NCBI RefSeq assembly: GCF_004010195.1
Contig: NC_057746.1
Coordinates: 28,863,861-28,927,860, forward strand
Length of the DNA: 64,000 nucleotides
Reading direction: 5' to 3'
DNA from: Chiloscyllium plagiosum
Taxonomy: Eukaryota
The position numbers and the translations under genes were made by a program. How positions within the stretch are numbered: the stretch's first letter is position 1; every line of letters begins with the position of its first letter. The notes below the pieces were generated by a model. That model was given only the letters and a program-made list of their open reading frames with translations. It was not told where the DNA came from and searched no databases. Positions 1 to 64,000 of this stretch are shown here, piece by piece.

Positions 1-24
1 GTTCGAGGGATTTGACTGAGACAA

Positions 25-606
25 GGTTATCTACTGCATCCGCTGCAGCCGGTGTGGCCTCCTCTATATTGGGGAGACAGGCCGCCTACTTGCGGAGCGA
101 TTCAGAGAGCACCTCTGGGCCAACCCAATCACCCTGTAGCACAGCATTTCAACTCCCCCTCCCACTCCACCGAGGATATGTAGGTCATTGGACTCATCCA
201 CCGCCAAACCACAACAACGCGACGGTCGGAGGAGGAGCGTCTTATCTTCCGACTGGGAGCCCTCCAACCGCAGGGGATGAACTTGGACTTCACCAGTTTC
301 TTCATCCCCCCTCCCCCCACCTTGTCTCCGCCGGGTCCCCCCAGCCCGGCGCCGCCTTCCTGACCTGCAGTCTTCTTGTTGACCTCTCCGCCTCCATCCT
401 ACTCCGACCTATCACCCTCACCTTGATCTCTTTCCACCTATCACATTTCCAACGCCCCTCCTCCAAGTCCCTCCTCCCTACCTTTTATCTTCTCCTGCTG
501 AACACTCTCTGCTCATTCCTGAAGAAGGGCCTGTGCCCGAAACGTCGAATCTCCTGTTCCCTGGATGCTGCCTGACCTGCTGTGCTGTTCCAGCAATAAA
601 GTTTCA
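25..606 (+). mobile_element. Penelope-like element (PLE) 3' part: degenerate GIY-YIG endonuclease plus pseudo-LTR
   Basis: Translates as VIYCIRCSRCGLLYIGETGRLLAERFREHL...HPVAQHFNSPSH...EERLIFRLGALQPQGMN (with a frameshift and a stop). It is followed by a pyrimidine-rich tail and the CCTGAAGAAGGGC..GCCCGAAACGTC terminal motif repeated elsewhere in the window. Confidence 0.85.
515..550 (+). ncRNA. Minimal type I hammerhead ribozyme motif in PLE pseudo-LTR
   Basis: ATTC (stem I) - CTGAAGA core - A - GGGC ctgt GCCC (stem II) - GAAA - CG - TC cleavage site - GAAT (pairs with ATTC). Stem III is reduced to palindromic ACGT. Confidence 0.75.
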
Positions 607-2438
607 ACTGAGATTCTGGGTTTGACAATCGAGGAGATTGTGAGTTTAGTCCCACGCAGGGGCATGTTGGGAACGTGGATTCCGTGAAATCCGATCATAT
701 TACGTCAGTGACAGGTAAAATAATTCATCGTAGAGAAGTATTGGTGAGGTTTTTTGTGAAAAAGATGTAGACAGCTCAGTGAATACAGCTACTAATGGTG
801 ATACTTAATGAATGGTGGGACAGTCTTGAAGGGCTGAATTTGCTCCTTGTTCAAATGTTCAGTGAAGGGGAACCTATACCCAGCCTGGAGTCTGGTCTTC
901 TCTTAAATCTGGGCCCACCTGTGACATGTGCCACTAGCGAAGCTCTCTGATGGAGCCTGGAAGTCACTGATGAAGACATTTCATCACCATCTCCACAACA
1001 ATTCACTGAGAGAGAAGTCCGGGTGTCCACATCTTCAAAATGATTTAGAAAGTTAGCAACAGAAGGCCTTGTCCCACCAGTCAGCGGCTGATCTGTGCCC
1101 TACCTCCATTTACCTTTGATCCGTGTCCCTTCGGACAGCAAAAATCTATCAATCAAAATGAACAGATGACTCAGTACTGGTTGCTGGTTGTGGAAGAGAA
1201 TTCCAAGCTCCCTCCAGCTTTGTGCTTAGACGCATTTCTAAATTTTATTCCGGAGAAATCAGGTCCTAGTTTCTACCCCCTGTTCCCTAGCCCAAGTCTC
1301 TCTAACTAACAGAACCGACTACTCACTGTTCCCTTTAATATCTTGAAAACTTTGATCTAATACCCATTACCCATCGTATTTCCAGGGAGTAACAACCCTC
1401 AATTGTGTCATCTCTCCTCGCAGTTTGACACTTGGATTCCTGGTATCATTCTGGTAAATCAACTCTGCACTGCCTCCAGGACCAACACATGTTTCTAAGA
1501 TGTGGTGCCCAGAATTAAACATAGTGTTATATGGAGGTCTGACCAGGGCTTTGTGTAGCTGAGCTATGATTTCTATCCCCCTAGTATGCTCCTCAGTGTG
1601 CAAGGCTGCCCAAGTCTATTCCTAGAACTCAGTTTTTCCTGGGAACTGGTTGTGAGAGGCTGTAGGTTGAAGGGGATCTCTCTGCATGTAATGTGACCAA
1701 CCAAGCGACTCTCCCAATCTCAGCGCCTGTCGTAAGGATGTTAGAAGGATTTACAGGTTAATAATCACTCATCTTATGAATGTCCCTTCTGTGATCATCA
1801 GTCCTGGAGTAGGATTTGATCTCTGATTTCTGACTCTGAGGCCAGGATCGTACTCTGAGTTTCCAGATTCTATTCATCAACCTGTCCTGATGTGTTGTGG
1901 CACACCTCTGGTGCAGTTGGGACTCGAATGCAAGGCTTCTGAATCAGAGGTAGGGGCACCACCATTGCAGCATGAGAGATCCTAATCTCATTGAACATCC
2001 AAAATCTTTGTATTCTAATTCACCATCCTTGATCCTGAGCTGGACTGCCAAACCTCATTGATGGTTAATGGTCAATTGCCAATAGTTAACTCGTGTTCAG
2101 CTTCTGTGCTCGCCTACAACCATTGGATCCCAGTCTCGCACAACCTTGGAATCTGGATTTTAATCACTCCATCATTGATGCCTGGGCCTTGAGCTTTGAA
2201 AGACCCACTCTGACACTCCAGCATTCTGAAAAGACGACCAAAGTCCTACCACTCCGTACATGCTTTTGAAAAGCTGCCCTAGTATTTCCTTATTTGGCTC
2301 ACTGTCTAATTTTGTTCAATAACACACTCTTGTGAAGCACTTCGGGATGTGTTCCTACATTAAAGACTCTCTCTAAGTACAGAGTTTTTGTTGTTGTTGA
2401 GCACAGATGCCCATTCATTTTTAATCTTTTCATTGCAG

Positions 2439-5400
2439 ACTTCGAAGATTTATCAAAACGAACAGGTAAGAATCAGTTCAGCCATTTCCCATCTTCTGTT
2501 GAAAGTGTTCCCTCGATCTCACAAATATTCATCCTTTGACAATTGGTGAGTCCAGAGGGTCACAGAGCACTCAGTCCAAGACGTGTATCATACAGAGGGT
2601 TCCACAGTATTATGCTTGAAAATGAATGAAGTTTACTGTTGAAAAGCTCTTTGCCTCTGCAGCCAGTGGGACAGTGTGTCCCAGGGAGGCCCCTGCAGCC
2701 AGTGGGACAGTGTGTCCCAGGGAGGCCCCTGCAGCCAATGGGACAGTGTGTCCCAGGGAGGCCCCTGCAGCCAGTGGGACACTGTGTCCCAGAGCTGTAG
2801 CCAGTTTTGTTTGATGCACTCGTAGAACGTGGGAATTGCTGCTGTTGCCTGCATGTTTATTGCCTCCATTCCTATTTGCCCTTGAGAAGGTGGTGGTGAG
2901 CTGGCTTCTTGAACTGCTGCAGCTCATGTGCTGCAGGTAGACCCACAATGTCCTTGGGGATGGAATTCCATAATTTTGTCCCAGCGACATTGAAGGAACA
3001 ATGATATATTTCCAAGTCAGGATAGTGAGTAATTTGGATGGGCGCTTGAAGGTGATGATGCTGTAATGTATCTGCTGCCCTTGTCCTTCTAGATGGAAAA
3101 GGTTGTGAGTTTGGAAGGTGCTATCTGAGGATCTTTGGTGAATTTCTGCAGTGCATATTGTGGATAATATGCAGGGCTGCTACTGAGTGTCAGTAGTAGA
3201 GGGACTGGGTGCTTGTCGATTTATAGCGTTGATCAAACGGGCTGCTTTGTCCTAAATGGTGTGAGCTTCTTGAGTATTGTTCGAGCTGCACTCATCCAGG
3301 CAGGTGGGGAGGATCCATTACACCCCTGACTTGTTTCTCCTAGATGGTGGGCAGACTTTGTGGAGTCAGGAGATGAGTATCCCACTATGGAACTCCTGGG
3401 CTCTGAAACTTCTCTTGTACCCACTGGGTTTATTTGGTGAATCCAGTTGAGTTTCTATTCAATGGTATCCCAAGGACGTTAATAGTGGGAGATTCAGTGA
3501 TGGTAAACCATTGAATTTTCAAGAGGCATTGGTTGTATTATCTCTTATTGGTGATGGTCATTGTCTGTTATATGCATGGTGTGACTCTTACTTCCAACTT
3601 GTCAGTCCAATCCTGGATATTGTCCAGATCCCATTGAAATTGAACATGATCTGTGCTCAGTATCTGAGGAGTCGTGAATGGTACCAAACATCATTCAATC
3701 ACTGGCCACCATCCTCACTTCTGACATTCGGATGGAAAGAAGGTCATTGATGAAGCAGGTAAAGATGGTCGGGCCTAGGACACCATCCTGAGGTACTCCT
3801 ACAGAGGTGTCTTAGATAAGTGGGACGCTGATCCAGGTCTGTAGTTGAGTGACAGGTACCATCTTTCTAGGGTTCAAATCAAAGAGATAATGATCTCTGC
3901 CATTTATAAGTGTAAGAGAACTGTTACAAGTTTTAATTTTATTCCACTAACAAGGTACAAGTCAGATTGGTAGCATACTCCCCACTTGCCTGGATGAATG
4001 CAGCTCCGACAAGAAGCTTGACACCCTCCAGGAAACAGCAGCCCATTTGACTGGCATCACGTCCTTAACTCCCTCCACCCCTGGTGCTCAGTAGCAACAG
4101 TATGTTCTGTAAAATGCACTGCAAAAACCCTCTGAACTGATGGTAACTGCACATTCTTGACATGTCTTTTCTCTTTTCTTTTTCAGAGCAACTTCACAAT
4201 GATGTTGGTGAGTTTTCTAATTCAGGATTTTTCTTGACCACTGAGGTGACTTGTATCCACCTCACTGAGTGGATATTTTCTGTTGGTTTCTGTCTTTTTA
4301 ATTGGGATTACTACATTCCGATCCCAAACCCGGGAACGACCTGTCTTTTAGTGGACGGTAAATGTGTGGGCCACAGAATGCTGCAGTAGTACTGGCACAG
4401 CTCTGAGCCAGATACTGTGTTAGTCCTGGCAGAGATCTGAGTTAAGCCCCAGGCCAAGTCTAGACAGAGATCTGATGGCAATTCAAGGTCAGATCTAGGC
4501 CAAGATCCGATCTAGATCCAAAGTCAGCCTCAATGAAAGATCTCTCTGTCTCTCCCTGGACAATAAGAACCTCTCTTGATCCAGTTTTCTGTCAATTTGT
4601 AAGCTCAAGCATGAAGATTATTTCTCTCCCATCACTAATTAAGTTGCTTTTTTATGTTTTCTCACAGGCAATGCCCGTGCTAATTTAGGTAAGGTACTCT
4701 CAGTCTAATATGAGAGAGATGTTTCGCTGTTTCATTCTCACTGTCTCTGTGGCTGAACCGGAGTACATTTCTCCAACTTAAGCTGCAAGTTAAATATATG
4801 TTGATGTTCTCTCTCTCTGTCTTTCTTGGAATTGGAAAATGAAAGCTGAGAAGATAAACCCATTAACCAAGGAGCCTTCTAAATCAAAGTTGTTAAGATT
4901 TGGAAAGGAGGTTCAATACAGTATACATGGAAAAGATGTCCCCAATGCTGGAGGAAATCATTGAGATAGACCTGATAGGTTGAATGGCCTGTATCTATCA
5001 GTGGACCTGCAGCATTTCTTTACAAACAAAGGAAGTAGGAGTAGGCCAATCGGCCCTTCGAGCCTGCTCTGCCATTCTTTGTTATGATTTGGAGGAGCAG
5101 ATGTTGGGCTGGGGTGGACAAAGTTAAAAATCACGCAACACCAGATTATAGTCTAACAGGTTTATTTGGAGGCACTAGCTTTCAGAGTATTCTTCCTTCA
5201 TCAGGTGGTTGTCCTGATGAAGGAGGAACACTCTGAAAGCTAGTGCTTCCAAGTATACCTGTTGGACTATAACCTGGTGTCGTGTGATTTTAAACATTCT
5301 TTATGTTGATAATGGTTGAACATCCAGCTCAGTAGCCTGTTCCCACTTTTTCACAATATCCCCTTAGCCCCAAGTGCTATCTTCAACTCCTTCTTGAAAT

Positions 5401-8400
5401 CATGCAAAGTTTTGGCCTCAGTTGCGCTGTCTGTGTTTGCAAATTCCACTGGCTCATCACTCTCTGGGTGAAGCAATTTCTCCTCATCTCAATTTTAAAT
5501 AGTTTAGCCCACATCTTTCGATCTCCATCAGTAACATCCTTCCAGCAATAACATGGTCTAGTCCTGTTCTGAACTCCAGTGAATATAATCCTAAGTGATT
5601 CAGCCTCTCGTCATGTGTCAGTCTCACAAAGGATCATGATCTCTTCCTCAGACAGTTGTGGAAGCAGAGTAATTGAATACTATGATTGTCATGATGTGGA
5701 GGTGCTAGTGATGGACTGAGGTGGACAAAACCCATAGTCACATGACACCAGGCTATAGTCCAACAGGCTTTATTTGAAATCACAAGCTTTCAGAATGCTG
5801 CTCCTTCACCAGGACTTCACCTGATGAAGGAGCAGCATTTCAAATAAACGTGGCACACTATAATTTGTTGTCATGTGACTTCAGACTTTGAATCCCATGA
5901 AGGCAGAGGTTGCTGGATTCTTGCTGAGAAGGAGGTAATAGGTGATTAGAAAGGGTCGGAGGAAATGTGGATGAATCCATTAGCCATTGAATGCACAGAA
6001 CAGACCCATGGGACTGAGTATCCTGCTCCTTTCCTGAGGCATATATTTGTATGACCTGATGTGTATAGTCCTCATTCTGCTTCTCTCCCACTGCCTCCCT
6101 CTATCCGTCACTGAGTGTCGCACTCTCTCTTTTCCCTCACTATCTCTCTCAATCTCCCTCGCCCTCTCCCTCTCACCCTTCCTCCCTCTGTCTGCCTCTC
6201 TCCCTCTGTGTCTGTTCCCTCATACACTTGCTCTCTTTCTGTCACTCTTACTCTGTTGCTCTCTGTCTCCTTCTGTTTACCGAGGGATTGTGGTGGAGTG
6301 TTATCAGGATCACCTGATCTTGAGGTAACATAGGAATGGATGAGAGTTTCAGCAATGGACGGGCTGAGGCTGGGTGTGGTCAGACAGTGTTTGGAGATGG
6401 GAGTAGGTGTAATTGGCTTTGCTGACTGATGATCTTATTGTGATTGGATATCATGTTGAGCTAATGCTTTATTGATAAAAATATCTTTGCTTCATTACAG
6501 GTCGAGAGAAGGTTCTGTGTCAAACAGGTAAGGTCGAACTGAGCTGGTGTAGCACTGATTAAATCCTCAGTGTTTCTCTATCTCTGACCCCCACAGTGTG
6601 CTCCATCCTGAACCAAATCCCTCCACTTTCACAGAGGGGCTATGTAGAGCGTTATCCCATATTATTGAACATATGATAGAGGCTAGTGTCAGTGGACTGA
6701 ATGGCATCCTTTTACAGTGTAACAGTTTGGTGATGGTGTTGGTTGAAGGTGTAGGGTAGAGCTGGGAGTTATCAGTCTGGCTGTGTGCCTTTGGTGTGTT
6801 ACTCAGCCTCATACCTGCACCAGGAAGGGGACTCCTCAGTCCTCACCCTGACAGCTAAAGTTACTAATCAGAAAAACCCATTGATCCAACAAAGCCCATC
6901 CCTTGAGAAGGACTCAACTGTTTCCCATCAGCAACATCTCTGCTGTGGGAACACTAAAATCCTTCCTCCATTTTAGTAGAAAGGTAATAACTGTTTCAAT
7001 GTTTCCAGAACATTGCGCCCTGCATGATGGAACATAGAATGGTACAGCACTGGAACAGGCCCTTCGGCCCACCATGTCCTTGCCCACCATGATGGCATTC
7101 TAAACTCATCCCACATGCCTCCGTGTGTGTGTGTGTGTATCTGTCTAAATGCCTCTCAAACTTTGCCATCATCTCTGCCTTTAGCACATCCTCTGACAGG
7201 GCAATCCAGGTACCTACCACCTACCATTTTTAAAAAACAATTGCCTTACAAATGTCCTTTAAACATTTCCCCTCTCACCTTAAATCTATGCCTCCTAGTA
7301 TTTGACATTTCCACCCTGGGACTATCCATATTCACCATAATTTTATATACATTTATTAGGTTACCCATCATCCTCTGAAGCTCTCTCGAAAACTATCCGA
7401 GTTTGCCCAACGTCTCCATATAGTTAATGCAATCCAATCCAGGCAACATCCTGATAAACTGCTTTTGCATTCTCTCTAAAGCCTCCACATCTTCCCTATA
7501 GTGTAGTGACCAGAATGTACACAGTACTGCAAATGTGGCCGACCTAAAGCCTTGTACAGCTGCAACATGACTTGCCAGCTTTTGTACTCAATACCCAACT
7601 GATGAAGTTGAAAAATGTGGTGCTGAAAAAACACAGCAGGCCAGGCAGCATCCGAGGAGCGCAGGAGAATCGACGTTTCGGGCATAAGCCCTTCTTCAGG
7701 AAGTGAGGCTGGTGTACCAAGCGGGCTGAGATAAAGGGTAGGGGGGAGGGAACTTGGGGGAGGGGCGCTGGGAATACGATAGGTGGAAGGAGGTGAGGGT
7801 GATAGGCCGGAGAAGGGGTGGGGGCAGAGAGGTAGCTATTGGCCAGTCTTTGGGGCCTTGCTTGTTTCTAAAGAGGATACAATGATTTCTGTCAAGGCCC
7901 AGCAATCTCCTCACTTGCCTCCCCGTGCCCCCCCTCTCCCCCCATGCTCACCCCCCCCTTGTCAAACCCCAGAATAGCAATGCACTCCCCCACTCTCATC
8001 TTAATGTCCATCTCCTTGGTGAATATTAATGGAAAGTACACATTAAGGACATCACCCATTTCCTCTGGCTCCATACAAATTCTCTCCTTTGTCCTTGAGC
8101 AGACCTACCCTTTCCCAAGCTAACCTCTTGCTACTATAAAATGCCTTGGCATTCTCCTGGTTTGTACTTGCCAAGCATACATCATGGCCCCTTCTAGCCC
8201 CCTTAACTTTTTGTTTAAGTTCTTTTCCGCTTCCTTTATACTCCTTGTGGACCTCAAGAGATCCTGATGTTTGTTGAACACATTAAGCTGTGTGGCGAGT
8301 GTTAGTGGTTATTTGCTGCAATAACAAGTCGAGCTGAATTGGTGGGGGTTGTTGAAATTGCCTGATGACCCTTTGACTTTGATTCTCTGTGTTTTCAGCT

Positions 8401-9938
8401 GCCGAGAGGGTCATCACTGCTGCAGGTGAGGAAGGTTTTCCCGTCACTTTGTCGCATTCCTCCCTCATTTCTTGGGAATCTTGTTGGGAGTTCTGATCCC
8501 CTCCTTTCAGGTATAAGATAACCAGAACTCTGCCTGTGCTGCGGGTGTTTAGCTGCGAAGGCCATCCTTTGAGAGTTGCTGCAGTTGGGTGTTTAAGATC
8601 GCACAGCATCATGTAAACAGCAGGAGCATTCCCCAGTCAATCATTCATTGCTTGACCCACTAAAACCTGGCACAGTCTGCTCAGGTACTGATCCAGTTTG
8701 TATACCATTTGTCCCTATCGCCTCAATCTCCGCACATGAACTGAAGAAGGCCATTCTTGATATTTTAAAAAAATGTTGCTTCAATTGTGGCTCCCTCAAT
8801 GACATGTTCCGTGGAAGACTTCCAGATCTCTACTCCCCTTTGTGTGAGAAATTGCTTCCTGATAGACACCTGAACAGCCTTGTTTGGAGTTTGAGATTCT
8901 GTCTCTCTGTATATACCACCCTACACACAAAAAGAGGGAAGTGTTTCACTTTCTCTCCCTCCAATCGAAACCTATAATTATATTAAACATGTCAGTTGGA
9001 ACATTCCTTCATTTTCTACGTCTAAGGTACATAAAATCCGATCGATTTAATCCTGCGCGCCTCGGTTTTATGGTTTCATCTGCTCCAAGGTTACCATGTC
9101 CTCCTTGTGTATTAGTGCCCAGCACAGTGTGGCATACAGGGCTTGATCAAAGCTCAATCCATTCCAACCTCCCTTGAGACCATAGGGAAAAGGCAGAGGA
9201 CTGATCAGGTAACTTTATAAAAAAGCTGTCACACTCACAATGAACTGGATGGCCTTCTCCTGCGCTGTGGTTCTTTAAACCCCTTCCCAGTTTCCCACTC
9301 GCATCAGTGATTTCTGGACAAGTTGCCATCAAAAACCTTCTGACCTGTGACCTCCTTTTGTGTTGGCAGTACCTGTGACCTACGACCCAGAGACCGCCAA
9401 CCCCTACCTGATAATCTCCGAGAACCGGCTGACTGTGACATTCAGTGACAGTTGGCAAGAATTTCCAGAAAACCCAAAGAGGTTCATCTCCCGGCTCTTT
9501 GTGATCGCGGAAGAAGGGTACGAGAGCGGGAGTCAATACTGGGAGGTGCTGGTGGGCAACAAGCCAGACTGGGATCTGGGAGTCGCCAAAGAGTCCATCC
9601 CCAGGGAAGAGTGGATCACGCTGAGCCCGGAGAACGGGTACTGGTCCATCGGGAAGCGGGGTGATACCTATGAGGCCAATACAACAAGCCCTGAAACCCT
9701 AGAGTACAAGACTATGGCTCAGAAAATCGGCATCTACCTGAACCGTGAAGAGGGGACAGTTCGTTTCTATGATGCCGACTGCATGGTGCTAATCCATAGC
9801 TTCATGGCGCAATTCACGGAGAAGATCTATCCATTCTTCAGTCCCTGGGGATCCAGGGAGGAGATGACAATCTGCCCCTTTAATTCCTCATTGTCCAGTG
9901 TCAAGCAGGCCTTACTCAAGGACAATCTGCCCCTTTAA
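2439..9938 (+). CDS. Butyrophilin-like gene A, 3' portion (heptad micro-exons 2439-2465, 4187-4207, 4668-4688, 6501-6527, 8399-8425; B30.2 exon 9370-9938); 5' exons lie upstream of the window
   Basis: Each micro-exon has a pyrimidine tract-AG and a GTAAG/GTGAG donor, is 21 or 27 nt and phase 1-1. The spliced frame is open: xFEDLSKRT-EQLHNDV-GNARANL-GREKVLCQT-AAERVITAA-VPVTYDPETANPYL...YWEV...TICPF. Heptad micro-exons followed by B30.2 is the butyrophilin cytoplasmic layout. Confidence 0.8.
2657..2803. repeat. 36-bp minisatellite, about 4 copies, each with an internal palindrome
   Basis: Unit CTGCAGCCAGTGGGACAGTGTGTCCCAGGGAGGCCC starts at 2657, 2693, 2729 and 2765. Confidence 0.9.
2840..3810 (-). 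mobile_element. Decayed non-LTR retrotransposon (LINE, CR1/L2-related) 3' fragment
   Basis: Minus-strand remnant SPPAWMSAARTILKKL; reverse complement of the element at 35690-36345. Confidence 0.65.
5090..5295. mobile_element. Fold-back (inverted) pair of PLE pseudo-LTR fragments
   Basis: About 85-bp arms around GGTTGT; arms contain CCTGATGAAGGAG...GAAAGCTAGTG; flanked by an imperfect CATTCTTT(G)TTATG repeat. Confidence 0.75.
5690..5895. mobile_element. Second fold-back PLE pseudo-LTR fragment
   Basis: GCTGCTCCTTCACCAGG followed by the inverted CCTGATGAAGGAGCAGC; same family as 5090-5295. Confidence 0.65.
7030..7605 (-). mobile_element. CR1-type LINE 3' fragment
   Basis: Minus strand GIEYKSWQVMLQLYKALGRPHLQYCV (CR1 ORF2 C-terminus) and CR1-like 3' tail. 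Confidence 0.75.
7606..7832 (-). mobile_element. PLE pseudo-LTR fragment with hammerhead motif (7668-7702)
   Basis: Reverse complement of the 390-600 region, including CCTGAAGAAGGGCTTATGCCCGAAACGTCGA. Confidence 0.8.
9370..9938 (+). CDS. B30.2 (PRY-SPRY) terminal exon of gene A
   Basis: Motifs YDPETANP, YWEV, WDLGV, PENGYW, KIGIYL, VRFYDA, IYPFFSP; acceptor TTGGCAG at 9363-9369; TAA at 9936-9938. Confidence 0.92.
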
Positions 9939-9973
9939 TTCCTCATTGTCCAGTGTTAAGCAGGCCTTACGCA
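9866..9973 (+). repeat. 55-bp tandem duplication spanning the gene A stop codon
   Basis: GACAATCTGCCCCTTTAATTCCTCATTGTCCAGTGT(C/T)AAGCAGGCCTTAC starts at 9866 and again at 9921. Confidence 0.9.
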
Positions 9974-10100
9974 TTTCCTGAAGAAGGGCTTATGCCCGAA
10001 ACGTCGATTCTCCTGTTCCCTGGATGCTGCCTGACCTGCTGTGCTTTTCCAGCAACACATTTTCGGCTCTGATCTCCAGCATCTGCAGACCTCACTTTCT
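9974..10100 (+). mobile_element. Short PLE pseudo-LTR insertion with hammerhead motif in gene A 3' UTR
   Basis: CTGAAGA-A-GGGC ttat GCCC-GAAA-CG-TC at 9978-10005; flanked by the 9-bp direct repeat CCTTACGCA (9965-9973, 10101-10109). Confidence 0.8.
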
Positions 10101-10122
10101 CCTTACGCAAGGGGCCTTGGAC

Positions 10123-10128
10123 AATAAA
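10123..10128 (+). terminator. Candidate polyadenylation signal of gene A
   Basis: First AATAAA downstream of the stop codon; position only, no transcript evidence. Confidence 0.35.
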
Positions 10129-13100
10129 GATCGAGAAGGAGTGAAACTAATTTACTGTTGCAAAGGGGACAAAATGACAATAAGTGACATGGATATTGCC
10201 ATTATAATTTTTAAATGGTTTACAAGATTTGTCATGCTCAGCGAAGTGAATCCACCTGTGTGGCTGACACAAGAAGTTTGTACACGCTGAGCCCTTCCCC
10301 CACATGAAAATGGGTCACACTCACCCCAGTCAGGCCCATTCCCATCTTGAAGGTATTAACTTGAAAGGTGATGACTAGACCAAAAATCAGTGCCATGAAT
10401 CAAAAGTAGTTCCTAATAATTCCAAATGAAGCAGTTGAAATGAATAGTAACCTGATTAAGGGGAAGCTGGGGAAACACGAGAATTGCTGAGATGGTACAG
10501 ATATAAATGGAGATGATGATTTATTGGTAATGACTAGTAACCAGATTAATGCTCTTGGGGCACAGGTTTATATCCCTGTCTCTGCTTGAGCAATAAATGC
10601 TCCTTTATCTAATATTAATACATCTGCTCATTCTGTAAAGCAAATTTAGTTGTCATTGCAGTTAGTGTTGAATGTTGAACTAAATGTTTAAAGCTCATAG
10701 TGAGCTATGACTAAACTTAGAAAGATGAATTGTTTTAAGCACAGTAAGAGGCCATCTTGCACATTTTGTGTTGAATTTTAGCTCCTCTGGCAATTTCAAT
10801 CCAAAAGACAATTTCTACCTGCTCCAAAGGTCCATGGTTCTGAACATATGAGACCTTTCATTCAATTCACGTCAGCTTTCAATGCCCCAGTCTCTAATAA
10901 ACACACTGTTCTCTCTCTGTCAACATGGCCATTAGCCCTATCTGCTCCTCACCCCTGCCTTATTATCCTAGAGCATTCAGATGAGTTAGACAAGTGGTTT
11001 AACCATTTGCCATCCGATCTGGCTGAACCACATAAAGTGTAACAGTATTGGGTCCCTGCTCTTGTCTGCTAAGACTGCTCACCATTCCCTCTTGGCCAGC
11101 GACTAGCCCTTAGTGTCCTTATCCAACAAACTCTCCCCTGAACATTGACAATCCCCTGCTCTCCCTCACTGCCCAGCTCTCTCGACCCCTGTTCTGATGC
11201 TAAATGATCAGGCAGTTAGTAGGATTGTCAATCCTGAGTGAGCAAGAACATTTCTCCAGTTAAGTTTTAGGATGAGTGAACCCATTGTTTTCACTTCCAC
11301 TCCAAATGCAGTTCCTGAGTTATAAGATCCATGTGTCACCTTAATGACGAAAGTCTCAAATAATTCCAGCCCGCTCGTAATTTGATGTAAAGATGAGCTT
11401 CCAAGCACCCTCAAAATGACTGCCTACTTCCACATCACTCCATTTTCACTAAAGAGCCAGGAATCTTGAAGTCAAATATGACATAATATTGGCTTCCTCT
11501 CAGAATATTGCCATGGATATGGATATACAATAGTCAGTCACTGGCATGACAGCCCCAGATTCCATACCCATCTCAGCTCATCCACTGTTGAAACCTTCAT
11601 CCTCACCCTGGTCACCTCTGGGCTTGACTATTCCAGTGTGTTCCTGGCAGGTTCCCCCACATTCTATTCTCCATAATCCTGAGGTTGTCCACAAAACTGC
11701 AGAGGGTCCTCTATTTTGCAGCGAATCCCGTTCTCCTCTGGCCCCAGTGCTCGCTGACTTGCATTGACTCCCAGGTTTTAAAATTCTCATTATTGTTTTT
11801 AAATCTATCTATGTGTCACCAATCCTTCCCATCAGTGTATTCTGCCCCAGTCGCAGAATTCTGACACCCCCCCCAAAAAAAGTCTTTGTTTCTCTTATTC
11901 TGGCCTCTGGAGAGGTGACATTGTTCTTAATCACTTCATCATTGGGGATCATCTCTCAACCACCTATAACCCTCTGCCAAATTTTCAAAAATCAAGACAC
12001 CTCTTAAAGTCCCATTGACTGAGCTAATGACCATCTGATATCATTGATCCATTGTGCTTGATGTGTTTTGTACAATTCCAATCCTGTGAAGTGCCTTCAA
12101 TGTTTTACTACATAAAAGATGTTATTTGCTTATTCTAATCTTTGAAGGACTAAGCTCCATATTTTTAATAAAACAGAAATGAATTTTCGGAGTTGGGAAG
12201 TCTTCTCTATTCTACTGCATCCACACTGAAACACAGGGGGAAAAGCCAGGACACTGATCCTCCAGGATTAATCCAGACTCTCCTGGAATTGGGATTGTAC
12301 AGACTGCCAAACACAATGAGAAAGAAACCATTAGGGGCATGTAAAGACTTTTCTATCAACACTTTCATTCCCTGAATCCAAGATCTCATTTCTCAACTAC
12401 CCTGCCATTTTTGCCAATTTGCATAAGCAATTGGAACATCCAATCAGAAATGGAAGATTCTGTTCAATTTCTGGTTGGCTGGGGACTGGTGCTTACCTTG
12501 ACAATGGTTATTGAGGGTAACCAATGTTGAGAGAGGCTGAGAGAGAGCAGAGGCAGTTAGGGGTCCGAGATTAAGTGGTAAAACCCTCAGGAATACTTCC
12601 AAACGGTATAATCAATGCCATGCCTGATCAGAAAGTTGGTTAGCTGAGTTGGCTGGATTGAGATGTGGTGTGATGCTGAAATCCTTTTTTGTGGTGCACT
12701 CAATACTATTAGGGAGGCAATTCCACTACATCGCCCACAATAACAAGGAAGGAACAGTGATCTAGTACCATATCAGAATGGTGAGTGGTTTGGATGGGTA
12801 TGTGCAGTTGGTGGTATTCCATTGCCTACTGACAATGATAAAATGGCAGAGTAGTTGAGAAATGGGAAACACCGGGATCTTGGAAGCAAAATGAGAGAAC
12901 AAAGAGATTTGAATGGTAGGGCAGGACTGTCTTGGTGAAATGAGGGATGCTATAGGACCTTGAGGGACTGGATGAGGTAGAAATCTAAAGGTTGATTCCT
13001 CTTGCAGGTTGTGGAAGGTAGTCTAAAACTATATGACATACTTTAAGAATGAGAAATTTATCTTTAAAGATAGAGAAGAATTGTTTTTTTTTTTATCACC

Positions 13101-14749
13101 GAAGTGAGGAATTGTCTTCCCAAGAAAGAACAGGGGACTGGGTCTTAAAATTATTCAGAGTTGAGTTTGATATATTTTTCTTAGGCAAAGGAGTGGAAGG
13201 TTAAGGCGTATAGCCAGGAAAGTGGAGGTGAGATCTCAGCGAATATCAGACAGCTTGATAGACCAAGTGACCTACTCCTGCTGTTAAGTCCTTTGAACCT
13301 TCTGTCTCATTGTTCACAAAGAAGTGGAAAACAACGGAAGCCCCATTTTTAGAGGGAATGTACATACAATTTAATCTCTCCAGGCTCGAATTGTTCCCGA
13401 ACTGAGAGGGAGAAACAAAGAGAGATGGACAGTTGCAGATACAGAATACAGTCTTAATCTTCCATCTCCACCCGCACCCAATTCAGACCGTTTCCTCTCA
13501 GGATATGAATAGGAAATGACAGGGTGGGTACAGATCAACTATTTGCATTGGTTGGGGATTCTAAATCTAATGGGCATAGTGTGAGAATTAGGGCTGGATC
13601 AATCAGAAGAGATATTAGGAAGCACTTCTACACATAAAGGTCTACACACAGAGGTTTGGAACTCTCTTCACAAGTATCAGTGGATGCCGGATAAGTTGTT
13701 AATTTTAAATCTGAGATAGGTGATTTCTAGGTATATGGAGTGAAGCCACAGATCTCAATGAATAGTGAAACAGGCTTAAGGGGTTGAATGGCCTATCCTG
13801 GTTCCTATGTTCCTATATTTACCTCTTCACTTTAATATAGTGTTATTTTGGTGATCCTGATCTAATCATGCAGAGCATGTGAGCTTAACTAATGATTGTA
13901 TTTTGAGAATCTCAGTTTCATTGTCAAGATATGGGGTTATTTAAAGTGACGATACTGGTTGTAAAATCCAAACCAGTCCATCAAGAATTGAATGCTGCTG
14001 TCCTGAATTTTGATCCTCAGGCTCATATCTCACCTGAACAAACAATATCTTTCATACATTGACAGGAACCACAAGTGATCATGCAAGCAATTTCACTGAC
14101 TTGTGCATGCTCAGATTGGACTGGATTGCCTTAAGATACATTTGCTTTAATATCCATGTTTTATTTAACAGAGACAAACCTGAATCATGGAAAGAGTCAA
14201 TTTTCACTGACCACTGTTGAGGCTCTTTTAAATGATTGTGCAACAGCTCAAGCATGAACCTGTTTGTTCAGAACAATCTCTGCTTCTGCCAATATCAATG
14301 GACCATGGAAAACAATCAGCTGTATTCAGCACTGCAGGATTACTCTGAAAAGAGAAATGTGTTTCTGAAGCTCTTCAATTTGCATTCCTTCAGGACAAAT
14401 GCAAGAATGCTAAATTTGAGTCATCACAACATCCAGTGAACAGATGACAGTCCAGCACAGGGACAGGCTCTTTGGCCATACAATGACTGTACTGGCTGTA
14501 ATGCTGTTCTAAACTAAGCTCATCTACCTGGTCAAGGTCCATATCCCACTATTCTTTGCCTGTTCATGTGTCTGTCTGAATGCCCCTAAGTGTTGCCATT
14601 GTATCTGCTCATACCACCTCCCCTGGCAACGTGTTCCCTACATCTACTACTGCCTGTGGAAAAACCTTTCCTCACATCTTGTCCCCTCCCATGTTAAATC
14701 TGCACCCCCTAGTATCTGACATTTCCATCACAGAAAAAGACTCTGACAA

Positions 14750-17700
14750 AAGGTTGAGAGTCTGAAGGGAGATTACAGAGAGTTGGCAGAAATTTAAAAA
14801 GGAGGTCCTCAAGGGTAGTAATATCTGGATTACTCCCAGTGCTACGAGCCAGTGAGGGCAGGAATAGGAGGATAGAGCAGATGAATGCATGGCTGAGGAG
14901 CTTCTATGTATATGATAGAAGGAATCACATTTTTGGATCATTGGAATCTCTTTTGGGGTAGAAGTGACCTGCACAAGAAGGACGGATTGCACCTAAATTG
15001 GAAGGGGACTAACATACTGGCAGGGAAATGTGCTAAAACTGCTTGGGAGAATTTAAACTAGTAAGGTGGGGGTGGTGGGACCCAGGGAGATAGTGAGGAA
15101 AGAGCTCGATCTGAGACGGGTACAGCTGAGAACAGAAGTGAGTCAAACATTCAGCACAGGCAGGGACAAGGTAGGACTAATAAATTAAACTGCATTTATA
15201 TCAATGCAAAGGGCCTAACAGGGAAGGCAGATGAATTCAGGGTATGGTTAGGGACTGGGATATCATTGCAATTACAGAAACATGACTCAGGGATGGGCAG
15301 GACTGGCAGCTTAATGTTCCAGGATACAAATGCTACAGAAAGGAAAGAAAGGGAGGCAAGAGAGGATGGGGAGTGGAATTTTTGATAAGGGATAGCATTA
15401 CAGCTGTGCTGAGGGAGGATATTCCCGGAAATACATCCAGGGAAGTTATTTGGGTGGAACTGAGAAATAAGAAAGGGATAATCACCTTATTGGGATTGTA
15501 TTATAGACCCCCCCCCAATAGTCAGAGGGAAATTGAGAAACAATCTTGTAAGGAGATCTTAGCTATCTGTAAGAATAATAGGGTAGTTATGGTAAGGGAT
15601 TTTAACTTTCCAAACAATGACTGGGACTGCCATAGTGTTAAAGGTTTAGATGGAGAGGAATTTCTTAAGTGTGTAGAAGACAATTTTCTGATTCAGTTTG
15701 TGGATGCACTACTGGAGAAGGTGCAAAACTTGACCTATTCTTGGGAAATAAGGCAGGGCAGGTGACTGAGGTGCCAGTGGGGGGGCATTTTGGGGCCAGC
15801 GACCATAATTCTATTAGTTTTAAAAATCCAGAGAAAGTATATTCCTGTAAGGGTGAAAGGGAAGGCTGGTAGGTATAGGGAATGCTGGATGACTAAAGAA
15901 AGTGAGGGTTTGGTTAAGAAAAAGAAGGAAGCATATGTCAGGTATAGACAGGATAGATCGAGTGAATCCTTAGAAGAGTATAAAGGAAGTAGGAGTATAC
16001 TTAGGAGGGAAATCAGGAGGGCAAAACGGGGACATGAGATAGCTTTGGCAAATAGAATTAAGAAGAATCCAAAGGGTTTTTACAAACATATTAAGGACAA
16101 AAGAGTAATTAGGGAGAGAATAGAGCCCCTCAAAGATCCGCAAGGTGGACTTTGTGTGGAGCCACAGAAAACGGGGGAAAAACTAAATAAATATTTTGCA
16201 TCAGAATTTACCATGGAAAAGGATATGGAAGATATAGACAGTAGGGAAATAGATGGTGACACCTTGCAAAATGTCCAGATTACAGAGGAGGAAGTGTAGG
16301 ATGTCTTGAAACGATTAAAAGTGGATAAATCCCCAGGACCTAATAAGGTGTACCCGAGACCTCTGTGGGAAGCAATTGGATTGCTGGGCCTCTTGCTGAG
16401 ATATTTTTATCATCGATAGTTACAGGTGAGGTGCCGGAAGACTGGAGGTTGGCTAAGGTGGTGGCACTGCGTAAGAAGGGTGGTAAAGAAATGCCAGGGA
16501 ACTGTAGATTGGTGAGCCTGACCTCGGTGGTGGGCAAGTTGTTGGAGGGAATCCTGAGGGACAGGATGCACATGTATTTGGAAAGGCAAGGACTGATTCG
16601 GGATAGAAATCATGTCTTTGTGCATGGGAAATCATGTCTCACAAACTTGATTGAGTTTTTTGAAGAAGCAACAAAGAAGATTGATGAGGGCAGAGCAGTA
16701 GATGTGTTCTATATGGACTTCAGTAAGGCATTCAACAAGGTTCCCCATGGGAGACTGATTAGCAAGGTTAGATCTCATGGAATACAGGGAAAGTTAACCA
16801 TTTGGATATAGAACTGGCTCAAAGGTAGAATATAGAGGGTGGTGGTGGTGGAGGGTTGCTTTTCAGAATGGAGATCTGTGACCAGTGGAATGCCACAAGG
16901 ATCAGTGCTGGGCCCTCTACTTTTTGTCATTTACATAAATGATTTGGATGTGAGCAAAGAGGTACAGTTAGTAAGTTTACAGATGACACCAAAATTGGAG
17001 GTGTAGTGGACAGCGAAGAGGGTTACCTCAGATTGCAACAGGATCTGGACTAGATGGCCCAATGGGTTGAGAAGTGGCAGGTGGAGTTTAATTCAGATAA
17101 ATGCGAGGTGTTGTATTTTGGGAAAGCAAATCTTAGCAGGATTTATACACTTAATGGTAAGGTCCTAGGGAGTGTTGCTGAACAAAGAGACCTTGGAGTG
17201 CAGGTTCATAGCTCCTTGAAAGTGGAGTTGGAGGTAGATAGGATAGTGAAGAAGGTGTTTGGTATGTTTTCCTTTATTGGTCAGAATATTGAGTACAGGA
17301 GTTGGGAGGTCATTTTGCAGCTGTACAGGACATTGGTTAGTCCACTGTTGGAATATTGCGTGCAATTCTGGTCTCCTTCTTATCAGAAAGATGTTGTGAA
17401 ACTTGAAAAGGTTCAGAAAATATTTACAAGGATGTTGCCAGGGTTGGAGGATCTGAGCTACAGGGAGAGGCTGAACAGGGCTGGGCTGTTTTCCCTGTAG
17501 CGTCGGAGACGGAGGGGTGACCTTATAGAGGGGCATGGATAGGATAAATAGACTAAAGTCTTTTCCCTGGGGTCAGGGAGTCCAGAACTAGAAGGCATAG
17601 GTTTAGGGTGAGAGGGGAAAGATATAAAAGAGATCTAAGGGGCAACTTTTTCACGCAGTGAGTGGTAGAGGTATGGAATGAGCTGCTAGAGGATGTGGTG

Positions 17701-17880
17701 GAGGCTGGTACAATTGCAACATTTAAGAGGCATTTGGATGGGTATATGAATAGTGAGGGTTTGGAGGGATATGGGCCGGGTGTTGGCAGGTGGGACTAGA
17801 TTGGGTTGGGATATCTGGTCGGCATGGACGGGTTGGACCGAAGGGTCTGTTTCCATGCTGCACATCTCTATGACTCTATG
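14750..17880 (+). mobile_element. CR1 LINE, near full ORF2 (APE endonuclease + reverse transcriptase), disrupted
   Basis: ORF fragments EVIWVELRNKKG..LLGLYYRPP..DFNFP (endonuclease), GKSCLTNLIEFF..YMDFSKAFNKVPH (RT) and LEYCVQFWSP; ends in a CTCTATGA repeat tail; internal deletion near 15823. Confidence 0.95.
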
Positions 17881-19769
17881 AGCCTATGCACTGTATCCAT
17901 GCCTAACAAAATTTTTGACACTTCTCTCAAATTGCCACGCGACCTCTTATGTTCTTGTGGAAACAATGTATGTTTGTCCAAGCTCTCCTTCAAGCTAATA
18001 GACTCTAATTCAGGCAAAATCATGGTAAAGCTCTTCTGCACCCTCTCCAAATCCTTCCACGTTGTTCTTAGGGTGTATGACTAGAACTGTATACTACCTT
18101 AAGTCTAAAGTTTTAACTGTTGCGACATGATTGCCAACTTTTATACTGAATGTCAAAACTGATGAAGACAGGCAATCTGTATCCTTCTTTAGCACCTTAT
18201 CCACTTGTGTTGTCACTATCAGGGAGCTGTGAACTTATGCTCTGAGATCCTGTATTTCAATGCCTCTCAGTGTCTGGCCATTCACTGTATACTTTCTTCC
18301 TGCAATTGACTCCCAAAATCACATCACCTCACGTTTTTCCGGAGAAAAGGGTGCTGTTTGGTTAGGAAGTGGAACTCAGGTTTTTCCAGCAAGGAATTCA
18401 TCAGGATGAAAATCAGACAGAGCTAAAATTAACGTCGCACCCAGATCCGTATGTGCCTTTAAAAATCAGCTCACATTTAAATAGCGCCTCTGAACTCCAA
18501 CAGAAGGGGACAAACAATAGCAAATGGGGGGTTCAATTCAGAGAGGTGTGGGGTGTTTAGGGAGGGTGAGAAAGGCAGGGGAACACATCACAAAGAGTAG
18601 GATGCTGAAAACTAAAGAAGTGCAGAAGAACAGAAATATAAATCGCTGGAGAAACACTGCAGACCTGGCAGCAGCCGCAGAGAGAAAGCAGAGTTAGTGT
18701 TTCAGATCTTCCTTCTGAACAAAGGAAGCTTGACTTGCATGTCCACATACCTCTGCTGGTAACAGGGCTGGTCCAAAAATTAGATACAAGACAATAAATA
18801 AAGAAAAAAGGACATGAAAGCATGGGAACAGGACCTTCAGCCCACCAAGAATGCACTGACACATGATGCTTTTCCAAGTTAAAACGCAAATATCTCTGTG
18901 TGGTCGGTATCCCTCTTCCTTCTTGCCTGTCTGTTTCTCTCAGTAAAGGGACACTTTATTTGCCATAGCCCAGAGTGTAAAAACTGAGAAATTATTACAG
19001 TACAAACCTCTCCTAAGTCTGCAGAGGGTACTGTGCACAACTTCTGAACTCGTTACAGGAAGGATGGGGTCACACCAGTCAGGGGTATAGAGGAGATTTA
19101 ACAGTATTGTCGGACTGAAGGCATTTAGCAATGGGGTGGGCTTTTTTGATTGAACGGCATGAGGCTAAGGAGATGATTAAGTGAGATAACGGAAGTGGCC
19201 TTGGTAAACATTTTAGACAGACTCTGTAACACACAGGGTAATAACCAACGGCCAGGAATGTCAATTAATGGAAGGATATTAGCGAAGTGTTTAGACCCAG
19301 AGGCCGCGAAACCGGATCAGAACCAGGATCCGGATCTCGGACAGGGGAATGGAGGCAGAAACCCTCCTCATAACGAATTTTTTAATCGATGTTCCTGAGG
19401 CTGCAGATAAAGTTGTGGAAGGTGGGTTCAGACTGGGTGGGTGTTCACCAACTTGAGGGGCCAATCGATCTCTCTCGGTGTCCTGAACTTCCTGTGAGGG
19501 TACACGAGTGTGCAAGACATACAGACAATGTATTTATAAACAAGGTAACATTGGGGGGAATTAGGGGAAGAGAGCGCGTGTGACCTTCCTCTCCTTGAAA
19601 CAGGGAACGATGGAAATTAACCCGAGCGGGATTCCCGAAGAGGCAGGAAGTTGAGCAAACATTTCAATGTTACAATGTTACAGAGGCTGCAGATAAACTG
19701 GTGAAAGCTCAGCTCAAGTTTCTCCGGAGGTTTTGAAGTTAACACCCTCAAAATTTCCGCTCAAAGTCT

Positions 19770-19868
19770 TGCAAATGGGAAACGGAGGGTTATCAAATAT
19801 AAACGGAAAAGCTCTGGTCGCTGCTCCATTTTGTCATCCTTTCTGAATCGTTTGGAGGATTTTAATCG
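19770..19868 (+). promoter_or_regulatory. Probable promoter and non-coding first exon of locus B
   Basis: Strong donor G|GTGAGT at 19868/19869, conserved in the paralogue at 48170/48171; TATAAA at 19798-19803; locally CpG-richer; no in-frame ATG. Confidence 0.4.
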
Positions 19869-21056
19869 GTGAGTTTGGGGGTGATTTCAGCTCCTGTCAA
19901 TTTCTGTGTGATTGACTCCGATCTCCCTCTTGGTGGGGAGCTCCTGGGTGACACACTCAGTCCCGGGAGAGGCAGGGGACTCAGACCCGGAACCGAACCA
20001 AGGTCTGGCTCGTTCTGCCTCTACCACCCTTCCCAGGCAGTGAGTTCCAGATTCTCATTATCCTCCAAGTGAAAAACATTTTCCTCATAATCCATCTAAA
20101 CATGTGTGCGTACATGTGTGCGTACATTTCAGCATATGTATTTCAGTATGTTAGTGCTTATGTTCACACATGTATGTATATTTCAGTATATGTGCATGTG
20201 TGCGTCAGCATATGTAGTGTATACGTCAGCACATGTAGATATATATAGTCAAATGTGGCTGTCCTCAGTGACTGTCCAGTATGCCCATTGATTGCACTGA
20301 TGCTGACTCTCCTAACATTGTCATTGATGTAAACTCTCTGGTAATATTTTAGACAGCTATGACATATCATTCCCTGGATCTGCTGATGCTGGATTTCTAA
20401 TTTTCAGAATGTTCCCTCTGCTCCAGATTCTCATTTGGATCTTGCATGGTAGGTAAGTGAATTTCAAAAATAATAAAAATCAGGACTCGCATCAGAGATT
20501 TGAATATGTAATCTAGGGTGATTCTGAAGGGACTGAGGGAGCGATGCAATGTCAGAGGATCAGTTTGAGCATTTATTAGACGATTGGAAGGTCAGTGTTA
20601 AGGAATGCTATACTGTCATAGGGTTGGTACTGAGGGAATATTTCACCATCTTTGGATCAGTACTGAGGGAATATTTCACCCCGTCTTTGGGTCAGTACTG
20701 AGAAGGTGCAGCAAGTTGAAGTTGCCAATACTTGGAGACATGTGAGCCATCAGTAACTGGCTTCATCTGTCCTCTGATGAAGACATTAAAAAAAGGTAAT
20801 CCACCCATTTATCGCATTGTGCTATTTGGTATCTTGCAATGCATAAATTGTCTGTTGTGTTCCAACTAGTTAACAACATCTGCATTTCCTAGATTTTTAT
20901 TACTGAGAAGTATCCTAAAATATTCTGATAATGTGACATCTGATATAAGATTGCAAAATAATTTAGCTTTTCTCTGTTTTTCTTCCCTGTGTTTCTCTAT
21001 CCTTTTTTTCCTGACCTCCCCCACCCCACCCCCTCAGTCTCTGCTGCTCTTAATGG

Positions 21057-21665
21057 TCACAGCATTGAGTACAGGGTTGGGAAGTCATGTTGCAGCTGTA
21101 CAGGCCATTGGTTAGGCCACTTTTGGAATATTGTGTGTAATTCTGGTCTCATTCCTATCAGAAGGATGTTGTGAAACTTGAAAGACTTTCGAAAAAATTT
21201 ACAAGGATGTTGCAAGGGTTGGAGTGTTTGAGCTATAAGGAGCGGCTGAATAGGCTAGTGCTGTTTTCCCTGAAGCATTAGAGCCTGAGGGGTGACCTTA
21301 TAGAGGTTTATAAAATCATGAGGAGCATGGATACGGTAATTAGACAAGGTCATTTGACTGGGTTACGGGAGTCCAGAACTAGAGGGCATAGGTTTAGCGT
21401 GAGAGGGGAAAGATTTAAAAGGGACCTAAGGGGCACCCAGAGGGTGGTGCATGTATGGAATGAGCTGCCAGAGGAAGTGATGGAGGTTGGTACAATTACA
21501 ACAATTACAAGGTATCTGGATGGGTATGTGAAGAGGAAAGGTTGAGAGGGATATGTGCTGATTGCTGGCAAATGGGACTAGATTAATTTAGGATTTCTGG
21601 TTGGCATGGATGAGTTTGACTGAAGGGTCTGTTTCTATGCTGTACATCTCTATAACTCTATGACT
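21057..21665 (+). mobile_element. CR1 3' fragment in signal-IgV intron (shared with paralogue at 51375-51980)
   Basis: ESRTRGHRFSVRGERFKRDLRG..VWNELPEEV and CTCTATGA-type tail. Confidence 0.85.
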
Positions 21666-21930
21666 CTTCATCTGTCCCTCTGTTCCCTATGTCTGTTTCT
21701 ATCCCTCCCTGCCTCACTATCTCTTCATGTCTGGCTTTATCTCTCTTTATCCCTCCCTCTGTGTTTTCATCACTTTCTGCCCCTGTCTCTCCCCCTATCA
21801 TTCTCTGATCCTCTCTCCCTCTCTCTCTCTCTATCTCCCTCTTTCTCTGTTACAATGATACTATACAGCTATGATAGCCTGAGTGATGACCAATTGGTCT
21901 GATTCTCTCTCTCTCCAATGGGTACTACAG

Positions 21931-22283
21931 AAACAGCGGTGGATTCAGAGGTGACGGGACCATCAGCCCCCGTCATGGGGGGTTGTCGGAGGCAGTGTGG
22001 TCCTGGACTGTGAGTTGGTCATGACCAAAGCCCAGAGAATATGGAAGTCTGCTGGCCTATGGCTATAGCTCACCTATCCATATGTATAAGGAGGGAGCAG
22101 ACGATTTGATTTTCCAGCCCTCGGCCGACAGAGACCGGACTGAACTGTTTCTTAATGAAGTGGCACAGGGGAATCTCTCCCTCAGGCTGAAGGATGTCCG
22201 AGTTTCTGACAGGGGACAGTACAAGTGCTTTGTTGCTTCTGGCATCAAACACAATGAGTTCAAACTCACGCTGGATGTGACAG
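21931..22283 (+). pseudogene. IgV exon of locus B (frameshifted)
   Basis: 353 nt versus 363 nt reconstructed for the paralogue; BTN/MOG/B7-type V-set motifs D-x-G-x-Y-x-C. Confidence 0.9.
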
Positions 22284-23664
22284 GTCAGTGACTATTTTGG
22301 AAACACTCTTTTTGACCTTCTCAGGGGCAGGTTTATTGAGGTGAAGGATAAATGTTGACCCAGTCCCTGGCAGAACACAAATAGATCGAGGCCCCATCAG
22401 GGTTGACCCTGAGAGGCTGTTTCTGCTGACGGAGAAATCTAGAACACAGGGACACGGCTTTAGGATAAGGGGATGGTAACTTAGCACTGAGTCAGGGGGA
22501 AAGCTCTTCACTCAGAACGTTGGGAACCTTTGCCTCACTGTCTCATTCCACTGAAGTGAGAGAAGACCATTCGGTCCCTCCAGGCTGCTCCACTATTCAA
22601 TACATTCATTTTATATCACAATTATGGCTGATCTTGAACTTCATTTCCACATATAACTTCCCAGACTTCTGAGTATCATGAATAAAAATATTTCTGAGTT
22701 CAGTGTTCGCAGACTGAGTATCTCCAAATCCTGGGGTAGAAGGTGTTTTAGCTCATCTAGCCTGTGGAAGCAACCTCTCCATGCCTTCCCTATTTTAAAC
22801 CTGTGATAGATTAAATATTTGTTGAGCAGAGTTATTAAGGGATATGAGCCAAAAGTAGTGGGTGAGGCCACAGATTAGCCATGTAACAGTCTCAAGGGAC
22901 TGAATGGCCTGCTCCTGTTCATATGAAATTCCTCCAGAATGCTTTTTGTTCAGATGAGTTTACCTCTCACACTTCCAACCTCCAGTCTGTTCAGTGCTCA
23001 CAGAGCAATCCTCTTGACTGATGAATCAACCCATGCACTCCAGCTGGAGCAAGTATTTCTATCCCCAGAGAGCTGGGGATGATCAGTCACTGAATACATC
23101 TAAGAAAAAGGTTAATATATCTTTGGAAGCTGAGAGAATGAAAAGAACATGCGGATGGAGTGGGAATAGGGTGTTGAGATGGACAATCATCAATGATCGT
23201 ATTAAGCAATGGGACAGCATGAGGGATTGAATAGACCACTCCAGCTCCTCTCTATATTAACTTCTTTGCTTCCCACAATTCATCTGGTGGAATAGAGTCA
23301 TCGAGGCTGGCAGTAGATAATAGACCTTTGGCCCATCTGCACCATTGGCCCAAGTCCTCCTTTGCTTTGTTATCACAAATATACATCAAAATACTTCCAC
23401 AATGTTATGAGGGTTTCTGCCTCTACTACCCCTGTAGGCAGTGAGTTCCAAATTCTCACCTCCCTCTGAATGAAAACATTTTTCCTGACAAGCCCCCAAA
23501 ATCTCCTGCCGCTTGCCTTAAATCCAGGACTCCTGGTCGCTATTCCCTCCAGCAAGGGAATGTAATCTACCTAAGCAACTCAAAATTATAGACATCTCAT
23601 TCATCTCCCCACTCTCCTCTGCTCTGAAGAAACCAACCCTAGTCTATCCAATAATAAAACAAGA

Positions 23665-25895
23665 AAACTGCAGATGCTGGTCATCTGAAACAAAAAGAGA
23701 AATTCCTGGAGAACCTCAGCAGGTCTGGGGTGACCCATGCAAAGAAAGCAGTGTTATTCTTTTGAGTCCAGTGACTCTCGAACAGAACAGTTAGCAGTTC
23801 AGAAAAAGTGCTTCCTGATGAAGGGCTTATGACTGGAATGTTGATTCTCCTGCTCCTCAGATGCTGCCTGACCTGCTGTGCTTTTCCAGCACCACACTCT
23901 TGACTCTCATCTCCAGCATCTGCATTTTTCTCCCATTTATGCTGAAGCCCAAATTTGGAGAAGGGGGAGGGTAAAGTGAGTGGATAAGTGCAGATGGAGT
24001 CCATGTGAGCGAGAGAGTGTGAGAGAGAGAGAGAGACGCAAGGTGTCTGTAAACGAGAAGGTTATGGATAGAAGTCAGGACAGACAAGAAGTGATAGTAA
24101 GAGCGATGAGTGAGGAAATAGGTGAGCTGTACTGAATGCAATGCGTGTATGTTGACAGTGGGTCTAGAATTCCATGAGCATGGATGACTGCTAAAAGCAA
24201 CACGTCTGAACAGACCTGGTATGAGTGGGTAAAAAACATGGAATGATCAAATTTATTGAATTTGATATTAAGTCCTCGAGGCTGCAGTGTTCTCAAATGG
24301 TAAACGAGGCACTGTTATTTCAGCTTGTGCTGAGGCTCTCTGGAACACTGCAGTGGACACACAATACAGAAATGTTGTCCAGGGTGGTGTGGTGAAGGGG
24401 CAGGCATCTGGAAGCTTAGGGTAATTTTTTATCGACAGAAAATAGATGTTCTGCAAAGCGGTTGCCCAGTCTGCTTTACGCCTCCTACAGGAGAGCACAT
24501 TGTGAACAGCAAATACAGTAGATTAGACAGAGTGATGCAGGTAAATTGCTGCTTCACCTGGAAGGTCTGCCTGGCACCCTGGATAGTGAGGAGGGGGGAG
24601 GTGAACAGACTGGTGTTAAACCTTCTGCAATTGCATGGGAAGATGCCTTGGGGTGTGGGAAGGTGTTGGGAGTGAAGGAGGAGTGAACCAGTGTGTTGCA
24701 GAAGGAATAGTCCCTGTGGAACACTGACAAGGTAGAAGAAGGGAATATGTATCTGGTGGTGGAATCTGACTGGAAGTGATGGAAATGGCAGCTAACGATT
24801 GTTTGGATGCATAAGCTGGTGGAGTGGTAACTGAGGAGTACAGCGACGCTATCATTGTTGTGGGAGGGAAGAGAAAAGAGGTGTGAGGTGAAGAGCAGGA
24901 GACAGGTCAAACATGGTTTAGGTCCTGTAACCCACAGTTACAGGGAATCTTTGATTGAGGAAAAGGATGGACATTTCAGAGGCAGTCCCCTGTGGAAGGC
25001 GATATCATCAGAACAGATGTGATGGAGGTGGAGAAACTGGAGCAATGGGATGGAGTCCTTACAAGAGGCAGGGTGAGGATGTACAGTCATGGTAACTGTG
25101 AGAGACGGTGAGCTTGTTCGTGGCCAGCCTATTCCCCAAAAAACAGAGATATCAAGAAGGGAATGGCGGAGTCAGGGAAGGACCAGGTGAAGGTGGCAGT
25201 CATGTGGAAATTGAAATCTCTGCAAGGGCCATTCCTTCCAGGAGACTCTGACCCACTTCTTCTCCATTCCCGACATCTCCCCACACCCCCACATCACCTT
25301 TCCTTGTAATTGCTGAAGGTGAAACATCAGCCTGAATACCTCCTCCATCCTCTGGATCCAGGGCTCCAAACCTATCTTCCAGCTGAAGTAGTGATTAACT
25401 GCACTTCACCGCTGTATTTACTGTTCATAGTGCAGTCTCTTCTAATTTGGGGAATAAAATTGCAGACTGGATGACCACTTTGCAGAATACCCAAGTCTTG
25501 TACTGACTGATTTTACCTCAGTTGACTATTCCCATGTATTCCAAGATTTGTTATCATATTATTTGAATTGCTATCATACAGTCACCCATTTTCTCCTACT
25601 ATTTGCTCCTATGATCTCTGATTCAGCTTTTCTGCTGTCCCAGTCTGCTATCCATAATCTCCTTATTTACCCACCTCTTTCATCTCTCTCTCACTCTCTA
25701 TCTCTGGGCTTCATCTCCACCAATCTGTGCACTTCCTATCTCCCCAACTCTGCTCCTGTCCCCCAAACTAAACTTTGTCTTCATCATAAGTACTAGTGTT
25801 TCTGAACTTCTGATGAAGTGTCACCAGACATGAACAGATAACATTCCTTTCTTCCCACAGATGGTGCCAGACCTGCTGAGTTGTTCCAACAATTT
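23665..25895. mobile_element. Old decayed Penelope-like element(s), shared with paralogue 57685-60465
   Basis: Minus-strand TLQPRGLNIKFNKF (GIY-YIG C-terminus), PLE RT-like remnants and pseudo-LTR motifs at both ends. Confidence 0.65.
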
Positions 25896-26499
25896 TTGTT
25901 CTTTTCACCAGTCTATCCAATCTCCCTTCACAAATATACCTCTCCAAACAAAAACTCCACTGCACCCTCTCCAGTCTAATTACATCCATGCTCGAATGTG
26001 AATTCCAGCGCTGTACTCTTAATGTTCTTGCAGTTTTTTGAATCTGGGGAATACAGATCCACAGACTAAATGATCCTCTTGGAGAAAACATGTTTGTTCA
26101 TCTCAACATTAACAGTAGGACCTCATTTTCTTAAATGAAAGCAAAACTTTGTAGTCAGTTAAATGTTTTTGCAGTGCTTATGAACTTTAAAATGTCCCTT
26201 TTTAAAAAAAAATATATGGAGCCACTTTGAAGGCCTGGAAACAGTTCCTGTTGGTGGAAACCTGCCTGGTGACTAATTTGACAAGTGAGTAATTTCTGTC
26301 TGGATTGCCCTTCTCTCATCTCTCTGAATGGGGTTTCTTCCTCCATCCTCCACCTCCTTGCCCTGACTGATCAAACCCTGGTTACCCTGTGTGAGGGGAT
26401 TATGAAAGCACAGGTCAGCTGCAATCTGACTGAGTGGTGCAGGGAGGCCATGACAGGCTTTGTGGCCTACTCCCCTTCCTGATGTTTCTGTGATTGCAG

Positions 26500-26784
26500 G
26501 TACAGGCCGCCAGCCCAGGATCGAGATGGAGGGCCAAACAGGCGATGATATCAGACTGGGCTGCAGATCTGAAGGGTGGTACCCACAGCCACTCATCCTG
26601 TGGGTGGACGGAGATGGTGTGAACATGACAGCCCAGCAGCAAACCACGTACCAGCCAGACTCTCAGGGGCTGTTCACGGTCAGCAGCTCCGTCGAGATCC
26701 CCAAGCACTCCCCCAACAAGTAGACTTGTGTCATTAACAATGTGATCCTGAAGGAGACACAGGAGGCTCACATCCAGATCGCAG
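26500..26784 (+). pseudogene. IgC exon of locus B (premature TAG)
   Basis: 285-nt phase 1-1 exon; PNK*TC versus PNKYTC in locus C. Confidence 0.9.
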
Positions 26785-27131
26785 GTCTGTCACGGTGAGA
26801 AGAGACCTTCCCAGACACTCAGCGGGCTGGGGGAAAAGACTTGAATCAGATTGTGGACAAATGTAATATCCCAAGGAAATGCTGTGATTGAAACAGGCTC
26901 CTTGTGGCCCTGGTTAGAGACAATTGGCAAGAAATAAACCTCTCATGGATACAGCTTGCCCCTTATGGCAACAAAAGGCATTTCAACGGGATGGAGGGAA
27001 TGATTGAGATTGAGGGAGAGTGAGAGGCTGCGACAGAAAGAGAAGAAGAGGGTGTGATGGAGGTAGAAGGAGAGCAGGTGATGCAGGTTTGGGGAGGGAG
27101 GGGGGGGAGTGAGTGTAATGGAAGAGCAGAG

Positions 27132-27930
27132 TGTTATAGACTGGGTCAGACCACTCAAAACATTCTTAAGCAGGCAGCCCAGACCATAACTTTGCAATTT
27201 GTTTCAATAAGTGTGCAGTGAAAATTACCCGGAGTAAGTTAGCGAGGTTGACTACCAAGTTTTAAAACAGACAACAATTTATTCACAAAATTACGGAATG
27301 ACACACAAAGAACAGAAGAAAGAACTCAGTCTATCTAAACTAGACTTAATTGTGCTGTTGAAAATTGTAGTGCTGGAAAAACACAGCAGGCCAGGCAGCA
27401 TCTGTGGAGCAGGAGAATCGACTGTGGAGCAGGAATGAAGAAGGGCTTATGCCCGAAATGTCGAGTCTCCTGCTCCTCGGATGCTGCCTGGCCTGCTGTG
27501 TTTTTCCAGCACCATACTTTTCAACACTGGTCTCCAGCATCTGCAGTCCTCACTTTCTCTTAATTGTGCTGTTCCAAATATGCACAATAGTCCCAATAAA
27601 CAAATCCCTTAAACACAGTAAAAAATAAAACAAAGATTTACAGGGCAAAGATAGAAGGGCCGAAGCAGAGAGAGTCAAGCAGCCTGTTTCCACAAAGCCC
27701 ACTGCTGAACTCCTAACTAAAGTTCTGAACTGAACTGCTCTGCTAGAGAGTTGGCCACATTCCCTTGACTTATGCAGATTATTTCTCAAAACATAAAAGC
27801 TCTGGCCTAAAGTCTCATCTGTTTATGGATAAACATATCTGTACCAAACCATTCGATTCGGAGCCTAATTGGTTTATGATCCCTCTGAAAAAACCCAAGG
27901 ACACAGTATCCCTGAGAAAAGGAACAGCCT
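27132..27930. mobile_element. Solo-LTR-like insertion specific to locus B, with nested fold-back PLE fragment (27360-27558)
   Basis: Starts TGTTAT; absent at the paralogous position near 61715; the nested piece is bounded by the 15-bp direct repeat CTTAATTGTGCTGTT. Confidence 0.55.
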
Positions 27931-28435
27931 TTTGAGTGGGCAGACTTAGAGTTTGCGAAAAGGAAGGGAGGTGATGGAAAGAGAGAGAGAGATAGTATAA
28001 CAGAGGTTGGAAGAGGGAGGTGGGGAGAGACTGCGAAGATAATAGAACGGAGGTTTTGGAGAGGGAGAAGAATAATGGAGGGAGAGAGGCTGATGGAGGG
28101 AGAGGGATGATTGAAGCTGGGTACAGGGTATGACAATAGGTTACTGTTCATTCCAACAGCTGAATGGTTCATTTTCTCACTCTTTTCTCTCTTTCCCCTT
28201 TCCCTGTTCTCCATCTCCTCTCTCTCCCTTTGTATCCCCATTCTCCCCCCTTTCCCATTCTCTCACTGACTCTTTCTCCCTCCTCCCCCTTCCCTCTTCC
28301 CCCCACCTTACCCCCACCATTTCCTCCTCCATCTATTTATCTCATTTCTCTCTCCGCTCTCTGTCTATCCCACCCCCTCTCACTTTTCTTCCATTCCTCT
28401 CCCTTTATTCTCTTCTTCTGTTTATCTCGATACAG

Positions 28436-28555
28436 ATTCCTTCTTCCCAGGTGTTTCCGGATGGCTGACAGCATTCTGGATCCTGTTTGCTCTGATTGTT
28501 GCAACAGTCGCTCTCACAGTGTGGAACCATCAGAAATTACTGAATAAGATTCAAG
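28436..28555 (+). CDS. Transmembrane exon of locus B (open)
   Basis: DSFFPGVSGWLTAFWILFALIVATVALTVWNHQKLLNKIQ; AG/GT boundaries conserved with locus C. Confidence 0.8.
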
Positions 28556-30707
28556 GTGACAAACTCTGCTCAAACATACAGAACTTCTTTCAAGAAGTAA
28601 TCATAAACCAAATCTAATAATTTATTAAAAGAAACTAAAACAGTGCTGGAAATACTCCACAGATCAAACAGAGAGAGAGGTGGGGTGTGGGAGGATAGAG
28701 TTAGTGTTTCAGGGGGAATAGAGTTTATTTTTAGTGAGGAACCTATTCATTACAGTCTGACTTTGATGGTATTTCCTGAGGTCATAGTGCCCATTGTACT
28801 CATTAATTTATTTGATTTTCTTTTCCAGGCCTCAGGAAATCTGAAGATAATCTCAGTAAGTGATGTTTCTTCAGTCTGTGTGACACGTTACTCGGACTCT
28901 AGCTGTTGAGAAATTTCACACTCTCACTCTCACTGTTTCTGTCCTGAGAGGGCTCAGACCCCTTTCTGTATGTTACTGATCTCACCAGTAACCAGGAGGG
29001 TCCCTCGGTCTGTTCCTGCTGATCCTTTCTGTGAGTATATCCTTTTCTTCACACACCCCTTCCCCACCAGATTCTCTATCTCATTCCAAATTATCCTCTT
29101 CTGACAGTACAGTACCTCTCAGAGAGTGATGTTCTGTCCTTGTTTCCTGTTGCAGAGGTATGTTGTTACAGTGGTCGCATAATGCCTCCTTCAGGCAGGA
29201 AGTTGTTAAACTGTGTTTAATTTCTCTCTGGGTGTTTGTTTTGAACAATCATGAGTGAGTGGGGTCAGGGCTCTCACAGAACCATAAAGGCTTTTAGTTT
29301 TGCTTTCATTTAATGAGATGGTTTCAGCAGGTTGCTGAGCTAAAGGCTTGAGTTCTCTGCTGCTAGAATAAAGTCTTACACAGTTAGGCTTCCTCTTAGA
29401 AATCAAAAGAGGCAGATTATTTATTTATTCTGGACTGGAGAGGGACTGCGTATGGGAATCAAAACGATTTCACTGAATTGAATTTTTCCAAAGGTTATGT
29501 TTGTTGGATGCTGTCTATGTTGGAACTCCTATGATGATTAGTGTTTAAATAATACACCATTTTGTTAACCTTATTTCGATTGAAATACTTATGACAGTTC
29601 TTCTTTAACTGTGTTATAAGAATAAAGTGTGTTTTGATTAAAGCCTAGTAGCAGACCAATCAAAAAACAGCACCTTAAGCTTGCTATAAAATAAATATAA
29701 ATTTAGAATCGAGGCTATCTCCTTTCAATTGGGTGGGGGTGGGGTGCAGTGACTTTTCTGGTCTCTCTCTCAACTCTCTCCCCTGTCACTTTCCATTCTA
29801 ACCCTTTTCTCTTCCCACTTCCTCTTACCCTTTTTCTCCCCTTCCATCTCAACCTTCTCTCCCCACTTTTTCCTCTGCATCGCGTGCTCTCTCTCTCTTC
29901 CTCTCGCTCTCTCTGTGTCTCACCTGTCTCTCCACCTCTCATTCCTGTGGTCTCCCTGCTCTTTCTCCCTCTCTTTCTCCCCCCAATTCCTTCTAGTCCT
30001 TTTTCTCAACCTCTCTCTTCTTCTCTCCCTCCTCCTCTCTCTCCCCGACTCTCTCACCCTCTTCTCTTTCACTTCCCCTCCCTCTTTCTTTTCCGCACCA
30101 TTTCTCTCCTTCTTCCACCCCCAGCCCTTCTCTCACTCATCTCTCTCATCTCTCTCTCTCATACCCACACACTGCCCACTCTGCCTCTGTCCTACACATA
30201 TCTCTCTTTCAATGCCAATTGTACAGGACCATGGTGCAACCACACCTGAAGTACTGGGTGCAATTTCTCTCCTTACTTGAGGAAGGATGTTCTGATTATG
30301 GAGGAAATATAGCGAAGGTTTATCAAACTGATTCTTCAGGAGAAAGTGAGGACTGCAGTTGCTGGAGAGATGAGTTGAAAAGTGTAGTGCTGGGAAAGCA
30401 CAGCAGGTCAGGCAACATCCAAGGAGCAGGAATATGTCCATCCATATGTCAGTATCCTCTCACACTGGAGCAGAGGAACAATGCATTCCTCACAGCGCAG
30501 TTTTCTCTAATTCAACGCTCTCTGACTAGGCTCCCACATTCTAACCTGTAAACTTGAGGCCACCTGACCCTCTGCTGCCTGTGTTTTCACTTATCTCAAG
30601 TCCCACCCTCCTGCTTGCTGACCTACATTGGCTCCCAGTTAATTCTTAATTTCTCACCCAGTTCTCCAATCCCATCAAGTCCTTGCCTTCACTACAATTA
30701 TGAAGAT

Positions 30708-31400
30708 GTAGGTTTATCTTTGAGAGAGTTAAATGCAGCAGAACTACTGGACACAGCACCAAGTGTTCTCAATAAGGCAACAATGTATATAACACTGGGG
30801 TGAACAACTCGATTAGTTTGTTGCCTGGAGACAAAAACAAATTCGAATTGGGCAAATCAATTTAAATTATACCCCAGAAAAATACCAATTTCCAATCAAG
30901 TTTGAATTGATTATATTGACAATCTTAAATGCCAATGACACAATCCAAAGCTCTGGGGTATCAGACTGGGGGGAATTTGAACAGTTAAGAGGAGGACTGC
31001 CAAGTCCTAGCATATAACAGATTGCTTGAAAACCAAATCTCTCTTAAGAGTACCTTTTCGATCAGTAACATGTAATGCAGAAATTCCTAACAAGGAGAAA
31101 AAAAGACACAGGAAGATCCGAAGATAAGAACCTAAAGCTGCCTGGTTTTGAGATAAGAAGTGTTTTTTAAAACTTAATTGGGAGTTTCATTGGACTAGTA
31201 TTATAGAAGGGAAGTTTAGAAAAATAAATTTTAAACAGTGGTTAGTTAATTATTCTCTGTCATACTTTAAGAAATAAAGTTGTTAATTTTTACTTTACAT
31301 TGTTCTTGGCCACTTGGATTTTTACGATTACTGCATGGGATAAATCTTTATTATGTTGCTGGTTTTAAATTAAGCAGGAGAGTTTACCCCATGTCATGAC
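30708..31400 (+). mobile_element. Solo-LTR-like element interrupting an old LINE remnant
   Basis: TG...ATGACA ends with internal AATAAA; flanking sequence on both sides resembles 11590-12130. Confidence 0.4.
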
Positions 31401-33399
31401 ACTACTCTGTAACTCCTCCAGCCCTTCAATCCTGCAAGATATCTGTGCTCCTCTAATTCTATCCTCTAGCACACCACAATTATATTTGCTCCTTCATTTG
31501 GAGATACAGTGTCAGCTGTCTCAGTTCCAAACCCTAATTCCCCCACCACCATTTCAATTTCCTCCTAAGAAACTTTGAAAAAGCTTTGATCACCTTACGT
31601 AACATCTCACTGTGTCACTGTCTTATTTTTATTCAGGATACATGTATGAAGGATTTTCAGATTTTTAACAGAAAAACAGGCATTCTATGATACAAATTGT
31701 AGTTGTGTAATATAGTTGTAGTATATTTTCTGACAGGTGAGCAATACTACACTGGATACATAAGGACGTACCAATGTAGGAAATAGGAGTAGGCCATCTC
31801 CCCACTCAAGATAATAAGGTCATGGCTGATCTTTTCATGATTTGGAGATTTCAGAGCAGCGCTCTGAAAGCTAGTGTTCCAAATAAATCTGTTATACTAT
31901 AACCTGGTATTGTGTGATTTTTAATTTTGATCTTTTCAAGGATTCAGCTCCACTTACTCACCCACTCATCATAACCCACGATTCATTTACTGTTCAAAAA
32001 TCTATCTATCTTTGCTTTAAAAACATTCAGTGAGATAGTCTCAACTGCTTTACTGGGCACAGAATTTCGGGCTTCACCACCCTTTGGTTAAAGAAGTTCC
32101 TTCTCAACTCAGTTTTAAATCTGCTCCCCCTTATTATGAGATTATGCCTCTTGGTTTGAGTTTCACCCACCAGTGGTGCTTCTATCTCCCTGCTTCTATC
32201 TTATCTATTGTCCTCATAATGGAAGACTTGTATCACCAAGTTTGTATTCAAAAAAAATTTCTAAACTATATTCCCCTTCCAAAAAAAGTCTCAAGTGAAG
32301 TAATGTTTTGTTTTTTCAGTGATATTTCTGGTACAGTTGATGTTAGATTTAAATTACCTTGCTCCCCATACGATAAATTTTGCTCCTTTCTGTTTTTCTC
32401 TTTAGAATCTAAGAAACTTCAGCAGAAGTTAGGTAAGAGATGATTCCCAAAACTTCCTCACTCTGGGATTGGAGTTTCACCTCCTGTTCTGCACTGGTTC
32501 CTTTATTTTAGAAAACACTGGCATGAAAATAAAATTTGTTAATGAAATGAAGTCTGTTGAGTGTGATTTATTCAGACATTCCAATTCCCTGTTTCCTTTT
32601 AGAACAATGGAGGCCTTTGGTCCAGTCAGGTATGTTCTGTGCGTGAACACATAATGAAAGGAACCTCACCGATCAGTATTTGTGTATTTTTTGATGTTTG
32701 CCCATGGTAATGTTGGGCCAAATAGAACAGGAAGATATGAAGATCAACAATATGTGATTCTGTACCTTTACTCAATCTAAAGGGGTGTGTGTGTGTCTAT
32801 GCACATTGTTAAGGTAAAGCCAGTCACTCCCCACTGTGGCTCACCCTCCAGTCCTTACCTCACTGTGAATCATGATTTACTTCAACTGTTGTCCTGTTTG
32901 AGAGTATTGTGGATGATTAATCTTCTTCTTCCTTTTCTGTTATCTTTGTAGAATGGAACAGGATACGGAGCTATGCAGGTAAAATGCTGGGTGCAGCAGA
33001 CTGTGTGTTTGTATCTGTGTAGTAGTGCATGGACAGGCTGTCTGTCTTCATCACCCTGTTCTGGCTGACCAAGAACCTCTCCCATCCCTGTCACCTGCAA
33101 TTGGCTTGTCAGAAGGATTTACAAGATTGCTTATTAATCTGGTCATGTTATGACAGAAACTCCACGGGATTCAAGTTGTGAAGCGGAACTTGAGCCTGAC
33201 GTTTCTGGCCCAGAGGCAGTGAAGTTACTCACTGTACCACATGACCTCCTCAGAGGTTTAAGACAATTCAACAGTCTACAGTCACTTTTGCTGACATCAC
33301 AGCTTTATTCCACTAATTTGTTTTAAACTATTTCTCAAATTCTCAAACTGCACTGGTGGAATTGGAATTCACCCTCTCCGGGCTTTGGGTTCAGCAACA

Positions 33400-33735
33400 T
33401 GGGGAGGCAATGCCCAGAAAATTAAGCGTGAAAACCAAGTCATGGTCTGGGGACGAGGGTTCAAATCCCACCATGCCAGATGAATGCATTTGGATACAAT
33501 TAAAAGCCTGGAATTAAGAGTGTAATGGTGACCATAAAATAGACGCCGATTGTTAGGAAAATGCCATCTGGTTCACTTATGCCCTTCAAGGAAGGAACTG
33601 TTATCTTTACCCTGTGTGTGGCCTACATGTGACTTCAGACTCTCAGCAATGTTACTGACTCTTAACTGCCCTCTGGACAATGAGGGACAGGCAATTAATG
33701 CTGGACTGGCCAGTGACACCCTCATCCTGTGAAAT
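33400..33735 (+). mobile_element. tRNA-derived SINE sharing its 3' tail with the LINE at 35690-36345
   Basis: B-box GGTTCAAATCCC; tail GGGACAGGCAATTAATGCTGG..GCCAGTGACACC resembles GGGATGGGCTATCAGTGCTGGCCAGCCAGCGACACC. Confidence 0.6.
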
Positions 33736-34572
33736 AATATGAAATGAAGCACTACACACTGGTGAAAAGACCCCCCCCCCCTCCCATTTTATACAGCACG
33801 AGAGGAAAGTGCTAATTTGTTCAGCCATCTTTGATGTGGAGATGCAGCAAGAACTGTCAATTTTTATTCTCAGACCAGATTCTGGTTGGTCAGGGAGATG
33901 CCATGAAAATGCAGCAGAGAATATGTACCCCTCTCATCCTGCATTTCACCGAGCCCCTTCCAGCACTTACTTCTCTCATTAAAGCACTTAAATTCCCTGT
34001 CCCCTACCCACCGTTTCTTATATAACACTCTTTCGACCCTCCCCCTGCAATTTCCTCTTCCTTCCCTTGCTGACCTCCTATCCCATCTCCTGCTCTTGTC
34101 CCTCTCCTTTCCCTTCCTTCCCGTTTTCTTTGAATTGAATTAGCTTTATATTGGGTGCTCAAATGAGTACAGTGAAAAGTCTGAGATAACATTTCAGGTA
34201 GAGTGAATTCTGAGGAAGGGTCACTCCACCCAAATTCTGATTTATGTCCACATGTGCTGCCAGACCCGCTGAGCTTTTCTAAGAATCTCTGTTGTTGACA
34301 GTGGAAAGTTTATAATTTGCCACTTACAGCACCATCTTGGGTACAATCCTAAAGAACAGAATAGAGAAATGTTCCATTACAGAGAGATACAAGAAGCAAA
34401 GTTTAAAAAGACAAACATAGACCAGCGGAGGGCGGAAGTTCACGTGTTCTGACCGCTGGGCTACTCCCACTACGCTCTGAGCTGGGCCGCTGCTCCCTGG
34501 AGACCCCAATCCTTAACCCTCCCCTCTTCACCCGCCACCTCTCTGACGGTGTTATTTGATCTCTTCCCCCAG

Positions 34573-35126
34573 CTCCAGCCTCTCTGACTCTGGATCCGAA
34601 CACAGCGCATCCCCGGCTCATCCTGTCTGAGGACCGGACCAGTGTGAGACTCGGAGACACAGAGCAGCCGCTCCCTGACTCCCCGGAGAGATTTCATTTC
34701 TGGGAATGCGTCCTGGGATCAGAGGGATTCACATCAGGGAGACATTACTGGGAGGCGGAGGTAGGGGAGAAGACAGAGTATTTTCTGGGCGTGGCCCGAG
34801 AGTCTGTGGACAGGAAAGGAGAGATCGACCTGATCCCGGAGACCGGATTCTGGATTGTGGGGCTGTTACCTGGATGCGGTTATTTTGCCGCTACCCCCCC
34901 CTCCCCCCCGACCGCCCTCTTCCCGAGAGTGAATCCCCGGAAGATCGGGGTTTTCCTGGACTATGAGGGTGGACAGGTGTCATTTTACAATGCGGACACC
35001 ATGTCCTACCTCCACACTTTCACCCACACTTTCACTGAGAGGCTCTTTCCCATCTTCCATCCGGGAGGGAATGACGGCGGGAAAAACTCCGCCCCGCTGA
35101 CAATCTGCGGGATTAAAGGGCACTGA
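34573..35126 (+). CDS. B30.2 (PRY-SPRY) exon of locus B, intact, TRIM-like sequence type
   Basis: [26 protein letters not shown]...[10 protein letters not shown]...[18 protein letters not shown]...[13 protein letters not shown]; acceptor CCCCCAG at 34566-34572 (alternative in-frame AG at 34578). Confidence 0.9.
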
Positions 35127-35456
35127 CACATCCATCCCATAATTTCACCCCGTCCCCCTCTCTCCTGCCAGCTGTAAACTGATGGGGGTCGGTCTCAGTC
35201 TGGGGGAAAGAAGGAGGGAGAGAGAAGAAACAAATAGAAGCTCAGTTGTAGAGAGGGACTGACTGGGTAGAGTGAGCTGTGAGCTGCAGGAACCCGGGAA
35301 CCTTCCTTTCTGTCATGTTGCTCCACAGGCGGGAGGTGGTACTACATGGCGTTGTTGGAGATGAATGTTAATGAGAATGTGCTTGTGTTGGATTGGGATG
35401 GACAAAGTTAAAAATCACACAACACTAGGTTTTAGTCCAACAGGTTTATTTGGAAA

Positions 35457-35491
35457 CACTAGCTTTCAGAGCGCCGCTCCTTCATCAGGTG
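35457..35491 (-). ncRNA. Minimal hammerhead ribozyme motif, second PLE family
   Basis: Minus strand reads CAC-CTGATGA-A-GGAGC ggc GCTCT-GAAA-GC-TA-GTG (stem I CAC/GTG, palindromic AGCT stem III). Confidence 0.65.
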
Positions 35492-35689
35492 GTTGTGGAA
35501 CTGGATGATAAGACACTGAATTTATTGCAGATTACAGGGTCATGCAACAAAAATAAATTATTGAATCATCTTTTAGAATGGGTTGCAGATTTTGTTTCTA
35601 AATCCCAGAACTTCTTTTAAGTGACATTCTCAAGATAACTTAAGTTTTATGTAAAAAAAGTGATCAGACTGGACTCAACTGGGCTCACT

Positions 35690-36345
35690 ACATAAATGCA
35701 GTGGCTACACGAGAAGGTCAGAGACTAGCGATACTGTGGCGAGTAACTCACCTCCTGACCCCCAAATGCTATCCACCATCTACAAGGTACAAATCAGGAG
35801 TGTGATGGAATGCTCCCCACTTGTCTGGATGGGTACAGTTCCAACACTCAAAAAAGATTGACACCATCTAGGACAAAGCAATCCGCTCGATTAGCACCAC
35901 ATCTATAAACATTCAATTCTTCAACTACTGGCGCTCAGTAGCAACAGTGTGTACTATCTACAAGATGCACTGCAGAAATTCACCAAAGATCTTTAGACAA
36001 CACCTTCCAAACCTATGACTACTTCCTAAGGACAAGGGCAGCAAGGACTTAGGAACACCACCTGCAGGTTCCCCTCCAAGCCACACACCACCCTGACTTG
36101 GAAATATACTGCCATTCCATCACAGTCATTGGGTCAAAATCCTGGAATTCCCTCCCCATTGGCATTGTGGGTCAACCCACAGAAAGCGGACTACAGTGAT
36201 TCAAGAAGGCAGCTCACCAGCACCTTCTCAAAGGCAAATGGGGCCACAGGGCCTGTCCCGGGCTGTAAATTTTCTTTGTTCTTTCTACTTTAAATAGGGA
36301 TGGGCTATCAGTGCTGGCCAGCCAGCGACACCCAAGTTCTACAAA
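35690..36345 (+). mobile_element. LINE 3' fragment (CR1/L2-related RT C-terminus)
   Basis: Encodes remnant LSTIYKVQIRSVMECSPLVWMG..IDTI*DKAIRSI; same family as 2840-3810. Confidence 0.7.
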
Positions 36346-36804
36346 TAAATTTTAAAATCTCAGCTCAGACAGTACAGCAAAGATGTGAGGTCAGAGTCTG
36401 TTGGTATCCCAATCTTGAATCAGACTGGGGGGTTCTATTTCCAAAGTGGAATTTCCATGGATTGACTGTGCAATTTTTGACCAAGATAGAAAGTACCTAT
36501 AAATATGATTCTGCACAGACAAATTCACCCTATAGACTTGTGTGTGTGCAGGAGAGAGAGATTGAGTGTGTGCATGTGAGTGCATGCATGTGAGTGTGGG
36601 TGCACGTGAAAGAATGTGTTTGCATGTATGCAAGCTTGATAAAGTGTGTGTGTGTGAGCATGATGGGGTGGAGGCCTGTGAGAGGGTGTGTATATGAATG
36701 AGAGAGTATCTAAGTGAGTGTGTGAGCATGAAAGTGTGTGTGTGTGAGAGAGAGAGAGAAAGAGAGTATGTGTATATTGCAGTGGGGTCACCTGTAGTGT
36801 GAAA

Positions 36805-39800
36805 TAGAGAGGAACAGCATGGAAACAGACCCTTCGGTCCAACCCGTCCAGATATCCCAATCCAATCTAGTCCCACCTGCCAGCACCCGGTCCACATCCC
36901 TCCAAATCCTTCCTATTCATATACCCATCCAAATGCCTTTTAAATGTTGCAATTGTACCAGCCTCCAACACTTCCTCTGGCAGCTCATTCATACCTGTAC
37001 CACCCTCTGTGTGAAAACGTTGCCCCTTAGGTCTCTTTTATATCTTTCCCCTCACACCCTAAACCTATGCCCTCTAATTCTGGACTCCCCCACCCCAGGG
37101 AAAAGACTTTGTCTATTTACTCTATCCATGCCCCTCATGATTTTGTAAACCTCTATAAGGTCACCCCTCAACCTCCGATGTTCCAGGGAAAACAGCCCCA
37201 GCCTGTTCCACCTCTCCCTATAGCTCAAATCCGCCAACCCTGGCAACATCCTTGTAAATCTTTTCTGAACTCTTTCAAGTTTCACAACATCTTTCCGACA
37301 GGAAGAAGACCAGAATTTCACGCAATATTCCAACAGTGGCCTAACTCGTACGGAGTCAGCTATTACAAGGGGGCATAGCTTTAAATTAAGTGGTAGTAGG
37401 TCGAGGACAGATGTTAGGGGTAGGTTCTTTACTCAGCGAGTCGTGAGTTCATGGAATGCCCTGCCAGTAACAGTGTTGGACTCTCCCTCTTTATGGGCAT
37501 TTAAGCGGGCATTGGATAGGCATATGGAGGATAGTGGGCTAGTGTAGGTTAGGTGGGCTTGGATCGGCGCAACATCGAGGGCCAAAGGGCCTGTACTGCG
37601 CTGTATTCTTCTAAATGCCTTCCCAACTCCTGTACTCAATATTCTGACCAAGAAAGGAAAGCATACCAAATGCCTTCTTCACTATCCTATCTACCTCCAA
37701 CTCCACTTTCAAGGATCTATGAACCTGCACTCCAAGGTCTCTTTGTTCAACAACACTCCCAAAGATATTACCATTAAGTGTATAAGTCCTGCTAAGATTT
37801 GCTTTCCCAAAATGCAGCCCCTCACATTTATCTGAATTAAACTCCATCTGCCACTTCTCAGCCCATTGGTCCATCTGGTCAAGATACTGTTGTAATCTGA
37901 GGTAACCTTCTTCGCTGCCCACTACACCTCCAATTTTGGTGTCATCTACAAACTTACTAACTGTACCTCTTATGCTCACATCCAAATCATTTATGTAAAT
38001 GACAAAAAGTAGAGGACCCAACACCGATCCTTGTGGCACTCCACTGGTCACAGGCCTCCCATCTGAAAAACAACCCTCCACCACCACCCTCTGTTTTCTA
38101 CATTTGAGACAGTTCTGTATCCAAATGGCTAGTTCTCCCTTTAATCTGTGAGATCTAACCTTGCTAACCAGTCTCCCATGGATAACCTTGTTGAACGCCT
38201 TACTGAAGTCCATATAGATCACATCAATCCTCTTTTTTACTTCTTCAAAAAATTCAATCAAGTTTGTGAGACATGATTACCCACGCACAAAGCCATGTTG
38301 ATTATCCCTAATCAGTCCTTGCCTTTCCAAATATATAAACTTCCTGTCCCTTAGCATTCCCTCCAACAACTTGCCCACCACCAACGTCAGGCTCACTGGT
38401 CTATAGTTCCCTGGCTTGTCCTTACTACCTTTCTTGAACAGTGGCACCACGTTTGCCAACTTCCAGTCTTCTGGCACCTCATCTGTGACTATTGATGATA
38501 CAAATATCTCAGCAAGAGGCCCAGCAATCACTCCTCTAGCTTCCCACAAAATTTTAGGGTACACCTGATCAGGTCTTGGAGATTTATCCTCCTTTATGCA
38601 TTTCAAGACATCCAGCACTTCGTTCTCTGTAATATGGATATTTTGCAAGGTGTCACCATCTATTTCCCGACATTCTATATCTTCTATATCCTTTTTCACA
38701 ATAAATACTGATGCAAAATACTCGTTTAGTATCTCCCCCATTTTCTGCAGCTCCACACAAAGGCCGCCTTGCTGATCTTTGAGGGGCCCTATTCTCTCCC
38801 TAGTTAACCTTTTGTCTTTAGTGTATTTGTAAAAATGCTTTGGCTTCTCCTTAATTCTATTTTCCAAAGCTATTTTATGTCCCCTTTTTGGCCTTCTGAT
38901 TTCCCTCTTAAGTATACTCCTACTGCCTTTATACTCTTCTAAGGATTCACTCGATCTATCCTGTCTACACCTTACATATGCTTCCTTCTTTTTCTTAACC
39001 AAACCCTCAATTTCTTTAGTCATCCAGCATTCCCTATACCTACCAGCCTTTCCTTTCACCCTAACAGGAACATATTTTCTCTGGATTCTTGTTATCTCAT
39101 TCCTGAAGAACTTCAACTTTTAGATCTGGTCTATCCTTTTCCATCACTATTTTAAATCTAATAGAATTTTGGTCGCTGGCCTCAAAGTGCTCCCCCACTG
39201 ACACCTCAGTCACCTGCCCTGCCTTATTTCCCAAGAGTAAGTAAAGTTTTGCACCTTTTCTAGTCGGTACATCCACATACTGAATCAGAAAATTATATTG
39301 TACACACTTAAGAAATTCCTCTCCATCTAAACCTTTAACATTATGGCAGTCCCAGCCGATGTTTGGAAAGTTAAAATCCCCTACCATAACCACCCTATTA
39401 TTCTTACAGATAGCTGAGATCTCCTTACAAGTTTGTTTCTCAATTTCCCTCTGACTATTGGGGAGTCTATAATACAATCCCAATAAGGTGATCATCCCTT
39501 TCTTATTTCTCAGTTCCACCCAAATAACTTCCCTGGATGTATTTCCAGGAATATCCTCCCTCAGTACAGCTGTAATGCAATCCCTTGTCAAAAACACCAC
39601 ACCTCCTCTCTTGCCTCCTTTTCTATCCTTCCTGTAGCATTTGTATCCTGGAACATTAAGCTGCCAGTCCTGCCCATCCCTGAGCCATGTTTCTGTAATT
39701 GTTATGATATCTCAGTTCCATGTTCCTAACCATGCTGTGAGTCCATCTGCCTTCCCTGTTAGGCCCCTTGCATTGAAATAAATGCAGTTTAATTTATTAG

Positions 39801-40040
39801 TCCTACTTTGTTCCTGCCAGCCCTAACTGTTTGACTCTCTTCTGTTCTCAATTGTACCAGTCTCAGATTGATCTCTTTCCTCACTGCCCGCCGCCCCCCC
39901 CCACAACTTACTAGTTTAAATTCTTCCGAGCAGCTCTAGCAAACTTCACTGCCACTATATTCGTCCCCTTCCAATTTAGGTGCAATTTGTCCTTCTTGTA
40001 CAGGTCACTTCTACCCCAAAAGAGATTCCAATGATCCAAA
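36805..40040 (-). mobile_element. CR1 LINE, near full ORF2, disrupted; different CR1 3' end nested at 37345-37615 (+)
   Basis: Minus ORFs 39097-39600 (endonuclease), 38277-39116, 37611-38261 (RT: [19 protein letters not shown]) and 37052-37333. Confidence 0.95.
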
Positions 40041-42027
40041 AACAAGGTCCAGGGTGAGGCCATCCTCATGGGTACCAAATTTGGCTATCAGCCTCTTTTT
40101 GGCCACTTTGCCCTGTTGCTGTCCCAATGTCAGCCTTGGAGGATGGTCACCCAAAAATCCGAGGCCAAATGTTCCTGACCACTGAAGTATTCCCTGGCTG
40201 GGAGGGAACACCCATGCTGCTGATTATTGTGCAGTGTCCATTCATCCGTTGTTGTAGTGCCTGCATGGTCTTGCCAATGTCCCATGTCTCAAGGCATCCT
40301 TGCCTTTGGGCAATGTTGTCTATCTCACACGCTGCATGCAAAGATGCCCCAAGACATGGTATGTTGATGAGATTATGCAGACACTACAATAATGGATGAA
40401 TGGACACCGCGCAACAATTGCCAGACAGGGTGTTCCCTCCCAGTCCGGCAACACTTCAGTAGTCAGGGATTCTTGGCTTCGGATTGTCAGGTGACCATCC
40501 TCCAAGGCAGACTTCAGACAGGCCACAGCAAAAGTGGCTGAACAGAGGCTGATAGCTAAGTTTGGTACCCCTGAGGATGGCCTCAACCGGAACCCAGGGT
40601 TCATGTCATACTACAGGTGATCCCACCACACGATACACTCTCTCTCACACACAAGCACAAATACACACACACTGTTACATACTCACACACTCTCACAGGC
40701 ACTCTCATACACACAAACTCTCTCATTCACACCTACTATACACACCCATGCAGGTTCCTTGTTGCAGGCTTATACCCTGTCACACTCACACACCCACTTT
40801 ACCAAGCTTGCACACATGCAAACACACACTCTGTCTCTCTCTCTCTCTCCTGCGTGCGCACAGACATACTTGTATAGAATTATATTTGGAGATAGATTCT
40901 AGTTTGCTCAGAAAATGCATAATCTGCTGGCCATCAATGCAGGCAGTCAATCCATGTAGTATTTTGTAAATTTCAATTTGGAAATAGAACCAGTCTGACT
41001 CAAGATTGGATACAGACTGACTCTAACCTCACACCTTTAATGCATTGTCTGAGCTCAGATGTCATCTTTCTTTTTAAATATACCTTGAGTTATCTCGAAA
41101 ATGTTAATGAACCCAAACATACAACTCAGTCTAAAAGATGGAAGACTTAACAACAATCTAGTTTGTTCAAAATATAATTTCCATTGCATGACAATGTCAT
41201 CTTTTGCAATAAATTCCGTGTCTTATGGTCCAGTTCCACAACCACCTGATGAAGGAGCATCGCCTGGAAAGTTACTGCTTCCAAATAAACCGGTTGAACG
41301 ATACACTGGAGATGAATCAGTCACTGGTTCTCAGACTGGGTTCAGTGGAGTCTTTCCAGGGGAACACCAAATCATTTCACTGCAGAGACAGTGCAGTCTT
41401 TCCATTGGGACACCAAATCACTTCTCAGCAAGGCAGAGACAAAGAAGTGGTGAAGACAGTTTGAAGAGTTGAGTGGAGAAACAATCGTCCTGTTTTTTAC
41501 TAATATCCTGGAGTGAATGTTATTCCTGCAGGAGCAGCTATAAAGATTTCCACTTACAAACCTCCCAAAATCTTATCTTCAAGGTATTGGGCAATTCTGC
41601 TGTTTTCAGAGGGGAGTCTCAGATTTCCTTTTGGGATGAGGGGACAGGAGCTGAGGGACCAGCAGCTGCTGTGATGCCCGGCTCCTTTCAATGTGCACTC
41701 TGGCAGGGAGCTCGTGTCATTCTCATACTGCCGGGACCACTGAGTGTTTCATCTTTTGTTTTTGTTAATTAGGGTTGTTTCTTGTCATCGTAATAAAAAT
41801 GTCAAAGAAATTTTATTCAAACTCTTACCATGCTGCAGTAATGTCTATCCCACAAATGGTTAAATAACAATGAGAAATGACTTATTTTGCTCAGATCTGT
41901 GAATATTGTCCAGTTAAGTGAAATAAAATTGGAGTGAAGGAACTCCAATGTATTTGGGAGTCTATGTTACATTTGAATAGGAAGCTCTCTTGGGGCTCTT
42001 TAAATGGGGTGGTATTACTATAAATGA

Positions 42028-42345
42028 GATTAGATTAGATTCCCTACAGTGTGGAAACAGGCCCTTTGGCCCATGTTCACAACGATCCTCCAAAGAGTAA
42101 CCCACTCAGACCCATTTCCTTATGACTAATGCACCTGATACTATGGGCAATTTAACATGGCCAATTCACCTGACCTGCACATCTTTGGAGTGTGGGAAGA
42201 AACCAGAGCACCCAGAGGGGACCCATACAAACACGGGGAGAATGTGCAAACTCCACACAGATTGTCACCCAAGGCTGGAATTGAACCTGGGACCCTGTTG
42301 CTGTGAGGCAGCAGTGCTAACCACTGAGCCACCGAGCCACCAAGC
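42028..42345 (-). mobile_element. HE1/V-SINE-like tRNA-derived SINE
   Basis: V-domain-like GGAAACC(G)GAGCACCC..GGGGAGAATGTGCAAACTCCACACAG; tRNA A/B boxes on the minus strand; (TCTAA)n tail. Confidence 0.8.
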
Positions 42346-42552
42346 CACCCCTAGAATGTGGTGCTGGAAAAGCACAGCAAGCATCTGAGGAGCAGGAGAA
42401 TCAATGTTGCAGGTATAATGAGACTAGGAGTCAGAAGATTGAAATGTTATAAGTTTGCAAAATCGTAAATGCTTCGGCATGTTCAAAACAAGTGTAAGTG
42501 TAAATCAAGCATCAACAGCTCAGTGAGATCGACCTCAGTGATGGAGACTTTT

Positions 42553-43265
42553 AGAACAAAGAACAAAGAGCAAAGAAAATTTACAGCCCATGAATAGGCC
42601 CTTTGGGCCCTCCAAGCCTGAGCCGATCCAAATGTACTGTCTAAACCTGTCGGTCAATTCTTAAGCATTCGTATCCCTCTCAGGTCCCCCCTCAATTTCC
42701 TTTTTTCTAGTGAAAATAAACCTAACCTACCTAACCTCTCTTCATAGCTAGCACCTTCCATACCAGGCCTCCATACATCCTCATAAACCTTCTCTGCACC
42801 CTCTACAAAGCGTGCACATCCTTTTGGTAATGTGACGACCAGAACTGTACACAGTATTCTAAATGCAGCCGAACAAATATCTTGTACAATTTTAACATGA
42901 CTTGCCAGCTCTTATACTCAATACCCCATCCAATGATGGGGTATAATACTATATGCCTTCTTGACCACTCTATCCACCTGTGCAGCAACCTTCAGGATAA
43001 AATGTACCTGCACTCCCAGATCTCTCTGCCCATCAACTTTACCTAAGGCTCTTCCATTCATTGTATAATTTGCTCTAGAATTAGACTTGCCTAAATGCAC
43101 ATTTGTCTGGATTGAAAGCCATCTGTTACTTTTCCGCCCAACTCTCCAGTCTATCTATATCCTCCTGTATTCTCTGATAGTCCCTTATGCTTTCTGCTAC
43201 TCCACCAATCTTTGTGACATCTGCAAACTTGCTGATCATACCAACAGTGCCCCCTTCTAGATCAT
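42553..43265 (-). mobile_element. CR1 3' fragment (different subfamily)
   Basis: GIEYKSWQVMLKLYKIFVRLHLEYCVQFWS; (TTCTTTG)n-type tail. Confidence 0.8.
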
Positions 43266-43744
43266 TTAGGAATAATCTTGGACAGAGCTAAACAATTGAG
43301 GAAAATAGTGTGGATTTGTTAAAACCAAATCACCTTTAGCTAAATATATTGCCATGGGTTTGAGATGTGAATGTATTTCTAGACTTGAAGAGGTATTGGA
43401 AAAATTGTCACTTTAAAGAATTAGAAGTATCATTGAAGTCCGTGGAATGAAATGACAATGAGAATATAAAAATGATTTCTTCATTGTTTTGATGAAGGGT
43501 CACTGTACACAAAACATTAATTCTGTTACTCTTCCCACAGATGCTGCCAGGCCTGCTGAGCTTTTTCCAGCAATTTCTGTTTTTGCTTCTGATTTACAGC
43601 ATCTACAGTTTTTTTTTCTCTTTGAATGTAATTTTTTTTCTTCTGGGTGACATTGAATGGGTATTTTTCAAATGGCATGAGTTTTAGTGGTGCTTCCTGT
43701 AGGTGAGTTGCAGGGGTGCTGAACTTTTGATATATATGCAATCA

Positions 43745-44615
43745 TGGAATTATTGAGATGTACAGCACAGAAACAAACCTTTCAGTCCACCTCATCCATG
43801 CTGACCAGATATCCTAAATTAATCTAGTCACATTTTCCAGAACTTGGCCCACATCCCTCTAAACCCTTCCAATTCACACACCCATCCAGGTGCCTTTCAA
43901 ATTTTGTAATTGTACTAGCCTCCACCAGTTCCTCTGGCAGCTCATTTCATACATGCACCACCCTCTGCATGAAAGTGTTTCCCCTTAGGTACCTTCTAAA
44001 TCTTTCCCATCTCACCTTAAATCTATGCCTTCTAGTTTTGGACTCACTCATCTCAGAGAAATGGTCTTGTCTGTTTCTCCTATCCATGTCCCTCATGATT
44101 TTATAAACCTCTATAAGATCACCACATAGCCTCTGATGCTGCAGTGAAAATAGCCCCAGTGTATTCAGCCTCTCCCTATAGCTCAAACCCTCCAACCCTG
44201 ATGACATCCTTGAAAAGAGATTTACAAGTTTTGTTCAAAATTATCATGTAGCTGGACAAAATAGAGGAAGAGTGAGACTGCTTGTTTTAACAGAAATGTT
44301 CGTAACAAGAACAGATGGGCTGTCTTGCTCCCCTTTCTATCCTTCCTTTGGCATTTGTATTAAGCTGCCAGATCTGTCCATCCCAGAGCCACATTTCTGT
44401 AATTGCTATGAAATGAGCTGCCAGAGGAAGTGGTGGAGACTGGTACAATTACAACATTTAAAAGGCATCTGGATAGGTATATGAATAGGAAGGGTTTAGA
44501 GAGACATGGGCCAAGTGGTGGCAAATGGGACTAAATTAGTTTAGGATATCTGGTAGGCATGGATGGGTTGGAATGAAGGGTCTATTTCCGTGCTGTACAT
44601 CTCTATGACTCTATA
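43745..44615. mobile_element. Two CR1 3' fragments in opposite orientation (43745-44210 minus, 44413-44615 plus)
   Basis: LSYRERLNTLGLFSL..GDLIEVYKIM on the minus strand; CR1 3'UTR on the plus strand. Confidence 0.8.
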
Positions 44616-45941
44616 ACTTAAAGTGATCCATCAAATTAATCAAAAGCAACAGCAGCATAAGACTTTCATGAATAGTAAGACATTGGGATTTGGAATTCAT
44701 TCCTTGAAATTCTGTTGGAGGGAAATCTCAATTATATGGGATTGAAAATGTTAATGGTAATTTAGTGTGATATTAGACAGACATGCTATTGAGAATTGGC
44801 ATAAAGGGGACTGGAAGAACATTGCCAGAGAGCTATAATCAAAATTCTGCATATCAGAATGCTTAAAAAAAGAGTTTACAGCATTTACTGTGAGGCAGAC
44901 AATAGGTAATCTTAGAGACGGAAATGTAGCAGACTCAGAGCAGGAACAGTCAAGCTCAGTAGAGCAGCCTTTAAAATGCAGTGCAAACACTCAGTGCACA
45001 GACTCTATGTTGGACAGATCCATGAAGATAGAAAATGGATATGGCCAGGACGGTAAAAATCAACATGATCTGATCAGCATAAGTCATTGCAATGTGTGTG
45101 GGTGAATTACTCTAGTAATGGGTCAACACAAACTCTATGGGCCAACTGGCCTCTTTTCCTATTGATCATTCAACATTTCAATTGATCATTCAACATTTCA
45201 GTGATATTGTGAGCAGTTTTGGACCTCATCTTTAAAGAAGGATGTGTTGGTCTTGGAGAGTGTCCACAGAGGATTACATAAATGATCCTGGGGTTGAAGC
45301 GTTTGTCATATGAGAAGCAGTTGAGGACACTTGGTCTGTATGTGATGGAGTATTGAAGAATGAAGTGGTGTCTGTTTGAAACTTAGAAAATACTAACAGG
45401 CTTGGATAGAGTGGAGGTGGAGAAAATGTTTTCACTTTTGGGAGACATGTGGACCCCAGGGCACAGCCTCGAGGAAGGAACAAACCTTTAAACTGAGATG
45501 AGAAGGTGTTTCTTGAACCAGAAGTTGCTCAGTCTGTGGAACTCATTATCATAGAAGGCTGTGGAGACCAAGGCCTCGAGTGTTCCTTTGTTCTTATATA
45601 TGTTCTGTACATCATACACAAAGAAGTGAAAAACAAAAACAGAAGCCCAGTTTTAAAGGGAAGGTTCATAAAATATAATTAATCTCTCCAGGCCTGGATT
45701 GTTCCTGAGTTGTGAGGGAGAGACAAAGAGAGATGGACAGATAAAGATACTGAATGAGCATATTGCTCCTATGTACTTTTCTATCTTCAATCTCCCAATT
45801 CAAACATTTCCCTCACAGAATATTAATGGGAAAAGAAAGGGTAGGTACGGAGAAACTATTTTGGAATTCTCATAGTAATGGGTAGATCCTGAGACTTAGG
45901 ACAGGACAGTCCAAGAGAAGTGTTCGGCAGTACTACACAAT

Positions 45942-46280
45942 CATAGAATCCCAAAAGTGTGAAAGCAGGCTTTCTGCAAATCAAGCCCGCAATGACTGTC
46001 CAAGGAGCATCCTATCAAGACCCACCCCCATTCCTTGCATTTCCTATGACTAAAGCATCAACCTGTACATCCCTGGACACTATGAGAAATTTAGCTTGGC
46101 CAATCCACCAAACCTGCACATCTTTGGACTGTGGGAGGATACTGGAGCACCTGGAGGAAACCCATGCAAACCCAAGGGGAACGTGCAAACATCACACAGA
46201 TAGTTGACTAAGTTTGGAATCAACCTGAGCTCCCTCATGCTGTGAGACAGCAATGCTAACAACTGAGCCACCATGTCACC
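45942..46280 (-). mobile_element. HE1/V-SINE-like SINE (older copy), specific to copy 2
   Basis: Same V-domain core as the other SINEs; absent at the paralogous site near 13630. Confidence 0.75.
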
Positions 46281-48059
46281 ACATGTCTACACACAAAAGG
46301 TGGTAGATATTTAGAACTCTCTTTCACAAATGCCAGTAAATGCAGGATCATTCTTAAATTTAACTCTGAGATAGCTACAATTTTGTTAAACAAGGATATT
46401 AAGGGGTATCAATGAAAGATAGCTATATGGAGTTAGGCCATAAATCAGCCATGATTTCATTAAATGTTGGAACAAATCAAGAGGCTGAATGGCCTACCCC
46501 AGTTCCTTTGTTCCTATATTTACCCCTTCACTTTAACATGGTGTGATTTTATTATTCAAAGGCCTGATCTAATAATGCAAGAGTATGTGAGCTTAAATAA
46601 CACATGGGAATTTGAGAATCTCAGTTTAGCTGTAAATATCTGGAATCATTCTTAGTGATGATACTTGTTGTAAGTGCCAACTTGTTCTCTCATGTCCATT
46701 AGGGTTTGAATGTTACTCTTCTGAATTTTGATTCTTAAGTTTATATCTCACCTGCACAACATTACAGTTCTTATCACAAGTGACCATGTAATATCACTGA
46801 GTTGTGCATGCTCAGATATTATTGGATTCCTTTACATTACTTCCGCTGCTTTATTCACATTTTATTTAACAGAGGCAAGCCTGAATCATGGAAAGAACCA
46901 ATTTCCATTGACCAGTGTTGAGGTTCTTTTAAGAGGCTGTGCAACAGCTCAAGCATGAACCTGTTTGCTCAAAACAATCTATGCTTCTACCAATATCACT
47001 GGACCATAAACAGCAACCAGCTGTATTTAACACTGCACGGTTATCCTGAAAAGAGAGACCTGTCTCTGAATATTTTCATCTGCGACTCCTTCAGGACAAA
47101 TGCAAGAATGCTAAATTTCAAACCAACACAACATTCAGAGAAAAGTGGTGCAGATTGGTTCGCGAGTTGATTCTGTCCAGGAATCCCAGAGGAACGCTGG
47201 TTTCGAGAAATCAATGAGAGGGAAACACGGACAGAGTGTGAAATCGCCTTGCATCCAGCCGCTTAAGTCTCTTGAAAGGCAGTTCAGGCTAAATTGCCTC
47301 TGTGAAGTCGGAGAGCCGGGGAACGAACAGCGGCAAATAGGTTCCATTCGGAGACGACTGTGGTCTGCACCTGGCAGCATCTGCACACAGAAAGCAGAGT
47401 CAATGTTTCGGGTCCAGTGACGTTTCTTCGGATCAGAGCAGAGGTCGCTTTGTTTGCATATTCACAAATCCTTGCAGGTGGCAGGACTGGTAGTCAAAGT
47501 AGTTATAAGGTAACGAACAAAGCACAAAGGACATTACAACTCAATAACAGGCCCTTCAGCATACCAAGACATGATGCCTTTCCAAACAAAAATCTCGTTT
47601 GCCTCTACATGTTATGCATCCCTCTATTCCCTACCAGTTCATTCAGTATGTCTAAGGAAGGGACACTTCATTTGCCATATCCCAGCGTGTAAAAACAGGG
47701 AAATTATCACTGTATAAACCTTTCGTGAGGTTGCAGAGGACTTTGTGCATAACTTTTGGACTCCTTCCAGAAAGGGTCTGATCACACCAGGGAGGGTACG
47801 AAGGAGGGTGCGGTGGATGGGGGGGAGGTGGTGCAGATTTCAGACAGTGTTGTAGGATTGGGGACTTTTAGCAATGGGATAGGATGGTGTTGCTGCAGAG
47901 ATTTGAACAAACGTTTCAATATTGCAGTGTTACAGAGGGTACAAGAGCATTGCAGATGAAGAAAACAAAACTAATGAAGGCTGAGCTCAAAGTTCTCTGG
48001 ATCAAACTCTGAACGTTGTCCTCCCACAGTTTATGAGGTTGACGCCCGAAAATGTTCCG

Positions 48060-48170
48060 CTTGTTCATTTGTGGAGATGAGGAGTGCAGACGACATCAAA
48101 TAGAAACTGAAGGGCTCTGATCGCTGCTGCTCTGTATTACTCTTCCCGAATTTTGGATTTTCCTTTCTGG
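48060..48170 (+). promoter_or_regulatory. Probable promoter and non-coding first exon of locus C
   Basis: Paralogous to 19770-19868; donor G|GTGAGT at 48170/48171. Confidence 0.4.
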
Positions 48171-48669
48171 GTGAGTTTGGGGGTAATTTCAGCTCCTCTC
48201 AGTTTCAGTGTAATTGACTCCCATCTCCCTGTCGGTGGGAAGCTCCTGGATCTTACACTCAGTCCCGGGGGTAGTGGGGGCTCAGTCCCGGAACCGAACA
48301 GAGGCCCGGCCAAGAGACTGGGAGGGCCTGGCTGTGGGAGGAAAAAAGGTTCTCAGAGCCTGGGTGAATGGGAGAGCGGGTTCCCGGGGACAGGGAAGGT
48401 AAATATTAACCCGTCTGGTCCGGTGTGGGAAAGGGGAGTACGGGTGTTCCCAGCTCCAAATGGATTCCCGTTCCATGGCTGTAATAGTCCGGGTTGATAA
48501 GGACTCCCCACTTTACAGTAGAAACCACATCTTAAAGAAAAGGAAGTCAAATTAATACGTGAAACCCCCTGCCCCTCCCTCCAGGTTGGAAAAGGAGCAG
48601 GTTCTGGGGACTACTGCACAGGTTCGGGAAGGCCGGTAGCTGGCCCAGTATCAGCAGTGAATCGAGTAT

Positions 48670-48910
48670 TGTTACTCTCTCCTTTGCATCAGGAGGTTGT
48701 GGGTTCAAGTCCCATTCCAGGACATGACCTTAAAAACACAGACTGACATCCCAGTGCAATACTGAGGGAGGGCGCTGTGATCAATAAGACTTTATTCAAA
48801 ATCCCATTTGATCTTTTGGTGATGTGATCGACTTAAAAGATCCTGTGGCCGCTGTTTCGAAGAGTAGCAGGGATGACCTGGTCAATATATTTATCAGTCA
48901 ATCAACAGAA
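48670..48910 (+). mobile_element. DeuSINE/SacSINE1-like tRNA-derived SINE remnant
   Basis: B-box GGTTCAAGTCCC followed by CCAGTGCAATACTGAGGGAG and AAAAGATCCTGTGGC motifs; family name is from recall. Confidence 0.5.
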
Positions 48911-49235
48911 TAACAATTATGGAGTACAATAGAATCCCTACAGTGTGGAAACAGGCCATTCGGCCCAACACTGACTCTCCGAAGAAGTGTTCTGGGATCT
49001 TGCCGTGCACAGATTCGCCTGCCTTATTTCCCACATTCCAACATGGATTACACTTCAGATGTACTCCGTGTGCTTTAGGATGTGATGAAAAGTGCGATGT
49101 AAATTCTGCGAGAGGCTGTCAATTTTATTCAGGAGCTTGACAGAGTTGCTAACAAAAACAGAAATTGCTGTAAAAACTCAGCAGGTTCTGAACTGAAGAA
49201 AGGTCACTTGATCCGAAACATTAACTCTGATTTTT

Positions 49236-49890
49236 TAGATTAGATTAGATTATTTACAGTGTGGAAAACAGGCCCTTCGGCCCAACAAGTCCACACCGAC
49301 CCGCCGAAGCGCAACCCACCCAGACCCATTCCCCTACATTTATCCCTTCACCTAACACTATAGGCAATTTAGCATGACCAATTCACCTAACCTGCATATT
49401 TTTGGTCTATGGGAGGAAACCGGAGCACCCGGAGGAAACCCACGCAGACACGGGGAGAATGTGCAAACTCCACACAGTCAGTCGCCTGAGGCGGGAATTG
49501 AAGCCAGGTCTCTGGTGCTGTGATGCAGTTCTGTATCCAACTGGTTAGTTCTCCTTTTATTCCATGAGATCTAACCTTGCTGACCAATCTTCCATGGGGA
49601 ACCTTGTCAAATGCCTTACTGAAGTCCAAATAGATCATGTCCACCACTCTACCATCATCAATCTTCTTTGTTACTTCTTCAAAAAACTCAATCAAGTTTG
49701 TCAGACATGATTTCTCATGTTGACTATCCTTAATCAGTCCTTGCCTTTCCCTCCAACAACCTGCCCACCATCAACATCAGGCTCACCGGTCTATAGTTCC
49801 CTGGCTTGTCCTTCCCACCTTCCTTAAATAGTGGCACCATATTTGCCAATCTCCAGTCTTCCAGCACTTTACCTGTGGCTATCGATGATA
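49236..49890 (-). mobile_element. HE1/V-SINE-like SINE (49236-49525) abutting a CR1 RT fragment (49526-49890)
   Basis: SINE nearly identical to 52329-52659; CR1 IYLDFSKAFDKVPHGRL and GNYRPVSL motifs. Confidence 0.85.
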
Positions 49891-52218
49891 TCTCAGCAAC
49901 TGCAGACCTCAAATCCTCTGGTACCTTGCCAGTAGCTAGTAAGGATGGAAAATGACCCTCAGAGGGACTTTTGTTTTTATCCATGACTTACTTTTAACAG
50001 CATTGGATGCAATTCATCTGACCTCAGTGATTTACCGACCTTCAGAAATGTTCTGAATATTTCTGCCTCGACCACCCTTCCCAGTCAGAGCGTTCCAGAT
50101 TCCCACCATCCTCCAAGTGAAAATAATTTTCCTCACAATCCATCTAAACATCCTTCCCTTTACCTTAAATTATTGACCATTCCATCAAGGGGAAAATGTT
50201 TCTTCCTGTCAACCATCTCCATGTCCCTCCTAATTTTACACATCTCAATTATGTCTCCCTTCAGTCTCCTCTGCTCCATAGATCACAAACTCAGTCTGTC
50301 CCATCTCTATTATTTGCTAGCTTTGGAAGAGTAACATAGATGCACAAATTAGTGAAAAGTCTATAAATGGAGAGGATAATAATAATAAAATTGGGAAGGC
50401 ATGCATGTAACTGCATGGTAGTCGACATGTTTGTGCCATGTGTACATGTGTGTACATTTCAATACATGGTGTACACGTCAGCATGTGGGCATATATTTTA
50501 GTATATGTGAGTGTATATGTTCATACGTGTTTGTATATTTCAGTATATGTGCATGTGTATGTCAGCATATGTGGGTGTATATGTCAGCACATGTACTGAT
50601 ATATACTCAAATGTTGCTGCTCTCGGTGACCATTAATTGCATTGATGCTGACTCGCATGAATATCTTCTTATTGATGTAGACTCTCTGGTAACATTTTAG
50701 ACAGTTACAACACATCATTCCTTGGCTCTGCCGATGCTGGATTTCTGAATTCCCAGAATATTTCTTCTGCTCCAGGTTCTCATTTGGATCTTTCATGGTA
50801 GGGAAATGAATTTCAAAAATACTAAAAATCAGTACTCACACTAGAGATTTGAATATGTAAACTGGGTTGATTCCCTGGGTACCAAGGGAGCATTGCAACA
50901 TCAGAGGTTTAGTTTGAGTGCATATTGCACAATTGGAAGGTCAGTGTTGACGAGTGCTGCACTGTCATAGGGTCAGTACTGGGGGAATATTTCACTGTCA
51001 TAGTGCCAGTACTGCGGGAATACTTCACTGTCATAAGGTCAGTACTCAGGAGATGCTGCAAAGTTGGAGTTGCCAATACTTGGAGACATTTGAGCCATCA
51101 AACACTGGCCTCATCTGTCCTCTGGTGAATGTAAAGACACTTAAAAAAAGGGTATCCAGCCATATTCCTCATTGTTCTATTTGGTACCTTACAAAGAATA
51201 GTCTGTCTGTTGTGTTTCAGACTAGGCAACATTAAAATATTCTGAGAATGTGACAGGTGAAGTAAGAATGCAAAATAATTTAGTTTTTGTCTGTTTTTCC
51301 TCTCTGTGTTTCTCTATTCTTCACTTCTTTCTATCCCTCTCTCCCACTCACTCGTTGTCCCTCTTTACTGTTCAGAGTATCGAGTGTAGGTAGCTGGTAG
51401 TTTATGTTGCAGCTGTACATTGGTTCGGCCACTTTTGGCATAGTGTGTGAAATTCTGGTCTCCCTCCTGTAGGAAGGATGTTATGAAACTTGGAAGGGTT
51501 CAGAAAAAGTTTACAAGGATGTTGCCAATGTTGTAGGGTTTGAGCTATAGGGAGAGGCTGCAGGCTGGGGTTATTTTCCCTGGCGCATCAGAGGCTGAGG
51601 GGTGACTTTATAAAAGCTTATAAAGTCATGAGAGGCATGCATAGGTTAAATAAACAATATCTTTTCCCTGAGTCGGGGGAGTCCAGAACTCGAGGGCATA
51701 GGTTTAGGGTGAGAGGGTAAAGATTTAAAAGTTACCTGAAGGACAACTATTTCATGCAAAGGGCAGTGCGTTTATGGAATGAGCTGCCAGAGGAAGTGGT
51801 GAGGCTGGTACAATTACAGCATTTAAAAGGCATCTGGATGGGCATATGAATATGAAGGGATTAGAAGGATGTGGGCCAAGTGCTGACAAATGGGATAAGA
51901 TGAATTTAGGATACCTGGTCGGCATGGACAAGTTGGACGAAAGGGTCTGTTTCTGTACTGTACAACTCTATGATTCTCTGAATCTTCGTGTCGCTCTGTT
52001 CCCCATTTCTGTATATATCCGTCCCTGCCCCTCCTATCTGTCACTATCTCTCTCTATCCCTTCCTCTACATCTCCATCTTTCACTGCCCCTGTCTCTCCC
52101 TCGATCATTCTCTGTCCCCCTGCCTCTCCCTCTTTCTCTGTTACAAACATTAATATACAGCTGTAATAGCCTGAGCGATGACCAATCGATCTGATTCTCT
52201 CTCCAGTGACTACTACAG

Positions 52219-52916
52219 AAACAGCGGGAGATTTAGAGGTGACAGGACCATTATCCCACATAATGGGGGTTGTCGGGGGCAGTGTGGTCCTGGAATGTGT
52301 CTTGGTGATGACCAAAGTCCTAAAGAATTTTTTTTAGATTAGATTACATTACAGTGTAGAAACAGGCCCTTCGGCCCAACAAGTCCACACCGACCCGCCG
52401 AAGCGAAACCCACCCATACCCCTACATTTACCCCTTACCTAACACGACGGGCAATTTAGCATGGCCAATTCACCTGACCCAGCACATCTTTTGGACTGTG
52501 GGAGGAAACCGGAGCACCCGGAGGAAACCCACACAGACACGGGGAGAACGTGCAAACTCCACACAGTCAGTCGCCTGAGGCGGGAATTGAACCCGGGTCT
52601 CAGGCGCTGTGAGGCAGCAGTGCTAACCACTGTGCCACCGTGCCGCCCACAAATCCAGCGAATATGGAGGTTCGCTGGATCAACATGGCGTATGGCTATA
52701 TCTCACCTGTCCACTTATACACAGAAGGAGCAGACGCTTTGGCATTCCAGCACTCGGCCTACAGAGGCCGAACTGAACTGTTTCTCGATGAAGTGGCACA
52801 GGGGAATCTCTCTCTCAGACTGAAGGATGTCCGAGTCTCTGACAGGGGACAGTACAAGTGCTTCGTTGCTTCTGGCATCAAACACAATGAGTTCAAATTC
52901 ACACTAGATGTGACAG
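52219..52916 (+). pseudogene. IgV exon of locus C interrupted by SINE
   Basis: ETAGDLEVTGPLSHIMGVVGGSVVLECVLVMTKVLKN [insert] [19 protein letters not shown]...YRGRTELF...DRGQYKC...TLDVT. Confidence 0.9.
52329..52659 (-). mobile_element. Young HE1/V-SINE-like SINE inside the IgV exon
   Basis: Full-length with CpGs retained; tRNA head GGGCGGCACGGTGGCACAGTGG on the minus strand; TCTAA/A-rich tail; GAAT duplicated at 52325-52328 and 52660-52663. Confidence 0.9.
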
Positions 52917-54037
52917 GTCAGTGACCATTTTGTAAACACACTAGCTGACCTCCTCAGGGACAGGGTTGTTGAGGTGAAGGATGAATATTGACTCAGAACC
53001 AGGCAGAATGCAAATAGAACCTGACAGGATCGACCCTGAGAGGCTGTTTCTGCTGACGGAGGTATCTAGAACACGGGGACGCAGTTTCAGGATAAGGGGA
53101 TGGTCACTTAGCACTGAGAAGGGGGATAGCTCTTCACTCAGAGTGTTGGGAACCTTTGCCTCACTGTCTCATTCCACTGAAGGGGGAAAAGACCATTCGG
53201 TCCCTCCAGGCTGCCCCACTCTTCAATATTTTAATTTTATTTCACTATTATAGCTGATTTGAATTTTATTTCCACATTCAAGGTCCTCTCCCCACATCCC
53301 TGAATACCAGGAATGAAAAGATTTCTGAGGTGAGTGTTCACAGAATGAGTATTTCTAGAGCCCTGGAGTAGAAGATGTTTTAGCTCAGTCAGCATGAGAA
53401 ACAAACTCTCCATGTAGTCCCTATTTTTAATCTGTGATAGATTAAAGTTTTGATGGATTAAGCAGTGAGTGAGGCCACAGATCAGCCATGATCTCACAGA
53501 ATGCTGTAACAGGCTTGAGGGGCTGAATTGCCTGCTCCTGTTCCTCTCAAATCCTACCAGAATGCTTTCACCTCTCACACTTCTAACCCCTAGAAAGTAC
53601 AGAACAGTCCATTCAGTGCTCGCAGAGCAATTCTCTTGACCAGCGATCAATCCCGTGCACCCACACATGGGACATGTCTTTTCATCCTCAGCCGGGGATG
53701 GCCAGACATTGAATATATTTAAGAAAGAGATTCATATATTTTTGGAAGCTGAGGTAATATAAAGAACATGTGGAAAGAGTGGGAATTTGGAGTTGAGGTG
53801 GAGAATTAGCAATGATCATATTGACTAATGGGACAGGCATCAGGGATTGAATGGACCACTCCAGCTCTTCTCTGCGTTAAGTTCTTTGTTTCCCACAATT
53901 CATCTGGTGGAATGCAGTCATCGAGGCTGGCTTTGCATAAAGGGCCTTTGGCCCATCTGCCCCATTCAATAACAAGCAGGTAACTATTCTAATCCTACTT
54001 TCCTGCATTTGGCCCTTTGCTTTCGTATTGCAAACAT

Positions 54038-57000
54038 ACATAGAGTCATAGAGATGTACAGCATGGAAACAAACACTTCGGTCCAACCCGTCCATGCCAA
54101 CCAGATATCCCAACCCAATCTAGTCCCACCTGCCAGCGCCCAGCCCATATCCCTCCAAACCCTTCCTATTCATATACCCATCCAAATGCCTCTTAAATGT
54201 TGCAATTTTACCAGCCTCCATCACATTCTCTGGCAGCTCATTCCATACACATACCACCCTCTGTCTGAAAAGTTGCCCCTTAGGTCTGTTTTATATCTTC
54301 CCCTCTCACCCTAAACCTATGCCCTCTAGTTCTGGACTCCCCCACCCCAGGGAAAAGTCTTTGCCTATTTACCATTTCCATGCCCTTCATAATTATGTAA
54401 ACCTCTATAAGGACACCCCTCAATCTCTGATGCTCCAGGGAAAATAGCCCCAGCCTGTTCAGCCTCTCCCTATAGCTCAAATCCTCCAACCCTTCTTCAC
54501 TATCCTATCTACCTGTGACTCCACTTTCAATGAGCTATGAACCTGCACTCCAAGGTCTCTTTGTTCAGCAACACTCCCTAGGATCTTACCATTAAGTGCA
54601 TAAGTCCTGCTAAGATTTGCTTTCCCAAAATGCAGCACCTCACATTTATCTGAATTAAACTCCATCTGCCACTTCTCAGCGCATTGGCCCATCTGGTTCA
54701 GATCCTGTTGTAATCTGTGGTAACCCTCTTCGCTGTCCACTACACCTCCAATTTTTGTATCATCTGCAAACTTACTAACTGTACCTCTTATGCTCGCATC
54801 CTAATCATTTAAGTAAATGACAAAAAGTAGAGGACCCAGCACCGATCCTTTGGCATTGCACTGGTCACAGGCCTCCCATCTAAAAACAATCCTCCACCAC
54901 CACCCTCTGTCTTCTACCTTTGAGCCAGTTCTGTATCTAAATTGTGAATTCTCCCTGTATTCTGTGAGATCTAATCTTGCTAATCAGTCTCCCATGGGGA
55001 ACCTTGTCAAACGCCTTACTGAAATCCATATAGATCACATCTACCACTCTGCTGTCATCAATCCTCTTTGTTACTTCTTCAAAAAACTCAATCAAGTTTG
55101 TAAGACATGATTTCTCATGCACAAAGCCATGTTGACTATCCCTAATCAGTCCTTGCCTTTCCAAATACATGTACGTTCTGTCCCTCAGGATTCCTTCCAG
55201 CAACTTGCCCACCACCAACATCAGGATCACTGATGTATAGTTCCCTGGCTTGTCCTTACCACCCTTTTTAAACAGTGGCACCACATTAGCCAACCTAGTC
55301 TTCCGCACCTCACCTGTGATTAGCGATGATACAAATATCTCACTAAGAAGTCCAGGAATCACTTCTCTAGTTTCCCACAGAGTTCAAGGGAACACCTGAT
55401 CAGGACCTGGGGATTTATCCACCTTTACCCATTTCAAGACATCCAGCACATCGTCCTCTGTAATATGGACATTTTGAAAAATGTCACCATCATTTCCCTA
55501 CAGTCTATATCTTCCATATCCTTTTCCACAGTAAATACTGATGCAAACTACTCATTTAGTATCTCCCCCATTTTTTGCAGCTCCACACAAAGTCCACCTT
55601 GGTGATCTTTAGGGCCCCTATTTTCTCCCTTGTTACCCTTTTGTCCTTAATATATTTGTAAAAACTCTTTGGATTCTCCTTAATTCTATTTGCCAAAGCT
55701 ATCTCATGTCCCTGTTTTGCTCTCCTGATTTCCCTCTTAAGTATACTCCTACTTCCTTTATACTCTTCTAAGGATTCATTCATCTATCCTGTCTATACCT
55801 TTCATATGCTTCCTTCTTTTTCTTAACAATTTCTTTAGTCATCCAACATTCTCTATACCGACCAGCCTTTCCTTTCACCCTAACAGGAATATATTTTCTC
55901 TGGATTCTCGTTATCTCATTTCTGAAGGCTTCCCATTTTCCAGCCGTCCCTTTACCTGCGAACATCTGCCCCCAATCAGCTTTCGAAAGTTCTTGCCTAA
56001 TACCGTCAAAATTGGCCTTTCTCCAATTTAGAATTTCAACTTTTAGATCTGGTCTATCCTTTTCCATCACTATTTTAAATCTAATAGAATTGTGGTCTCT
56101 GGCCCCAAAGTGCTCCCCCACTGATATCTCAGTCACCTGTCCTGCCTTATTTCCCAAGAGTAGGTCAAGTTTTGCACCTTCTCTAGTAGGTACATCCACA
56201 TACCGAATATGAAAATTGTCTTGTATGCACTTAACAAATTCTTCGCCATCTAAACCCTTAACACTATCTTTATACTCCTCTAAGGAATCACTCGATCTAT
56301 CTTGTCTTTACCTTACATATGCCTCCTTCTTTTTCTTAACCAAACCCTCAATTTCTTTCGTCATCCAGCACTCCCTACTTTTCCCTACCAACCTTTACTT
56401 TCATCCTAACAGGAATATACTTTCTCTGGATTCTCGTTATCTCATTTCTGAAGGATTCCCATTTTCCAGCCGTCCCTTTACCTGAGAACATCTGCCCCCA
56501 ATCAGCTTTCGAAAGTTCTTGCCTAATACCATCAAAATTGGCCTTTCTCCAATTTAGAACTTCAACTTTTAGATCTGGTCTATCCTTTTTCATCACTATT
56601 TTAAAACTACTAGAATTATGGTCGCTGGCCTCAAAGTGCTCCTCCCACTGACACCTCAGTCACCTGCCCTCCCTTACTTTCCAAGTGTAGGGCAAGTTTT
56701 TGCTCCTTCCTGAGTTGGAACATTCACATACTGAATCAGAAAACTTTCTTGTACACGCTTAACAAATTCCTCTCCTTCTAAACCCTTTGCACTATGGCAG
56801 TCCCAGTGTTTGGAAAGTTTAAATCCCCTATCATAACCACTCTATTATTCCTATAGATAACTGAAATCTCCTTACAAATCTATATCTCAATTTCCCACTA
56901 ACTGTTAGGGGTCCATAATACAATCCCAATAAGGTGATCATCCCTTTCTTATTTCTCAGTTCCACCCGAATAACTTCCCTGGATGCATTCCCAGTAATGT

Positions 57001-57480
57001 CCTCCTTAAGTTCAGCAGTAATGCTATCCCTTATCAAAAATGCCACTCCCCTTCCTCTCTTGCCTCCCTTTCTATCCTTCCTATTGCATTTGTATCCTAG
57101 AACATTAAGCTGCCAGTCTTGTCTATACCTGAGCCATGTTTCAGTAATTGCTATGATATCCCAGTCCCATGTTCCTGACCATGCCCTGAGTTCATCTGCC
57201 TTCCTTGTTAGGCCTCATGCATTGAAGCAAATGTCATTCCATTTAACAGTCGTACCTTGTTCTCTACTTTGTCCCTTCTTGCCCAGTTTGACTTGCTCCC
57301 TTTCCCAACTGCACCAGTCTTAGATTGATCACTTTCCTCACTGTTTCCCTGGGTCCCACCCCCTCATCTTATTAGTTTAAATCCTCCCAAGCAGCTCGAG
57401 TAAAGTATATTAGTTCCCTTCCAATTCAGGTGCAATCTATCCTTCTTGTACAGGTCCCTTCTACCCCAGAAGAGATTCCC
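54038..57480 (-). mobile_element. CR1 LINE (composite, internal about 510-bp duplication) in the IgV-IgC intron of locus C
   Basis: Minus ORFs with endonuclease and RT motifs; absent from the locus B intron (near 23395). Confidence 0.93.
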
Positions 57481-57896
57481 AACTCACTCTGCATGAAAAC
57501 ATTTTTCTGGACATGCCCTTGACACCTCTGGTCCCTTACCTTAAATCAATGTCCCTGGTCATTGATCCCTCTACCAAGAGAATGCAACCAACCTATGCCC
57601 CTCATAATGTTAGACATCTCAATCATCTCCCCAGTCTCCTCTGCTTTGAAGAAACAAACCCTAGTCTAATCAATTATAAATAAAGAACTACAGATGCTAG
57701 TGATCTGAAACAAAAGCAGAAATTCCTGGAGAACCTCAGCAGGTCTGGTGTCACCAATGAGAAGAAAGCAGTGTAACCCTTTTGAGTCCAGTGACTCTTG
57801 ATTAGAGCAGTTAGCAATTAGGAACATGTGGTATGGAGCTGAAGTTTGGAGAAGGGGGCAGGGAGAAATGAGTGGATAGGTGGAGATGGAGTCCAT

Positions 57897-57928
<32 letters not shown>

Positions 57929-59810
57929 TGAAAGGTGTATGTAAACAAGGAGGCTATGGATAGAAAATCAGGACAGAAGAAGAAGTGATAATAAGAGTGA
58001 TAAGTGGGGAAATAGGTGAGCTGTACTGAATGCAATGCGTGTGTGTTGACAGTGGGTTCTAGAATTCCATGAGTATGGGTGACTGCTTAAAGCAACACAT
58101 ATCAGGACAGACCTGGTGTGAGTGAGTAAAAAACATGAAATGTTCAAATTTATTGAACTTGATATTGAGTCCCAGAGGCTGCAGTGTTCCCAAATGGTGA
58201 ATGAGATGCTGTTCTTCGGGTTTGTGCTGATGCTCTCTGGAAGACTACGCTGAACTTGCAACAGAAATGTTGGCTAAGGAATACGGTGGTGTGTTGAAGA
58301 GGCAGGCAACTTGCAGCTTAGTGTCATTTTTGTGGACAGAAAATAGGTGTTCTGCAAAGTGGTTGCCCAGTTTGCTTTACGTCTCCCTAATGTAGAGGAG
58401 ACCACATTGTGAACAGCAAATACAGTAGATTAGATGGAGAGGTACAGGTAAATTACTGCTTTACCAGAAAGGTATGTCTGGCACCCTGGATAGTGAGGAG
58501 GCGGAGGTGAACAGGTGGTGTTAAACCTTCTGCAATTGCATGGAAAGGTATTTGGGGTGTGAGAGGGTGTTGGGAGTGAAGGAGGAGTAGACCAGTGTGT
58601 CGCAGAGGGAATGGTCCATGTGGAAAACTGACAAGGTAGGAGAAGGGAATATGTGTCTGGTGATGGAATCCCGCTGGATGTGCTGGAAATGGCAGCTAAA
58701 GATTGTTTGGATGCATAAGCTGGTCGAGTGGTAAATGAGGAGTACAGTGACACTATCATTGTGGGAGGGAAGAGAAAAGGGGTGTGGGGTGAAGAGCGGG
58801 AGATAGGTTAAACATGGCGAAGGGCCCTGCAACCCACAGTAGTGGGGAATCCTTGATTGAGGAAAAGGGTGGACATTTTGGAGGCAGCACCATGTGGAAG
58901 GTGGTATCATCAGAACAGATATAATGTAGGTGGAGAAACTGGGGCAACGGGACAGAGTCTTTACAAGAGGCAGGGTGTGAGAATGTGTAATCATTGTCAC
59001 TATGGGAGACGGTGAGTTTGTTCGTGGCCAGCCTATTCCTCAAAATGGAAACAGAGATATCGAGAAGGGAATGGGGGAGGCAGGGATGGACCAGGTGAAA
59101 GTGACGGTAGGGTGGAAATTGAAAGCTCTGCAAGGGCCTTTCCCTCCAGGAGACTCTGGCCCACTTCTTGTCCACTCCCAACATCTCCCCACTCTCCCAC
59201 AGCATCTTCCCAAGGAATATGTAAAACCTGCCCATATACCTCCTCCTTCATCCGGATCTTCCAGCTGAAGCAATGATTTACCTGCACTTCACTCAATCTG
59301 GTATTTGCTGTTCACAGTGCAGTCCCTTCTAAATTAGGAAATCAAAATGCAAAGTGGGTGGCCACATTGCAAAACATCAATATTCTATTTGCAAAAATGA
59401 CCTTGAGCTTCAGTTGCCTGCCACTTCCCATGCCTGGCCATTATATCTCTGTCTCAGGCCTGCAGCAGTGTTCCAGTGCTCCAGTGTTTCAGTGCAAGCT
59501 TGAAGAACAGTACCTCATTTTCAGCTTCGGGACACTGCAGCCTTTAGGACTCAACATCAAGTTCAATAACTTTAGAGTCTGATTCCACCTTTCAGTGTTT
59601 TTACCTATACCACACCGGGTCCTGCACTGACAGGGGTTGGTTTTAGCACAGTCACCTATTCCCACATACTCTAAGATCTGCTATCACACTATTTGGATTG
59701 CTATCATACAGCTCACACACTTTCTCCTACTCTTTGACCCTATTATCACTTATTCAGTTTCTATTCTGTCCTGGCCTGCCATCCATAATCTCCTTGTTTA
59801 CCCACAACTT

Positions 59811-59848
<38 letters not shown>

Positions 59849-60009
59849 GGGCTCCATCTCCAGCAATCTGTGCCCCTCCAATCTCCCCATTTCCACTCCT
59901 CCCCCCAAACTAAATTATGTCTTCCGCATAAATAATGTTTCTTCTGAACTTCTGATGAAGAGTCACTGGATGTCAATGGGTAATACTCCTTTCTTCCACA
60001 GATGGTGCC

Positions 60010-60428
60010 AGGCTGGGCTGTTTTCCCTGGAGCGTCGGAGGCTGAGGGGTGACCTTATAGAGGTTTACAAAATAATGGGGGGCATGGATAGGATAAATAG
60101 GCAAAGTCTTTTCCCTGGGGTCGGGAAGTCCAGAACTAGAGGGCATAGATTTAGGGTGAGAGGGGAAAGATATAAAAGAGACCTAAGGGGCAACTTTTTC
60201 ATGCAGAGGGTGGTACGTGTATGGAATGAGCTGCCAGAGGATGTGGTGGAGGTTGGTACAATTGCAACAATTAAGAGGCATTTGGATGGATATCTGAATA
60301 GGAAGGGTTTGGAGGGATATGGGCCGGACGCTGCCAGATGGGACTAGATTGGGTTGGGATATCTGGTTGGCATGGATGGGTTGGACCGAAGGGTCTGTTT
60401 CCATGCTGTACATCTCTATGACTCCATG
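60010..60428 (+). mobile_element. CR1 3' fragment specific to locus C
   Basis: GLFSLERRRLRGDLIEVYKIM...VWNELPE; splits GATGGTGCCAG|ACCTG, which is contiguous at 25860 in locus B. Confidence 0.9.
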
Positions 60429-61077
60429 ACCTGACGAGTTGTTCCAGCAGTTTCTGTTCTTGTCCACAGTCTATCCAATCTCTCTTCACAAATATAACTC
60501 TCCAGACCAGGCAAAAAAAAATCTCTCCTGAGCCCTCTCCAGTGAAATCACATCCATACTAGAATGTGGATTCCAGAAGTGGACACAGAATATTCTTGTA
60601 GTTTTTTGAATCTGGGGAATACATTCCACAGACTAAATTGTCATGTTGGAAAAAACATGTTTGTTCATCTCTGCCTTAACAGCAGGACCTCTTTTTTTAA
60701 ATGAAAGCAAAACTTTCCAGTTAGTTGAAGGTTTTTGCAGTACTTATGAACTTTATAATGTCCCTTTTTAAAAGAAAATGTTTTTATGTGCAGCCAGTCT
60801 GAAGGCCCAGAAACAATTCCAGTTGGTAGAACCTTACCTGGTGACTAATTTGACCTGTGGGTATTTCCTGTCTGGCCTGTTTCTCTCTCATCTCTCCGAG
60901 TGAGGTTTCCTCTGCCCTCCCCCACCACCTTGCCCTGACAGATTCTAATCGAACTCTGGTTACACTGCGTGAAGGGATCCTGAAAGTACAGGTCAGCTGC
61001 AATCTGACCGAGTGGTGTAGGGAGGCCATGACAGGCTTTGTGGCCTACTCCCCTTCCTGATGTCTCTGTGATTGCAG

Positions 61078-61362
61078 GTACAGGCCGCCAGCCCAGGATC
61101 GAGATGGAGGGCCAAACAGGTGATGGCATCAGTCTGGGCTGCAGATCCGAAGGGTGGTACCCACAGCCACCCGTCCTGTGGGTAGACGGAGGTGGAGTGA
61201 ATGTGATGGTCCAGCAGCAAACCACGTACCAGCCAGACACTCAGGGGCTGTTCATGGTCAGCAGCTCCATCGAGATCCCCAAGCAATCCCCCAACAAGTA
61301 CACTTGTGTCATTAACAATGTGATCCTGAAGGAGACACAGGAGGCTCACATCCAGATCGCAG
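61078..61362 (+). CDS. IgC exon of locus C (intact)
   Basis: GTGRQPRIEMEGQTGDGISLGCRSEGWYPQPPVLW...GLFMVSSSIEI...YTCVINNVILKETQEAHIQIA; 285 nt, phase 1-1. Confidence 0.88.
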
Positions 61363-62124
61363 GTCTGTCATGGTGGGAGAAGACATTCCCAGATACTCAG
61401 CTGGCTGGGGGAAAGGACTTGAATGAGATTATAGAGAAATATAAAATCCTGAGGAAATGCTGTGATTGAAACAGGCTCCTCGTGGCCCTGGTCAGAGACA
61501 AGTGTCAAAGGTCAGCCTCTCACAGCTACAGCTTGCCCCTTATGGCAACAAAAGGCATTTCACCAGGAAGGAAGGAGTGATGGAGATTGAGGGAGAGTGA
61601 GAGGCTGTGATGGAACGAGTAGGAGAGAGTGATCTAGGGAGAAGGAGAGGGTGTGATGGAGTGAGAAGGAGAGGATGCGATGCAAATTGAATGGAAGGAG
61701 TGAGTGTGATGGAACAGGGGGGTGAGTGGGTATATTTTGAGTTTGCGAAAAGGCAGTGAGGTAATGGACAGAGAGTGGGTGATGGAGGGAGACAGAGATA
61801 GCGGAGGTTGGAAGAGGGAAATGGATAATGGGGGAAAAGAAGCTAATAGAGAAAGAGGGTGATTGAAGTTGAGTACAGGGTGTAACAATGTGTTTGTATT
61901 AATTCAAACAGCTGAATGGTTCGCTTTCTCACTCTCTCTCCCTTTGTATCCCATTATCCCCGTCTCTCTCCAACTTTTTCTCCCTTCTCCCCTCTTCCCC
62001 CTACCTTTACCCCCACCCTTTCCCCTTCAATTTTGCCACTTCTCTAATTTGTCTCTTTCTCACCACCTTCTCCCTTTCCTTCCATTTCTCTCCCTTTCCT
62101 CCTGTCCTCTGTCTCTCGATACAG

Positions 62125-62244
62125 ATTCCTTCTTCCCCGGTGTTTCCGGATGGCTGACAGCGTTCTGGATCCTGTTTGCTCTGACTGTTGCAGTAGTCAC
62201 TCTCACAGTGTGGTACCATCGGAGATTACAGAATAAGATTCAAG
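62125..62244 (+). CDS. Transmembrane exon of locus C (intact)
   Basis: DSFFPGVSGWLTAFWILFALTVAVVTLTVWYHRRLQNKIQ; 120 nt. Confidence 0.85.
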
Positions 62245-64000
62245 GTGACAAACTGAGCTCAAACTCTGAGAACTTTTTGCAAAAACTAATCATGAACTGA
62301 ATCTAATAATTTGTTAAAAGAAAGTAAAACAGTGCTAGAAATACTCCACAGATCAAGCAGAAGCTGTGGAGAGAGAGGTGGGCACGGAGAACAATGTTAA
62401 TATTTCGGGGAATAAGATTTCATTTTTAGTGAGGTGTGCAATGAACAGTGTAATGAGGAGCCTGTTCATTGCAGTCTGACTCTGATGGCATCTCCCGAGG
62501 TCATGGTGCCCATTAGATTCATTAATTTATTTGATTTTCTTTTCCAGGCCTCAGGAAATCTGAAGGTAAATGATGTTTCTTCAGCCTGTGGGACATGTGC
62601 TGATGTTACACTGACTCTAGCTGTTGAGGAATTTCACACACTCACCCTGACCTTTACTGTTTCTGTCCTGAGAGCAGTCAGACCCCTTCCTGTATGTTGC
62701 TGATCTTACCAGTCACCTGGAGGGTCCATCGGTCTGTTCCTGTTGGTCCTTTCTGTGAGTATACCCTTTCCTTCACACACACCCTCCTGACCAGATTCTC
62801 TATCCCATTCTGACGTTTCCTGTTGTGACAGTGCTGTACCTTTAAGAGAGAGATGTTCTGCACCTGTTTCCTGTTGCAGAGGCATTTCGTCAGAGTGGTC
62901 ACATAATGCCTCCTTCAGATGGGAAGTTGGTAAACTGTGTTTAATTTCTCTCTGGGTATTTGTTTTGAAGAATAATAAGGGAGTGGTGAGATGGCTCACA
63001 CAGACCCAGAAGGGCAATTTTATTTAATGAGATGGTTTCAACAGGTTGCTGAGCTAAAGGCTTGAGTTCTTGGCTGCTAGAGTGAAGTCTTACACAATGA
63101 GTGTTCCTGCTAGACATCAAAAGAGGCAGTTTATTTCTTTGGTCTGGACTGGAAAGAGACTCTCCATAAGAATCAAAACTGTTTTGCTGAATTGATGTCA
63201 AAGAGTGTGCTTTGTGTCTATGTTGGATCATTTGATTAGTGCTTAAATATTGCAATATCTTGTTAAGTATTTCAATAGAGTTAAAGTTATTCCAATTCCT
63301 TTTTAGTTGTATTTTAACTGTGTTATAAGAATAAAGTGTGTTTTGATTAAAGTCCAGTAGTGGGCCAATTGAATCACATCTGTAATACAGTGCCTTGCAC
63401 TAGCTGTAAAATCATTATAAATGTTAGTGTCTCTTTACAATACTTTATGTGGGGTTGAGGTGTACGGTATAGTCCATAGCATTCTCTCCCAACTCTCTCA
63501 ACTTCCTCCCCTGTTTCTTTCCACTCTCCCGTGCTCTCTCCCACTTCTCTCCCTTCCATCTATGCTCTTTCTCCCCCAACTCCCTACTTTTTCTCATGTG
63601 AGTCTCTTCACCTCTCTCATCTTCACACAATGCCCTCTCTCACTCTCTCCCCCTCTTCTCCATGCAACTTTCTTTCAATTTCAATTGTACAGGTCCTCTC
63701 CTCCTTTCTCATCCTCTTGCTCCTTCTCCTCTCCCTCCTCCTTCCTTCTCACCTTCACCTTTCCTCTCTCCCAAACACCCACTCTTCTTCAGTTCCTCCT
63801 CCTTTCTTCCTGTCCTCCTCCTCTTCCCCTCTCTAAACCTTTACCTTTTCAGATTCCTTTTAGAGTCAGGGAGAGTGGATGATGTGATTTGGGTGACACA
63901 CGCTGCTCTGGGGATGGGACAGTGTTCAGTGTGAGGGGAAAAGAGATGCTGCTAATTTAATGTTTTCTTTTGACCAGTTACAGAACATCAAAGGTTGCTG

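Follow-up and report, generated by a model that had tools for sequence, protein, structure and literature searches.

The window, a 64,000-nt stretch of a bamboo shark contig, contains three butyrophilin (BTN) loci on the plus strand, of which A is open and both B and C are broken. They belong to a six-gene butyrophilin run (Z and A to E) on a contig where exons of MHC class I and a large array of TRIM genes are also found. Leader, IgV, IgC and a single transmembrane (TM) segment are encoded by one exon apiece, and a C-terminal B30.2 (PRY-SPRY) domain is present, which is TRIM-derived in B and C and absent from E. Pfam searches of the array found V-set, the BTN-type C2-set_3 (PF22705), PRY and SPRY domains. 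The head-to-tail order of signal, IgV, IgC, TM, repeat and B30.2 which a first-pass annotation had proposed for the three loci was thus recovered from exons and domains. Phase-1 micro-exons of 18–27 nt, all with AG/GT borders (6 in A, 4 in B, 5 in C and 12 in D), would encode a cytoplasmic helical repeat segment, a putative coiled coil. Most of them are 27 nt long and specify nine residues, so that their earlier description as 21-nt heptad exons had to be corrected.

The best single-domain PDB scores of the IgV domains were obtained with BTN1A1, MOG, Skint1 and BTNL2 and those of the IgC domains with BTN2A1, in each case far above PD-L1. The four-domain CD276 came first, with VTCN1 close, when scores were summed over two stretches; the ectodomain tree was built without a B7 outgroup. 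Its deep branches are weak, and orthology of the shark loci with mammalian BTNs is unsupported. Assignment to a tandem BTN array of shark origin, as suspected before, was supported. MHC linkage, for which a synteny check had been suggested, was confirmed: 29 of 50 MHC class I exon matches (hand count) lie on the window's contig and none on other chromosome-scale contigs, the nearest being ∼11.9 Mb away. The same contig harbors 72 of the 99 TRIM RING exons found (hand count). The array comprises butyrophilins of a bamboo shark that are linked to both MHC class I and TRIM exons. A search for MHC class II (PF00969) returned no match and, with controls equally silent, is uninformative on class II linkage. 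BTNs of cartilaginous fish, which in three elasmobranchs sit on the chromosome with MHC class I, as well as lineage-specific BTN duplications are already reported in the available text of Marenco et al. 2026 (PMC12841164), so that the cluster itself, as framed by the first-pass annotation, is not new. Domain-wise trees, pseudogenes and a B30.2 replaced by a TRIM exon are absent from that portion of the paper; such a domain swap probably took place at this locus.

In locus A, five micro-exons for a predicted helical stalk (2439–2465, 4187–4207, 4668–4688, 6501–6527 and 8399–8425, plus strand) have AG/GT borders and an open spliced frame. They are followed by an open B30.2 exon of the old BTN-borne type with PRY and SPRY (9370–9937, plus strand), while leader, IgV, IgC, TM and the first micro-exon are located 4.7–9.9 kb upstream of the window. 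Spliced from IgV to B30.2, A offers 491 open codons, in agreement with the first-pass annotation, which had called its visible exons open. A represents an old lineage that a ray and a catshark also possess: its B30.2 groups with the first B30.2 of Narcine P0005 (100/97 in the B30.2 tree), and its micro-exon region lines up, by eye, with the A-like half of catshark P0008. An origin of A as a recent duplicate of B or C was rejected, as the IgC domains are only ∼39% identical and the introns share no homology. The downstream neighbor D, which is intact, is likewise an old lineage, which recurs in a ray and in several orders of shark. A and D are the likely working genes in this genome.

Locus B retains its start codon in a leader exon (20409–20448, plus strand) that was located by a peptide scan with N-termini of database relatives. 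Its IgV exon (21919–22283, plus strand), delimited by alignment to that of D, is broken by an acceptor change from AG to AA, a +1 shift near 21980, a −1 shift near 22030 and a loss of 10 nt near 22055, and the IgC exon (26500–26784, plus strand) carries an in-frame TAG at 26721–26723. The TM exon (28436–28555, plus strand) is open. It is followed on the same strand by micro-exons at 28829–28855, 32406–32432, 32603–32629 and 32952–32978, whose flanking introns are colinear with those of C and D, and by a decayed copy of another near 31310–31340. The terminal B30.2 exon (34573–35126, plus strand) is open and of TRIM type, standing in the place of what would be the ancestral D-type exon.

In locus C, the leader exon (50758–50797, plus strand) has ATA in place of the ATG seen in B, D and E, and a 335-bp SINE, flanked by a GAAT target-site duplication, splits the IgV exon (52207–52916, plus strand) at ∼52329–52663. 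A 95%-identical copy of this SINE was found 120 kb downstream. The IgC (61078–61362) and TM (62125–62244) exons are open, and micro-exons lie at 62548–62565 and 63978–64004, all on the plus strand, with the second crossing the window end. Past the window, at window-equivalent positions 66751–72015, three further micro-exons and a frameshifted TRIM-type B30.2 complete the locus.

B and C are dead in this genome, and the damage previously noted in both takes the form of the lost acceptor, indels and TAG in B and of the ATA leader, SINE and frameshifted B30.2 in C. A reading of these lesions as assembly errors or private alleles, with one copy functional in the species, could appeal to the fragmented assembly (101,977 contigs), to the clustering of four of B's lesions within 140 bp and to the fact that no independent read spans the lesions. 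It is nevertheless very improbable, as the window is free of N and each copy has three or more unlike lesions spread over several exons, among them the SINE and its target-site duplication. Pseudogenisation of recent copies is supported. The birth-and-death turnover invoked by the first-pass annotation holds for the branch of B, C, D and E but not for A and D as old lineages with counterparts in a ray and other sharks.

B, C and D have IgV, IgC, TM and micro-exons in common, with IgC exon identities of 92–93%, and are colinear through their introns as far as the last micro-exon. The B30.2 exons of B and D share 65% identity in DNA and ∼42% in protein. Those of B and C are 88–96% identical in DNA to local TRIM-type exons, and sequences 82–93% identical in DNA to that of B occur at 39 further places, most of them on the array's contig. 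When 11 copies like B's exon were examined, TRIM exons were found upstream of eight and BTN exons upstream of none, with neither in the remaining three. The best PDB matches are pyrin and TRIM21 for the B30.2 of B and BTN3A1 for those of A and D. B and C are broken members of a carpet-shark subfamily in which the B30.2 exon of a neighboring TRIM gene probably took the place of the original last exon.

Related proteins were sampled thinly, in sets of 20 and 30. Among the 13 database proteins of the first set with a D-like ectodomain, seven carry a D-type B30.2 (from Narcine, Heterodontus, Cetorhinus, Mustelus, Scyliorhinus, Hemiscyllium and Chiloscyllium punctatum), three carry the TRIM type (Stegostoma and two Hemiscyllium) and three have none. 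A fourth chimera is C. punctatum P0161; all of the relatives' chimeras are automatic gene models and predicted to be intact. Among the proteins sampled, a TRIM-type B30.2 on a D-like ectodomain is restricted to carpet sharks. Judged by its carriers (ray, horn shark, basking shark, catshark and smoothhound), the D-type B30.2 is the ancestral state.

Separate trees of ectodomain and B30.2 conflict for B and C, a sign of the swap that the first-pass annotation had overlooked. The ectodomain tree unites B, C and the three chimeras of Stegostoma and Hemiscyllium in a clade (98/96) that falls within the D lineage (100/99). In the B30.2 tree, the same five fall within a carpet-shark TRIM clade (100/97), with the D-type clade apart (100/100), and the terminal exon of B and C is nested (100/97 inside 99/84 and 98/88) among shark A33-like/NF7-like TRIM B30.2 domains. 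The donor TRIM family has RING and B-box. Trees were calculated under LG+G4 with no mixture model, TRIM models with several B30.2 domains were represented by the first only, and the Stegostoma chimera and a Rhincodon TRIM are both long-branched. A single clade for both B30.2 types was rejected by the AU test (p = 0.007, 35/72 rows). A plain birth-and-death array without any swap, in which the B30.2 simply outpaced the ectodomain in divergence, would fit the pseudogenes adjoining intact copies and the lineage-specific duplications in the published text of PMC12841164. It has almost no probability left, because D's B30.2 is more conserved than its ectodomain (96% versus 92% identical to C. punctatum), because B and C are so close to TRIM-type exons in DNA and because common descent failed the AU test; it is refuted unless the trees are artefactual. 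Very probably, the exchange of the terminal exon took place in a duplicate of the old gene D and predates the divergence of the zebra-shark and bamboo-shark lines.

The protein junction of the swap coincides exactly with an exon border. Both kinds of B30.2 are single terminal exons of equal splice phase, so that a new exon would splice in frame; the route would have been ectopic recombination or gene conversion. The short shared intron of 33–72 nt is no peculiarity of B and C, as one ungapped TRIM copy has it too. As proof of a capture breakpoint, the sharp 5′ boundary of TRIM likeness is weakened by a TRIM copy with a like boundary. An origin of B's last intron from a TRIM promoter was rejected, since the only matches of this intron are C and a dispersed repeat of short length. 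No trace of a D-type exon was detected downstream of either B or C. Behind D sits a solo inverted TRIM-type exon, but it is unsupported as a donor by inversion, as it has just 31 nt of upstream intron in common with B and C.

B and C could also be BTNs without B30.2, like E, with the downstream exon an orphan TRIM relic that is joined by gene predictors and unspliced in cells. E indeed has no B30.2 of its own and a TRIM pseudogene comes next (a B30.2 at window-equivalent 188.5 kb was rejected as E's, since it is part of a TRIM starting near 178 kb). The inverted exon behind D has a similar bearing, and a splice from the last micro-exon into the TRIM-type exon was seen in no RNA read. Read coverage of B extended only from IgV as far as the beginning of the B30.2 exon, with 2% of one run sampled and repeats dominating; the sole spliced joint is IgC to TM, matching D at 24 of 25 variants. 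The joint of TM, micro-exons and B30.2 that the first-pass annotation had named as a check was not seen in these reads. However, RING, B-box and coiled-coil TRIM exons are absent between the last micro-exon and the B30.2 in B and C, the exon of B starts 1.6 kb past its last micro-exon and keeps both its acceptor and the matching phase, duplication copied the whole arrangement together, and open-frame models exist in three other species, two with at least four protein accessions. We consider the orphan relic improbable and retain the exon replacement. No RING or B-box motif and no TRIM N-terminal match was found within B or C, which, lacking RING and B-box exons, do not count as class IV TRIM genes.

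The captured exon seems, on balance, to have gone on exchanging sequence with the TRIM array. At fourfold sites, C differs from 4 of 11 TRIM-type copies at 2 of 85–92 positions, and the ectodomains of B and C differ at 12 of 84. The B-C difference in B30.2 versus ectodomain gave p = 0.076, and a comparison with p = 0.004 used a best-matching copy chosen post hoc. A single ancient capture with no later exchange, in which TRIM closeness reflects slow synonymous change, disputes the conversion step only and has a smaller though substantial chance of being right. The AU tests for repeated conversion were non-significant, keeping one clade of all five chimeric B30.2 domains (p = 0.12) as well as a B+C clade (p = 0.13 and 0.16), and the mean TRIM-TRIM fourfold difference is only 5%. 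In contrast, the free tree scatters the five among TRIMs and unites them in 0% of 200 bootstrap trees, C is nearer to three TRIM-type copies (94.3–96.1%) than to B (94.1%), and loop motifs are, by eye, shared in a patchwork. These patterns suggest that gene conversion with the TRIMs may have continued.

The swap would likely alter what the receptor senses inside the cell. In the relatives' intact chimeras, the IgV-IgC ectodomain would keep binding a lymphocyte counter-receptor and the stalk would keep dimerising, while the cytoplasmic domain would bind TRIM-family protein ligands in place of D's ligand; we put this function forward tentatively, as a prediction. At its most speculative, and with rather low probability, carpet sharks would possess a membrane receptor that couples a BTN ectodomain to a diversifying MHC-linked TRIM repertoire; with their B30.2 continually refreshed by conversion, intact copies would sense pathogen proteins from the inside out and pass the signal to lymphocytes. 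On this reading, a second BTN lineage, whose B30.2 is shared with ray TRIMs, suggests that such exchanges recur, and the B30.2 of BTNs would be a module drawn repeatedly from new sources rather than the product of a single ancient fusion.

Chicken BG genes have coiled-coil tails built from 21-nt micro-exons and no IgC or B30.2, whereas the shark loci have IgC and mostly 27-nt micro-exons. The accessible text of PMC4046983 describes them as MHC-linked BTN relatives with dynamic expansion and contraction, features that recall the shark run. For zebrafish, the sections available of 10.1101/027151 and PMC3137616 report that B30.2 domains moved between immune families (NLR-B30.2 and finTRIM) by exon shuffling, were converted across NLR groups and are under positive selection, and that class IV TRIMs are linked to the MHC. 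There a cytosolic recipient gained a B30.2, with conversion among NLRs; in the shark, a membrane BTN replaced an existing B30.2 from adjacent TRIMs. TRIMCyp-type swaps (covered in the excerpt of PMC3137616) also replace a C-terminal binding domain, and engineered SPRY swaps reprogram specificity (PMC13175477, part of the text). Here, in contrast to both, a TRIM provided the domain to a type I membrane receptor. We found no report of a TRIM-replaced B30.2 on a BTN in the literature searched. According to the part of PMC11788884 at hand, BTNs are considered to have arisen by Ig and SPRY domain shuffling in the jawed-vertebrate ancestor; at this locus the step was replayed later within a single order of sharks, and the donor family, the recipient, the exon border and the ancestral state can all still be seen. 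Whole-protein BTN trees and B30.2-based orthology can therefore mislead.

Of three arginines that we take, by their numbering, to belong to the BTN3A1 pocket, D keeps one and A none. In HMMER alignments, D has Val/Pro and A has Arg/Leu at the positions of BTN3A1 His351/Tyr352, and with the assumed arginine numbering the basic phosphoantigen pocket is kept at 1/5 positions in D and 0/5 in A. Judging from these alignments, A and D are without that pocket. Both His351/Tyr352 and the human BTN3A1/BTN2A1 sensor, whose domain order is alike, are described in the available part of PMC10533412. D and the chimeras form a natural pair, similar outside and different inside, for probing what is sensed by shark BTNs and to which receptor they bind. 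The receptor question is worth asking since, as stated in the text at hand of PMC12841164, squamates retain BTNs although they have no gamma-delta T cells; for sharks, PMC11372145 contains a single mention of 'btnl2', in a T-cell subset. A, with its ray and catshark counterparts, and D, with those in a ray and several shark orders, are better candidates for conserved T-cell ligands than the copies that are turning over.

With 70 kb of flanking sequence added upstream and 130 kb downstream, the butyrophilin (BTN) loci A, B and C, confirmed as three loci on the plus strand, fall in a run of BTN-like genes that has six members, Z, A, B, C, D and E (positions are in window numbering, extended beyond its ends). 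The family assignment made in the first-pass annotation also held. Pfam finds V-set, BTN-type C2-set_3, PRY and SPRY domains. The best single-domain PDB matches are BTN1A1, MOG, Skint1, BTNL2 and BTN2A1, and four-domain CD276 is the top match when the score is summed over two stretches. Locus A is indeed open, with 491 open codons when spliced from IgV to B30.2; a 55-bp tandem duplication over its coding end (9866–9970) provides the stop codon. The copies of B and C in the window are dead, in line with the damage noticed initially. Their lesions, known from the assembly sequence alone, comprise in B an AG-to-AA change of the IgV acceptor, IgV indels of +1, −1 and −10, an in-frame TAG within IgC and decay of one of the micro-exons (the short phase-1 exons of the cytoplasmic stalk), and in C a leader without ATG, a 335-bp SINE inside IgV and a B30.2 frameshift. 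Gene D (88363–109465) is intact; its 12 micro-exons are each 27 nt long, and it has 539 open codons from IgV to B30.2. Gene Z (−34750 to −19900), open from IgC to B30.2, is a divergent BTN and weakly supported sister of the A lineage, its nearest relative among the proteins fetched reaching 41% at best. Gene E (130415–162006) lacks a B30.2 of its own and has a short, lysine-rich tail, resembling Stegostoma P0006 in both respects; a TRIM pseudogene follows at 178–189 kb. D and E match a Chiloscyllium plagiosum database model at 99.5–100%, which marks the DNA as that of a bamboo shark. Decayed LINE copies with reverse-transcriptase-like frames, which we take to be of CR1 type, lie in spacers and in the second intron of C (14930–17881, 36804–40042 and 54039–57479; 81–89% alike).

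What is new here is a likely swap of the B30.2 exon, a well-supported reading; the BTN cluster itself is of a known sort. B, C and D can be aligned, introns included, until just beyond the last micro-exon, with 92–93% identity in the IgC exon, whereas the B30.2 of D is only 65% identical to that of B in DNA and about 42% in protein. The B30.2 exon of B matches 39 other places at 82–93%. TRIM exons lie upstream of eight of the 11 copies fetched and BTN exons of none, with three showing neither. The nearest single-domain relatives of the B exon in the protein search are shark RING-B-box-B30.2 proteins (78–88%); in the PDB its domain is nearest to pyrin and TRIM21, and the B30.2 of D to BTN3A1. 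The published titles and abstracts searched, thin on subscription journals, included none that describes the replacement of a BTN B30.2 by an exon from a TRIM gene.

Among the 13 proteins with a D-like ectodomain in a set of 20 database relatives, seven carry a D-type B30.2 (from a ray, horn shark, basking shark, smoothhound, catshark and two carpet sharks), three a TRIM-type B30.2 (Stegostoma and two Hemiscyllium) and three none; a C. punctatum gene model is a fourth chimera. In the ectodomain tree, built from 35 rows, B and C form one clade with the three chimeras (98/96); this clade is nested in a carpet-shark group that also includes D and E (100/98) and itself lies within the D lineage (100/99). 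In the B30.2 tree (72 rows), the same five fall in a carpet-shark TRIM clade (100/97), distant from the D-type clade (100/100), and forcing both B30.2 types together was rejected by the AU test (p-AU 0.007, 35 rows). The protein-level junction of the chimera coincides with an exon border. Taxon spread, tree conflict, AU rejection and junction thus identify, at the level of sequence, the D-type B30.2 as the ancestral state, and the simplest reading would be a single capture preceding the split of zebra shark and bamboo shark.

The foreign exon would splice in frame, since every internal exon is in phase 1 and each of the two B30.2 types consists of one terminal exon whose acceptor is phase 1 as well. 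An adjoining TRIM exon was probably imported by ectopic recombination or conversion; no remnant of the old D-type exon was found at B or C. A decayed solo TRIM-type B30.2 exon lies on the minus strand 3.5 kb behind D (112949–113736). It has only 31 nt of upstream intron in common with the TRIM copies, which suggests that this exon can move alone. B30.2 shuffling and conversion, as outlined for zebrafish NLR-B30.2 and finTRIM genes (10.1101/027151, PMC3137616), provide a precedent for the shark swap, and BTNs themselves are reported to have arisen via Ig-SPRY shuffling (PMC11788884).

Conversion between BTN-borne and TRIM B30.2 exons also likely occurred after the capture. Three TRIM-type copies are closer to the B30.2 exon of C (94.3–96.1% identity) than B is (94.1%), and at fourfold sites the exon of C shows 2 differences in 85–92 sites to four of the 11 TRIM-type copies. 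B and C differ at 12/84 fourfold sites in the ectodomain and 5/87 in B30.2 (Fisher p 0.076); the C–TRIM comparison against the B–C ectodomain gives a post hoc p of 0.004. The five chimeric B30.2 domains are dispersed among TRIMs, being united in 0% of 200 bootstrap trees, and their loop motifs reappear as a patchwork. Two observations count against later conversion: TRIM copies are close to each other, with 5% difference at fourfold sites as compared with 9% at the first two codon positions, and a single clade was not rejected by AU tests (p 0.12, 0.13 and 0.16). The excess at first and second positions among TRIM-type exons is as diversifying selection would give. The upstream intron that B and C have in common with TRIM-type copies is only 33–72 nt long, against 325–889 nt among eight of the 11 copies, but one ungapped TRIM copy has a match as short as that of B and C. 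The C. punctatum chimera P0161 has, by eye, C-like micro-exons and a B-like IgV start (compared with 21948–21977), and there are hints that conversion may have involved BTN paralogues too. A second BTN lineage and ray RING-B-box TRIMs share one B30.2 clade (P0020, P0021, P0141, P0142 and P0144 with P0036 and P0063; 100/99), in which the B30.2 of Heterodontus P0020 shows 70% identity to that of a Pristis TRIM but no more than 57% to those of carpet-shark BTNs in the same lineage as P0020; a second TRIM–BTN exchange, in either direction, is possible.

From family knowledge, the ectodomain would bind a lymphocyte receptor, the stalk would dimerise and the B30.2 would bind a cytosolic ligand. The BTN3A1 pocket residues are kept at 0/5 in A and 1/5 in D, which makes human-style phosphoantigen sensing by these two unlikely. 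D is the best candidate for a conserved function, and its conserved B30.2 is 96% identical to C. punctatum and 57% to Narcine. Engineered SPRY swaps are described as changing specificity (PMC13175477), so that, by analogy, the chimera would bind TRIM-type ligands. In RNA, the IgC-to-TM joint was covered by three reads from data set X7 and by a deep contig from X3; D matched at 24 of its 25 listed variants and C at 13, and the joint is ascribed to the IgC–TM splice of D. Neither a B- or C-specific splice nor a joint of micro-exon to B30.2 was among the RNA matches listed.

Of the 20 database relatives, 16 come from sharks, two from rays and one from coelacanth, most being labelled automatically as butyrophilin-like. 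A, which clusters with catshark and Narcine sequences (99/92), is by sequence comparison an old lineage. Catshark and Narcine gene models fuse an A-like to a D-like part, which suggests that A and D were probably neighbours before B and C arose. BTNs are reported from all jawed vertebrates tested, with lineage-specific duplication and linkage to MHC class I in three elasmobranchs (PMC12841164). The synteny check against the MHC proposed initially found, by hand counts that are lower bounds, 29 of the 50 exon matches to MHC class I on the contig bearing the window, the nearest about 11.9 Mb away. Counted likewise, this contig holds 17 BTN-like IgV exons in four groups (E at most 1e-13), about 97 of the 150 B30.2 exons that were scored and 72 of 99 TRIM RING exons. 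The TRIM array surrounds the BTN run, and three further groups of IgV and IgC exons resembling those of BTNs lie on the same contig at 17.9–18.9, 30.0–30.6 and 33.5–33.9 Mb.
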